Below are positions 1-64,000 of a stretch of DNA of 64,000 nt, in pieces. Within the stretch, counting starts at the first letter, position 1; the number at the start of each line of letters is the position of its first letter. The stretch is from NCBI RefSeq assembly GCF_004010195.1, contig NC_057727.1, positions 43,732,740 to 43,796,739 on the forward strand. Reading direction: 5' to 3'. The notes under the pieces were generated by a model. That model saw only the letters and a list, made by a program, of their open reading frames with translations. It did not search any database and was not told the origin of the DNA. The translations under genes were made by a program, and so were the position numbers. This DNA comes from Chiloscyllium plagiosum. Lineage: Eukaryota.

Positions 1-1190
1 ATTTTTTACAAACCCACCGATTCCCACAGCTACCTGGATTACACCTCTTCCCACCCTGTCTCTTGCAAAAATGCCATCCCGTATTCCCAATTCCTCCGCC
101 TCCGCTGTATCTGCTCCCAGGAGGACCAGTTCCACCACAGAACACACCAGATGGCCTCCTTCTTTAGAGACCGCAATTTCCCTTCCCACGTGGTTAAAGA
201 TGCCCTCCAACGCATCTCGTCCACATCCCACACCTCTGCCCTCAGACCCACCCCTCCAACCGTAACAAGGACAGAACGCCCCTGGTGCTCACCTTCCACC
301 CTACCAACCTTCGCATAAACCAAATCATCTGCCGACATTTCCGTCATCTCCAAAAAGACTCCAACACCAGGGATATATTTCCCTCCCCACCGCTTTCCAC
401 AAAGACCGTTCCCTCCGTGACTACCTGGTCAGGTCCACGTCCCCCATACAACCTACCCTCCCATCCTGGCACTTTCCCCTGCCACTGCAGGAACTGTAAA
501 ACCTGCGCCCACACCTCCTCTCTCACCTCTATCCAAGGCCCTAAAGGAGCCTTCCACATCCAAAGTTTTACTTGCACATCCACCAATATCATTTATTGTA
601 TCCGTTGCTCCCGATGCAGTCTCCTCTACATTGGGGATTCTGGGCGCCTCCTAGCAGAGCGCTTTAGGGAACATCTCCGGGACAACCGCATCAATCAACC
701 ATACCACCCCGTGGCCCAACATTTCAACTCCCCCTCCCACTCTGCTGAGGACATGGAGGTCCTGGGCCTCCTTCACCGCCGCTCCCTCACCACCAGACAC
801 CTGGAGGAAGAATGCCTCATCTTTCACCTCTGAACACTTCAACCCCAGGGCATCAATGTGGACTTCAACAGTTTCCTCATTTCCCCTTCCCCCATCTCAC
901 CCTAGTTCCAAACCTCCAGCTCAGCACTGTCCATGACTTGTCCGGACTTGTCCTACCTGCCTATCTCCTTTTCCACCTATCCACTCCACCCTCTCCTCCC
1001 TGACCTATCACCTTCATCCCCTCCCCCACTCACCCATTGTACTCTATGCTACTTTCTCCCCATCCCCACCAGCTTATCTCAGGCTCACTGCCTTTATTCC
1101 TGAAGGGCTTTTGCCCGAAATGTCGATTTTGCTGCTCCTTAGATGCTGGCTGAACTGCTATGCTCTTCCAGCACCACTAATCCAGAACAT
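1..1190 (+). mobile_element. Penelope-like element (PLE) 3' part: RT thumb remnant, GIY-YIG endonuclease, 3' tail with degenerate hammerhead motif
   Basis: ORF 285-833 contains NIIYCIRCSRCSLLYIGDSGRLLAERFREH...HPVAQHFN, the Penelope GIY-YIG pattern; tail cctgaagggcttttgcccgaaatgtc near 1099-1124. Confidence 0.85.
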
Positions 1191-1375
1191 AAGAGCTTTG
1201 GACTGTGTGTATGAAGTGGTTTAATAATAAACATGTCAGACTTTCTGGAGCCATGTTTTTAAAGTGGTACATGTCAGAGATCAAGAAACAGTGTCTTTCT
1301 GGAGTGATAATGTCATATTGCTCATATTATGAATGCTTTACAATCAGAGAGCAAACATTGAAAGACACGTTTTAG

Positions 1376-1600
1376 CGAGTTTTGAAAAAATTTGTAGCTC
1401 AGGTTGAGGTTCTGGATCTAAGTTTGCTTGCTGAGCTGGAAGGTTCATTTTCAGACATTTCGTCACCATACTAGGTAACATCATCAGTTAAGTCTCCAGT
1501 GAACCAGTGCTTCACCGGAGGCTCACTGATGTTGTTACCTGGTATGGTGATGAAATGTCTGAAAATGAACCTTCCGGCTCAGCGAGCAAACTTGCATCCA
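1376..1600. mobile_element. Imperfect palindromic non-autonomous element (family A) with a hammerhead motif in each arm
   Basis: Arms ~1416-1503 and ~1511-1600 are reverse complements; minus strand 1487-1454 reads CTGATGA-T-GTTACC-TAGTAT-GGTGAC-GAAA-TGTC; plus copy 1526-1559 has mutations. Confidence 0.7.
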
Positions 1601-1796
1601 CGCTTGCTTTTTGTTTAAAACTATCAAGAATTGTTTTCTTTTCTTAGGAAAAACCCACAGATTGGAAACCTTTGGATAGATGGGAACATAGATTGGAAAA
1701 TTCCAGTCCAAGACTGGACACACATACTCTTCCTCAGGTGGGACAGGTACTGTTTGATGAGGCAGATGCTTGGATCCTTGATGTACTTCTGCTGTT

Positions 1797-2435
1797 TAGA
1801 CCATAAGACCATAAGACATAGGAGTGGAAGTAAGGCCATTCGGCCCATCGAGTCCACTCCGCCATTCAATCATGGCTGATGCACATTTCAGCTCCACTTA
1901 CCAGCGTTCTCCCTGTAGCCCTTAATTTCTCTAGACAACAAGAATCTATCAATCTCGGCCTTGAAGACATTTAGCGTCCCGGCTTCCACTGCACTCCGTG
2001 GCAATGAATTCCACAGGCCCACCACTCTCTGGCTGAAGAAATGTCTCTGCATTTCTGTTCTGAAATGACCCCCTCTAATTCTAAGGCTGTGTCCACGGGT
2101 CCTAGTCTCCTCGTCTAACGGAAACAATTTCCTAGCATCCACCTTTTCCAAGCCATTTATTATTTTGTACGTCTCTATTAAGTCTCCCCTTAATCTTCTA
2201 AACTCCAACGAATACATCCCAGTATCCTCAGCCGTTCCTCATATGTTAGACCTGTCATTCCAGGGATCATCCGTGTGAATCTCCGCTGGACACGTTCCAG
2301 TGCCAGTATGTCCTTCCTGAGGTGTGGGGACCAAAACTGGACACAGTACTCCAAATGGGGCCTAACCAGAGCTTTATAAAGTCTTAGTAGTACATCTCTG
2401 CTATTATATTCCAACCCTCTTGAGATAAGAGACAA
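1797..2435 (-). mobile_element. CR1-clade LINE 3' end (ORF2 C-terminus, 3'UTR, short-repeat tail)
   Basis: LYKALVRPHLEYCVQFWSPHLRKDILALERVQRRFTRMIP / LRGDLIETYKI / FFSQRVVGLWNSLP; (ataagacc)n tail at ~1797-1820. Confidence 0.9.
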
Positions 2436-2444
2436 CAGAGAGAG

Positions 2445-3403
2445 ACAAGAAGACGAAGAAGAATTAGATACGAAGAAGAAGAAGACGACGAAGACGACGA
2501 CGAAGACGACGACGACGAAGACGACGACGAAGACGAAGACGACGATGAAGACGAAGACGAAGCAGAAGAAGACGATGAAGACGACAAAGACGACAAAGAC
2601 GACAAAGACGACAAAGACGACAAAGACGACAAAGACGACAAAGACGACAAAGACGACAAAGACGACAAAGACGACAAAGACGACAAAGACGACAAAGACG
2701 ACAAAGACGACAAAGACGACAAAGACGACAAAGACGACAAAGACGACAAAGACGACAAAGACGACAAAGACGACAAAGACGACAAAGACGACAAAGACGA
2801 CAAAGACGACAAAGACGACAAAGACGACAAAGACGACAAAGACGACAAAGACGACAAAGACGACAAAGACGACAAAGACGACAAAGACGACAAAGACGAC
2901 AAAGACGACAAAGACGACAAAGACGACAAAGACGACAAAGACGACAAAGACGACAAAGACGACAAAGACGACAAAGACGACAAAGACGACAAAGACGACA
3001 AAGACGACAAAGACGACAAAGACGACAAAGACGACAAAGACGACAAAGACGACAAAGACGACGACGCAGACGAAGAAGAAGGCGAAGACGAAGAAGACGA
3101 AGAAGACGAAGAAGACGAAGAAGACGAAGAATTAGAAGAAGAAGAAAAAGAAGAAAAAGAAGACGACGAAGACGACGAAGACGACGAAGAAGGAGACGAA
3201 GAAGAAGACAAAGAAGACAAAGAAGACAAAGAAGACAAAGAAGACAAAGAAGACAAAGAAGACAAAGAAGACAAAGAAGACAAAGAAGACAAAGAAGACA
3301 AAGAAGACAAAGAAGACAAAGAAGACAAAGAAGACAAAGAAGACAAAGAAGACAAAGAAGACAAAGAAGACAAAGAAGACAAAGAAGACAAAGAAGACAA
3401 AGA
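2445..3403. repeat. Purine-rich compound tandem repeat: (GACGACAAA)n ~2580-3057, (GAAGACAAA)n ~3203-3403, GAA/GAC triplet mosaic; ends at an N gap
   Basis: Directly visible 9-bp periodicity. Confidence 0.95.
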
Positions 3404-3419
3404 NNNNNNNNNNNNNNNN

Positions 3420-3533
3420 GAACGCTGGTAAGTGGAGCTGAAATGCGCATCAGCCATGATTGAATGACGGAGTGGACTCGATGGGCCGAATGGCCTTACT
3501 TCCACTCCTATGTCTTATGGTCTTATGGTCTTA
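3420..3533 (+). mobile_element. CR1 3' terminus, same family as 1797-2435 in opposite orientation
   Basis: Near-exact reverse complement of ~1800-1908, ending in (ggtcttat)n. Confidence 0.85.
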
Positions 3534-3632
3534 TGTTACCCAGTATGGTGATGAAACGCCTGAAAACAAACCTTCCTGCTCAGCGAACTAAATTACATAC
3601 TTATCATCAACCTGAGGTACAAATCCTCTCAA
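3534..3632 (+). mobile_element. Truncated single arm of family A element
   Basis: tgttacccagtatggtgatgaaacgcctgaaaacaaaccttcctgctcagcga matches 1533-1587. Confidence 0.6.
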
Positions 3633-3689
3633 TCCAGCAGCTCACCTCGAACACCATGGACCTTCACCTTGCTCAGCAGCCTCCCGTGT

Positions 3690-4432
3690 GGTACCTTATC
3701 AAAGGCCTTTTGAAAGTCTAGATAGACCACATCCACTGGGTTTCCCTGGTCTAACCTACTTGTTACCTCTTCAAAAAATTCCAACAGGTTTGTCAGGCAT
3801 GACCTCCCTTTACTGTGAAGACTGACGCAAAGTACTTGTTAAGTTCTCCTGCTATTTCCTTATCTCCCATCACTAGGCTTCCTGCATCAGTTTGAAGTGG
3901 CCCAATGTCTACTTTTGCCTGTCGTTTGTTTCTTATGTACTGAAAGAAACTTTTACTATTATTTCTAATATTACTGGCTAGCCTACCTTCATATTTGATC
4001 CTCTCCTTTCTTATTACACTCTTTGTTATCCTCTGTTTGCTTTTGTATCCTTCCCAATCTTCTGATTTCCCACTGTTCTTAGCCACTTTATAGGATCTCT
4101 CTTTTTCTTTAATACATTTCCTGACTTCCTTTGTCAGCCAAGGTTGTCTAATCCCTCCCCGGTTAATCTTTCTTTTCTTGGGAATGAACCTCTGTACAGT
4201 GTCTTCAATTATACCTACAAACTCCTGCCATTTTTGCTCTACTGTCTTCCCGGTTAGCCTCTGCTTCCAGTCTATTTTAGTCAGTTCCTCTCTCATTCCC
4301 TCATAATTACCTTTATTCAACTGTAACACCATTACATCCGATTTTGCCTTCTCCCTTTCAAACTCCAGACTGAACTCTACCATATTATGGTCGCTACTTC
4401 CTAAGGGTTCCCTTACTTTAAGATCTTTTATA
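3690..4432 (-). mobile_element. CR1-clade LINE ORF2 internal fragments
   Basis: ORF 3793-4383: QPWLTKEVRKCIKEK...NSKSFFQYIRNKR...AGELNKYFASVFT; reverse strand near 3690-3730 encodes VVYLDFQKAFDKVPH. Confidence 0.85.
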
Positions 4433-4439
4433 AATCTTA

Positions 4440-5150
4440 AAAGTTTGCACTGGGCTCCACCTGGATCTGTCAGGAAGGTTCAAAATAGTTGGATCTTCTT
4501 CAGTTTGGGCATTCCCATCGGTTGGTCAGAATATTGCATCGTTCAAGGCGGCTTTTAGGATGTCTTTGAAAAGGTTCCCTCTGTCCCCCTGGTAACCAGG
4601 ATGATATTTGGAGTACAAAACTTGTTTTGGGAGTTTTCTGTCAGGTTTGCAGATGATAGAGCTCGTCCAATGCAATTCATTAACCAGTGCCTCAATCCTG
4701 GGGATGCTGATCTGAGAGGGGATATTAATAGTGGATAGTGTTTCCTACACCGAAATTATTACCCAGGAATTTGAAGCACGAGTGATATTCCTTCAACTGT
4801 ATGAATTGCTTGCTGTCCATTGTCCGCATATCCAATACATACAGGAAGGCAGGAAACATTGTGGCCTGCAAACTTAGTGCTGACTTTGAGATCTTCGCAA
4901 TTTTTTCTTCAGACTGCTGAAGGTTATGCTGATACACTAGCGATTGTGCTCTGTGCCTTCAGTAATGTTGGTCCTCATTGGAGGAAACTCTCAAGGTATG
5001 AGAATAATCTACATTAACCAACAACTCACTTAGGTTGTTGGTAATCTGCTTAGAGTATTATGAAGTGGGAGGAGGTTAGCAGACAATCTTTGTCTTCCAA
5101 ATGTTTAGCCTAAGGCCTATTCTTTCATATACCTCCATGAATGCAAGATT
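4440..5150 (-). mobile_element. Degenerate RTE-clade LINE fragment
   Basis: Manual minus-strand translation gives PRIEALVNELHW...PDRKLPKQVLYS, resembling the RTE ORF C-terminus (LRWAGHV..RLPK.VLY). Confidence 0.5.
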
Positions 5151-5351
5151 TAGAGCTAAGTTTCAGCGCGTGCACACAAGCACGAGATGCATACTGCACC
5201 TTGATTACACTCTAGTGTATGTGCTGGATGCAACAAATCTTAACGTAATATTGATATCCAGTTAGACATAACCAAAAGCATTCAGTTTTTATGGGCTTAT
5301 TCTGAATTCAAAGTTTGGAAATTAAGAAAATGAAGATAAAAAATACATTAC

Positions 5352-5432
5352 CAGATTTTTAAGGAGTTCACATCCTAAACCTCCTGCTCCAATAACTAGA
5401 ACTTTGCAGGTCTCTAGAAGGAACTGGAGTGA
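5352..5432 (-). CDS. UBA3: UBA3 (NEDD8-activating enzyme E1 catalytic subunit) coding exon 4
   Basis: [27 protein letters not shown] with GxGxxG ATP-binding motif; ttctgcag acceptor and gtaatg donor; later exons not found in the window. Confidence 0.97.
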
Positions 5433-8378
5433 CTGCAGAAATAAATATGACAGCTCAGTCAACATCACAGAAGGAAAATCTTAATTTATTTTAAGGCTTT
5501 CAACAAAGTTTTCATATATTTTTGAGTTAAATTGATTTTGTATCCACAAAAAGAATAAACTATATGTTTCAGAACATTAAGTATATTTCAGCCTGGATTT
5601 TGCCATGAGCAGCAAAGCAAGAATGCTAATTATTGACCTTGTAAAAAGACAAGAAATCTAGTAACCTCCACTGCGTGAATTTCTCTCTTTCACCACACAG
5701 TGGATTGCTAATGTGAAGCAGGAATGATGTTTTCAAGTTATCTAAGCAACCAGTCACATAAGTGTTCTCATGCAAAGCGCAAAACTCAATTTTTTTTTAA
5801 ACTGTACACTAAAGATTGGAATATACATATTGGGTGAAGATAGAAGCCAAATTTTAAGGAAAAAATACTTTTAAAATAGTTTGACTATCTACTCATTAAT
5901 AATAATGCAGTCATTAACAACATTAACAGAAGTATAAACCTATTTTTCAGTGTCAGCTCTATTGCTAAGTAACAGTTTATTACTCAATTGAGCACTTGGA
6001 TCGGTTATATCTCAGGGGAGTTCTTGCCAAATTAACTGATTTCTTGTTGGGTCAGTGTAGGGTCTTAGTGCAACCTTAGCATAGCAGGGAATGAGAGGAT
6101 TTCTGCATTCATCTGCTCTTGCCCTTGAGGTTTTTGCTAATTTCAAAGGAATGACAATAATTGACATTGACAGTTCACAGTCAATAAAGCCCCACAAAAC
6201 TCAAAATCAACTTATAAAGAGCAGTTCCTTTTTGCCAAGTCTGTCCCCATATGTACACACATACAAGTGATGAGCATAGGTTTGTTAGAAAATATCTACA
6301 GTAGATACATTAATTGTGAATTGTGCTGGATTTTAAATATAAATGTGGACCAATATGTTGGAAAAGACAGCAACTTTCACAATTGTTTACATAATGCAAA
6401 CTGAACACATGAAAACTCTGAAAGCACTTGCAATCTTTGATTTGAAAAACTTGTGTGAAAAGCTGTACATTTCATTTCCAATTGGAATTTGTTTCTTTCT
6501 TATAGACAATGATTTACAGAAACACTTTCCCAATGTTAGCAACTTGAAATTAGGTTAGCTATATTATAGATTAGATGTTCTCTGTTCTGACAGTAGAATT
6601 CTAATTTTGGGTGAGTACTCAATACTGGGAGCAATACCATTACCAGTTAAAGTACATACAAAGTAAAATATTAGCATGTGTACTTCTTTTTAGGTTATGA
6701 ATCTATGTCTGCAAAACCTACACCGTACTCCCCCAATTATTTCATTTTAAAATAGTCAGAAGAGATTTAAAAGGTCAGAAACACAAGTAAACTGTACGAT
6801 AAGAATGTAATTGCACCGGAGGGGACGTTACCCAAATTAGAGCATTTTATCAGAGGCCTGATAGGCTTGGGTTACTTTCTTTACAGCAGAAAAGGCAGAG
6901 GGCAATCTGGTTAAGGTGTGTAAGATGACCAGGGGCTTGGACTCGTTGGATCAGCAGCTCTTCCCTTTAAGTAAAGGCTAAATAACAAAGGGGCATTATT
7001 TTAAAGGTGAAAAGCAAGAGTTTAAAGAGGATTTAAGGATTTTGCTTTCACCCAGAGGGTGGTGGGAATCTGGAATGAAATGAATGGAAGGGTAGTAAAA
7101 TCTTTGAAAAGTATATGAATGTGGACTTGAAATGTCATTACATTCAAGGCCATAGGTTGAATGCTGTAAAGTGGGATTTTGTGCAGACTTGATCAGCCGA
7201 ATGACCTCTTCTGTGCTGGATGACTATGAGCTATGTGCATTTCCCAACTGCCAATTACAAGTGGTTACAAAGACCGATAGAGAAACAGCAGTAATTCTAA
7301 AAAGGCTTTTGAAAATTTGTTTTATCAATGATTTGTCTTCAAGGCAAAGGCATACATTACCAAATGGAATTTGTGGCCAGGAAATTGCTCAAAATATAAA
7401 ATGGACAGAATGTTTAACACTACAGGCATATGAATTGGTTTATATTCATGAATATTGACCCTTAGGGTATATCAGTCGTTCTCAGATTGAAAACTGTTGG
7501 ATAATTGGACCAGAAAAGAAATTGCAATCTAAGTGTTCTAAGGACATACATTCTACTCCTAATTGTACATAAAGCTTCCATTAATATAGTTATTTTTCTA
7601 ATTAAATGGAAAAACCCATTGTAATTTGGAAATTCACAAAGCAGTTGATCTTGTAAGTTCATTCACAATGAGGCAAAGGAGCTGGAATGTGCAAAATTAA
7701 ACCATTACAACATTACTTCTGGTAAGAAGTTGTAATTGCATCTAGACTAGTTTCTACAAATAGTTTCAGTTACATACTATTCACAGCACAGAAACAGGCA
7801 ATTTTGACCACCACTTTTTATTCATTCTATATCCTTGTATTGCTTTCTCATAGTTTGCTTATCTCATGACCCTTTGAATGCACCAATGTCATTGCCTCAA
7901 TTACTGTGGTGTGACAGGAAGTTCCATTTTCTAATTCATTGCATGAAAATTCATGTTTACATTAAAAATAGAAATTGACTAAAGTGTCCCAGAAACTAGG
8001 ACTTTTTTTTAGGCCTAAATTGATTACTCTGAATTTGTAGGCACAAACAGGGGAATTTTAAACTTAACTGACTAGCAGGATTTTGACAAACCAGGCAAGC
8101 TACCTACATTTCACAATGAAGGTAAGAAAATACGGTTTACAGATGTTGCAACTCGGGAGTTCGATCAACGTTGTTGTTTTGTGTTAGTAAATAAAAACAG
8201 CAAAATGGAGTAGAGGTTTTACATGAGATGTAAGTTTCCAAATTTAACCAAATTTATTGTGTGACTCATTAGCATCTGATGTTTTGTTCTCATTGTGACA
8301 TAAACATTTAGCAAAAGCAAAAAAAAACTCTCAGCTACTATCCAATACCAAACTTTGATTTATAACAATGTTTCTCAC

Positions 8379-8499
8379 TTCAGTACTTGGTTCAAAGTCA
8401 GGATGTGTGAATGGTCCTGAGCGTTCAAGGAACTTCCTCACGTGATTCCAGCGACCTTCCCAGTCTCCAGTGTCCCCATACCCACCATCAACAGCCATT
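8379..8499 (-). CDS. UBA3: UBA3 coding exon 3
   Basis: [40 protein letters not shown]; 121 nt; AG acceptor, GTGAGA donor. Confidence 0.97.
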
Positions 8500-9689
8500 C
8501 TGCACAGAACACAATAAACTCAACTAGAGATTTCGTTTTCACAACACAGCATAATTATTAGAAACATTATTTACAAGAACTACTTGTCTTAGACATTTTT
8601 AAAAGTTGTATTTATATTTCTTTAAAGAGAGACAGACTGAATGACACCCTAATAGCTCAAATTTTAAATTTAGAATTAGAAGGGCTCAAATTAGACAATT
8701 AAAATCATCTCTCAGATGCAAATTTTCAGCCACCAAAACAAAGTCATCAAATCAAATGAAAACAGATACAAAAGTTCTTTCTTGGAATAGTTATTAAATG
8801 TTACAAGCAACACTGACTCCAAACAAAATTCAAACGTCAATCTGTTTCACTAAATTTGCAATTCCCCACACAACCTCCCAACCAAGGATAGTTCTGATCT
8901 GCTGCAGCACAGACAAGAGAAAGAAAGGAAATTAGACAAGTATGCAAGCAAAATATTTGTCAGTTGTCCAGAACATCATAAGAGAGTAGGGTCTAAAGGT
9001 GTCTCAATTATATACAGTACCAAAACAAAACTAGACACTTTCTAACAGATATTAAAACATATGGGATTGTTATCTCAAACCATTTTTACATTGGCATTTA
9101 GCTAGGGTCTATATTTCTTCCTTGCTTTTCCATTTCAGGAACATTACATGGATCAACAATTTCAAAAAATAATGCTGGGAGAGATTGCATTTTATCAAAA
9201 ACTAGATTATTTGGTGCTCAGAAGCAACACCTGGAAACGACTTTTCAAAAAATGTAAATAAAGCAGTTAAATCACAGAAACTTTAGTGAGTCATTGAACA
9301 ACTATTGAAATATAGGTTTACGCCAGTTAAATCTGGATTCACATCAATCAAGTTCTCCCACAGAAAAATGATGCAAAACACAATTGGAAGTTTAGCTGCC
9401 AATTTGTTTCATGCCGTATTCAATTCAAGCCAAAGATTAAATGTTCAACGACGCTATGTAATGTTTTAACATTTATTGAAATCCCACCAGTTCCCCAGAT
9501 TTGCTCCTCCTTTTTAAATAAAATATATTCCTATTCCTCTAAGCAGTTTCTCGTGTTTAGGACGAATAAAGATGCAGGTTGAGGCCAGACTGGTCCCACT
9601 GCTCGGAGCTGCAGCTCATAACAAGCCCTCCAGCCTCAGACCCTCGCACAAGCAGAAAACCAGGGCCGCTACATTCATTCAACACTAAC

Positions 9690-9728
9690 TTGTCAGTGTG
9701 CTCTTCTACTTTCCTTCTTTTCTTCTCC
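9690..9728 (-). CDS. UBA3: UBA3 coding exon 2
   Basis: (P)EKKRRKVEEHTD(K); 39 nt; atttag acceptor, gttagt donor; phases join exons 1 and 3. Confidence 0.9.
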
Positions 9729-9841
9729 CTAAATAAAAGAGAGAATAAAAGAAGGTTCAGACATGCTCACCCAAGAGAAGAACGAGCAGAAGTCAATGCG
9801 AGAGAGGCCTGAGCGGCCGGAGTTCACGCGGGGATACTCAC

Positions 9842-9861
9842 GGCTCCGCCACATCCGCCAT
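9842..9861 (-). CDS. UBA3: UBA3 coding exon 1 (start codon)
   Basis: ATGGCGGATGTGGCGGAGCC|GTGAGT = MADVAEP, compare human MADGEEP. Confidence 0.92.
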
Positions 9862-10070
9862 ATTTTCCTGCTCCCGTCAACCAGCGCAGCAACGGTGGCG
9901 ACGTTCCATTCCTGCCGACCAATCGGAACATCCCACAATCCCGCGCGGCCGAACCCTGCGGTGTCTATCCGCTGCCCTGGCGTGACGTCATCACTTGCTT
10001 TTGGAATGCCTGCAGACCGGGTTACTGACCCAACCGATCAGTGTCGTTGGCTCTGCGGTGTCCCGAGATC
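9862..10070 (-). promoter_or_regulatory. CpG-rich UBA3 promoter/5'UTR with CCAAT (9919-9923), full CRE TGACGTCA (9983-9990) and YY1-like AATATGGCGG over the ATG
   Basis: Local CpG enrichment and motifs directly upstream of exon 1. Confidence 0.65.
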
Positions 10071-10155
10071 AGCAAAGAGAGGGAGAGAAAAAAAAGCATT
10101 TAAGGATGCGCATAAGTTCATTGTCGACACTGTTGTTTAGATCGCGCCTATTATT

Positions 10156-10987
10156 ATTTTTTTTTTATTTTATTAAACAAATTACAAAACAGTTTACAAA
10201 AAACATTGACAGCTGTACACAAAAGACAGCAGTTTTACAAGGGAGAGGAGCAGCAAAGCTAGGCCCCGAACCCTACCGTTCAACCATTTTACAGGGAGAG
10301 GAGGACAAACCTCAAATCCCAGTTCCACATATGACAAGACAGTGACAATGACATTTGTACATTAGACAATACCGTTACATACAAAAGTGCAGACAATACA
10401 GACCCAGCAAGCCCCCGCCCCTCCCACCTTCCGACCACTCTAAGGCAGCCCGCCCCTACCCACCTTCCGGTTCTCGGTCCACCCCATGCCCCTTCCAGTT
10501 CTCGGTCCGCCCTGACACACCTTTCGACCACCTCTAGGACAGCCCGCCCCGGTACCCGCCCAGGGTGACAGCAGTCAGGACGGCCTACCCACCTTCCGGC
10601 TTCACTAACCACCCTCAGCACCTTTCGACCACCTCTGGGGCAGCCCGCCCCGGTACCTGCCCGGGGTGACAGCGCCGAGGACGGCTACCCGCCTTCTGGC
10701 TCTCGGTCTGCCCCTAGGTACCATTGGGCTCTCACCCACCCCGTTGCACCTCCGACCAGTGGGCTATCCTGGCACACCTTTCGGCCACCTCTAGGACAGC
10801 CCGTCCCCTTCCCTGGGACGACAGCGTGTAGTGTAAACCACAAGCCTTCCGGATCTCAGCCCGCCCCTACGTGCCTTCTGGCTCTCGGCTGCTCGGACAC
10901 CTTTCGACCACCTCTAGGACAGCCCGTCCCGATTACCCCTTATCGGGATGACAGTGCTCAGAACAGCCTACCCACCATCTAGCTTCA
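10156..10987 (-). mobile_element. Non-coding polyadenylated retroposon insertion (probable L1/Tx1-type 3'UTR) with internal GC-rich repeats
   Basis: 11-bp TSD cgcctattatt (10145-10155, 10988-10998); AATAAA and A-tail on the minus strand; cacctttcgaccacctctaggacagcccg-like motif repeated 4 times. Confidence 0.75.
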
Positions 10988-11026
10988 CGCCTATTATTGA
11001 TGAATGTTTATCCATTAAATTCCTAA

Positions 11027-11600
11027 CAATGTGGAAACAGGCTATTTGGCCTAACAAGTCCACAACAAACCTCCAAAGAGTATCCCACCCAGACCCATTC
11101 CTCTACCCTATTACTTTACATATGCCTGACCTAATCTACACATACATCCCGCAACACTATAGGCAATTTAGCATAGCCAATTCACCTGACCTGCATATCT
11201 TTGGACTGAGGGAGGAAACCCATACAGACACAGGGATCTGTATTGTCTGCACTTTTGTATGTAACAGTACTGTCTAATGTACAACTGTCATTGCTGTTTG
11301 TCTCTTTATATCTTTGTGAAACTGGGATTTGAGGTTTGTCCTCATGTCCCTGTAAACTGTTTGAATGGTAGGGTTTGGGGCCTGGCTTTGCTGCTCCTCT
11401 CCCTTGTAAAATTGCTGTCTCTTGTATGCAGCTGTAAATGTAACTTTGTTGTAAACTGTTTTTGTAATTTGTTTAATAAAATAATATAAACAGACACAGG
11501 GAGATGTGCAAACTCCACACAGACAGTTGCCCATGACTGGAATTAAACCCAGGTCCCTAGCGCTGTGGGGCAGCAGTGCTAACCACTGGGTCACCATGCC
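11027..11600 (-). mobile_element. HE1-like tRNA-derived SINE interrupted by an insertion
   Basis: Head GGTGACCCAGTGGTTAGCACTGCTGCC...GGTTTAATTCC on the minus strand; body shared with other copies. Confidence 0.8.
11237..11489 (+). mobile_element. 5'-truncated second copy of the 10156-10987 family nested in the SINE
   Basis: 13-bp TSD acagacacaggga (11224-11236, 11490-11502); AATAAA and A-rich tail; reverse-complement similar to ~10160-10402. Confidence 0.8.
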
Positions 11601-12148
11601 ATTAAAGAGCAACTCGACTGCCTGTACTTTTAATACAAGTTGTTGCGTGATATGGGGTAAAGGAAAATGCTCAATAAAACCATTGTTTGTGGACAAAAAA
11701 AAACCCCAAAACGTTGGGATTTAGAAATCAAATTTGGGGATGCTCAATCCGTGCACCTGGGTCAGTGAGGCTGCGTTTTGACTACCATGTTAAGTTTTAG
11801 TCTTTACCTTGCAAGAACAATGCAGAATTTTTCGTGAGATCTAAAGGATGGCAATGAGGAAGACTCAGACAATAGAATTGTAAGACAAAGATCAAATAAA
11901 GGAGGGAGGGAAGGTTTGTGGGTGGGGAGAAGGGTGGAGTAGTGAGGTAGCGATAGGTGAATACAGGTGATGGGTATGACCTGGTTGGTTGATACCCTGA
12001 TATGCTCACCAATCCTGGTCTCTATTCGTTTACCCACACTGATGTTAGACTAATTGACCTGTTGTGATTAAGGTTCTCTATCTTTTGAACAGATTTCAGT
12101 GCCTTGCTTGACTTTCATTCCCCCTATGTGCTAGTCTTATAAATGGAG

Positions 12149-12245
12149 TTCCGAGGAAGGGTCACCTGACCCGAAACATTAACATTGATTTCTCTTCACA
12201 GATGCTGCCAGACCTGCCGAGCTTTTCCAGCTACATCTGTTTTTG
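12149..12245 (+). mobile_element. 97-bp PLE-tail-like insertion starting with a hammerhead-like motif (family B)
   Basis: 12-bp TSD ttataaatggag (12137-12148, 12246-12257); CCGAGGA-A-GGGTCA-CC-TGACCC-GAAA at 12151-12176. Confidence 0.7.
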
Positions 12246-13189
12246 TTATAAATGGAGGAATTGGTTTAGTTGAGCAATTTGTCTTCAGACAGCATGTTTT
12301 ATCTAGTTTTCCATATTTCCAGAAGTCAATTTTCACTTTATAGGAATCTATATGGTCAACATTCCCAGAGAAATTTCTGTAATAAAAATAAAGCAGTTTC
12401 GACAAGCAAAAGTGCTGACAGTTCAAAGATTGGAATTATCCCAATATCGCAATTATTTCCATGTTTGACTCCACTCTATGTGGACTGAAATAGGTAAATC
12501 GTAACAAAACCCTGCTGATCTGGAGGAATACATTATTCTGCGTCTGTGTACCAGGCTGTCACAAATATGATGTAACTGCCACAGATCCCACCACACCTAA
12601 CATTGCTCTTCTTCAGTGGATGGAACTCTGTTGTAGGCAGGAGTTCAGGATCTCACAAAATATTGCAAACATTTTCATTTCAAGACCAGTTGCATAATTA
12701 GATTGAAATGGAAATTTACTGAGGAGGCAGGATTGTTAAAAACAATGACTTTGCCGACAAGTGTGGCATTGTTCTAAAACTATTTACTATCTTCTTTGCT
12801 TGGGGAAAAGCTACTATTTTTTGTGCCCTAATATTGATTTGTTCAGTACATAGAACTACATTAAACTTCTGCTTTTAGAAAGGTAAAGAGCATATAATTT
12901 GTAATATTGATTGAGAAAAGACTTTGAAAGCATTGAACTATGTTTACCTGTAAGGAGGAAGTACATCACACTTAAATAAAATCATTAATTTCAGGAGCTC
13001 ATCAATGAAAGTTGTACAAAATTGATTTAAAGAACTGATAAATCTTCTTTTGTTCACATTGAATAAATGATTCTGTAGAATCTCCCAGGGGAACAGATAG
13101 TGACACAGTGGTGATATTTTTGCACTAGTAATCCAGAGGCAGCAACTGGTGGAATTTACAGTAGAAGAGTCGCTTTTATTTGTCATTCC

Positions 13190-14995
13190 TACCAGTCACA
13201 ACTGATACAGTAACAATGAGATAACATTCCTCCAGTATTGAGGGTGCTACATTAACAGCACGAGCTACACAGTCGTACACGGTATAAGTGCATAAGGAGT
13301 GCAAATCACGCAGGTTACAGTGTAACAGAAGAATGATGGATGATAGACATTTTTCTAGCAGCAATATGAATGAATTTCAGATGGAAAAGAGTCCGATTAT
13401 ACAGTGTTAAGGAGCCGAATGGCTTGGGGGAAGAAACTGTTGCACAGTCTGTCCATGATTGACCGTATGCTCCAGTATCTTCTGCCAGATGGCAGGAGGG
13501 AGAATAGTTTAAGTGAGGGGTGTGTGGGATGCTCCGCAATGCTCTTAGCCTTTCGAATGCAGTGTGTGGTATAAATATCTGTAATGGAGGGAAGGGAGAC
13601 CCCGATGATCTTCTCAGCTGTCCTCACTATCTGTTGTAGGGTCTGACGATCCAAGGTGGTGCAATTTCTGAACCAGGCAGTGACACAGCAGCTCAGGATA
13701 CTCTCAATGGACCCTCTGTAGAATATAGTAATGATGGGGGGTGAGAGGTGGGTTATCCTCAGCCTGCGCAGAAAGTAGAGACACTGCTGGGCTTTCTTGG
13801 CTTTGGGGCTGGTGTTGAGGGTCCAGGTGAGATTCTCTGCCAGGTGTACAGCAAGAAATTTTGTGCTCTTCACGATCTTCACAGGGGATGTCCAGTGGAG
13901 AGTGGCCACTTCATGCCCTCCTGAAGTCAACAACCATCTCTTTCATCTTGTCCACATTCAGAAAAGGTTGTTGGCTCTGCATCATTAACTGCTGCACCTC
14001 CTCTCTGAATGCTGTCTGGTTGGTCCTGCTGATGAGACCCACTACAATCGTATCATCAGTGAACTTGACGATGTGATTCAACCTGTGCATTGCTGCACAG
14101 TTATGTATCAGCAGGATGAACAGCAGTGGATTGCGCACACTGCCCTAGCGGCCCTAGAGCTCAGTGTTATGATGTTGGAGATGCTGTTCACAATCCGGAC
14201 TGACTGAGGTATTCCAGTCAGGAAGTCCAAGATCCAATTACACAGAGAGGTATTTAGACCCAGCAGACACAGCTTTCCAATCATTTGCTAAGGAGTGATA
14301 GTGTTAAAAGCAGAACTGAAGTCTATGAACTGTAGTCTGACTGAGGTGTCCTTCTTCTCCAGGTGGGTGAGGGCCAGATGGAGGGTGATGGAAATGGCAT
14401 CATCTGTTGAGCAATTGGGTTGATACGTGACAGCAGGGTGTCCAGTGAGTGGGTGGTAACCATTGAGACAGGATGCTGTAGACGTTTTCGGCACAGGGAC
14501 GATGGTAACAGGGTGGGGGGAGTGGACTTCCTCACTGCCACGCCATTTCATGCCTCAGACCATGCACAAAAGTTGTTCAACTCATCCGGGAGGGAGGCAT
14601 CACCAGCACAAGCAGACAATGCTGTTCTGTGGTTGATGATGGCCTGGATGCCCTTCCACATGCTCCGTGTATCGCCACTGTCTTGAAGGTGGCTGTGTAT
14701 TCTCTGTGCATGTATGCATGCTTTGCCTCTTTTATGACCCAGGTCTGTTTGGCCCTTGCTGTTGTTAGGGCTGCCTTGACATCTGCCCTGAAGGTGGAAT
14801 CACGGGTCCTCAGCAGCGCACACACCTTTGCAGTCATCCACGGCTTCTGGTGGGGCAAGAAATGATGGCCTTGGATACAGTGACATCATCAATACACTTG
14901 CTAACGTAGCAAATCACCGATGTGTGTACTCCTCTAGGTTGATGGAATCGCCATTGGTTGCCACCACGCTGAACAGGCACCAGTCAGTGCACTTA
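13190..14995 (-). mobile_element. Rex1/Babar-clade LINE, frameshifted ORF2 (RT) 3' half
   Basis: QKPWMTAKV; [15 protein letters not shown]; IVKFTDDTIVVGLI; KKAQQCLYFLRRL; IESILSCCVTAWF; SFFPQAIRLLN. Confidence 0.88.
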
Positions 14996-15629
14996 AAACA
15001 ATCTGAACTAAATTCAGTATAAAAATCTGGAACACTGAAAAATTTGAAAAAAATCAGTAATGATGACCATGTACCTATCATTGATTGTTGTAAAAGCATA
15101 TCTGATTCACTAAAGCCTTTTAGGGAAATAAGCCTGCCATCTTTACCTGGTCTGACCTGCATGAAACTCCAGCTCCAAAGCAAGACTCTGACATGACCTG
15201 GCATGCTGTTAAGTATAAGCAAGAAACGCTGATCTTGATAGTAATGCCTGCATCCCCAGAAAGAATAATGATGGAAAAAACAGAAAATGGAAAGTTTGAA
15301 CCTTAAAGCCTAAGAGTAATCTGTACAGCATTAGGATACATGTATTTTACTTCAAACATTCGTTAGCATCATTCACTTTTTAGAAATGGATGAGTTGTTA
15401 ATTATGTTAAAGTAGGAGACAAAGTAATATCAAATGTCCACTAAGCATTAGCACACTAACATTCATTCAAAGGAATAGTAGAAATTGACAAACAAATATA
15501 GCCAAAGTTAATTTTGTTTACAGAGATTAGTTCTGAGTTCTCCTACCTTCAAGTCCAAGCTGAATAAAATGCAACACTTTGATGTAGTCTGCATTATCTA
15601 ACCTTTCTAGAATTATTTTACAGTGATCA

Positions 15630-15970
15630 GGGACAGCATGGGTGGCTCAGTGGTGAGCACTCACAATGCCAGGGAACCTGATTCGATTCCACCCCTGGAC
15701 GACTGTCTGTGTGGAGTTTGAGCGTTCTCGCTGGGTCTTCTTGCGTTTCTTCTGGGTGCTCCGTTTTCCTCCCACAGTTCCAAAGATGTGCAGGTTAGGT
15801 GGATTGGCCATGCTAAATTGCCGATAGTATCCAGGGATGTGTAGATTAAGAGAATTAGTCATAGGAAATGCAGGGTTGTAGGATATGAGGTGTGGGCGGG
15901 ATGCTTGTTTGGAGGGTTGATGTGGATTCGTTGGGCCAAATAGCCTGCTTCCACACTGTAGGGATTCTAT
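15630..15970 (+). mobile_element. HE1-like tRNA-derived SINE
   Basis: Pol III A box ggtggctcagtgg, B-like box gattcgattcc; body ctgtgtggagtttg...gatgtgcaggttaggtggattggcc; tail cacactgtagggattctat. Confidence 0.85.
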
Positions 15971-16082
15971 GGTATCACCATATGTCCTTCTATTTTTCAG
16001 GGATACTATGCCCAATTTACATAATTGTACATAATCAAATTTCAATGAAGATTGTAGGACAGTTTGCCAGGACTGGCACTAG

Positions 16083-16170
16083 TGCTGAGAGTGTGGTGCT
16101 GGAAAAGCACAGCAGATCAAGCAGCATCCGAGGAGCAGAGAATTGACATTTTGGGCATAAACCCTTCATC
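16083..16170 (-). mobile_element. 88-bp single-arm PLE tail insertion (family C) with degenerate hammerhead
   Basis: 16-bp TSD ccagga(c/t)tggcactag (16067-16082, 16171-16186); sequence matches the PLE tails at 1100-1180 and 25950-26035. Confidence 0.7.
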
Positions 16171-16399
16171 CCAGGATTGGCACTAGCCAAACCTAAAATG
16201 AGATATCAAACTGATGAAGCTACAAGCTACTTTCTATCCCAACAGCATCAGCAGCAAGTGATAAACAGGGCTAAGCGAATCCTCACCAATGGATCAAATC
16301 TAAGCACTTCCACATCCAGCTTTGAATGGTGGTGAACAATTAAACAACTCACGAGAGAAGTCTTAACAAATATACTCATCGTCAATGATGTAGGAGCAA

Positions 16400-17660
16400 A
16401 AAACATGACAAATCCAATTAGCAATCCACCATGTCTACTCTCAGTAAAGTGATGGAAGTTGTCACCAACAGTGCAATCAAGCAGTACTTGTTTAGCAATA
16501 ACCTGCTTTCTGACAGCCAGTTTGAGTTTCACCAGGCCCATTCACTTCCTGACCTCATTATAGCTTTGGTTCAAACATAGATAAAAGAGCTGAATTCTTG
16601 AGATGAGGTGAGAGTGACGGCATTACGAAGCCCTAGCAAAACTGGAATCAAAGTGAATCAGGGGGAAAACTCACAACTGGTTGGAGTTACACCTGGCCCT
16701 AAAGGAAAATGGTTGTGATTGTTGAAGGTTAGTCATCTCAACTTCAGGATATCTCTACAGGAATCCATCAAGGTGTTATCCTTGGCCCAACTGTTTTCAG
16801 TTCCTTTATTAATTACTTTTGCTCCCTTATAAAGATCAGAAGTGGAATATTTGGTGATAATTGCATTGTGTTCAGCACTATCTGTGACTCCTTAGATAGT
16901 AAAGCAGTCCATATCCAAATGTAGCAAAACATGGGCAACATCTAGGCTTGGGATGGTAAGTGACAAGCAACATTCACATCACACAAATTCCAGCCAAGAC
17001 GATCTCCAACAAGACAGAATCTAACCATCACCTTTGGCATTCATTACCAACACTGAATCCCCTACTATCTAAATCCTGGGGATTATAACTGACCAGAAAC
17101 TGGACTGAACTAAACATATAAATACTGTGGATCCAATAGCTGGTTAGAGGCAGGAATTCTGCTGAGAGTAATTCACCTCCTAACTTCCCAAGACTTGTCA
17201 CGATTTATAGAGCAAAATAAGAATATGATGGAATACTTTCCACTTGCTTGTGTGATGTATGGTAAGACTTCTATACGTATTTATATCAGTTATTTTAGGG
17301 TGAACCTGTACTTATCGCATGTGGGCTTTGGTCTATGTGTATGAAGAGTTTAGTGATTAAACTCAGCATCCTCAAAACCATCAACCACTACCATTTAGAA
17401 GGACAAGGGCTGCAAATAAATGGGATTGCCAACACCAAAGATTCTCCTCCAAGCCACTCACCATGACTTGGAAACCTACTTCCTTCATTAATGCTGTGTC
17501 AAGTCCTGGAATTCTGCCTCTAATGGCATTGTGATTTTGCTGAAAATAAATGGACTTCAGAAATTCAAGAAGGCAGCTTACAACGACCTTCTGAAGGGTG
17601 ATTAGGGGTGGGCAGTAAATGCTGGCCCAGCCAGCAATGCCCTTATCTATGAATGAATGA
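16400..17660 (+). mobile_element. Old degenerate L2/CR1-type LINE ORF2 and 3' region
   Basis: RT-like remnants (ggaatccatcaaggtgttatccttggcccaactgttttc = G.PQG.VLGP..F); related fragments at ~28080-29780 and ~31500-31800. Confidence 0.6.
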
Positions 17661-19618
17661 AAAACTTTGCCAGTTTTTCTGGAGATTAGTTTTAAACCAG
17701 TATGTATGGGAGAGCAGTTTGTGGAGTGATAATGGGAATTTGTTTGTTGTGAGAGTTTTATGATTGAAGAGTGTAAACATGGAGAAGTATTAGTTCATTA
17801 ATTTCAGTTTAGAAGGATCAGAAATTTATTTATTTTGCTGAAGGGGAAAAAATCATTTATTGGTAAGAACTTGATTTCAATTTGCAGAGGACATAACTGA
17901 GTTTAGATGTAAGAACAGTTTCTACTGGAAAAAGGAGTTCACACAGTTAATAGGTTGCTTCAGTGTAAGAGTTTAAGTTTGAAAATTCCACACGAGAAGT
18001 TTTTGCTTAGAAACTTGAATGGATTATTTGATGCTAAGAAACATTAATTTCAGTTGTATGACTAATCAAGAAAATGGCCATCAAACTCTCAAGTCCAGGA
18101 ATTGAAAAGTTAAATCAAACCTATAGATGTGATAAAGAAGGGAACTCTCCCTGGCATTCGAGTCCTATAAAGTGATGGTGTTGGGAATACAGTAAATAGG
18201 ATTTTATTTCTCCACGTGTTTTGAAATCTTTCAAATTATATGTAAATAGCTTGAATTATTCTGTTTCATTTTCATTTCTTTTGCATAATAAACAACTATT
18301 TTATTGTTAAAACCAAATTTGCAGCATTCTAGGCTTATATTTCAGTGAAGTAAAGAAATTTGTTAAATAAAGAAACCATAGTACCTATATGATCTATTAA
18401 GCCAGATTTCAGTCTGGGATCTGATGTGATGACGAATAACATCAACTCATATTATCTTAACACCTGGACAAGTAGAACTCCAACAACACTCAAGCAGCTA
18501 CACCATCTAGGACAAAGCAGTGTGCTTGACTGGCTTCCCATCCAACACCTTCAACATTCACTGCCTTCCTCATCACTGTACATTGGCAGCACTGTGTACC
18601 ATCTACAACATAACTTCAAAGCCATAATTTTTCCATCTAGGACATGGGCATCAATGCATGAGAATACAACCATCTGCAGGTTCCCCTCCGAGCCACGCAA
18701 CTATTTTGTCATTTTTTCAACTGTTACTGTGTTAAAATCCTGGAACTCCCGCCCACCCCAACAACACTTGAACAGATTCAAGAACAGCTTCTTCCCTATT
18801 GTTACCAGACCTATGAACGGACTTCTCAAATGTTGATTTTGATGTCTCTCCCTGCAGCTATAACACTGTATTCGGCACTCAGTTTTGCTACCCTAATGCA
18901 GTTTGTATGGTATGATCTGTGTGTATAACATGCAAAACAACACTTTCACTGTACTACAGAACATGCGGCAACAATAATTCAAACCCAAATTCAGCACCTC
19001 TCCTTACATGGCCCTCCCACGCGAGTCACCAAAGCCACTCTGTTCCTGCCTCATAGTAAATTGCTGCATGTTGTCTTGCCTAGAGCGCTCTTCGTGAACC
19101 TGTAAGGCCAACCTCGCTTGCAATGACTTATGTTATATTATAGGCTCCTGTAACATGTTAGACCTCCAGGAGTATAGACTCCAGTTTTAGAACCACCAGA
19201 GTACACATGTATAGTTATAATGAAAATAGTTAGATTTATAATTTTCATCCATTTATGCTCCATATTAATCATGCCTGGGGAGGGGGGAAGTAGTCGGGAG
19301 AGACTTATTGAACGGTTTTTGAACTTAGTGTCTCCTTATTAGTAATTAGAAAATGCAGACATACTATTAGGTCAGAGTTTAATGTTTATACATTTATATC
19401 ATGGGCCCAGAATAAAGCTGCAGTCTGTGGATTACACAGGATCATTCAGAACTATCCACGAGCTCCCCGCACTGGAGCCAGTGGATAACCCTCTGGTGTC
19501 TTGAATCATCGATATATGTCCGAATGAGGCTGTGGCTCATTCCCCGACGCTCGGGTGGAGTCAGTGACGCCTCTTTAAGCGCCGCTGCTGTTGAGCTCTC
19601 AGTGCGGTAGCTGCTACG

Positions 19619-19794
19619 ATGGAAGTGCAGTTCGCTCCCTTAAGACCTTGGGATGATTTCATTTTGGGTTCAGCCCGTTTCGCCCAGCCGGATTTTCGAG
19701 ATTTAACAAAATGGAACAACCGAGTGATCAGCAACCTGCTCTATTACCAGAGTAACTACTTGGTCATGGCTATCTGCATCTTTGTAGTGATCGG
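19619..19794 (+). CDS. ARL6IP5: ARL6IP5 (PRA1 family protein 3 / JWA / GTRAP3-18) coding exon 1
   Basis: [58 protein letters not shown](G); GG|GTAAAG donor; small CpG-rich region upstream. Confidence 0.96.
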
Positions 19795-21394
19795 GTAAAG
19801 GAGCTCGTTTCTACCTGGGCCTGCAGCGTTCTCATTGTTTCAAACTTGTCGTGTATTGGAACAGCTGCGTAATAGGATGGTGTATATTAATGTGCACCCA
19901 TTTGCTTAAATTAGCCTATCAAAGTATTTTTTCTGAAGGCATCGACACGCCTGCATTTGTGTAAATGTTGTAATGGCTTAAACGGCAATTTTATAATGCT
20001 TGCATCAGCAAGTTTTAATATCCAGATACAAGGGACTGTTCAGTAGGGGTAACTTCACGGCCGAGGAATGCTCAGTTTCTGTTTGCTAGTAAACGAATGG
20101 CTACAACGTTTAAAAAGCATTTGGATGGATACATGAATAGGAAATGTCTGGAGGGGCATGGGCTAGGAGCAGGCAGGTGGGGCTAGTTTAGTTTGGGATT
20201 GTGTTTGACATGGACTGATTGGCCCAAAGGGTCTATTTCTGTGCTGTATGACTGTGAATTGATTCTATGAGGATCTTAAATTCAGGTGACCTATCTCTGG
20301 CCAGATTACTAAGCCCTGGAAACTGGATCAATTTATACATGCATGGGAAATGGCCAAATTGCTTTGACTGAACATATTAAGAGAAAAGTGTAACACTTTT
20401 TGTAATGTTTTCTGAATTTCTATGTGGTTCTGTATCATAGGACAATATTTTAATGCAAATACTGGCAAGTTAGGATTTAATCCTATTTCCTCCAATCTAC
20501 TGTAAGAATATTTTTGCCCTTTATTTCTGCTCTTTTTAAAATTCTTCAGAACTTAATTTAGCCTATTGATTTTACAATAATTGTAATTTGATACCTTTCA
20601 GTCAATTCATTAATCCAGCAATTGTTTTAAAACTGAACCATGAAATCCAGCTCCACTTGTGCTTGCTGACCTACATTGGTTTCTGATCAAGCATGGTTTT
20701 TTTTTTAAAAGTGCTCATTCTTGTTTTTAAATCTCTCCATAGTCTTACCATTCCCTGTCTCTCTAACCTCCTCTGGCTTCTTTCCAAGCTATATATCTAC
20801 CCTACTCTAATCCTGACTTCTTGAACATCCCTGATTTTAATCATTGTGCCATTGGTGGTTGTACCTTCAATTGCCTAGGCCCTGAACTATGGAATACCTT
20901 CCCTACATCTTTCTCTATCTTACTGTCCTCCTAGAGATACTCGTAAATAGCTACCTCTTTGACCCGTTTGAGAACCTAGAGTGCACTTATACGAGAGACT
21001 GTAAAGTGCAGGAGCAAAAGCAGCCCATTGACTGGCAGAGCAGAGTCAAATGAGATCGTTGTTTGATCTGAGAGCTGTAGGCTTCACTTTCCTGCCTTTT
21101 CTCCATCGTGTTCAATTTCCTTACAGATTAAATATCTATCTCAGCCTTGAATATAATTTAATGATCCTAACTCTACAGACCTCCTCTTTTTTTTAAAGAA
21201 TGCTACAAATTCACTATCCTCAGAGAGAAATGTCTCTTTATCTGTTTTAAAAGGTAGGCCCCTTTATTTTCAGATTATGCTCTCTGGTCCTCTATTCTCC
21301 CAGAAGGGGGGCAACAACACCTCCAATTCTAACCTGTTCGGTTCCTGTAAGAATCTAAATGTCCCCTGAGAAACCTAAATGTTTCAATGTGGCC

Positions 21395-21925
21395 TAACCA
21401 CTTTTGGAACACTGCATTCAATTCTGGTCTCCTGGCTATAGGGACGTTGTTGTGAAACTTGAAAGGGTTCAGAATACATTTACAAGGATATTTGCAGGGT
21501 CAGAGGGAGAGCTTGTACAGGCTGGGACTGTTTTCCCTGGAACATCGGAGGCTGAGGGGTAACCTTCTAGAAATTTATAAAATCATGAGGGGAATGGCTA
21601 GGGTGAATAGCCAAGGTTTTTTTCTTCTGTAGGGGAGTTGAAAACCAGAGGGCATATATTTAGTGGGGGGGGGTGAAGGTTTAAAGGGGACCTAGGGGGC
21701 AACCTTTCATGCAGAGGGTGATGCATGTATGTAACGAACTGCCAGATGAAGTGGTGGAGGTTGGTACACTTACAATATTTAAAAAGCACCTGGTTGTGTA
21801 TATGAATAGGAATGGTTTAGAGGGATATGAGCCAAGTGCTGGCAAATGGGACTAAATTAATTTAGAATATCTATTGTGCATGGGTTAGTTGGACCGAAGA
21901 GTCTATTTCCGACCTGTATGTCTGA
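21395..21925 (+). mobile_element. CR1 LINE 3' end
   Basis: Degenerate LEHCIQFWSP / VKLERVQNTFTR / LRGNLLEIYKIM; 3'UTR shared with copies at ~20100-20270, 23170-23410 and 36150-36545. Confidence 0.75.
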
Positions 21926-24900
21926 CTCTAATAAAATCACTTTCTTTCTTCTAAACTGAGTGCCGACCCAAGCTACTCAGCCTTTCCTCACAAGGCAGCC
22001 CCTCCATTACTGGTGTCAGTCCAGTATATTTTCTCTGGATTGTCTCCAGTGTATGTTTCCTTCGGTAAATTAGATTAGATTTTGGATTTAAAAAAACTGT
22101 TCTCAATATTCCAGCTGTAGTCTGACCAGTGCATTAATGTTTTTGGAAGACTTACTACTTTTTAATCTCTGCTCCTTTTGAAATACAGGCCAACATTACA
22201 TTTGTCTTCCCTGTTACATGCTGATTTTGGGTGCTAGCCTTTTGAAATTTATGCACAAGGACTCTGAAATCTGTCTCTTTGGTACAACTCTCTGCTGTTC
22301 TTCTCCACTTAACGAGTATACTCCGTCCACTGGTTCGAACACGTTCCATTCTTGTATCCATTCAATTTGTGCACGTTGGAATACCATGCAGGGCAATATA
22401 AAATAGCCATTCATAAGTACAGAAAAAGTTTGTATGTCGGATCTTTAGAATTACACTCTTGTATGGGATTGTGTTTGTATGTTGGATGTTCGTAAATCGG
22501 AGACTCTCTGTATTCAGTTTCTTCATTCTTCCTGCAAAATGCATAATCTTACACTTTTACATTTTATATTCACCTGTCACAGCCTTCCCAAATTGCACGC
22601 AATTATCTTTCAAGTGACCACCTTCATTTCAAGGAAGAATGATTTCAGATTCATGCACATGACACCTGCATAGTAAGGCACTTCATAGCTAGTAATCTTG
22701 TCAGTATTTTAGAAAAATCTAATATGCATCACTATATTGTCTTATTTTAAAAACAATGATCTGATGCTGACAGAATTTGTTTTTCTTCCCTTAACATGGC
22801 TATATCCTTCCATGGATTCTGTCATGTTTTACTACTTGCCTTCCCACTTGTTTTTGTCATTTGAAAACTTAGCTGTAATGCATTCACTCACTTTTCTTAT
22901 CCAAGTAAGTAACATATATTGTAAATAATTGTTGCCCAGCACTGATCTGTGGCACTTCAAGTTACAGATGGCCATCCTGAAAATGTCCACCTCTAACCAT
23001 TTTCTGTCTTCTATTATTTAGCTAATCCCCTATCTGTGCTAATATACTACCTCCAATATAACTGGTTCTTATCTTTATTAAGTAGCTGAACAGTATTTTA
23101 TTGAAAGCTTTCTGAAAATCCAAATATGTTACATCCACCGTTCCCCTTTACCTATCCTGCTAGTTACTCAGAGGCAACTTTCTCATGCAGAGGGTGATGC
23201 GTGTATGGAACAAGCTTCCAGAGGAAGTGGCGGAGGCAGGTATAATTACATCATTTTAAAAGACATTTGGATAGTACGTGGATATGAAGGGTTGAAAGGG
23301 ATAAAGGCCAAATGCTGGCAAGTGGGACTAGATCAGTTTAGGATATCTGGTTGGCATGAACGAGTTGAACTGAAGGGTCTGTTTCTGTGCTGTATAATTC
23401 TGACTCGATAACTATTAAATTTGTCAGGCATTGTTTCTCCTTCACGAAACCATGTTGACTCTGCTTCTTCATATGTATTTCTAAATGCTGTGCCATTGTA
23501 TCCTTTTATAGTAGCCTCTAATGCTTTCTCAATAACGTACATTAAACCAACTGGCCTAAAGTCACCTATTTTTGATTCCTGACTTTTTTTTTAAAACAAA
23601 GCTCTTCCGTTGATGGTAATAGTTGTCCAACCCTCTGAGACTTTTCCAAATCTAAGAATTCTTGGGCAGATTACTATCCATGCATCCTCAATCTCTGAAG
23701 CTGCTTCTTTTAATATCCTAGGATGCATCCCATTGAGTCCAAGGGACTTGTTGGTTTTTAGCCCCATTACTCCCTTAGCATACTTTCTCCAGTGATTAAT
23801 CTTTTTTGTATTTATTCCCCCTCCTCTCATAAGATGGACTGGGGTGTGTATTTGTTGAACCTAATTTCTTGGCTTGCTGACATATTTTGTTTTAGAATTT
23901 CCCTGTGTCTTTGTTTTAGGATGTTAAAGCTATATTTTAAAACAACTTACTGCTAACAGTGTAGAACTTATCATCTGTTCCAGAGTGCTTTTGTAGTGAT
24001 GCATGTGAGTTTATAAAATGTATTAGCAGATTCTGTATCTTCACTTCAAGAATCTGAAAGCATTCTTCCTTGAAATGATTCAGTGACCACTTGAAAGATG
24101 ATTTCATGTAATCAGGAGAGGTGGTGGTAATGTCACAAGACTAACAATAGAGTGTCCCTAATGTGGGCATGGGTTCAAATCCAACCATTGCAGATGGTGA
24201 AATTTAGACTTCACTAAAAATCTTTTTTTTTTAAGAAAAAATCTTTTGAAACCAGAAGTCTAATGGCAACTGTGTGTTGAATTATGATTAAAAACCCACC
24301 TAGATCATTAATGTCCTTTTTAGGGAATCCATTCTCCCACAGTTTAAATGTGATTCCAGACCCAGAGCAAACTGTCCCCTGAAATTTCCCAGCAAGCTAC
24401 TCAGGTTCAAGTGCCATAATAATTAGGCCCAATTTTAAAAAAAAAATCAGAAATAACTGGCATGGTGTGGCTTGTTAATTTTGAACCAAGACGCTGTATT
24501 ACCTGAGATTACTTCAGATTTTGCTGTTAGAGTATGCTGTATTCCATGTTTTATTGATTTCTAGATCCTGGCATCAAACCAATTTCTTAAGGCAGAAGTG
24601 GTGTTCTATAACGTTTTTGATTAAACGTTCAATTTTTTTCCCCTTTGTGAAGGCACTGACCATCGTTCAGTATCACGTTCTTGAGGAAACAGTCATTTTT
24701 TTTTCTCTAGGATAGAAAAGTTGATATATAAAAATTTTAAATGGAATGTTGACTTATGTAGCAGACGTTGCAAGTTAGTAATTGGAGTTGGAGTTTTCAG
24801 TCATTTAAAATAAGGCTCATTGAACTAATTGTCATTGTATGTTGTTCCAAACTAAATTCGGTGAGAATAGTTAATTCAGCACATTGAAGTATTGAAATTT

Positions 24901-25429
24901 TATCTTTTTTTTAAATTCAGTTCCATTGAGTCAAACAAGTCCCACAGAAGGGCCATGGGCATTTTTAGCAATTCACTAAAATGATGTACAAACAATGAAT
25001 TGATTCAATTCACTTTCTATGGTAAAACAGATGCGTTTTACTATCAATATTTGAAACACACTCTCGCTTAATGACTTCTGCAGTATACAGTGCTACAGTA
25101 GCTGGAGAACAAACTTTGGTATTTCAATTACTGACAATTAATCTAATGTCAGTGGTAGGACAATTATTGGGAAGAAAAGGGATATGGTTAATCTATACTT
25201 TGAAGCAAGAATTGATTGAGGATAGTCATCATGGATTTGTGAATGTCTATTTGATTAATTTTAATTGTTTTTTTTGGAAAGATGACTTAAATATATTGAT
25301 AAAGGTAGTGCAGTTAATGTGGTTTGCATAGACTTCAGGAAGGTCTTTGATAAGATCGCACATTAGAAGGTTCATGGGATCGAAGGCAAGATAGCAACCT
25401 ATATCCAAAATTGGCCTCCAAATAGAAAG

Positions 25430-25644
25430 CTGAAAATGTGTTGCTGGAAAAGCGCAGCAGGTCAGGCAGCATCCAAGGAACAGGAGAATCGACGTTTCGG
25501 GCATAAGCCCTTCAGGAATTCCTGAAGAAGGGCTTATGCCCGAAACGTCGATTCTCCTGTTCCTTGGATGCTGCCTGACCTGTTGCGCTTTTCCAGCATC
25601 ACATTTTCAGCTCTGATCTCCAGCATCTGCAGTCCTCACTTTCT
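25430..25644. mobile_element. Palindromic PLE-tail element (family C), centre GAATTC, intact hammerhead motif on + strand
   Basis: 15-bp TSD cctccaaatagaaag (25415-25429, 25645-25659); CTGAAGA-A-GGGC-TTAT-GCCC-GAAA-CGTC at 25522-25549; left arm lacks 3 nt of the core. Confidence 0.85.
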
Positions 25645-25909
25645 CCTCCAAATAGAAAGAAAAGCGTGATGGTGAGGGTTGTTTTGTCTGGAAACCTGTG
25701 ACCAGCAGTATAACACAGGGATTGGTGCTACAACCCTTACTGTTTGTTATGTATATTAATAACTTAGATGTAAATGTAAAAGGTATAATTTAGTAAGTTT
25801 GCAGATGACAAAAATTGGTGTTGATTGTGTGAAGGATTGACTCAAGCTGAAGTCTGATATCGATCAGCTGGTAAATTGGGTAGAGCAATGGCAGATGGAA
25901 TTTAACTAG

Positions 25910-26835
25910 GAGAAATTGAGGACTGCAGCTGCTGCTGCTGGAGATCAGAGTTGTGGTGCTGGAAAAGCACAGAAGGTCAGGCTACATCCAAGGAGCAGGA
26001 GAAGCAATGTTTTGGGTAAAAGCCCTTCATCAGGAATGAGGCTTGTGGGGGACTGACAAATGGTAGGGGGGGGGGTGGGGCTGGAGGGGAAAGTAGCTGA
26101 GAATGCATCAGGTAGATAAAGGTGATAGGTTGGAGAGGAGGGTGGAGTGGATAGATGGGAAAGATGATGGACAAGTCAAGAGGGGTGCTGAGTTGGAGGT
26201 TTGGGATTGGGCTAAGGTGAGGCAGGGGAAATAGGAAACTGGTGAAATCACCATTAATCCCGTGTGTTTGCAGGGTCCCAAAGCGGAAGATGAGCCGTCC
26301 TTCCTCCAGGTGTTGAGTGGTTAGGGTTTGACAATGGAAGAGGCCCAGGACCTGCATGTCGTTGAACTGTTCCGCCATAGGGCGGTGTGGTTAGTTGGTG
26401 CACGTGTCCCAAAGATATTCTCTGAAACAATCCACAAGTTGGCGTTCTGCCTCCCTGATGTAGAGGAGACCACATTGGGTGCAACGGATATAGTAGATGA
26501 CATTTGTGGAGGTACAGGTAAATTTCTGTTTTACGTAGAAGGATTCTTTTGAGGCCTTGGACAGAGATGAGTGGGGAGGTGTGGGTGCAGGTTTTGCACT
26601 TCTTGTGGTGGCAGGGGATGGTGCCAGGAGAGGGGGCTGGCTGGGGCAGCGGTGGATCTGACGAGGAATGGTCTCTCTGAAACTCTGATAGGGGTGGGGA
26701 GGGAAATATATCCCTAGTGGTGGAAGTGGCAGAGGATGATGCAATGTATATAGAGGCTGGTGGGTGGAAGATGAGAGCTATGGACTTCTGCCCTTGTTGT
26801 GTTGAGGGTTGGAGTTAAAGGGCGGATGTGGATGA
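25910..26835 (-). mobile_element. Penelope-like element 3' part (GIY-YIG remnant plus tail)
   Basis: KFTCTSTNVIYYIRCTQCGLLYIREAERQLVDCFREYL and MQVLGLFHCQ...LEEGRLIFRFGTLQTHGINGDF; homologous to 285-1190. Confidence 0.85.
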
Positions 26836-28264
26836 GATGTGTTGGAATTTAATCCTGGTAAGTATGAGGTGACAAAGTTTGGGAGGCCTAATGAAGGAAG
26901 GATATACTCAATGAATGGTAGGTCCAGAGATAGTACTGACAAACAAAGGGATCTTGGTGTACATATCCATAGATCCCTGAATGTGTCAACACACAATGGT
27001 GCAGAAGACATAATGGACGCTTACTTTCATTAGCCAGGGTGAGAACATAAGAAGGAAGTCTTGTTTCAACATTATAAAACATTGATCAGGCCATAGATGG
27101 AATACTTCGTGCAGTTTTGGTTGCAAGAGTGTAGAGGAGATTCAACAGGATGTTGCCTGGGATGAAAAGTCTGAGTAATGAGAAGCTGGGTGGGCTCTGT
27201 TTGCTTTTCCTTGGATCAGAGGAGATTGAGATGGGATTCAATTGAAGTACACAAAGTTTACAGGCAAATAAAGGGTAGATTGTGAGAATTGTTGCCCGGT
27301 GGCAGATGTGACTAAGCTCTGAGTTCACAAGTTTAAGGTGAGAAGTAGTGGTTTAGGGAAAATCTGAGGAAAAAATGTTTTCACCCAGAAGGTGGTGGAA
27401 GTATGGAATATGCTGCCTGAGAGGGTGGTGGAGCCAGGTACACTCAACATTTAAGAAGCATCTGGAGGAACACTTAAGATGCCAAGGTATAGTAGACAAT
27501 GGATCAAGTGCAAGTAAATGAGATTAGTATAGTTTGGTTTAGATGTGGTGGGCCAAAGGACCTGTTTCTATGCTACATGAGTCTGACTCTATAACATTTG
27601 CCAAAACTCAATTAACAGAGTAGCCAAGATATTGTTGACTCATGGTCAGGCTGGACCTGAGCGCTTGCATTGCTCAGTGCAATATCAATAGTCTGGTGAG
27701 AGATATGATTTTATTGTGTACTTTTAGTATTTGGATATCAAATGCTAATGGTAGTTTTTGAAGAGTTTAAAAAAGGTCTGGGTCAGATTGACCTTTAAGA
27801 ACTGACCTAATCTTGTACCTGACCAAATGGGTGACAGCAACACCCTGGAGTGTTGAAGGACTAAGGTGTTTATTGATTACAATAGGTAGGATGAACATTT
27901 GAAGGTTGTTAGCTTGTTTACATTTCAAAATAATTAAGGATTTTCTTTAGTTTAGAAAATCTATAGATAGGAGCAGTTCAGAAGAGACCTGATTTGGATT
28001 TGGGAGAATGCATATTTGTCTCAGAAGACTTGGTTAATTTCTGTACTGCGTCTTTTGGTACACGCTGCTACTACGGAGCATTGTTGGTGGAGGAAGTGAA
28101 CATTTGTAGATGATTTTTTTTAATTTCAAAAATATACTTTGGCACCAAATTATTTTATGAATAATCAAATGAGCTGCTTTGTCCTGGGTGCTGTTGCACT
28201 GCACTCATCCAAGCAAGTGAGGCATATTCTATCACACTTCTGACATGTGCCTAGTAGATGATGG

Positions 28265-28362
28265 CTGAAAAATGTGTTGCTGGAAAAGCGCAGCAGGTCA
28301 GGCAGCATCCAAGGAGCAGGAGAATCGACTTTTCAGGCATAAGCCCTTCTTCAGGAATGCCT
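28265..28362 (-). mobile_element. Single-arm family C PLE-tail insertion
   Basis: Near-identical to the left arm of 57868-57959; flanked by direct repeat gatgatgg (28257-28264, 28363-28370). Confidence 0.75.
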
Positions 28363-31300
28363 GATGATGGACAACCTTTTGGGGAGTCAGGAGGTCAGTT
28401 ACTCACTTCCTAGCTTTTATCCTGTTCATATAGTCAGCGTTTATATGCTTTCACCAGTTCAGACTTTGATTAATGGTAATCTTCAGAATATTGATGGTTG
28501 GGATTAGGCAATGGGATATCCAGGGCAATGGTTGGATGCTATCTTGTTGGAGATGGTCATTGCCTGGCATTTATGCTGTCACTATTACATGTCAGAATAA
28601 GCTTGGATATTCTCCAGGTCTTGCTGCTTTTGGACATAGACTACTTAAGTATGAGGAGGCATAAATGATGCTGAACATTGTATAACCATCAGTGAACATT
28701 CATACTTCTGACCTTTTGTAATGTAGGGTAGGCCATTGATGAAACGGCTGAAGGTGGTTGAACCTAGGGCACTACCATGAGGAACTGGATGGCTAAGAGC
28801 CTACCCCTGAACCTGAAGACCTAGGCTCAAGTCCCTCCTACCCCAGAGATGTGTTGTAGCATCTTTTATAAGAGTTGTTTTTAAAAATAACTACTCTGAG
28901 AAGTTCTTGCAGAGATGCTCTGGAGCTAAAATGACTGATTTTCCAACAACCGCAACCATCCTAATTTGCAGCAGACCTAACTCCAACCAACAGGGAGATT
29001 TCCCCTGACTCCCATTGACTCCAGTTTTGCTAGGGCTGTTTGGTGCCACATTCAATTAAATGTGGTCTTGATGTCAAAGGCTGTCACTCTTGCCTTCCCT
29101 CTGGAATCTCTCTCTTTTTTCCATGTTTGTAATGAGGTCAAAAGTTGAGTGGTCCTCGTGGTACTCTGAGTGTCTGTGAGCAAGGTATTGCTAAGCAAAT
29201 GTTTATTGAAAGCACTGTTGATACCTTCCATCACTTTATTAATAATTAAGAGTAAACTAATGGGGCAGTAAGTGGCTGGGTTTGATGTTATCCTACTTTG
29301 TATACAGGTCCTACCTTGTTGGGTAGATAGCTAATTGTACTTGTAATTGTACTTGGAATAAGCTGGTGTGGGTACAGCATGTTCTGGAGCACATGTCTGC
29401 AATACCAGTACTGAAGATTATGGCAACTTTGTCATCCTTCCCTTTGCATGATATGCTGGGCTCCTCTGTCCTTTAGCATTGGGATATTTGTGTAGTTTCC
29501 ATGTCCTGTAGGTTTAGGGAAGGAATTCCAGGATTTTGACCCAGTGACAGTGAAGGAACAGCACTATGTTTCCAAATCAGGATGGTAAGTGGCTTGGAGA
29601 GGAATATTTGGTGGTGTTCCCATGTATCTGCTACCCTTGCGCTTCTGTATGGGAATGGTTGTGGGATTGGAAGGTGCTGTCTCAGGATCTTTGGCAAATT
29701 TCTGCAGGCCGTCATGTAGACAGTACTTGCTGCTGCTATCGATGGTGAAGGAAGTGGATATGAAGGCTTCTGTCAGTATTGTTCATGCCCACAAGCTGCT
29801 TAGTTACCCAAGAGTCAATAAAATGGATGTTGCCTTTGGTATTCTTGACTGGTTTTAGCATTGTGACCAATCTGCAACCTGTCACTGGCTGAATCACACT
29901 TTATACATGCCTTCAGTGCTGATCCATCTACATATAACCTCCTGCTCTGCTTGAATTAAAACAGCAGTGTAATACAACATACAATAAGGTTCGAGAATCA
30001 AGTTACTGAAAATGAAGCAATCCCTCCTACAATCCTTGGTTTTAAAGCAATCCTTTACCATTTCGATCAAAAATACTTAGGCATAAAGGTATGGTCTTCT
30101 CAGTGTGGCTATCTGTTGTATTCTCCACTGGATTTAACTCCAGTAACAACTTCAGAATTGACTATTGGGTGCTGAGCATTAGTATCCAAGATGAGTTGCT
30201 GTCCTGATATCAGCCTCTGATAATTAATCTTTCTGCTTAAGGAAGATTATGAAACTTCACTCTGTGAATGCTTCTTATAGCTTGATATTGGTCTATTCCA
30301 TGAATTACCAGAAATTGTCAAGGGTCAGTGGACATCCCTCACACCCTTTATGCTGTTTCCTTCAATAATTTGAACTTCCTGTGTAGTTGATCTGGTCTTT
30401 AAAATTTTATCTGCTTTACTATGCAAATAACCTGTCTTTTCTAAGAAATGTCTGTAAGCTAGCCAAAAATGGATCATTAACATGTTATCTAATAGTGTTA
30501 TAATCCTGGAAAATTGAAGCTGACATTTCTAAATTAATATTATGAATAATAAAGACAATGGCAAGACTGCAACAGATCAGACACACAGGCATTCATTGTT
30601 TCCAGTGAATTAGTTTGCCAGAGATAGATAATGAATTCAGTGCTGTGGAATGGCAGGTGCTGGTGTTTAGATAACTATCAATAGATAATTTTCCACCAAT
30701 GGGAGGAGTGGAATGGGCATTTCAAAGGATTAGTTTGTGTTTCTTGTCCCTACAATAACTACTTGGTTATATGGTGTTTGAAAAAACTGTTTGCCAGGAT
30801 ATCACCAGAAATTGAAAATAACTCAGTAAAATTTAACATTTTAAAAATTAGATTGTACTCATTACTGGAGGGAAGAAAAGCCAACTTACTGGAAGTACTA
30901 AATCACTTGTTTAAGAAAATGTGCTGTATTTGAATGCCATATACTGACAACAATGGCCTGAGGGGACATGGTGATAATTAGTGCACTAGGCTTTTCTTGG
31001 TATTTGTTCCCAGAGCTCTGTTCCATGTTGTGTGAATGATTGTGTTATCTGAGTTTGCAGATAACAATGATATGCCCACATTTCCTTGATCTTTGACCCA
31101 TCGTTAAATCTTCTACCAGCGAAACTCAACTCAATTTGAAACTCAAACGTGGACACCTCCATCCATAATTGTTCAAAGGAGATGTGGGGAAGTAAAACAT
31201 TCTGTTTCCATTTTGGGAAGTAAATATTATTGTAATTTTGAGTTCTTACAAACTTTCTCATCTGAAATCTGCTCTGTATTTGCTGTTGGTTTTTAGTCAA

Positions 31301-32769
31301 AGTAAAATCCTTCCCTGATTATAAATTCTTCAATATGCCTTTTTGTTTTGGAAAGAAGTTCTGAATTTTGAGGAAATTTGAGTGTACATTGAAGTTTGGG
31401 AAATGGACAGATTAGGTGCAATTTTGAGTCTAGCTCACGGGTTGCATCGATAAATTTGGCTTATTTAATCTTTTAAAAAATATTATACATAGAATATCAT
31501 TGTCAATGGCTAGGCTAGCATTTATTGTCTATCCTTATTGTTTTTTAGGTGGTAGTGGGCTACTTTCTCAAACTCATCAGTCCTTGGGGTTCAGAGACAA
31601 TCACAGTACTGTTAGGAAGGGAGTTCCAGATATTAATTCACTGACAGTGGATAAACAGCAATTTGTTTCCAAATCAGGATGGTGGTTTGGAGGGAATTTG
31701 TAGGGTGGTTTTGTTCCCATGCATCTACTACCCTTGCTCTTCCAGTTTGGAGGTTGTGGGTCTGGAGGATGCTGTCTAAGAAACCTTGGTGAGTTGACAA
31801 TCATCCCTAACTTTTTATTTGCGTGCACTTCCTTGGTAATGTGAAAACACAGCTGATTCTAATTTGTGATGGTTGCAATAAGCACTGAATCTTCATTTTA
31901 TTTTGTAAAATAAAATGGTTTTCTCTCTTAGTGGTGGTTCCCCTTTCTACACCCCACCCTCATTTTCAATTAATGTGCTGCTGTAGTACTTTTCCAAAAT
32001 AGCCTGCAATGATAGAGTTTTGTATAGCTTCAGTTTTTTTTATTTGCTTGAGAGGTGAGTTGAGAATAGTCAGTGGTATGCATGCAAGTTTAAACTGGAG
32101 CCCATTGACAAACCTTTGTATTTAATCTTAGCTGGGTAAGGTTGTAAACATCCAAGACTTATTGGTCAAGCAGTTTGTCAGCATGGGCAATGAAGAGGTG
32201 AGGGATAAGGTATAGTTGAATACCATCAGCGTCTATATAAGAACTATTGCTCAACTCTTCTTTCCATTCATCTGTGTACCAGACTGAGTAAATTAACCCA
32301 GATGGCTGAAAGCATAACCTTCAAATGCAAAACTTTTAATTCTCAATGTGCTGAATATTCACTGTCTAGTGACTAATTATTCAATTATTGGGTGGATCAC
32401 TCTTCTGGCGCTCGAACATGTGATTTAGTGAATAAAATTGTAGTTGAAACTCATCCAAGGAGAGGACATGCTAATGCATTCCTTATTACTTTCCTCCAGA
32501 TTACATTTTTAAACTGGAAATAGTTTGTTCTTGCTCCTTGCTTTCACCAAAACAAAATTCTTTGGTAGTGACCAAAGGTGAAATGGTGGAATGAGGAGGA
32601 GATTGAGAGAAGCTTTGTTGTGTATCTACTAGCGTTTATAAGAATGAGAGCTGGACTTTATGAAAATCCTTTAGGGCATTTTGTGGTAGATGCTGAAAGG
32701 ATGTTTCCACTCATAGGAGAGACCAGAATTGGGGGATACTGTTGTTAAAAGTAAGGTGTCTCTCTAAGA

Positions 32770-33765
32770 CAGTGGTGGCAGAAGGTTGCCTTCTGACTTG
32801 GAGGCCTGTGACCAGCGGTGTGCCACAAAGATGCTGGGCCTACTTCTTTTTGTCATTTATTTAAATGATTCAGATGTGAATATAGGAGGTATACTTAGTA
32901 AGTTTGCAGATGACACCAAAATTGGAGGTGTAGTGGACAACGAAGAACGTTATCTCGGAATACAATGGGATCATGATCATTTGGGCCAACGGGTGGAGGA
33001 GTGGCAGATGTAGTTTAATTTAGATAAATGTGAGGTGCTGCATTTTGGAAAAGCAAATCGGGGCAGGACTTAATAGTAAGGTCCTGGGGAGTGTTGCTGA
33101 ATAAAGAGACCTTAATGAAAGGTTCGTTGTTACTTGGTAGTGGAGGCACAGGTAGATGGGATAGTGAAGGCATTTGGTATGCTTTCCTTTTATTGGTCAG
33201 AGCATTGAGTATAGGAGTTGGGAGGTCATTTTGTAGCCGTACGGGACTTTGTTTAGGCTACTTTTGGAATATTGCGTGCAATTCTGGTCTCTCTCTCTCC
33301 TGTCAGAAGGATGTTGTGAAACTTGTAAATCTTTTCTGAACACTTTCATGGATGTTGCCAGAGTTGGAGCATTTGAGCGAGAGGGAGTGGTTGACTAGGC
33401 TGGGGCTGTTTTCCCTGGAGTGTCCTTTGTAGAGGTTTATAAAATTGGGGGGGCAGGGATAGGTAAACAGACAAGGTCTTTTCCCTGGATTGGGGGAGTC
33501 CAGAACTGAAGGGTTAGGGTGAGAGGGGAAAAATTTAAAAGGGACAACTTTTTCAGAGTGTGATGTGTGTATGGAATGAGCTGCCAGAGGAAGTGGTGGA
33601 GGCTGGTACAATTCCAACACTTAAAAGGCAAATGGATGGGTACGTGAATAGGAAGGGTTTAAATGGTTATGGGCCAAGTGTTGGTAAATGGGACTAGGTT
33701 AGGTTAGGATATTTGGTTAGCATGGACTGAACGGTCTGTTTCTGTGCTGTACATCTCTATGACTT
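32770..33765 (+). mobile_element. CR1 LINE ORF2 3' part and 3'UTR
   Basis: LGLLLFVIYLNDSDVNIGGILSKFADDTKIGGVVD; FNLDKCEVLHFG. Confidence 0.85.
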
Positions 33766-34722
33766 TGTTGGGTTTGTTTTGCTGGTGTCATAAAGTCAGT
33801 GACTCCAGACCCCATGATGTCTCATGGAATCAGGTCAAATGTGGACAAGGAAATTTGTGTTCTGTTTAGCAGATTTAAATCCATTTTCCTTCATGTTGAA
33901 CACCATTTGCAGGAAGTACTGAGGGTGATAAGGGTGCAGAATGTATTGGGGCAGGGAACTTCAATGTCCACTACCAAGAGTGGCTCAACAGCAACAGCAC
34001 TACTCATCCAGCTGGTCAAGTTGTAAAGGACTTAACCATGAAACTGTTTGTGTGGTCAGTGGTGAAGGAATGTACAAGTGGAAAAAACATATTTGAGCTC
34101 TTACCAATCTGGAGGGTACTGTTCATTGCGTTGTGACAGTATCACTCTGCTCAAGGATAGGTTTTAAACAGATCTAGCAACTCTGAGCTGGTCATCCAAG
34201 AGATGCTGTAGGCCATCAGCAGAATCATGCCCCAGTAAAATCACATGACATAGCATATATCCTACTGTACAATTACCATCAAGACAGGGATTCAACACCA
34301 GCTCAATTAAAAAGTACAAGGAGCAACAGCAGTCATGTCTAAAAATGAGGTATCAACATGGTGAAGTTACAAGACCAGACAAATAGCAGGCAATTGAGTC
34401 AAGTAGCATATGCAGCAAGTGATGGAGAGGGTTAAGTGATTCCACCTTCAACAGATCAAATTCAAGCTTTGCAGTCCTGCTGCATCCAGTTGTGAATGCT
34501 GGTGGACAATTTAGCAACTCGCTGGAGGAAGCTCTACAAATATCATCTTTTATCAATGATGAGTGAGTCATTAGCACAAAAGACAAGGCTGAAGCATTTT
34601 GTAACAGTCTTCAGCTGCAATGAATTCTCTAGCAAGAAAATGGGACCATTGTCCCATGACCTTCAGTGGAACTGCCATCGCTGAATCACCTACTATTTGA
34701 ATCCTGGTGGTTACCATTGACC

Positions 34723-35195
34723 AGATACAAATACTGAGGCAGCAAGAGGAGGTCAGAGGCTAAGAATTCTGAAGTCTGTAACATAGAACTGAGAGGTGCA
34801 AAGTAGGGTTGACTCATAACCCATTTTATTGGTGTCATACTTTGAGGAGGAATGTAAACTCCTTTTGAGAGGAATGATTCTCCCAAAGATTTTAGTAATT
34901 GTGGTCATCCAGTTATGAGATGATTGAAGTCAGGACTTGAGCCTTTGTTTTTAAAAAGAAAGAGACGGTTCAATCAAATATTTTAAATTGTTAAGGGTCT
35001 GGAAGATACAAATACTGAGGCAGTAAGAGGAGGTCAGAGGCTAAGAATTCTGAAGTCTGTAACATAGAACTGAGAGGTGCAAAGTAGTAATTGTGGTCAT
35101 CCAGTTATGAGATGATTGAAGTCAGGACTTGAGCCTTTGTTTTTAAAAAGAAAGAGACGGTTCAATCAAATATTTTAAATTGTTAAGGGTCTGGA
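34723..35195. repeat. Local tandem duplication (281-bp copy then 192-bp copy)
   Basis: 34723-35003 is repeated at 35004-35195 without an 89-bp segment (34807-34895). Confidence 0.9.
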
Positions 35196-35509
35196 CAGAG
35201 TACTGTAGATGACTAGAAATGGTTTTCACTCAAAAGGATTGTGACCAAAATAGCGCACATTTTCTAATTTTTGGAAAGTGAAAATTCTCGTCAGAGTGCT
35301 CTTCAGAGTTGTTAGTCTGTAATGCACTTTTTTAAAAAACTTACTGGTTAAGTTTCCAGGACAAATGTGTATAGGAACATGCGAACCAAGAACAGAAGTA
35401 ACCCATTTATTCAACCTCTCGAGCTTGCTCCATCATTCAACAAGGTCATGGCTGATCAATTTATATTTCAACTCCAAAACCCTTTTTGGTTCCCTAAGTT
35501 AGCAAGAAT

Positions 35510-35860
35510 TAGGTGAGGTGTGGTGACTCAGTAGTTAGCACTGCTGTCTCACACCACCAGGGACTTGGGTTCGGTTTCACATGCGGGCGACTATGCAGAC
35601 TTCACGCAGATATTCTCCCTGTGGTTATATGGGTTTTCGCCTGGTGCTCTAATTTCCTGCCACAGTCCCACATGTGCAGGTTAGGTGAGTTTCCCATAGT
35701 GTCCAGAGATGTGTAAGCTAAGTAGATTAGCCACAGGAAATGCAGAGTTACAGGGGTTGGGCGGGGTTAAGGGGGCTCTGGGTGGGATACTCTTCAGAGG
35801 GCCAGTGTGGACTTGATGGGCCGAATGGTCTGCTTCTGCACCATAGGGTTTCTATGATTT
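35510..35860 (+). mobile_element. HE1-like SINE
   Basis: ggtgactcagtagttagcactgctgtctcac head; shared body and tail. Confidence 0.8.
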
Positions 35861-38370
35861 CTGATTCTACAAATCAGTGTAACAACATGGTTTACACTGC
35901 ACATGATTCTAGTCTTATCCATTTCATATTGTCCACTTTCCTGTTATCTTACTTTGCCTTATTTTTAAGCTTCTTTTAAAGTACTGAGCTAACGTGATAA
36001 AGTTGTGATGCATTGTGGATATTGAAAACATGTATTGTGGCGAGAGGCAGCAATCAGCAGAGCCTTCAGACTTGCTGATTATGGAAAAGCCATTCAATCT
36101 TTAACCTTTGGCTCTTATGAGTTGTGATACATTGGGTCATCTTAAAGTGGAAACCAACCCTTTGGTCCATGCTGACTAGATATCCTAACCTAGTCTAGTT
36201 CTGTTTGTCAGCACTTGGCCCATACCCCTTTTAAATGCTTCATATTCATCTACCCATCCAGATACAATTACAACATTTTTAAACAAAAAATATATCAGCT
36301 TCCTCTGGCAGCTCAATCCATACACTCCCCACTCTGCATGAAAAAGTTGCCCCTTTAGATCTTTTTCCCTCAACCTGTGCCATCTTGTTCTGGACTCCCC
36401 GACCCACACCAAACCTTTTGAGGGTGAATAGCCAAGGTCTTTCTCCTATCTATGCCCCTCATGATTTTATAAACCGCTATAAGGTCAGTCTCTGACACTC
36501 CAGGGAAAATAGCCCCAGCCTCTTCCATCACTCTCTCTAGCTCACTCCAAGGCCACTTCCTAATAATGAAGGCTTGTGTGATGGAGTCATTCCGATTTGT
36601 TCAAGTCACTTAATCTTTCTATCATGTGAGAATATTGTGAAATGCAAGATTGGATAAGATTGTATGAAGTTAAAACTCACACAATACTGGGTTATGGTCC
36701 ACAGGTTTATTTAGACATACTTCCGAGTAAACCTGGTGTGTTTTTTTTTAAACTTTGTCTACCCCAATCCAACACCAGCACCTCAAGGTTGTATGAAATA
36801 GTTTTATTCAGTAATATCATGTAATCAGTCAAAAGTTATCTGGATGTTGTGTAGTTTATCTGAATTGTAAAAGTATTGGTGTCAAATGTTCCCCAAAATA
36901 TGAATAGACTGTTTCCTTGTGTATGGTGTGATGTACCAAACATTTTAATGAGGTAATCAAAATGTTGTCTGCATGGTGTTATAAAGTTATAGGATATTTT
37001 CCTGTCACATTAACATTATTGTACAATATTGTTTTGAAGTATAATCTAATCCTTTTGGGTGTTTAATGGTTATGGTTGGGCCACTTAAAAACAAATACGG
37101 CATCACTTTTTATTTTTGTTGCTGCTCTTCATTTGGTGACCTCTGCTGCATATGTCAATGATATCTTTAACCAGAGTCAACAACTGGCTTTATCACCTTT
37201 ACTATGACCTTTATGTAATTGTATAAATTTGTTCATTTTGAATGGGGGGATAAATGTGAATGATGAAGAGGGCAGAGAATAAGTGGTTTGGACATGGGTG
37301 AAGTCTGTCATTTCTCTCCTTGCTCTGACTGTGGGGACTGGCCAGGAAAATCTCTTGACCTTGATACAGAATGGTCAAAGAGATTGAAAGAACCAGATTC
37401 CCTACTTCTACTCATAATCTGTTCCTATGTAATTTTTACTTTTGGACTGCAGGAAACCAATTAAATAATAGACTCGTCCAAACCAGTTCATCACTTGATA
37501 TTTAAAATTTTAATAAAAAGTTGTTAAAGTTAATTTAAACTTGACATTTTGACAAGAACCTGAGAGAATTCAGATTGACAGCTTTGTTTTAATTCAATGA
37601 AAGCAAAAAGGAGTAGCAGATAACAAAATCCTGAGATCAAATTACAGAATAGACTGATTGATTAATTCTAATGAGTACCAAAACGGTGGAGTGACTTTTC
37701 TGGAGGAACAGATATTGAGGATCAGCTGGGGCACAAGCCATTATAGATCTAGCATCATGCAATTAGAGAGTGCTAATTTAATCTCCTTGTAAAGAAACAT
37801 TTTTGGAAGTATTGAAAATAGTATGATTTTTCTTTTGAGCACAAGAAAAATTTTAGTTCAATTGCAAATGAGGATCTTCAACCTAAGCTAAAGCAATCAT
37901 GAAAGTATGAGGAAGAGGCTAGTGGTGGATTGAAAAAATGTGTTAAAAGATTAGATGGTAGCTAGGTGATGACCCGTGTTTAAAGTAATGTTTGGTTTTC
38001 AAAAGAATATATTTGCTATGAGGCTAAAATATCCAGATGATGGTGAATTATTGCAATTCTACTTCCTGAGGGCTGTGGAAGTTTTTATTCATTTAAGGTC
38101 AAGATAGAGATTAACTAGAAAAGCTGTCACTATAACATCCAGGCTTATGGAAATAATGTGGGAATCTACCACTGAGCTCGATGATCAGCCATGCTCTAGA
38201 ATGGTGGAGCAGGCTCAATGGCCTGAATGGCATATTTGTGTTCCTATGTTCCTAATAAGGAATATTTTATTCTTTTCTTGGTGAACATTCCTGCCTTTTT
38301 TCCCAAGGCAGTCTAAGATCCAACTTTGACTTTCTTATTTTACTTATGTAATTTTATTTTTTGTTGGCAG

Positions 38371-38588
38371 GTTTCTGAGCCCCTTGGAGATCATCCTTGG
38401 AGGAGCAGTGGTAGTACTGATATTCATGGGTTCCATGTGGGCTTCGGAAAATAAAGCGGCTATTGGTCATTTCAAGCGTCGGTACCCAACAACGTTTGTC
38501 TTGAGCATCTTGCTGATGAGTTACTTTTTCATTTCCATTGTCGGGGGAGTGATGGTTTTCTTGTTTGGAATCACTTTGCCATTGCTTT
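38371..38588 (+). CDS. ARL6IP5: ARL6IP5 coding exon 2
   Basis: [72 protein letters not shown]; ttggcag acceptor, gtaagt donor; 218 nt. Confidence 0.97.
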
Positions 38589-38729
38589 GTAAGTAATGTC
38601 TCTGTCAATTTAAGTGATTTAAACCCAGGCAAATGACATTTATGTGCAAAAAAAAAAGATTCCTGATCAGTTTGAGAAGCTGTGAAGCAGAATACCTTTG
38701 TTTCTTCTTTTATTGAGTTGGCTGATCTT

Positions 38730-39065
38730 AGAATTCCTACGATGTGGAAACAGGCCATTTTGGCCCAACAAGTCCACACTGCCCCTCCGAGGAGTATCCC
38801 ACCCAGACCCATTCCCCTATCCCTACTACTCTACATTTTCTCCTGACTAATGCACCTAGCCTACCCCATCCCTGAACACTGTGGGCAATCTGGCAGGCCA
38901 ATCCACCACATCTTTGGACTGTGGGAGGAAACTGGAGGACGTGGAGGAAACCCACACAGACCCTGGGAGAATGTGTGTGGAGCTTGCACAGTCATCTGAT
39001 GCTGGAATCGAACCCTTGACTCTGGCGCTGAGACAGCAATGCTAACCACTAAGCCACCATGCTAC
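38730..39065 (-). mobile_element. HE1-like SINE
   Basis: Reverse complement of the SINE at 15630-15970. Confidence 0.85.
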
Positions 39066-39129
39066 TATCATGTGCTCCAGTGGGAGTGTTGAAACTAATG
39101 TTAACCAGGCTTAGAGCTTCTGACTGTTG

Positions 39130-39465
39130 TCATGGGGCAGCATGGTGGTTCAGTTGTTAGCACTGCTGCCTCACAGGGAAAGGAGCCTCAAGTGACTTTT
39201 GTTGGTGTGGAGTTTGCGCGTTCTCCTGTCTACGTAGATTTCCAACAGGTTCTGTGGCTTCCTCCCAAAGTCCAAAGATATGCAAGTTGGGTAGATTGAC
39301 CATGCTGAATTACCCATAGTGTCCAGGGATGTGCAGGTTAGGTGGATTAGACATGGGAAATGCAGGGTTACAGTGTTAGGGTAGTGTGGTGGGGCAGGGA
39401 GGGATGCTTTGAGTGTCAGATTGTGCTTGATGGGCTGAATGATCTGTTTCCACACTGTAGGGATT
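39130..39465 (+). mobile_element. HE1-like SINE
   Basis: ggggcagcatggtggttcagttgttagcactgctgcctcac head; tail cacactgtagggattt. Confidence 0.85.
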
Positions 39466-39639
39466 TTATTATTCCATTAATCAATGTGGGAAGTGCATTA
39501 TAAATCTGATTTTTTTTTCACCATCTAGAACTAACTTCGTGAATGTTTTGAATGCGTTTAATATACAATGCTTTTTTATTTAAGCCAGAAACTAACTTAA
39601 TGTGCATTCAATTTAACATTTTTTTAAATGTTATTTCAG

Positions 39640-39818
39640 TGATGTTTGTACATGCTTCTCTGAGGCTTCGTAACTTAAAGAACAAGATCGAAAACAAGAT
39701 GGAAGAGGTTGGACTGAAGAAGAGCCCCATGGGTATTTTTCTGAATGCACTTGGTCAGGAACAGGAACATCTCTCTAAATTTGCAGATATGTTGGCAGCT
39801 CAAAGCAAAGACAAATAA
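39640..39818 (+). CDS. ARL6IP5: ARL6IP5 coding exon 3 (stop)
   Basis: (L)[58 protein letters not shown]; tttcag acceptor; total CDS 573 nt. Confidence 0.97.
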
Positions 39819-40726
39819 GGAACTGGTTACTAATTAGTTTGCATCTTTAACTTGGTATATGTTGTGCAGTATTCCTGGAATAACATTTTGCAATCTGCAT
39901 ACACACTGATATGATGTGCAATTGTCAAGAATCCCAAAGTAAAAATGAGTGTTATTTTGTTTGCAGAGTAAAATGTATTGTAGAAAACAAACATTTTGAT
40001 ACAGTGCCAGACATGCATTTTTTTTTGGCTTTGTATTTTTCTTGGGTAAAGTAACTGCTAGCTAACATGCCACTATTACAATAGTTCCTCTGGATGACAT
40101 GTATTCTTGAACAATTTTTATTGTGGTGTTGCGTTTGATTTTGTTAATTAAAGTTACTGTTTTAGAGTTTAGGGATATATTCTTAAGATATGTTTTGTTC
40201 ATGGGTATTTAAGAAATCAGGATATATAAGCCTGAATAGATGAAAAATGGAAGAACTGTATGACCCCTTCACGAGTTTCCAATTGCTGTTTCTAATGTAG
40301 AAAGCTCCACAACCTTCTGTTTGGTATGATTTTACGTTAGAATATAAATGTTTTATATTGATTTTTGATTATAGGTATATGGGGAAATAATTTATCTTTG
40401 TAATGTGTATTCAGTTGACTTTGAGGCCTGCCATTAACTGGAATAGCACAAATCATTGCAAAACTGGATTCACTCCTATATCGAAACCTCCGAAGCCACA
40501 CCACCAGGGAAAATGTCAAGCACATGCAATCTCACTCAATTTTACCAAATCTACTAAGTTTGGGAAAAATGAATTTAAGAAAAACATGTCTTTTGGGAGC
40601 TCAGCTCATTTACTAATGCAGCTATTGCAGTTGCATAACTATTTTACAGCTGCTAAGATGTTTGGCAAACAGTTGTATGTGATATTTAACTCTGCAGGTC
40701 CAAAGATATGCAACATCTCTTGCATG

Positions 40727-40780
40727 CAATAAAGGCTACTTTAAATTGTTTGTGTTGCAGTTGAAGCTTTTTTAATAAAA
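40727..40780 (+). terminator. Candidate ARL6IP5 poly(A) signals (two AATAAA)
   Basis: AATAAA near 40728 and 40774 with GT-rich sequence between them, ~0.9 kb after the stop. Confidence 0.45.
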
Positions 40781-42458
40781 CTGCTGTCAATTTTTAAAAA
40801 TTGACGACAAACTGGTGCTGTATACATTTATCCCAGATGAGGTAGACTGCATTTACTGATTCATAACATACTTCCACTTTGTTTTTCTAGCTGCTAAAAT
40901 TAAGAAAGATATTGATATCTCTGTACAATACTTCATTAGTTTGCTGTTTAATGCAAGTATCCCAATTGTCATGGCAAGACTGGATGACTTCTGACTGTAA
41001 ATTTCCATGCACTTAAGATAATTTTAAAGCTGGCAATACCCATGTACAATGCATTCTATGTACATAACATGACGGTTGCGTTTCTGCAACCTTGCGCTAT
41101 AGAAACTGCTATAAAAAAAATCACTAAACCCATTTCAGTAGGAAGTTCACATTATACAAACAGAGTCCACAATTCATCAGTTGTCATAGCCAATTCGAAT
41201 TGACAAAATGTGCATTATACCAGAATGACCTATACTACTTCCTTATTAGCACTGCCTATTTTTCACTTGAAAACATCACCTGACTTCACCTTTACTGAAA
41301 GGTTTACTCTTGTCTTTGGTATTCCATCTAACTCCACACTGTTTTGAGCTCATTCAAAGCTCTACCACCCCTATCCTTACTTGCACAAATTCCTGTTCAA
41401 TTACTGACCTTGTGCTTTTTTTGTATTAGTGTGGTTTTATGACCACTTGCATGAGTTTGGATTCACAATAGACTGCTCAAGAGAAAACAAGACCAGGTGT
41501 TATCTTTAGGCTTGGTCTTTTTAATAGACATTTTTTTTCACACATTCCGACTCAGTGCTATGATGCATGGGTATTCAGATATTTGCCAGATCTGTTGTTA
41601 TCTTCTGTTATTGGAAGCCTATTCCATAAATAATACACAATGCTAGTGAATGTACTTCACATGTTTCTAGATGTTTTCAAATCAACCCGATCAAAGATGT
41701 TATTGCACACTTCTAGAGCATGTGGGACTTGGACCCAGGTCTCCTATCTGAGAGGTAGAGATACCACCACTGTATGACAAAAGCCACTTGTTTCTCCCTC
41801 TGAATTATAACTCCTCCCCTTTGCTATTTATGCCTAGTGAGAATATCATTGCAAAATTGCATCAGGGTCTTAAAGTCTTTATGTTGGTTCTTAGTCAAGC
41901 AATATTTCCGTTTTAAAATTTTCACTTTTTAAAAAAAAAATTGCCATGGGCATAACTGCTGCTTTAACAAACTCCAGTTCCACAACTCTATCTGCACTGA
42001 CATCGTTCTGATCTTGAGCATTTTTTTTTATTTGTACTGTTCTAATAATGGTAACTGTCATAAAGGTAGGCCATTTGACTCCTTGAACCTGCTCAGCCGT
42101 TCAATAAGATAATAGCTGATTTAACTTGACATTCCCACCACTCTCAAAGTACATTTTTGAAATATATTAAAAAATTTCAATGACATTTCAACCCTGTCCA
42201 CCCCTGCTTATCAAGAACCTATTTATCTTTGCCTTAAGAACGGAGTCCCAAAGGCTCTTGACCATCTGTGAGAAAATATTTCTGTTCAGCCTTAAATAGA
42301 TGATCCCTTAATTTTAAAGTGACTCTGAATTCCAGGTTCTTCCATAAGAACTATCTTTTCTACGTCCACCTTTCCAGACTCTTCAGGAATTTGTGTGTTT
42401 CAATCAAGTTATGTTTTGCCCTTCTAACTCTCTGTCCTTCTCAACTCCAGTGGATACA

Positions 42459-42671
42459 TGATTTGGAGATGCTGGTGTTGGACTAGGTGTACAAAGTTAA
42501 AAATCACACAACACCAGGTTATAGTCCAACAGGTTTAATTGGAAGCACGCTAGCTTTCGGAGCATCCCTCCTTCATCAGGTGATAGTCACCTGATGAAGG
42601 AGCGATGCTCTGAAAGCTAATTTGCTTCCAATTAAACCTGTTGGACTATAACCTGGTGTTGTGAATTTTAA
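42459..42671. mobile_element. Palindromic element (family D) with a hammerhead motif on each strand
   Basis: 12-bp TSD ccagtggataca (42447-42458, 42672-42683); + strand CTGATGA-A-GGAGC-GAT-GCTCT-GAAA-GCTA (42591-42619); - strand counterpart 42579-42551; a collapsed relic of the family at ~36668-36785. Confidence 0.85.
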
Positions 42672-45600
42672 CCAGTGGATACAAGCCTAGCTATCTCCCC
42701 TTTCCTCATAACTTAATATTCACATTCCAGATATTAGTCTGGTAAATGTTCTCTGAAGCGATTCCAATGCATTTAGTTCCTTCCTTCGGCCGTAGTCAAG
42801 ATATGGTCTCCTCAAAGCCCTGTAAACCTGAATCATAAGTTTCTTTGTTTTGTATTCAGTTCTCTTTGGAATAAATGATAATATTTTGAGTTTTTTTAAT
42901 ACTCTGGACCTAAATCGTAATCATCGGTGATCCATACTCGGACACTGAGACCCAGGACCTCCATGATCTATATAATTTCTAAAAATTCTTCCTCAGAAAT
43001 GGATTACTTCACAATTTCCTGTCATGTACTCAACTTGCCAGGTCATTGGCTATTTGCTTAACCTATTGATGTGCCTTGTAGCCTCCTGATGTCCTTTTTA
43101 CAACTTATGTTCTTACCTATCTTTGAGGCACCCAATTTAGCAACTATATGTTTGGTTCCTACATCTAAGTCATTTGAAATAAATGTTAAGGAATTGACGA
43201 ACCAGCACTGCTACAGCTAATCTTTTATCAATGCCAATAAAGTACCCCTACACTATGATCTCTTATTTTCAGCAGTGACATTTATTGTGGAACATTATCA
43301 AATGTGTTCTGCAAATCTAAGTACATTTACCAGGTCCCCTTTATCTGAAGAACATGCTACTTATTCATAGAGCTCCAATTAGTAATTTAAATATGGTAAC
43401 TAGATGCTGAGCCTTTGGAGAATGCAACTGGGTATTAATAACAAAGAACAGGGAAATGGCAAAAATTTTGAACCAATGTCTTGCATTTGTTTTCATGGTG
43501 GATGATACTATAGATATCCTAAAGATAACAAATAAGTTCTATTGGGAGGCATGATCTTGTAGGCGTCTCTATCATGAAAGACAAATTATTTGACAAACTA
43601 ATGAAACTAAGGGCAGGCTAGTCACCAGGTTCTCTTTTCAAGAAGCAAGGGAGATAGAAAGCAAGAAACTATAGATTAATTAGCCTGACATTTGTTGAGA
43701 AAATGGGAATATGTGCTCAATCTCAATTTTTCTTTTATATTATTTCCAGAGATTTTTTATTTTGTTAGAAGATGCAACTACTTGGATTTATGTAGTGTTT
43801 GTATCTTCATGAAATGTTAGTTTCTTGCACAATTCATTCTATTTCCTGTACTTACTTCAGCAATTACTTTTCCAAACTATTTACTTGGCTGTGAAGCACT
43901 TTGGAACATCCTGAGTATGTGAAAGCCATTATGTAAATGAAAGATTTAAATAGGATCTAATTAAGATGTTGAACCCATGGTATTTGTATATTCCGAGATA
44001 TGCGCAATTATGGGATTTAAATCTTGACACACCTTTCCATCTCATATCTCCCAAGCAATATTATAATTTAAAAATGCAAGTGCTAAATTTTAATTACAAC
44101 TTTTTTCTGTTTTTAAAAAAAAATCCATCAAGTTCAACTAGTCTGTCCATTTTGATCCATATTAACTTTGTCACTCCCACCTTGTTGCAATATCCAAGCA
44201 ATACTCAAAAATATTTGTTGGATCTTAAAGCTGTTTATGTGTTGACCTGAATAGTTTTCCATATTTGTGTCACATTTCTTTTATGTATATATCTTGCTTA
44301 ACTTCTCTTTATTAATCTTGCTCAGTTTTAACTAGTTTTTTTTGTATTAACATTTTAAATGATTGTTGCTTTTCGTTCATGTATCCCAACTATTTTAGTC
44401 AATGTATACCAATTCTGCAGAGCAATTATATCATACAGCTTGCAATTTTGAGAAAGCTGGTTAGGATTTGAATCAATCCAATCTGTGTCATGGAATGTAT
44501 GAGACTAGCCACAGAAGACTGTCCCAACATCAATTTTGTGTTTGCATTGATTCCCATATAATTGAAATAGAGGGAGCTTTGGAAAGGTCTCAAATCAGGT
44601 AGACCATCAGTTAGTTGGCCTGCCTAGTGAATTATGATCTTAGGCCATTTTTGGCAAGGAGCTACCTGTCCTTTCTGCTCTTTGCTATTGTTTACAATTT
44701 GATCAAAATTTAGATACTTCCAAGGTTCCAAGTTATGAAGTTGAATTCAATCAACCTGATAATCTGAGCACACATCAGAAATACTGCAAAGCAACTGTAA
44801 CTCCTTATATGCTAGACTATAGATATACTTTTAATATAAAAATTGTTATAATTAATTAAATGAACTGGAATTCAGATTTTAGAAAGTCTGATATTTTCAG
44901 CACACACTTGAAAACAATATAAACAATATATGTAAAAATAGCAAATTGAACATTTGACCTTTAGGCAAAATTTTAAGAAACAATTAATTTATAACTTATT
45001 TAGTTTTAAAACTGGGTTTGTAAAATGTTATGTTGTTGAAAGGAAACCGTCACTTTTTCTTGATGTGATTAAGGTCAACAAGTTATTACTTCAGCGCCAT
45101 GTTCTTGACTTTAAATTAGTGCCCACATTGTTATTCAAAATTGAATTTATCATGTTGGAATTCACTGAAGTCTGGAGATGTTAGATCATTCATAGATCAT
45201 ACTTTTAAAATACCATATATAGCTGCAGATCACTAGGACTCTTGTGGCACAGTGCTAGTGCCCATGTGTTTGAGTCAGGAGGGCTGGATTTAAATCCCAT
45301 TTGCTCCAGAGGTGTGTAATAACATTTTTGAATACAATAATTAAAAATATTTATTCCAGGTCAAAACAAAGTCAATATTTTCAATATTTTTTATGTTAAC
45401 ACAGTCCATGCATCTGTCCCTCCTAATAATAAATGTAACTAATAAGCAGAGCAAAATTTATCATTGAATGGGGTATGATGCTAACAGGCTGAGTAACTTG
45501 GTTCTGATGTGGTACCTGTAATATAACAGAACTCTTAATGTTCTTTTCAACTCCCTGCACCAGGAAACAAATTCTGCAAGGCTTACCTTAGGTGTATGAC

Positions 45601-45966
45601 ATTCCCATTTATCTAAATAGCAAAAGCTTAATATCAGTGATCAGAAAAAAAACTTCTTGAAATGTTTTTGCATGTGTCAGATTTTTGAAAAGATAAGGTT
45701 TATATGAACGGTGAAAAGATATGAGAATAACTACCTGGACTGGGGTTCTACCAAAGAAAACTTAACTTTCACTGATAAATTGTAGTAATTCTTTGACAGC
45801 TGCATTAAACAATAATCTTATTAGATATTCATATAACAGGTGTGAAATGGAATGTTACTGGTTAGTGTGGCCTTCATTTGTAGTGAGCTCACTAATGCTA
45901 AAGAAGAATAGTTGAAAAAATGCAATAAACTGGGAGATAAACGTGAAAATAATGTTTCAATCATTT

Positions 45967-45977
45967 TTTATTTTATT
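45967..45977 (-). terminator. Candidate LMOD3 poly(A) signal (overlapping AATAAA pair)
   Basis: tttattttatt on + strand, ~225 nt after the LMOD3 stop. Confidence 0.4.
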
Positions 45978-46200
45978 ATACATTCCAGATTCAAAGATAC
46001 AAATCAAAGTGAATAAATACTTTTCTAAGACAATAGGCTTTTAGTACACATAATTTGTATAATGCAAAAACCTTTAAACTGTTCTTAATTGTTCCCACAC
46101 AGAAATGCAAACAGTAGGAAACTGTCCATGTTTGATTGTGACACTCCATCCCTATTGTTGCACAGCTCTAAAATTTTAGCCAAGCTGCTGGCATACTGGC

Positions 46201-46227
46201 TCAACTCAACAGCTTTGGAAGTGGAAC
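46201..46227 (-). CDS. LMOD3: LMOD3 last coding exon
   Basis: tgttgttttatag|GTT CCA CTT CCA AAG CTG TTG AGT TGA = VPLPKLLS*, matching the vertebrate LMOD3 terminus (human VQLPKELA*). Confidence 0.85.
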   Translation of the reverse strand, partial: VPLPKLLS

Positions 46228-48294
46228 CTATAAAACAACATAAGGAGAAAACTATGAATTTAAGCATTTACTCTAACTTAATTATGAAATAATTACACAG
46301 GCTACTTTGTTACAGGCATCATGTTTCCTTAAAGCAATAGCATTTATTTGCATAGTGCATGATCAGAACCTTGCAAAATTCCAGAATGCTTTACATCACC
46401 CAAGGAATAATATTTAAGTACGGTTAGTGTTCTCTAAGTAAATGCAACACGTTATGTGTGCACAAAAACATTCAACTGACAGCAATCCAGTTGAGAGGCC
46501 AGCTAATTTGTTTTGGGTGGTGATAATTAAAGAAGGAATGTTAACTATAAGAAATTGTCAGAAATGATTATGCTATCTCACAATTTATGATTGTCTCTGT
46601 TTTGTTTCAAAATTTAAAAAGAGCAAGAATGCAAAAGAAAAATAGATATTTTCTCCTGCTTCTCTAATCCCGAAGTTTGTATATGGGAGAGAGTAAGGGC
46701 TGCTGAGTATCTCAATTATGAGTCAACACCTTCAGGGGGCAAGATAGAAGAATATTGACAAACAAAGAGATAATAATGATCATTGTTTTTAAGTATTACC
46801 TGGTAATATATTTCACACTCTGACAATATCGAAGCACAGTGCTGTTATAATTCCCAAATTAAGTAATATCATAGTTAGAGCAATTCCTTGGTGACTTGGC
46901 TATTTTATGTCATTAGTTGATGTTTAAAATGTTTCAGTTAGTTGTTCAAAGCTTTGTGTCCAAATACTTGAGTAAATTTGCCAATGAATTATGTGTACAA
47001 GCAAGAGTGGAAGGTATCTTATGTTTTTGTTCAAAGTTAAATTGACATAGAAAATAGGCACAATTTCTCCCATCGATTTTCACTAGGTGCTTTAATCACA
47101 TTTGGTTATATTATGTCCAAAACCAATAAATTATTTTTTGTGGTATATATATAAAACATTATTCATATTTTTTGCTGTATTTCTGACTTTGCTGAGATAC
47201 TGTATTTAAGAGAGTTAACACAGTTGCTAAAGTAGAGAAGTATCATTTGAATGTGATAAACACTGCCAGTAATTTCTAATTCTCAACTTTACAAGATAAT
47301 AGTTACATGTAGCAAAAGACATCAGCATTAACTTTCTTCATTACTGCAGTAAAGAAAATATAAAAAGCTCTGTCCAAAATCAATTTGAAGCTAATTTGGC
47401 TGATAGGACATTGGAAGAGCTTTAAAAAAGACAAAGAGGCCCTCGAAAGACAGACAGTACACAAAGTAGATAGGTCACCCTGCCAAGATGGAAAGCATCC
47501 CAGCTTGCTGAGGATACTAAGAGTAGAAATTGTGGAAGTGCTGATCACAATCCTCGTTAGACACAAGATAGTGTGAGAGTGCTGGGCACTGGAAGTGTTA
47601 CATACAAAATAAGAGGAGAAAGGTAAACCTGGCAACTACATGTCAGTCAGTTTAATGTTGGTAGTGGGAAAGCTTTTAGAAAAAATGAACAGCATTTGAA
47701 TAAGCGTGGATTAATACAGGAGAGCAAGCATGGATTTATTAATGATGAATATATTCCACTCCTGAGCATCCATATCTCACTGCAGTAGGGTATTCCACAG
47801 ATTCGCATTCCTCTGAGTTAAAACAAAACTTGCCCTCATCTCATCTTCAATGGCCAATATATTATACTGAGATCATTGTTTTCAATCAAAATAAGTCCTA
47901 ACTTTGCACCTCCCCTTTGAAATCTCTGAGAATTTTCTGTGTTACAATTAAACCTTTTCTTCCAAATGCTAGAGGATGTACCAGGAGGATCATTCTATCC
48001 AATTTCTTCTTACAGGACATTCATCTCATCTCCCAGAAAATGTTCCATGGAAGTTTTGCCACAGTCCCTTCGAATACAAGTACATCTTTCTTCCAGTAAA
48101 AACACAATTTTATGTGGTACTTCAATAGTGCAGTAAGGCCCATATTATTATAGCAAGACTTCATTACCCTTATACTTCAAATTTTTTGTCAAAAGGCAAA
48201 CAAACCATTTGCCTCCCAAATCACGTACATAGCTGCATCTTACCTTTCTGTGACTGTGTACATGAATGCACAAATCCCTTTGAATGCCAACAGT

Positions 48295-49710
48295 TAGAGT
48301 CGTAGAGTCATAGACATGCAAACAGACCCTTTGGTCCAACTCGTCCATGCTGACCACAAATCCTGAACTAATTTAGTCCTATTTGCCTGTACTTGGCCCA
48401 TATCCCGTTCAACCCTTCCTATTCATATACCCATTTGGATGCATTTTAAATGCTGTAATTGTCCCAGCCTTCACTACTTCCTCTGGCAGCTCATTCTATA
48501 CATGTATCATGGTCTGTGTGAAAAAGTTGCCCCTTAGGTCTCTTTTAAATTTTTCTCATCTCACCCTAAACCTATGCTCTCTAATGCAGGACTCCCCCAT
48601 GTCAGGAAAAAGACCTTGTCTATTTACCCTCTCCGTGCCCCTCATGATTTTATAAACCTCTATAAGGTCACCTCTCGGCTTCTGATGCTCCAGGAAAATA
48701 TCTCCAGCCGATTCAACCTCTCATGATAGCTCAAACACTCCAATCCTGGCAACATCCTTGTAAATCTTTTCTGAACCCTTTCAAGTTTCACAACATCCTT
48801 CCAATTTGTGGGAGGCCAAATTGGACACAGTATTCCAAAAGGGCCTAACCACTGTCCTGTACAGTCGCAAAATGACCTCCCAAATCCTCTACTCGCTGCT
48901 CTTACCAATAAAGGAAAGCATACCCATGCTTTGCAATTAATGAATTGCAATTAATCACTCTAATTCATAACTTAGTGAAATTCTATGCTAAGGATTTGTA
49001 ATTATTAAACACTGCATTGCCACAAGATTTAACAGTTGTAAATTTTCCTGAATATGTTTTCAAAACGCCAGTACAAGGAATAAATTCAGCTCAAAGATTA
49101 TTACCAGGACCAGGCTGCACAAACAGGATTGACCTCAGTTCATTACTCCAAACACCTTCACTATCCTATCTACCTGAATCACCACTTTCAAGAAACTATG
49201 AACCTGCACTTCAAGGTCACTTTGTTCAGCAACACTCCCAGGACTTTACAACGAAGTGTATAAGTTCTGCCCTAATTTGCCTTTCCAAAATGCACTTATC
49301 GAAATTAAACTCCATCTGCCACCCCTCAGCACATTGACCCATCTGATCAAGATCCCGTTGTAATGAGGTAACCTTCTTCGCTGTCCACTACACCTCCAAT
49401 TTTGGTGTCATCACTTACTAACTATACCTCCTATATTCACATCCAAATCATTTATATAAATGATGAAAAGCAGCGGACCCAGTAATGATCCTTATGGCAC
49501 ACCACTGATCACAGGCCTCCAGTCTGAAAAGCAACCCTTCACCACCACCCTCTGTATTCTACTTTGAGCCAATTCTGTATCCAAATGGCCATTTCTCCTG
49601 TATTCCATGTGCTCTAACCTTGCTAACTAGTCTACCATGAGGAACCTTGTTGAATGCATTACTGAAGTCCATACAGATCATGGCCACCATTCTGCCCCAA
49701 TCAATTTACT
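48295..49710 (-). mobile_element. CR1 LINE 3' half with a ~200-bp unrelated segment inside
   Basis: KDVVKLERVQKRFTRMLPGLECLSYHERLNRL; shared CR1 3'UTR at 48295-48540. Confidence 0.8.
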
Positions 49711-52700
49711 CATTACTCACTTTTTAAAAAAAATTCTTATTTTCTATTTTCCTAATAAATGGTAATCTTCCATTACCCCACAAAATATTCCATTGGCCAA
49801 TTACTTGTCTAGTCACTTATCTGATTTTTATCTCTCTCCTGCCTCTTTCCTGCCTCCTCATTGCTTATTAACCCACCTCACATCGTATTTTCTGCAAACA
49901 TGGTAATATTAAACTTGGTGCTGTCATCAATGTAAATTTTAAGTAAGTGATCCTTGTGTCACTCCATTAGTTACAACCTGCCAACCTAAAAATGGCCCGT
50001 TTATTCCTGCTGTCTATTTTCAGTCTCCAAAGCCATGTAAATATAAAACTCCCAATTCCATGAGTGGCAGATATCAAATACCTTCTGAAAATTCAGGTAT
50101 ACTACAAGTGCCATAAAAAAACTAACAGATCTGTGAAACACAACTTTTGTAAATAGTTATAGAAAATAAAGCAGATCAGATAGCATCTGTGGAGACAGAA
50201 ATGGAGTTAAAGTTTCAGGTCATAAATGGGTAAAGTTGCTAATGTATTGGGTCTTTGGATGTGCTTGTGATATTGCAACACCAGGAGGAGCACTTCCCTC
50301 ACATATGCTAATGCAGTCAATAACATTTTTTATATACTATTTAAGAAATTTGTTAGCTTCTTCAAAAGCATTTAGCTATTATTATTAACGATGGATTGCA
50401 ATTAATCACTCTATTTCATAACATAGTGAAATTCAATGCTAAGGGTTTTTAATTATTAAACACTGCATTGCCACAAGATTTANNNNNNNNNNNNNNNNNN
50501 NNNNNNNNNNNNNNNNNNNNNNNNNNNNNNNNNNNNNNNNNNNNNNNNNNNNNNNNNNNNNNNNNNNNNNNNNNNNNNNNNNNNNNNNNNNNNNNNNNNN
50601 NNNNNNNNNNNNNNNNNNNNNNNNNNNNNNNNNNNNNNNNNNNNNNNNNNNNNNNNNNNNNNNNNNNNNNNNNNNNNNNNNNNNNNNNNNNNNNNNNNNN
50701 NNNNNNNNNNNNNNNNNNNNNNNNNNNNNNNNNNNNNNNNNNNNNNNNNNNNNNNNNNNNNNNNNNNNNNNNNNNNNNNNNNNNNNNNNNNNNNNNNNNN
50801 NNNNNNNNNNNNNNNNNNNNNNNNNNNNNNNNNNNNNNNNNNNNNNNNNNNNNNNNNNNNNNNNNNNNNNNNNNNNNNNNNNNNNNNNNNNNNNNNNNNN
50901 NNNNNNNNNNNNNNNNNNNNNNNNNNNNNNNNNNNNNNNNNNNNNNNNNNNNNNNNNNNNNNNNNNNNNNNNNNNNNNNNNNATAATTATTCAGCAAAGA
51001 GAATTTTAATTGCCAGTGCTTTTGTCAGGAGCTGCAATCGAGTACGCTTTCTGGGCCAAGAGCATATGCCTAAAATGATCCTGGTGACTGACTAGTGGGT
51101 GTCAAGAATATTGGTGTAGGTTTTAAACAAGTGAAAGGGGGGATGAAAAGAAGAACAAAAGAGAAGGTTTGTAATAGCATGGAGGAAATGAGAAATTAGA
51201 TCACAAAAGAGATGCTGATGCATGTCCAAAGGAAGAGGTAGTGGGAGAAGCAAAGAATCCATTGTTTTATAATGAATAAATAAACAAAATGTAGGCAGAA
51301 CTTATTTTCTGAAGATGGCAAACCTAATGTTGAGTCCAGAAGGTTATAAAGTGTCTAATTAGAAAAATGATATTCAGATCTTTTAACTACTTTGAGCTTC
51401 ATTAGAAAACTGCATGAAGCTGAGCACAGAGACGCCAGCGTGAGAATTAAAATGGCAATTATTAGAAGCTCAAGGTCATGACTGTGAACTAAATAGAGTG
51501 GTGTCTGAAAGTAGTCACCCAGTTTGTGTATGATCCCTTAATGTGGAACAGACCGCATTGTGAATAGCAATATGGTACCTATACATTACTGTTTCACCAG
51601 CAAGGAGTATTTCGGATCATGAAAACAGATTTAAATTCCAAGTTACTTACTGCAACTTAAAAGGTAAAGTTGCCATAGTCATACCAGACCACAGGGCTAC
51701 TCTATCATTGGAAAGAGAAAACTGGTGATTGTTTAACCTGAATGTCACCATAAATCAGGCAAGGCGAGAAGTTGACATCCATCACAGTAACCTCACTCAC
51801 ACAGGGATTGAACTTGTATTATTATTATCGGCCTGTATTACAGGCTAGCCATCATGCCAGCTGAGCTAATCAACCCCATTGCAGCTTATGCTAGTACTGA
51901 GCTTTAAGAACCTGAATGTCCTGGGTTTGATTTTTGATCACTTTGATCAACCAGGGGAAGAGTACAAGCATTAGAATCGGCCACTGTTCTCCTGTGGTTA
52001 TGACCATGTCGTGTACTTCAATGGATATTAAATTGTGTTGAAGTTAAAAATGAGCTGAACTACTGAAATTTTACTGTGCAGAGATTAAGGAGGCTCACTC
52101 CAACTAGGTACTGGAGGTTTGCAAGCACACATAGGAATCTAATCCTGCTTTTGAAAAGAAGGATGCTAAAATAATCTCAGGTCCATCGAGTCTCACTCTA
52201 GCATGAATTAGTCTCTTCCAGAGAGGAGGAAGTGGAGAAAGAATAGTCCTAAAAGATTAAAATAAGCTTAGGTGTTAATATCATCATTTTATTACCTAAT
52301 GAAAACAGAATATTCTCCAACTGAGATAATGGCGTCCTGCTAAATTGCCATTTCACCGTAATAATCTTTAGCTGTTCATTTACTTAAGGAAACATATTCA
52401 AAAGTTTAGGAAAGAATTAAGTTTAGGAATAAATGTTTTCTGTGGAACTTTTCTTATGGAGTATGTTTTCTTGTGATATTATGGAGTATGATTTCAGAAA
52501 CATCATAAATAAGAACAGATGTTAAATCTTCCCATTCTACTATTGCTAAAACAAAGCTACATAATTATCACGGATAGGCTTTTCACATCATCCCCATCAG
52601 ACAATTTCAATGCAACACATTAATAGGGCAACTAAGAGTTATTGATAAGTATATAAACATTTTTACAATATCTAGAATTAGATTATATTTGAGCAAAACT

Positions 52701-54045
52701 CCACCCCTAAGTTGTCTTCATAATTCAGTGGGCAATGTCCCTTTTCACTGAGACTTGTCTTTTTATGAGTACAATGGTTATATTTAGGCATGATGCTCAT
52801 GATGCAGTAGTATTGTATAACAATAATGACTTAGAGAATGTTAGAAGAGCTTATTGAGACTTTAATAGACTTTACAAGGTCTTGTCAACATCTCACATGC
52901 ATTATTTGGAAAAATGCAGGCACATAGCACTAAGTTAAATAATAGACTAAAAATGGCAGCCTCTATACAATGATTTTGCAATACATTAGCTGTCATGTGC
53001 ATGTGTTCTGAGAATTTTCACACAAAGTCTAACGTTCTGCTTGCAAATTAATTTTGTTTTAGTTCGTGATTTTTGGATGAAACAAAAGGTTTGGATTTTG
53101 GAAGAAGAGTTCATTTTTGAATGCGTAAAAAGTTACCCCATGGAACAAGAGTATTGGCAGTTGATGCACATTTAAAAATCAGATCCCGTTATTGTCAGTG
53201 ACATTTTTAAACTAAGAGAAAATTCATATTAAACACAATCATCAATGACACAGTTTATTTCAGCATTGTAGCTTTTTGTTCTCTCACAGTGGCATAAAAT
53301 AGGGACGATTGAGGTGAGGCAAAATATTAATTCTCACATAAAACTTGTGTTTATGTGAAACTGAAGATATTCAACATGAAACATTGAAACAATACTTACA
53401 TTGCATTATGAGTGGGATAGAACGTATAACCATAGTGAAGCACTGAGTTCTCAGGAATTTTCTGAATAGTGAAGAAAATTGGAATGTATGACTACATCTT
53501 TAAGTAGAAAATAATGGATACCTGAGAGTTTAAGTAGAGGTTCATGGATAACTTGCCATGATTACAAAGCAGTATAATGATGGAAGATTGCATGGTGCCT
53601 AAACTAGATAAAGACTATTTTTGTTTTTTTTTGGAGGGATTGGAGAAGGATATGAGTTGGATTGGATAAAATAATATTTAACAAATCCCAAAATAAAATG
53701 TGGAACTAAGCAATCATCTGTCAAATCTTTAAGTTCTAAAAAAGAGCCATGCCAGAAAAATTGGACATTTTCCTTTCTTTACAAAGATGCTTGATTTGTT
53801 GAGTTTTTCCAGGGTTTATTTATCTTTTTGTTTCCGATTTCCAGCATCTGTTGCATTTTGTTTTATCATTCCTAAGGTTGAATGTTTGACTTTTAAAAAA
53901 GTTTGCAAATGAGTTTGCTATTAACCTATTAAAATCTTAATTACGCAAGGAAAATTGATACCAGTTATGACTTAAAGCAGATGAATGGCGTTGATTGGAA
54001 AGAAGTTATAAAACACCACTGGGAATGTATGGAAACACTACTCAC

Positions 54046-55470
54046 AGGTTTTAAATAAGCCACGTTGCTCTGACGAATATCATTTAACAACTCATCTCGA
54101 GGGGTATTTTCAACTAAAGGAGCTTGTCGAGTCCTGGGAACTGGCTTTAGTGACTTTAACATTGCCTTCAGGTTTGGTTTGTCATTCCCGTCTGTAGTAC
54201 AAGTTTTAATTTTACTTTGTTTTTTGGGAATTTTTCTGAGCTGTACTCGAACAATTTTCTTTGGACGATTGTAACAGGTATTTGGTGGAAGGGGAGGTTC
54301 TTCACAGAGGGTGGAGTGATTGGGCACATATCCATCCACCATCTCTAGGAGGCCTGGGTTAATTTTTTGACAGGCATTCATCATCAATTCTTGTTCCTGC
54401 ATAACCTGGTTTCTCTGCTGCTCCAACCTCCGTTGTCTCTGTTGATCTAGATTGCGACTTAGCAAGTTGGTGACCACCATTCTGGGCCCTGGCAGCTCAA
54501 AGTGATAACCCAACTTCAGGAGGGTGGTGTTGGCTTTGAGAAGTCTGGCAATCTCCATCTCAGCATGATGACCCAACATATGTCTCTGGTTGTGAAACCT
54601 CAGCTCAGTGAGAATCTCATTGAACTGTAAGCACCTCATGATAGCCACAATGCCTTTTCCTGTGATGAAATTGGATTCAATATTGAGGGTAACAATTTTT
54701 TTGTTCTCTCTTAGCATGTTGGCTATGGCAAAGGCGATTTCATCATCAGCACCTGTATTTGTGATGCTGAATGAAGTGACATGTTTGTTCTTCTTCAAAG
54801 CTTCCACAAAGCTTTTCAGCATATCTTTTGGGATGTTTTCCACATTGTTCAGGTTGACCTCTTTAAGGTCAGGTTTGTTATTGCGAATATCTGCCAATGA
54901 CTCATCCAAGAGCGTTGGGTTTCCTGAAGGCCTTGCAGTCAGTTTGAGGAAACTACTGTCCAGTCCTACCTTCTTTCCTACCTTTCCTTTTCTTGGTTTC
55001 ACCTCAGTATTTTCTTGGCTTTCTTTGGGTGGTGTAGAAATTTCTTCTTCGCTGCCTTTTTTATTGTTATTGCATTCAACCTGTTCTTCAGTGGAGGAAC
55101 GAGCCTCTGTCTTATTGCACAAGAGAATGGGGTCTTCAATCTTCGGCTGGTCATTAGGTTGATCCGGAATGGTCTTCCCCGATCCCTCCAGCTGGTTACT
55201 GCCATTGTCTTCGGTTTGAATTTCAGGTTCAATCACTGGCAGATCTTTGACTTGCTGTGCCTTCATCATCTCTAATGTCTCCTTCTCTTTCTCTGATTTG
55301 TATTTGATTTCTTTGTTCTCCAGGTTATTATCTTGCTGAATCCACTGACCATTTCCATTCAGATGTTTGGTACTTTCTTCTTCTTTATCTCTGTCTCTTT
55401 CACTTTTACTCTTCTCTTCTTCACACTCCTTTTCAGCTGGTGGTTCTTCAGTTCTTCCTTCTACAGTCTC
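54046..55470 (-). CDS. LMOD3: LMOD3 (leiomodin-3) large coding exon 2: acidic region, LRR/ABS2, Pro-rich, basic, WH2
   Basis: [24 protein letters not shown]...[53 protein letters not shown]...[20 protein letters not shown]; tttccaacag acceptor, gtgagt donor. Confidence 0.96.
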
Positions 55471-55807
55471 CTGTTGGAAAGACAGACTTTCAGTTTTGTG
55501 TCATTTTTTTGTTTTCGGCAAAGTACAGTTTCATAATTCTAATAAAGTTCAAGTACAAATGTTATAAACACCACTCTTACTATACAAAACTTTCTCATAA
55601 AAATCAGAATCATTTAATTAGAAATTCTTCAAAGCCATTTTTAAGATTTCCACTGTTTCATTTCAGTACAGTACAAATGTAACTCCTTTGGGAAATGAGC
55701 CAGGAAATGAATGAATATATCACAGTCTATCTCGCCCATGTTCAAGTGAATTTGTTAATTTGCTACATGTACAACTGGCTGTATCCAAATGCAGGGTGAG
55801 ATTCCAT

Positions 55808-56135
55808 ATAGAATCCCTACAATGTGTGAGCAGGCCATTCAGCCTATCGAGTCCACACCAACCCTCTGAACAGCATCCTAACCAGACCCTTTCCCTGCAT
55901 TTCCCATGACTAATCCACCTAGCCTGCACACTATGGGCAATTCAGCATGGCCAACCCACCTAACCTGCATATCTTTACCCTGTGGGAGGAAACTGGAGCT
56001 CCCAGACGAAATCCACGCAGACAGGGGGAAAATGTGCAAACTCCACACAAACAGTCACAACAGCTGGAATCAAATCCAGGTTCCTGGAACAGTGAGGCAG
56101 CAATGTTAACCACTGAGCCACCACGCCACCCCAAT
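55808..56135 (-). mobile_element. HE1-like SINE in LMOD3 intron 1
   Basis: GGGTGGCGTGGTGGCTCAGTGGTTAACATTGCTGCCTCAC head on the minus strand. Confidence 0.85.
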
Positions 56136-56386
56136 GCTGGTGGGAAGCTGGGCAGTTACTGAAACCCAGTGCCAAACTAGAAGGAATAAGGTCCAGTTTG
56201 TATGTTGGAGTTGCAATATCTCAGGTACAGTGGATATTGTGAGAGTGGAAGTAATATCTTTGGATATTCTAGGAAAAATGTTATGTGGGTTTCATGGCTG
56301 TTTCTGTACGTGGTTACAACGGGTTTCACTGAGGCAGTATCACTCTGCTTTCTTGTTCCCCCAGCTACTCTTCAGCACACACTCAC

Positions 56387-56680
56387 CTCGTTGTTCAGCA
56401 GAATGACCGGGATCCTTTCCTCCTCCAGCAATCGGCTGGACTCCTTCTCCCAGTACAAGTAGTCAATCAGGGATCTGTGATCGAAGGAGCCAGTGGGAGC
56501 TTTCTCTGTGTGATCTCTCTGCCTCTGCCCTAAGGGCACAAGCGGGTCAGGGTCCAGAACTTCCATCTCGTTTTGTAGTTGCTTCAATTCTTCGGGAGAC
56601 AGAGTTGCCAGGATTTCATCCTCATCCAGCTCCCCGCTGTTGGACTCTTTGTCGTCCTGTTCCTGGCTGCAGTCAGACAT
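56387..56680 (-). CDS. LMOD3: LMOD3 coding exon 1 (tropomodulin-like N-terminal domain)
   Basis: MSDCSQEQ...DEDEILATLSPEELKQLQNEMEVLDPDPLVPLGQRQRDHTEKAPTGSFDHRSLIDYLYWEKES; 294 nt; GAG|GTGAGT donor. Confidence 0.96.
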
Positions 56681-56804
56681 GGTCGGTGCCTTCTGGAAGA
56701 AGATCGCTGGGGAAAGTTTGGACTTCAGCTAGAGACTTCCTGTCCCTCGGCCTTCCCGGAGCAAATGTCCAGAACTCAGCACGCAGCAGTGCTGCCGAGC
56801 TGCC

Positions 56805-56920
56805 TGCGGTCTATATTAAGCACAACTCTCTGCCAAAATAGTCCTGGGCTCTGCACTGTTTTTTTTCAGCAGCTTCTGTCAGCTGCAGGAGTCACCCTGA
56901 CATTTCACTCCAGCTGGGTC
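56805..56920 (-). promoter_or_regulatory. Putative LMOD3 muscle promoter: AT-rich TATA-like box (56811-56820), MEF2-like CTATTTTGGC (56832-56841), CAGCTG E-boxes (56880, 56911)
   Basis: Motif cluster 130-240 nt upstream of the ATG; the MEF2 match is imperfect. Confidence 0.5.
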
Positions 56921-57828
56921 CCTTTCACTCCAGGTCTTGGAAGGTTTTCGAGAACATTCGCTTGGCAGCCTAACCTCAAACTGATTAGGGCAAAGCATTT
57001 ACGATGTAAATATTAGTCTTTCTGTACGTGTTAATAGTGGAGTTGGGGGAACATGTTCATTCCGATTTTTATTGGGATCATTAACTCTTCGCTGGGAAGG
57101 GATGTGACGACAGAAGTACTGTGATTATTGACCTAGTTGGAAATTGACTTGGCTACTGAATTTGAAGTTACCCCTCTGAGTTTCCAGACAGTCTCCCCAA
57201 CATTTTCTTCCCAGCCACTTAAATTGGCGCAAAACGCTGCAGCCCTGCAACTTCATGAAACGTTCTGAAACCCCCTTGAGATGCAAAAATAACAGGAATA
57301 GCTAAAGGGATTGTCTGAATGGGGAAACGGAGGGAGGAATGCATTAAGCCCACAGTTCATGGTAACCGAAGGGGTCATGTGGTTGCTATTTTCAAAACGG
57401 GATACGTGCACATGTGCCTGCAGGAATTCAAAGATTGCTTGAAGACCTTATCAAAGAAAAATAGGCATGATTCATATAGAAACGACGATTTTTCCGCATT
57501 AATGTAGATTGTAAATTTGGTAATTGGAACAATTAGATCCAAATTTGGATAACACCAGTCACATCAGCAGATGAGACTGTTTTGGTTGTCTCTGGCATAC
57601 ACAAAGGATGCCCATGGGAGCACTGTCCTCAAGATGGTGCACTTCACTGGAAGTGACTGCCAGAAAAGCACACAGCCACAACCACCCCCCGCCCCCCACT
57701 CCCGGCCCCCCAGCCTCAGAGTGAACCAAGCAACAGAATCATGATTTTCTGATCTTGTTTCAACATTTTGGGGTATTAGAAAGGAACTTGGAACGTAATT
57801 CTTTCTGAATTGGCCCTCATTTTTATCT

Positions 57829-58052
57829 TCGAGAGAAAGTGAGGGCTGCAGATGCTGGAGATCAGAGCTGAAAATGTGTTGCTGGAAAAGCGCAGCAGGT
57901 CAGGCAGCATCCAAGGAACAGGAGAATCGACGTTTCGGGCATAAGCCCTTCTTCAGGAATTCCTGAAGAAGGGCTTATGCCCGAAACGTCGATTCTCCTG
58001 TTCCTTGGATGCTGCCTGACCTGCTGCGCTTTTCCAGCAACACATTTTCAGA
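57829..58052. mobile_element. Family C element containing a perfect 184-bp spacerless palindrome (57868-58051) with two intact hammerhead motifs
   Basis: 14-bp TSD cctcatttttatct (57815-57828, 58053-58066); CTGAAGAAGGGCTTATGCCCGAAACGTC at 57963-57990 (+) and 57956-57929 (-). Confidence 0.9.
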
Positions 58053-58394
58053 CCTCATTTTTATCTGCTTTATTGTTTCCACCAGGAATGGCTCCAGGTG
58101 GGTAGAGAGTATCTGAGTCACAACAGACAAGCCTTTATGGGACAAACTGGGTGAACCACTGGTCTTTTGTGCTTTACTGTCTGGAGTAAATAATTTGGGG
58201 TGAACTCCATTTACATTGTGCAGCTCTACAGGAAGCTAAATCCCCAATGGGGAAGGGTCATATGCTTTCCTGTTGACAAGGGGCAGAACGCAGGAAGATA
58301 CTATTATCCTCACAGTTTACAACTATGTTCAATATCAAGGGCTCAATCACAATTGACATTATGATACATGATGCTCTAATTTCTCTGTAGGTAT

Positions 58395-59221
58395 TGTAGG
58401 ACTTTGGCTCAATCTACCAACTTACTTTTTTCTATGTGAGAGCCCAGTCCTGCCGTGTTCTTTAAATGAAGCAATAGGAGAAGATATTCAATCTCACACT
58501 CTTAATTTATTTTAAACAGTAAGTGGACAAAGTATACAGAGCTCTGGGTCTAGATCTTTCCGTCCCTGACAAACTACAAAGTGTGTCAGTTCAAAAAGTA
58601 AGACCTATTCCTGTCCCTGACCCAGTCTTTTATACAATAAAAAACGTCATGCAATCAGTGAGGTAGAATTATCTTCTGATTGGCTGTTGATCTGACTCCA
58701 TTCTCCGCCTCCCCGTGTTCCCGGATGTCCGACCCCACGTGACCTTCTTTTGCCCGCGAAACGGAGCACCACATCACCTCCTTCGGCCTGCGAAACGGAG
58801 CACCACGTGACCTCCTTCGGCCCGCGAAACGGAGCACCATGTGACCTCCTCGCCCGCGAAACGGAGCACCACGTGACCTCCTTCGGCCTGCGAAACGGAG
58901 CACCACGTAACCTCCTTCGGCCTGCGAAACGGAGCACCACGTGACCTCCTTCGTCCCGTGAAACGGAGCACCACGTGACCTCCTCGCTCGCGAAACAGAG
59001 CAGCACGTGACCTCCTTCGGTCCGCGAAACAGAGCACCACGTGACCTCCTCGCCCTCGAAACAGAGCACCACGTGACCTCCTCGCACTCTTCCGGGTCGC
59101 CAAACAGAGCATCACGTGACCTCCTGCGCACGTTACACAGCATCACCACAGGCTTCCGAATGCAGAGTATATTTACACTCACAGCCAGCCTTCTATTTTA
59201 CAAGTAAGCCATATATTTACA
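58395..59221 (-). mobile_element. ERV 3' LTR (~830 bp)
   Basis: TGTA...TACA termini (left end 58395 or 58386); PPT AAAAGGGGGACT just upstream; CCAAT (58679-58683), TATAAAA (58628-58634), AATAAA (58506-58511) in correct order on the minus strand. Confidence 0.8.
58735..59125. repeat. U3 tandem array, 11-12 units of 32-34 bp (cacgtgacctccttcggcccgcgaaacggagcac)
   Basis: Directly visible units. Confidence 0.92.
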
Positions 59222-59265
59222 AGTCCCCCTTTTGGTCTCATAAAAATGAGACCAACCAACTAGTT

Positions 59266-61224
59266 CTATACATCACATTCGCTCTCCGATGCATAGTCTT
59301 CCCTTCTTGCCAGAGCCATGGTTTCCGTCTCCATCTGTGACATCTGGTAGGGCGGGGGAGCCTTCCCTTCAATTGTTGTAATGATTACCCTATTCAACAA
59401 AGATCTAAGACAGGGGACACAACAACATCCACACAACACTAACACAATAATCATACCAACGAGGGACATAAACACAGAGACAATTAATCCTTTCCATTTC
59501 CCAAACTATGAGCCAAAAATGCCTCCTAGAGGGTTGTCAATACCGGAATGTTCATGCATTTCTTCAGACAACGTTCTTAGTCCTTCCAGGGCTCTGGTTA
59601 CCGAGCCATCGGGTGCCGTATTACTGGGGATAAACGTACAACATTGGTCTCCGAACATAGAGCACACTCCCCCCTTTTCCGCTAACAACATATCTAAGGC
59701 CATTCTATTTTGTACTGTCATCAATGAGGTCGCTGCCAATTGTTCAGAGAGTCCCGCCACCGCATCTCTAGTTCTATTAGCGAGCCTAAGTACATTGTAA
59801 TGTACATAATTATTTCGGTCAACGTTTTTATTCGGCGTAACTGGGAATAGAACACCAATAATTGGGAGATTCTCAAATCCTGCTGCTTTCTGGTCTGCCA
59901 ATTTATATTCATCAGGTACACCGCGGGGAACACCTATTGCATCTATGTAAGTGGTTGAGCCAGATGTGACATCAAACAAATCCCTGCGTGTTCGTGTATA
60001 CGGATTTATTCCCTGTTGTCGTTCTCCTAAGAGAAATAAGGGTACCCCTAACCTGACCATTGCACAGGTTCCAGACCAATCTGGAGGTAGAATAATATAC
60101 AGTGTTCTATCTCCACAGTACCAAAAAAGATCAGCTCTGGCCCAAGCCATTGTGCTAGCATTCTGCCAGCCGGTTACATTAATCATGTCCTGACACCAGT
60201 CAGCGGGCATAACTCCCAAGATTATATTAGACCTTCGAGCAAAATAAGTGTAATTGTTGGCCCTTGGGGTAAACACTGGAGGTAACGTGGAATTCTTTAC
60301 AGATGGAAAATAGCACTTAATGTGGTACAATTTGGAGGGTCCGCCTGCATGGTGAGGGCCATCATGCAGTGAAATCCTGTTGGGTCTATATTAGGGAACA
60401 ATGGGGCTGGGGTAGTAAATAGGGTTGACCTGCCGAGGAACACGCAACGCAATTACTCATATTCATTGAGGTTGCGGTCACTGTCATCCAGTCTAACCAT
60501 AGGTTCTTATCCCCTTACCCGGTGGCTAATTGAATAATGTCCCTTCTCGTAAGGTTGTTGTGGTCTATTACCACAACTCCTGAACTTGGTTCTACCTCCA
60601 AACTTGTGTTTTCATTTTGTGGCTGGTTCGTAGGAGGGTCCACTAAGGTTACCTTCACTAATCCCATGTTATCCACTCCAGATTGATCTACACCATTACA
60701 AGATAAAAGCTTCTGTCATCACTCTCACAGTAAATCTGTACCTCTTTGGGACTAGGATTAATATCAAATTTTGTCAGGGTTAACAAAAGTGGAGTTTTTA
60801 GCTCTGAGGAATGATCGAGTTGCCCCTTTGTCAGGCTCACATGGTCTCGAATGTTCCATCTATTATCCGAAAGTGACGATTTCTTAGGGGTCCATCGTAT
60901 CCCAGTCCATGTTAATACATTATCCCACAACGGGCATGGGTCATAGTAAATGGCATAGAAGCAAAGATATACATCATACTCCCTCCAGCTCTCTGTATCT
61001 TGGCCACAATCAATTACTTCGCATAAATCAAACTGGTATGTTGTACCATGGTTTCTATCATGTCTGATGTGTACCTGGCTCCTCGTCTCCCTTAAACATT
61101 TATCTGCCTCTTGTCCTATTGACCTTTCATTCCTGTGACTTTCTGCATCGGCTGTGTGTTTGTCCCTCGTGGTTAATACTCCTATTAACAGCGGCATAAC
61201 ACTTATACATAAAATAATAACAAA
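59266..61224 (-). pseudogene. env: ERV env (gamma-type TM), frameshifted
   Basis: Hydrophobic signal-like N-terminus, furin site RTRR, ISD VQNRMALDMLLAEKGG, CX6CC (CSMFGDQCC), TM anchor LVGMIIVLVLCGCCCVPC; split over at least 3 ORFs. Confidence 0.9.
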
Positions 61225-61532
61225 NNNNNNNNNNNNNNNNNNNNNNNNNNNNNNNNNNNNNNNNNNNNNNNNNNNNNNNNNNNNNNNNNNNNNNNNNNNN
61301 NNNNNNNNNNNNNNNNNNNNNNNNNNNNNNNNNNNNNNNNNNNNNNNNNNNNNNNNNNNNNNNNNNNNNNNNNNNNNNNNNNNNNNNNNNNNNNNNNNNN
61401 NNNNNNNNNNNNNNNNNNNNNNNNNNNNNNNNNNNNNNNNNNNNNNNNNNNNNNNNNNNNNNNNNNNNNNNNNNNNNNNNNNNNNNNNNNNNNNNNNNNN
61501 NNNNNNNNNNNNNNNNNNNNNNNNNNNNNNNN

Positions 61533-64000
61533 AGCTAAAGGTAGGGCATCCACCCAGCTTAACTTTGTTTGTGCACACACTTTTCCTATTTTTCCTTTTA
61601 TGGACTGATTCATTCTTTTCACTTTTCCCTGTGACTGAGGATGATACACTGTTCCAAACACATGTTTCAGTCCTAAAGCTGCTTCAACTTGTTGCAGGTC
61701 TTTGTTCTTAAAATGTGTGCCATTATCTGACCTGACTCTCTTTGGAAACCCATGCATTGGAATGTATTGGTTTTATCAAGAATTTGATCACTGTTTTTGA
61801 GTCTTCCTTTTTCGCAGGTATCACTTCTGGCCAACCAGTGTATGCATCCTTCTACCAAAAGGTACCGGTATCCGTGTCCTCTCTCTATCATGTTAGTGTA
61901 GTCGATCACTATTTCCTGACCTGGCATTCTTGGAAGAGGGAATTTTCCCTCGTGTGGTTTCACTGTTAGTCTCACATTGTATTCTGTACACGTTCTACAT
62001 TCCCTAATATAATTTTCAATCATTGCTGGCAAGAACGGATGCCACCAATATGTCACATATCTCTGCATCTGTGTTTTTCCACAATGTGTCAACCCATGAG
62101 CTTCCTGGAGCATGGAAGCTATCAAACCTGGGGGTAGGACTGGTCTACCGTCCGGTGACCTCCAAATTCCTTCTGACTCTGTGGCCCCTCTCTCTCTCTC
62201 CATACTGTTAGTTCGTGAGGAGAGGCTTTCTGCTGCTCTTTTATTAACACATTCGCATCGCAAGCGGGCAGTAGGTCATACACTGTTCTCTCTGTTTGCA
62301 TCATTATATACTGTGGTGTATACCCTTCTGCTTTCTTTGCTGCTGAGTCTGCTTCCTGATTGCCCTTCGCTACTACTGTATCTGCTTTATCATGTCCTCT
62401 ATACTTGACCACCGCCACTTCTGCAGGTTTCATTACGGCCTCCGCTAATCTTTTCATATCTTTTTCATGTTTAATTGGGGTTTTTGCTGCTGTTAAAAAT
62501 CATGCCCTGATCCATTGACTGAGTTCTACCTGTATAGCCCCTGCCACATATGCAGAGTCGGTGTAGATATTTACTCTTTTTCCCTCTGACCATTCTAATG
62601 CAGCTATCATTGCCTGTAGTTCAGCCAACTGAGCTGATTCTTTGCCTGTCACTTCTCCTGTCAACACTTCCTCAAATCCCTCACTTGTCTGTCGCACCAC
62701 TGCATAGGCTGCTTTAAGTCCTTCAGTTGGATGTCTGTAACAGCAACATCTGTGAACAGCACTTCTTCTGGGTCTACTAATGGAATTGCCTGTAAATCGG
62801 CCCTAACTTTGGTATCTCTCTGTACCCTTTCCTCACAGATGTGTGGCTCTCCTTCTCCCATGTTCTCAGCCATGTTAATTCCTTCATGTGTAAAAATTAT
62901 ATGTAGTGCATTCAGGATTTTCTCTAACCTAGTTTGCCGCAATGACGTCATTGTAAAGGTTGTTGAATTCACGTAGGCCACTATACTATGTGTCGTCAGT
63001 ACTGTTAGTGAATGGCCCATGACTATATGTGCTACCTTTTGGAGAATTTTTGCTACCCCTGCTGCATGTCTTGTACATGGCGGGTGTCTGTCCTCTACTG
63101 GGTCAAGGGTAACACTTACGTACATCAGCGCCTGCCTGCCTCCCCCTTTTTTCTGAAAAAGAACACCATTAATTGTGTGTAATTTTTCAGAAATATCGAG
63201 GAAAAATGGCTCTTTGTAATCCGGGACCGCTAAATCAGCAGCCCGCGTTAAGGCCTGTTTGAGAGATATGAAACTTTCGTCTGCCTCCGTAGTCCACTGC
63301 AAATGGGCCGACAAATTTCTCATGCCTTGCTCATTTACCATGGCTCTTAGAGGGAAAGTGAGCTCCCATATGATGCAACGAAATGTCTGCTGTATCCTGC
63401 CAACCCAAGAAATGAGAGCATGTCTTTTACAGTAACTGCTTTGGTATGATGCAGAATGGAGGATCTATGGGATGGAGACACACCTGTTCCCTTAGCAGAA
63501 ATAACTCTACCCAGAAAAGACACCGTTTGTCTGCAGCATTGCAATTTAACCCGTGAAACTTTAAAGCCGACACTATACAGGTGAAGCAGCAACGACTTTG
63601 TGGCTACCAAACAAGAAACATGATCGGGTGCTGCCAAAAGAATGTCATCCACATACTGGATCAATACCACCCCCTTTGGGAGCGTCAGATCCTTCAGCTG
63701 CTGTTTCAGTACCTGATTAAACACCACAGGCGACAAAATAAACCCTTGAGGGACCCCTGTGTAACGTAGTTGTTGGCCTTTGTAGGTGAACAAAAAAATG
63801 TCCCTCAAATGATCAGCTAGGGGCAAACAGAAGAACGCGTTGGCCAGATCAATGCAGAGAACCACTTATGGTCAGGGGTCAGCACAGACATCGCAGTGTA
63901 AGGGTTTGGAACTTGAACTTTTGGAGTAGAAACGACACTATTGATCCGTCTATATTTACCTGCATTCTGCTTCTCTACAGGTAAGATAGGAGTGTTCCAG
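61533..64000 (-). pseudogene. pol: ERV pol (RT, RNase H, integrase), frameshifted; continues beyond the window
   Basis: IDLANAFF, VPQGF, QYVDDILLA (RT); SAQLAEL, NIYTDSAY, GNQEADSAAK (RNase H); [29 protein letters not shown] (IN). Confidence 0.93.

Follow-up and report, generated by a model that had tools for sequence, protein, structure and literature searches.

The window, a 64,000-nt stretch of the Chiloscyllium plagiosum genome, contains 16 arms of four repeat families (A–D), which lie as single copies, as inverted doublets or at the ends of longer Penelope-like element (PLE) copies. We located the following features (positions within the window; arm starts relative to the hammerhead core):

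1–1177, plus strand: 5′-extended PLE copy of the C clade that continues past the window start, with the end of the RT region, a CxxC linker, a GIY-YIG ORF piece (198–830; Pfam E 2e-4, 22.0 bits against a cut-off of 22.6), 3′ UTR, a hammerhead whose core has lost 3 nt near 1097, and a short 3′ end
1375–1600, both strands: family A head-to-head doublet, both cores ~22 nt downstream of the junction; no TSD evident by eye, and outside the TSD test below
1375–1509, minus strand: minus arm of this doublet, long 3′ end, core from 1487
1503–1600, plus strand: plus arm of this doublet, short 3′ end, core from 1526 with A9 mutated
3533–3635, plus strand: family A single arm, core lost
12149–12245, plus strand: family B single arm, core CCGA, with a 12-bp direct repeat on both sides (12137 and 12246)
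16081–16176, minus strand: decayed single arm of the C clade
25430–25644, both strands: family C doublet with a 15-bp TSD (25415 and 25645); the minus arm is short and its core lacks 3 nt, the plus arm is long and tailed and its core at 25522 intact
25908–26666, minus strand: older C-clade PLE copy extending upstream of its own core by 690 nt or more, with reading-frame pieces of GIY-YIG type
28265–28362, minus strand: family C single arm ending ~5 nt upstream of its core, with an 8-bp direct repeat (28257 and 28363)
36661–36784, both strands: family D doublet without core, arm starts at +36 and +59, one 3′ end short and the other long
42459–42671, both strands: family D doublet with a 12–14-bp TSD (42447 and 42672); the minus arm (core from 42579) is long and tailed, the plus arm (core at 42591) short
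57829–58052, both strands: family C doublet with a 14–16-bp TSD (57815 and 58053) and a 184-nt perfect palindrome; intact cores at 57956 (minus, long arm) and 57963 (plus, short arm)

A preliminary description had put the number of copies at about ten, which was too low, and the inverted doublets that it noted for A, C and D were located at 1413–1600, 25428–25612, 42507–42663 and 57861–58058. The hammerhead motifs are real: a strict scan for core plus helix II detected 8 in the window (50 shuffles: mean 0.14, maximum 1) and 61 in a blind sample of 80 10-kb genome stretches (772,051 non-N bases; 1–5 in 5 shuffles). Motifs quoted earlier for A (minus strand from 1487), B (12151), C (25522 and 57963) and D (42591) were all recovered, each with the extra base claimed to follow A9, before helix II, a base also present in 56 of the 61 blind-sample motifs. 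They match the minimal type I hammerhead of PLEs, with a core of CUGANGA...GAAA-N-N-U-H, this extra base and a palindromic helix III. The palindrome had been ascribed to C and D only and holds for both (ACGU and AGCU), but the majority sequence of A and B is palindromic as well (ACGU); the UGUC helix III of A in the window marks a decayed copy, as does the CCGA core of B, in which U4 of the family-majority CUGA is mutated. Across families every helix I and II sequence differs while predicted pairing is retained, and within family C covariation is slight (pair 9–18: GC 74, AT 5). Helix II spans 4–6 bp, and helix I of family C just 2–4 bp with a U-U mismatch. The core is intact in 54 of the 89 C arms that span it, and cleavage is predicted at +27/+28. 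None of the 16 Rfam matches at E ≤ 10 was to a hammerhead family, and folding energies of single motifs were no better than those of shuffles in three of four cases, a measure we found uninformative.

All four repeats come from PLEs, of which they are the 3′ ends (pLTRs), truncated on the 5′ side. Longer copies of A, B, C and D extend upstream into PLE-type ORF pieces, two of them inside the window, although the ORF assignment for A, B and D rests on fragments. A near full-length C-clade copy (L124) runs from hammerhead and tail through an ORF and GIY-YIG to a second hammerhead, its ORF flanked by a 103-nt direct repeat at 93% identity, as pLTRs require. The GIY-YIG domain scored 24.0 bits in Pfam in a further copy (L128; cut-off 22.6) and 19.8 bits in L124; Pfam gave no RT match on L124, where we recognised by eye what we take to be RT motifs. 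The C clade thus has the organisation of EN+ PLEs, a single ORF with RT followed by a C-terminal GIY-YIG, together with the optional 30–40-bp tail, the inverted 5′ copy and the TSD. Family A is presumably Penelope/Poseidon-like; Pfam returned no matches for the ORF pieces of A and D, and a solved-structure search gave none at E ≤ 1. Between RT and EN, the C clade carries the CX2-5CxxC linker that separates these domains in the Neptune and Nematis clades (PMC8557442). Two other classes were considered and rejected. Non-LTR retrozymes are direct tandem hammerhead units with no ORF, whereas these arms are single or inverted and run into ORFs; MITEs or DNA transposons would have identical TIRs and a fixed interior, whereas the outer ends here differ by ~35 nt and the centres vary.

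The preliminary description had read the families as unrelated micro-elements that converged on one ribozyme architecture. Helices I and II and the tails of A, C and D are indeed mutually dissimilar by blastn within the window. However, the position downstream of PLE-type ORFs is common to all four, which argues against such convergence; B and C are homologous, with 89% identity along 35 nt of their tails; and the shared architecture is that of the minimal hammerhead general among metazoan PLEs, as the accessible text of PMC4209133 describes it. We therefore consider convergence highly improbable. The same description had expected a very large genomic population, which is borne out by 227 arms, 56 doublets among them, in the 772 kb sampled; by extrapolation this corresponds to roughly 10^6 arms genome-wide.

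The outer ends of the arms fall into two 3′-end classes ~35 nt apart, and doublets pair one of each: 49 of 55 A, C and D doublets join a long to a short 3′ end (50% expected, p 9e-10), a count that excludes B doublets, which at the threshold used were short/short in 5 of 6 and whose copies are old and poorly resolved. A TSD of at least 10 bp surrounds 29 of 36 C and D doublets versus 3 of 60 controls. Among 30 well-matched long/short doublets, 10 are non-nested, the long arm starting at least 10 nt downstream of the short arm, and 8 of these have a TSD of at least 11 bp; the opposite, a long arm extending at least 10 nt beyond the short arm, occurs in 3. These non-nested arms, with the TSDs and the long/short pairing, speak against a simple fold-back and in favour of priming at both nicks, from the two internal start sites known in vitro, though an uneven deletion around the palindrome centre at a later time could also leave non-nested arms. 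Under a fold-back, a single cDNA would reach the hammerhead, snap back on a short palindrome and copy itself, with the endonuclease cutting the second arm back to the short site and later deletions producing the non-nested cases. Such a course fits the recurrent junctions with 2–3-nt inverted overlaps (five +2/−3, three +9/−1), the frequent near-identity of arms (the partner is in the closest 10% for 17 of 29 C doublets) and the coupling of inner ends (25 doublets in which both stop, 3 in which both pass, 0 mixed), a coupling that equally favours the two-primer model proposed below, and self-priming has been proposed for PLE inverted junctions, there on an antisense template (PMC3846280, accessible text). 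It does not readily account for truncation of the tail arm in 10 cases as against 3, nor for the finding of both 3′ ends on single copies (33 long, 25 short), and both ends correspond to in vitro start sites (PMC11167929, main text). We regard the fold-back as unlikely.

The 5′ ends concentrate at −10 to +10 of the core, singles included, ~8-fold above background, an excess inflated for poorly matched copies since old subfamilies diverge upstream of −4. Across 133 C arms the stop rate was 0.036/nt in this interval, 0.016 at −11 to −30 and 0.003–0.005/nt in four of the five other bins. Singles alone had 15 ends there against 3.2 expected (p 2e-6), and family D had 13 against 3.1. The suggested tie between ribozyme position and junctions holds, and it extends to 5′ ends. 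Long and short arms start ~35 nt apart and finish at the same point, so the end is set by position and not by length. Most cores lie 0–30 nt from the junction; ends scatter across ~20 nt, and junctions vary between 1–3-nt overlaps and short inserts. We discounted an initiator-like motif near −4 of B and C: it is degenerate, it overlaps with helix I, and D lacks it. Among the 36 ORF-anchored copies, 20 end earlier, at +30 to +117, and 12 of the 16 that reach +28 end by −30. Doublets could instead be non-autonomous palindromic master elements copied whole, with the junction inherited; certain junctions do recur exactly, and both C doublets of the window share a junction centre. Yet junctions vary widely inside each family, those that recur are found in either long/short polarity and in more than one helix II subfamily, and the ends of singles and of ORF-anchored copies fall in this zone too, so this reading is largely refuted and in our judgement very improbable. 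Self-cleavage by the hammerhead might likewise fix the template end and hence the junction, given the proportion of intact cores above and ends at +28 to +30 in 3 of 36 ORF-anchored copies. But the junction lies ~30 nt upstream of the predicted cut, no more than 4 of 140 C arms have their end at +26 to +30, neither C arms nor ORF-anchored copies show a peak of ends from cleavage-site run-off, and cleavage is dispensable in vitro (PMC11167929, main text). Cleavage therefore does not set the junction, and we give this explanation very little weight.

We propose, as the probable origin of the doublets, a single insertion primed from both nicked strands, with the copies joined after stopping at the 5′ edge of the ribozyme. 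Both nicked target strands would prime reverse transcription, one at each internal start site, and both copies would halt at the hammerhead 5′ edge before being joined head to head. One protein dimer may act on a single RNA, with the copy from the short site ahead of that from the tail site, and the ends may join through microhomology; copies that pass the stop would become ordinary longer PLE insertions. Besides the B doublets, the 3 doublets of opposite geometry and the possible later deletion noted above, two points count against this model: it leaves unexplained the few TSDs in singles (4 of 31), and a second copying of the same RNA stretch would require strand displacement.

The least certain element of the model is the cause of the stop. 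The likeliest, at about an even chance, is that the RNA itself begins a few bases before the core; otherwise it would be a stall. No excess of a cap-derived G precedes the −4 end (6 G, 6 A, 9 C and 5 T in 26 C copies), nor do the 3 of 8 B copies with a G support one; in the window's B copy this G belongs to the TSD. That lack of G excess, the ~20-nt scatter and the earlier ORF-anchored ends count against an RNA 5′ end. One poly(A) single-cell run yielded 2,210 reads on both strands with no pile-up of starts or ends, in a library type that cannot map starts; a second gave no reads.

More tentatively, and as a possibility that falls somewhat short of probable, PLE integration may be routinely two-ended, a dimer priming from both nicks with one subunit at each internal start site of one uncleaved RNA, and with the hammerhead 5′ edge a conserved, strong-stop-like boundary that most cDNAs never pass. 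We found nothing in the literature tying PLE 5′ ends to the hammerhead and no proposal of twin priming for PLEs, though subscription papers, Repbase notes or supplements may hold either. If true, a single scheme would account for inverted pLTRs, for the tail on one side and for the abundance of near-solo hammerheads, and some quarter-million 200-bp palindromes in this genome would be abortive strong-stop products.

In LINE-1 twin priming, one primer from each target strand yields an inverted 5′ part inside a single TSD, but the position at which the second primer anneals internally varies and the arms barely overlap, whereas here both start sites are fixed and the overlap of the arms is usually nearly complete. 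Neither the elements nor the ribozyme type is new, and an additional base following A9, a palindromic helix III and inverted pLTRs carrying a single tail have all been described for PLEs before. Cervera and De la Pena (2014, PMC4209133) placed minimal type I hammerheads in metazoan PLE pLTRs, with a base between 9 and 10.1, G10.1-C11.1, palindromic 15.2-16.2 and a short helix I, in many families per genome and mostly single with some opposite-strand pairs. The shark motifs share all these traits, but the pairs described there are ~100–700 bp apart, against the 0–30 nt between most cores and the junction here, the shark helix II differs in having 4–6 bp, and the density is far higher, our extrapolated ~10^6 arms comparing with up to 9,000 motifs; the available text contains no truncation-point analysis that we found. 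Vertebrate non-LTR retrozymes (bioRxiv 10.64898/2026.07.22.740005, accessible text) likewise have type I hammerheads derived from PLE pLTRs, but as direct tandem repeats, in contrast to the dispersed single or inverted truncated ends seen here, which continue into ORFs. EN+ PLEs carry an inverted pLTR and a one-sided 30–40-bp tail (Arkhipova et al. 2013, PMC3846280; Craig et al. 2021, PMC8557442; accessible text). Our doublets resemble them in the head-to-head inverted 5′-truncated copy, the TSD around the unit, the tail at one end and the palindromes at the junction, and differ in that the whole unit is shrunk to ~200 bp and very common. Those papers invoke self-priming with endonuclease resolution, whereas non-nested arms here suggest two priming events. 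For the Anolis element PAc (Frangieh et al. 2024, PMC11167929), whose main text is silent on inverted doublets and on 5′ ends, both strands were nicked and extended in vitro, two internal start sites bound the tail downstream of the hammerhead, the protein was predicted to be dimeric, and uncleaved RNA was used, cleavage not being required. PAc belongs to Poseidon, whereas C has a Neptune-type linker. Such an in vitro system allows a direct test of two-ended priming and of the hammerhead stop, and the many small insertions of this genome separate models of PLE inverted ends, the one-sided tail and the role of the hammerhead by geometry.

A strict scan pattern (CUGANGA, zero or one extra base, a helix II of at least 4 bp, and GAAA) matched the window eight times against a mean of 0.14 in 50 shuffles, and the motif positions in the preliminary description were borne out by a sequence check; one match, at 47508, lies outside all four repeat families (A–D). 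In a genome sample of 80 stretches at round-number coordinates (772,051 non-N bases), the pattern gave 61 matches against 1–5 in five shuffles, with the extra base present in 56 of the 61. Family majorities have a complete core, a palindromic helix III, and a helix I of 2–4 bp, and the core is intact in 54 of the 89 C arms (truncated element 3′ ends) that span it. The sample held 227 arms (C 140, B 43, D 35, A 9) and 56 doublets, in which two arms are joined head to head. Scaled to the 3.56 Gb genome, whose repeats may be of a cartilaginous-fish type, this corresponds (by extrapolation from chromosome-scale contigs only) to ~1.0 million arms and 2.6e5 doublets, agreeing with the very large population anticipated earlier.

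Judged by sequence, these repeats are ends of Penelope-like elements (PLEs) truncated on the 5′ side, because upstream copies carry PLE open reading frames (ORFs), because of the layout of L124, a near full-length C-clade copy, and because B and C have a common tail. Every family has copies extending upstream, including two in the window:

1–1177 (first 1177 bases): C-clade PLE copy with CxxC linker and GIY-YIG domain
25908–26666: second upstream-extended C-clade PLE copy

For the GIY-YIG-bearing protein piece of the first copy, a first-look genome search gave 158,959 candidates. GIY-YIG-type ends were found upstream of D and B, and a reverse transcriptase (RT) C-terminal piece upstream of A; the D and A pieces gave no Pfam matches of their own, and pairwise comparison with C-clade proteins gave E values of 5e-5 and 4e-7, respectively. 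L124 runs from a hammerhead and tail through an ORF, an assembly gap, the RT region with GIY-YIG, and a 3′ UTR to a second hammerhead copy that terminates at the short site, ~35 nt before the end of tailed arms. The families had been described as converging on one architecture; given a PLE origin for each and the B/C tail, inheritance is the simplest explanation. Identical ribozyme features are catalogued for metazoan PLEs (PMC4209133).

Some 1.1–1.5 kb ahead of the window, at L111:4517–4950, is an inverted arm of the younger C subfamily. It faces the first PLE copy of the window, from which 1 kb separates it, and at ~80% likeness to that copy is probably a separate insertion. At L119:934–1060, a C arm interrupts the part of another PLE copy that encodes the endonuclease, and a C single (lone arm) at window 28200–28420 is inserted into what we take to be a LINE RT coding remnant. 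On the minus strand of L093, an L124-like ORF-start sequence lies directly upstream of the hammerhead arm at 7333–7438, an arrangement resembling a circle junction or a short tandem unit with an internal deletion. Two SINE-like copies at window 38907–39282 (inverted-repeat pairs I6 and I7) are inverted to each other and have no hammerhead.

Numbering from the first C of the core as 0 (predicted cut in C at +27/+28), we counted 133 C arms whose 5′ end lies at +60 or further upstream; 61 of them end at −10..+10, against 8.5 expected, so the proposed tie between ribozyme position and junctions or 5′ ends held. The C end rate per nucleotide at risk was 0.036 at −10..+10, 0.016 at −11..−30, and 0.003–0.005 in four other bins. 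As the two arms of one doublet are non-independent in these counts, we also counted singles only, of which 15 ended at −10..+10 against 3.2 expected (p 2e-6); for D, 13 ends fell there against 3.1. To allow for the divergence of old subfamilies on the upstream side of helix I, well-matched copies were recounted under a stricter alignment, which places a few ends some bases short; 50 of 81 ended at −9..+9. In contigs from an independent DNA run, depth falls ~fourfold across −4, where 117 loose ends have continuations unlike one another, both signals being partly confounded by subfamily divergence. Of 39 copies chosen by ORF-start sequence and read manually, 3 were unusable; the 5′ end falls at +30..+117 in 20 and at −30..+28 in 12, while 4 extend past this zone. 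Long (tailed) and short arms start ~35 nt apart yet end at the same place; position therefore sets the end. Ends at +26..+30 occur in just 4 of the 140 C arms, so hammerhead cleavage does not set the end.

The 3′ ends form two classes, at ~+80–95 and ~+115–125. Target-site duplications (TSDs) of at least 10 bp, mostly 13–17, flank 29 of 36 testable C/D doublets; singles show them in 4 of 31 cases and controls in 3 of 60. On this evidence each doublet is one insertion. Long and short arms are paired in 49 of 55 A/C/D doublets (5 of the 55 from the window); the six B doublets, five scored short/short, were excluded. The main rival explanation is fold-back with deletion afterwards, and self-priming has already been proposed (PMC3846280). 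In 30 well-matched long/short doublets, the tail arm starts at least 10 nt downstream in 10 (one cut by the locus edge) and at least 10 nt upstream in 3, with inner ends at most 9 nt apart in 17; the ten with a downstream tail-arm start are non-nested, neither arm containing the other, and are therefore beyond the reach of a single fold-back event. The tail arm is limited to +81..84 through +125 in three independent non-nested cases. Where both arms reach +15, both stop in 25 doublets, both pass in 3, and none is mixed (two rows hand-corrected for overlap). Junctions are variable, with two recurring (five and three times), each polarity represented, and short inverted overlaps. For 17 of the 29 C doublets, and for 4 of the 10 D doublets, the partner arm ranks in the most similar 10% of copies, which is compatible with one common template but is not proof.

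At L045:1–418, a non-nested doublet is tandemly duplicated together with its flank. Tail-only arms (+81..+125) at L053:9910–9954 and L097:5184–5227 adjoin inverted arms with 5′ ends near −216 or beyond, extreme instances of arm inequality. ORF-anchored copies at L131, L138, L144, and L166 have short inverted arms likewise ending at the hammerhead, some further rearranged.

Our best reading is that two-nick priming and a barrier at the 5′ edge of the hammerhead account for the doublets: both target nicks would prime, one per start site, with a single uncleaved RNA as the probable template, and both cDNAs would be halted at the barrier and then linked head to head. This scheme does not account for singles without a TSD. 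The likeliest candidate for the barrier is the RNA 5′ end, because the in vitro template requires ORF sequence on the downstream side of the start sites (PMC11167929), which only the 5′ copy of the PLE terminal repeat (pLTR) provides, because the L124 5′ repeat starts ~15 nt upstream of its core, and because the Drosophila transcript begins within the pLTR at a point 46 nt upstream of an intron (PMC2377424), the end of which has been placed in helix I (PMC4209133). A stall is nearly as likely, since start-site tests on sampled copies and sequencing data found no support for a transcript start.

The literature searched, with subscription papers, Repbase, and supplements beyond reach, yielded no positional pile-up, long/short, or non-nested statistics. 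Two-ended integration may be a general PLE scheme, though we lean slightly against extending it that far. Earlier publications already describe the element class, the type of ribozyme, the inverted pLTR, the tail, and the TSD (PMC4209133, PMC3846280, PMC8557442, and PMC8969392). In vitro mapping found two start sites bounding the tail, and our two 3′-end classes correspond to that tail and those sites (PMC11167929).

Follow-up and report, generated by a model that had tools for sequence, protein, structure and literature searches.

The window, i.e. the whole 64-kb stretch of DNA analysed here, carries a 224-bp insertion at 57829-58052, with identical 14-bp direct repeats (CCTCATTTTTATCT) on either side (57815-57828 and 58053-58066). 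A direct sequence check confirmed the 14-bp target-site duplication (TSD) and the perfect 184-bp palindrome that the initial annotation had described; the palindrome (57868-58051) consists of two 92-nt arms without a spacer. The insert is the pLTR of a Penelope-like element (PLE), present twice and head-to-head. When the arms are numbered from the A of ATTCCTGAAG (+1), an arm spanning +1..+93 is joined to an arm spanning +1..+133 and the two overlap at AT. This 2-nt overlap forms the centre of the palindrome, and the 39 unpaired nt at 57829-57867 are the known PLE tail; neither was part of the initial annotation. The features of the insert are:

57815-57828, plus strand: left TSD, 14 bp, exact match to 58053-58066
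57829-57960, minus strand: long (tailed) arm, pLTR +1..+133, with one base fewer than the family reference near +128
57829-57867, minus strand: 39-nt PLE tail, the unpaired part of the insert, between two putative reverse transcriptase (RT) start sites
57925-57960, minus strand: minimal type-I hammerhead motif of the long arm (+1..+36), predicted cut after 57929 (by inspection against the available text of PMC4209133)
57959-57960, no strand: head-to-head junction, AT microhomology common to both arms, each of which starts at +1 (gap -2)
57959-57994, plus strand: minimal type-I hammerhead motif of the short arm, predicted cut after 57990 (by sequence inspection)
57959-58051, plus strand: short arm, pLTR +1..+93 (by sequence comparison)
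58052, plus strand: single base A that matches neither the template nor the target copy, either untemplated or a mutated 15th TSD base
58053-58066, plus strand: right TSD, exact match to 57815-57828

The last 4 nt (3') of the left TSD equal template positions +134..+137 (AGAT) and are likely to be priming microhomology. The tail is placed between two RT start sites because the arm ends are bimodal (about +93 and +129) in 73 pairs. The exact 30-nt centre of the palindrome occurs at 696 loci genome-wide and a reversed control at none, so the centre is not a product of chance. Folding supports the suggestion that transcripts across 57868-58051 could form a hairpin of about 92 bp.

The hammerhead motif that had been read on each strand, composed of CUGAAGA, an extra A, GGGC(UUAU)GCCC, GAAA, CG and UC, is present by inspection (on the plus strand with the core at 57963-57969 and GUC at 57988-57990). 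It contains the elements of the Penelope-type minimal hammerhead as described in the available text of PMC4209133, namely the core CUGANGA / GAAA / UH, helix II, a palindromic helix III and a short helix I. The latter, which the initial annotation lacked, is formed by the first four bases (AUUC against GAUU, with one U-U mismatch in the insert at 57829-58052), and is perfect (AUUC/GAAU) in subfamily B. Copies of this subfamily (e.g. L004 and L011) are the youngest, with 0.4% arm-arm divergence, and combine the perfect 4-bp helix I with a covaried helix II loop. Judged by these features, subfamily B would be the best candidate for an active hammerhead. Since an Rfam scan (E ≤ 1) matched no hammerhead and returned only sub-threshold miRNA hairpin matches, the hammerhead was assigned by inspecting the sequence for the published features of the minimal type. 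The predicted minimum-energy folds of the monomer and of the cofolded dimer are not the hammerhead structure.

The near-identical copy reported at 25430-25644 was recovered with the same GAATTC centre and its own 15-bp TSD (25415-25429 and 25645-25659). Its palindrome is imperfect, as 3 nt are missing from one arm. It is listed as:

25415-25659, no strand: independent insertion of the same kind as 57829-58052, short arm left, tailed arm right, 15-bp TSD

Further loci of the window carry hammerhead arms or PLE remnants. A lone short-type arm of the young family lies at 28256-28358. A second, unrelated PLE family with the same anatomy (head-to-head hammerhead arms, one of them tailed) and a 12-bp TSD (CCAGTGGATACA) is found at 42458-42681; its core word has 38,149 matches in the genome in a search with a final-letter filter. 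An older head-to-head pair with 91% complementary arms lies at 1413-1600; its core is degenerate and CUGAUGA-like, and it apparently belongs to a third family. At 300-1177 (plus strand) and about 25910-26730 (minus strand) there are older PLE copies, truncated at the 5' end, that retain GIY-YIG remnants and a pLTR. The window also contains a 9-bp tandem array (2362-3500) and a 32-34-bp minisatellite (58701-59128).

The arms are the pLTR of an autonomous, endonuclease-positive (EN+) PLE, with the EN upstream and the ORF continuing downstream. A C-terminal GIY-YIG domain (PF01541, E=1e-4) lies directly upstream of the pLTR in a sister copy, and a young arm has the same EN tail upstream. Downstream, the young pLTR runs past +130 and enters the beginning of the ORF, with an ATG at about +168 followed by RT motifs; in a young copy that continues into the ORF, RVT_1 was detected with E=5.6e-4, below the curated cut-off. 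In two long loci of the sister subfamily the pLTRs are about 3.4 kb apart, i.e. in the partial tandem arrangement of EN+ PLEs, and the one-end tail of 30-40 bp, the inverted 5'-truncated copy and the TSD of such elements are present as well. A PLE tail of 30-40 bp on one end is described in PMC3846280 and PMC8557442 (here and below, statements taken from cited papers refer to the portions of these texts available to us). No intact full ORF was readable in the copies examined, and the central ORF of the long copies consists of N. The sister copy at 300-830 of the window has a CX4CxxC linker (CHCRNCKTC). A CX2-5CxxC linker before the EN is part of the motif definition of Neptune and Nematis (PMC8557442), and the linker thus points to a parent PLE belonging to the Neptune or Nematis clade. 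Head-to-tail arrays of pLTR and ORF start with a period of about 205-225 bp were observed elsewhere in the genome (G000:C1:26.52 Mb, L174/L175, and G000:C2:96929344-96929791); they carry a hammerhead in every unit and are retrozyme-like.

The initial annotation had interpreted the insert as a mobile palindromic cassette, i.e. a non-autonomous unit that is transcribed and mobilised as a whole by Penelope RT, and had named differing junctions between genomic copies as a reason to abandon this view. The junctions do differ. Genome-wide, the hammerhead word was counted 98,095 times, and the GAATTC centre is found in 1,392 of these arms (1.4%). The 100 matches listed derive from 82 short insertions, comprising 48 head-to-head pairs and 34 single arms, in a sample from which the final-letter filter left out copies with native upstream sequence. 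The 48 pairs, which were not selected by their centre, fall into 32 junction classes (based on BLAST ends, a few of which are imprecise), none of them with GAATTC; 28 junctions show microhomology, 18 filler and 2 are blunt. Other microhomology centres, such as GC (7/48) and GAA (5/48), recur as often as GAATTC or more often. The GAATTC centre itself is found in several subfamilies of different age, with the diagnostic bases of each subfamily in both arms, and later mutations are specific to one arm: 148 rare variants are confined to a single arm and 18 are shared by both (6,193 sites), so the arms mutate independently after insertion. Although the exact GAATTC centre and both arm ends are common to 696 loci, as a cassette would predict, the constant internal structure of a SINE- or MITE-like unit was not found. 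Given the low share of the centre, the varied junctions and the recurrence across subfamilies, the palindrome is not moved as a whole; the involvement of Penelope machinery stands, and whole-unit transcription and mobilisation is barely credible. Later gene conversion between arms was also considered and is rare (148 against 18 variants as above, and no symmetric pairs among the 100 matches listed). Extrapolation from 48 pairs per 100 matches listed suggests roughly 25,000 copies of two-stub inserts.

To describe the 3' ends, arms were classified as short (+88..102) or tailed (+124..142). After de-duplication 107 pairs were available, of which 79 have two classifiable 3' ends and 28 include a truncated or ORF-continuing arm; the arms were called on a subfamily-A reference (≥ 86% identity), and some B arms were possibly left out. 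Laxer scoring with more loci yields 120 pairs. The loci were sampled according to 5' patterns, and most of them lie within the first megabases of contig C1. A short arm is combined with a tailed arm in 75 of the 79 classifiable pairs, the unmixed combinations accounting for two pairs each. As single arms comprise 67 tailed and 56 short ones, about 50% of mixed pairs would be expected (binomial p=1.5e-18). A TSD of at least 9 nt (one mismatch allowed) flanks 73 of the 75 mixed pairs, with a length of 13-16 nt in 63 of them and a mode of 15 bp, and the TSD ends of the 75 mixed pairs are biased to T/C and G/AG, toward the next template bases. The unrelated second PLE family of the same genome behaves alike, with 11 mixed pairs among 12 classifiable ones (16 pairs in total). 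No stable fold was predicted at the RT start sites (z=+0.47).

These two classes of arm ends match the two internal RT start sites of an anole PLE. In vitro, this element extends both target strands from two internal sites that bound the tail, on an uncut RNA template, and its protein is predicted to be a dimer (PMC11167929). Neither start site was preferred by strand there, and pairing lies outside that test (PMC11167929). What our data would add is that each target strand takes a different RT start site.

Self-priming has been proposed for PLEs in PMC3846280: the cDNA would fold back at the 5' end and copy itself into the second arm. Microhomology at 28 of the 48 junctions is compatible with such a route, as are the palindromes at inverted junctions in the available descriptions of rotifer PLEs and a symmetric private deletion (locus L005, discussed below). 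However, in 34 of the 54 untied pairs it is the short arm that reaches beyond the tailed arm on the 5' side (the 21 ties are mostly loci selected for GAATTC), and a copy can neither extend 5' of its source strand nor add a tail, which largely refutes fold-back as the sole route. Moreover, the short arm has a fixed end, a regular TSD and target microhomology, and it is also found alone (56 short and 67 tailed single arms). We regard self-priming as quite improbable.

Both arms of a pair generally belong to the same subfamily (71 of the 74 typed pairs, versus 23% expected), with an arm-arm divergence of 0.4-12% across subfamilies. Two of the three discordant pairs differ by single transitions and the third is a pair of two tailed arms without TSD. 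This agreement does not prove that both arms come from a single RNA, because the subfamilies have different ages and were active in turn. Double priming could also take place on two RNAs held as a hammerhead dimer through the self-complementary ACGU of helix III, one RNA per RT subunit, and subfamilies active at different times would give the same agreement. Minimal PLE hammerheads are indeed thought to act as dimers (PMC4209133), and since the arms cover the same RNA interval, a single RNA would need strand displacement. At locus L005 (G000:C1:31161768-31161861), an 8-nt deletion from the hammerhead cut site is present in both arms and nowhere else in the genome. We counted it for a single template (n=1); it favours one template and also fits fold-back or later correction. 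It speaks against two RNAs, as do the low number of discordant pairs (3/74) and the hammerhead mutants without effect on insertion in vitro (PMC11167929), and we consider a two-RNA dimer unlikely.

At the other end, the arms cluster at +1. Genome counts by 5' reach decrease from 98,095 (to +4) and 64,114 (to +1) to 46,721 (to -1) and 26,794 (to -4, counted without subfamily B), and about 6 in 100 arms among the matches listed end within the next 14 nt beyond -4. It would be wrong to state that all copies stop at +1, as more than a quarter of the arms read through the site. The cluster is accompanied by a position-specific extra G: on the cDNA strand, the base after +1 is C in 10,277 cases versus A or T in 7,116 (34 A among 100 matches listed), and the ratio of C to T after -1 is 1,971:1,680. 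Among 30 extra-C cases inspected, the C may be the partner arm's first base in 10, about 7 lie within target microhomology and several are clearly untemplated. In full-length L1 insertions, the cap leaves its signature as an extra G (PMC11702581). From the 5' pile-up and the extra G specific to +1 we infer that the transcript is capped and begins at +1, where helix I of the hammerhead also begins. The sequence TCATTC, which includes +1, resembles an initiator. Penelope of D. virilis has an internal promoter with an initiator (PMC2377424).

In raw RNA reads from two runs, no position was found where many molecules begin. One run contained 3,060 reads in both directions, 95% of which extend into unlike flank, with no common start or end; the second contained none. 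These reads fit passive read-through and are uninformative on the start site. The pile-up could alternatively mark a structural RT stop or a processing site at the 5' edge of the hammerhead in a longer RNA, all else being as in our preferred explanation. Apart from the RNA start not being seen in raw reads, this is in line with the second PLE family, which likewise stops a few bases upstream of its core, and with an intron end of D. virilis that maps to the start of helix I (PMC4209133). Against this, the extra G occurs specifically at +1, +1 is not preceded by an AG acceptor, and over a quarter of the arms pass the site untroubled; an RT would moreover be expected to stall when entering the structure from the 3' side, not when leaving it. 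We therefore hold an RT stop or processing site to be very improbable.

None of the 100 matches listed (of 110,708) starts at the hammerhead cut and one starts at +32. RNA cut by the hammerhead was rejected as template on this basis, and the template RNA would be uncut. No genomic footprint of hammerhead cleavage was found in arm starts or cut-site deletions among the matches listed. Deletions at the cut site, seen at two loci, had been considered as a footprint of cleavage in vivo and were dropped, as there is no clear excess: about 8 such deletions compare with about 75 point changes at the site among 100 matches listed. Most of the changes at the cut site among the matches listed have TC microhomology.

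Taken together, the insert quite likely arose de novo where it now lies, through double target-primed reverse transcription in which a single short stretch of PLE RNA was copied. The PLE mRNA would be capped and start at +1 (TC-A-TTCC), with the hammerhead as its first 36 nt, uncut in the template. Within the 5' pLTR copy, the RT-EN would bind its two internal start sites, at about +93 and +130, and cut the target with a stagger of 14-15 nt. Microhomology of 1-4 nt would let the two target 3' ends prime at different sites, and both cDNAs would reach the 5' end of the RNA within about 95-130 nt and run off it, in many cases with a copy of the cap. Finally, the cDNA ends would be joined via microhomology or filler; joining at AT without loss would result in the perfect palindrome at 57868-58051. 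The two-stub insert is probably a dead-end by-product. The arm anatomy, the TSDs of about 15 bp, the short/tailed pairing, the 5' pile-up at +1 and the variable microhomology junctions are direct observations. Counted against this explanation are the raw reads, in which no RNA start at +1 was seen, the 34 of 82 short insertions with one arm, the 10 of 30 extra-C cases derivable from the partner arm and the 28 of 107 pairs with an unclassifiable 3' end, together with the missing strand preference of the anole start sites (PMC11167929) and the sampling of loci described above.

We lean, by a modest margin, towards a more general reading in which the stubs record PLE integration genome-wide. A single capped mRNA that begins with an uncut hammerhead of 36 nt would serve a dimeric RT-endonuclease as template, and each end of a 15-nt staggered cut would be primed at its own fixed site on this mRNA. 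Short 'strong-stop' products of binding to the 5' pLTR would then make up most insertions in these families, and the same reaction would account for the tail and inverted pLTR in all PLEs. Taken by itself, the insert is an unremarkable member of a population of tens of thousands of Penelope stubs. For the open question of why PLEs carry an inverted pLTR and a tail on one side only, the stub population yields precise predictions: each target strand would use one start site, the stagger would be 14-15 nt, the RNA would be capped and begin at the first base of the hammerhead, and cleavage would not be needed. It would also imply many perfect hairpins of about 90 bp in host transcripts.

A literature search (outside Dfam, Repbase and most subscription journals) returned no paper on solo short and tailed palindromic stubs, a paired two-site mechanism or a PLE cap signature. 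The EN+ PLE insertions described in PMC3846280, PMC8557442 and PMC8969392 are alike in their head-to-head inverted pLTR, one-end tail and TSD, and in their GIY-YIG and RT parent and hammerhead in the pLTR. In the available text of these papers the inverted pLTR flanks ORF-bearing or tandem copies and is attributed to self-priming or EN resolution, whereas here the whole insert consists of two pLTR stubs. The rotifer examples have TSDs of 8-10 bp, compared to 14-15 bp and a fixed 5' edge here. Poseidon PAc of Anolis carolinensis shares the two tail-bounding RT sites, the extension of both strands in vitro and the uncut template (PMC11167929). The available text of that paper contains no model of inverted insertions and does not assign the sites to strands, and the ORF of PAc starts in hammerhead stem II, while the ATG lies at about +168 here (PMC11167929). 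Unlike PAc, the parent PLE here is Neptune/Nematis-like in its CX4CxxC linker.

Minimal hammerheads of metazoan PLEs are alike in the loopless palindromic helix III, the extra base after position 9 and the short helix I, and Schistosoma has dual hammerhead motifs 100-700 bp apart on opposite strands (PMC4209133). In comparison with those hammerheads, helix II is only 4 bp here and the predicted motif is located at the putative first base of the transcript. Non-LTR retrozymes (bioRxiv 10.64898/2026.07.22.740005) are likewise non-coding, pLTR-derived and hammerhead-bearing; they are head-to-tail tandems, whereas the insert at 57829-58052 is head-to-head and no listed arm starts at the cut. An inverted pLTR with tail is an already known type of structure, of which we describe a further family with unusually clear statistics. 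In L1 twin priming, both target strands also prime and an internal microhomology junction is formed, and the two parts cover different RNA intervals, whereas the two arms described here are copied from fixed start sites over one and the same interval.
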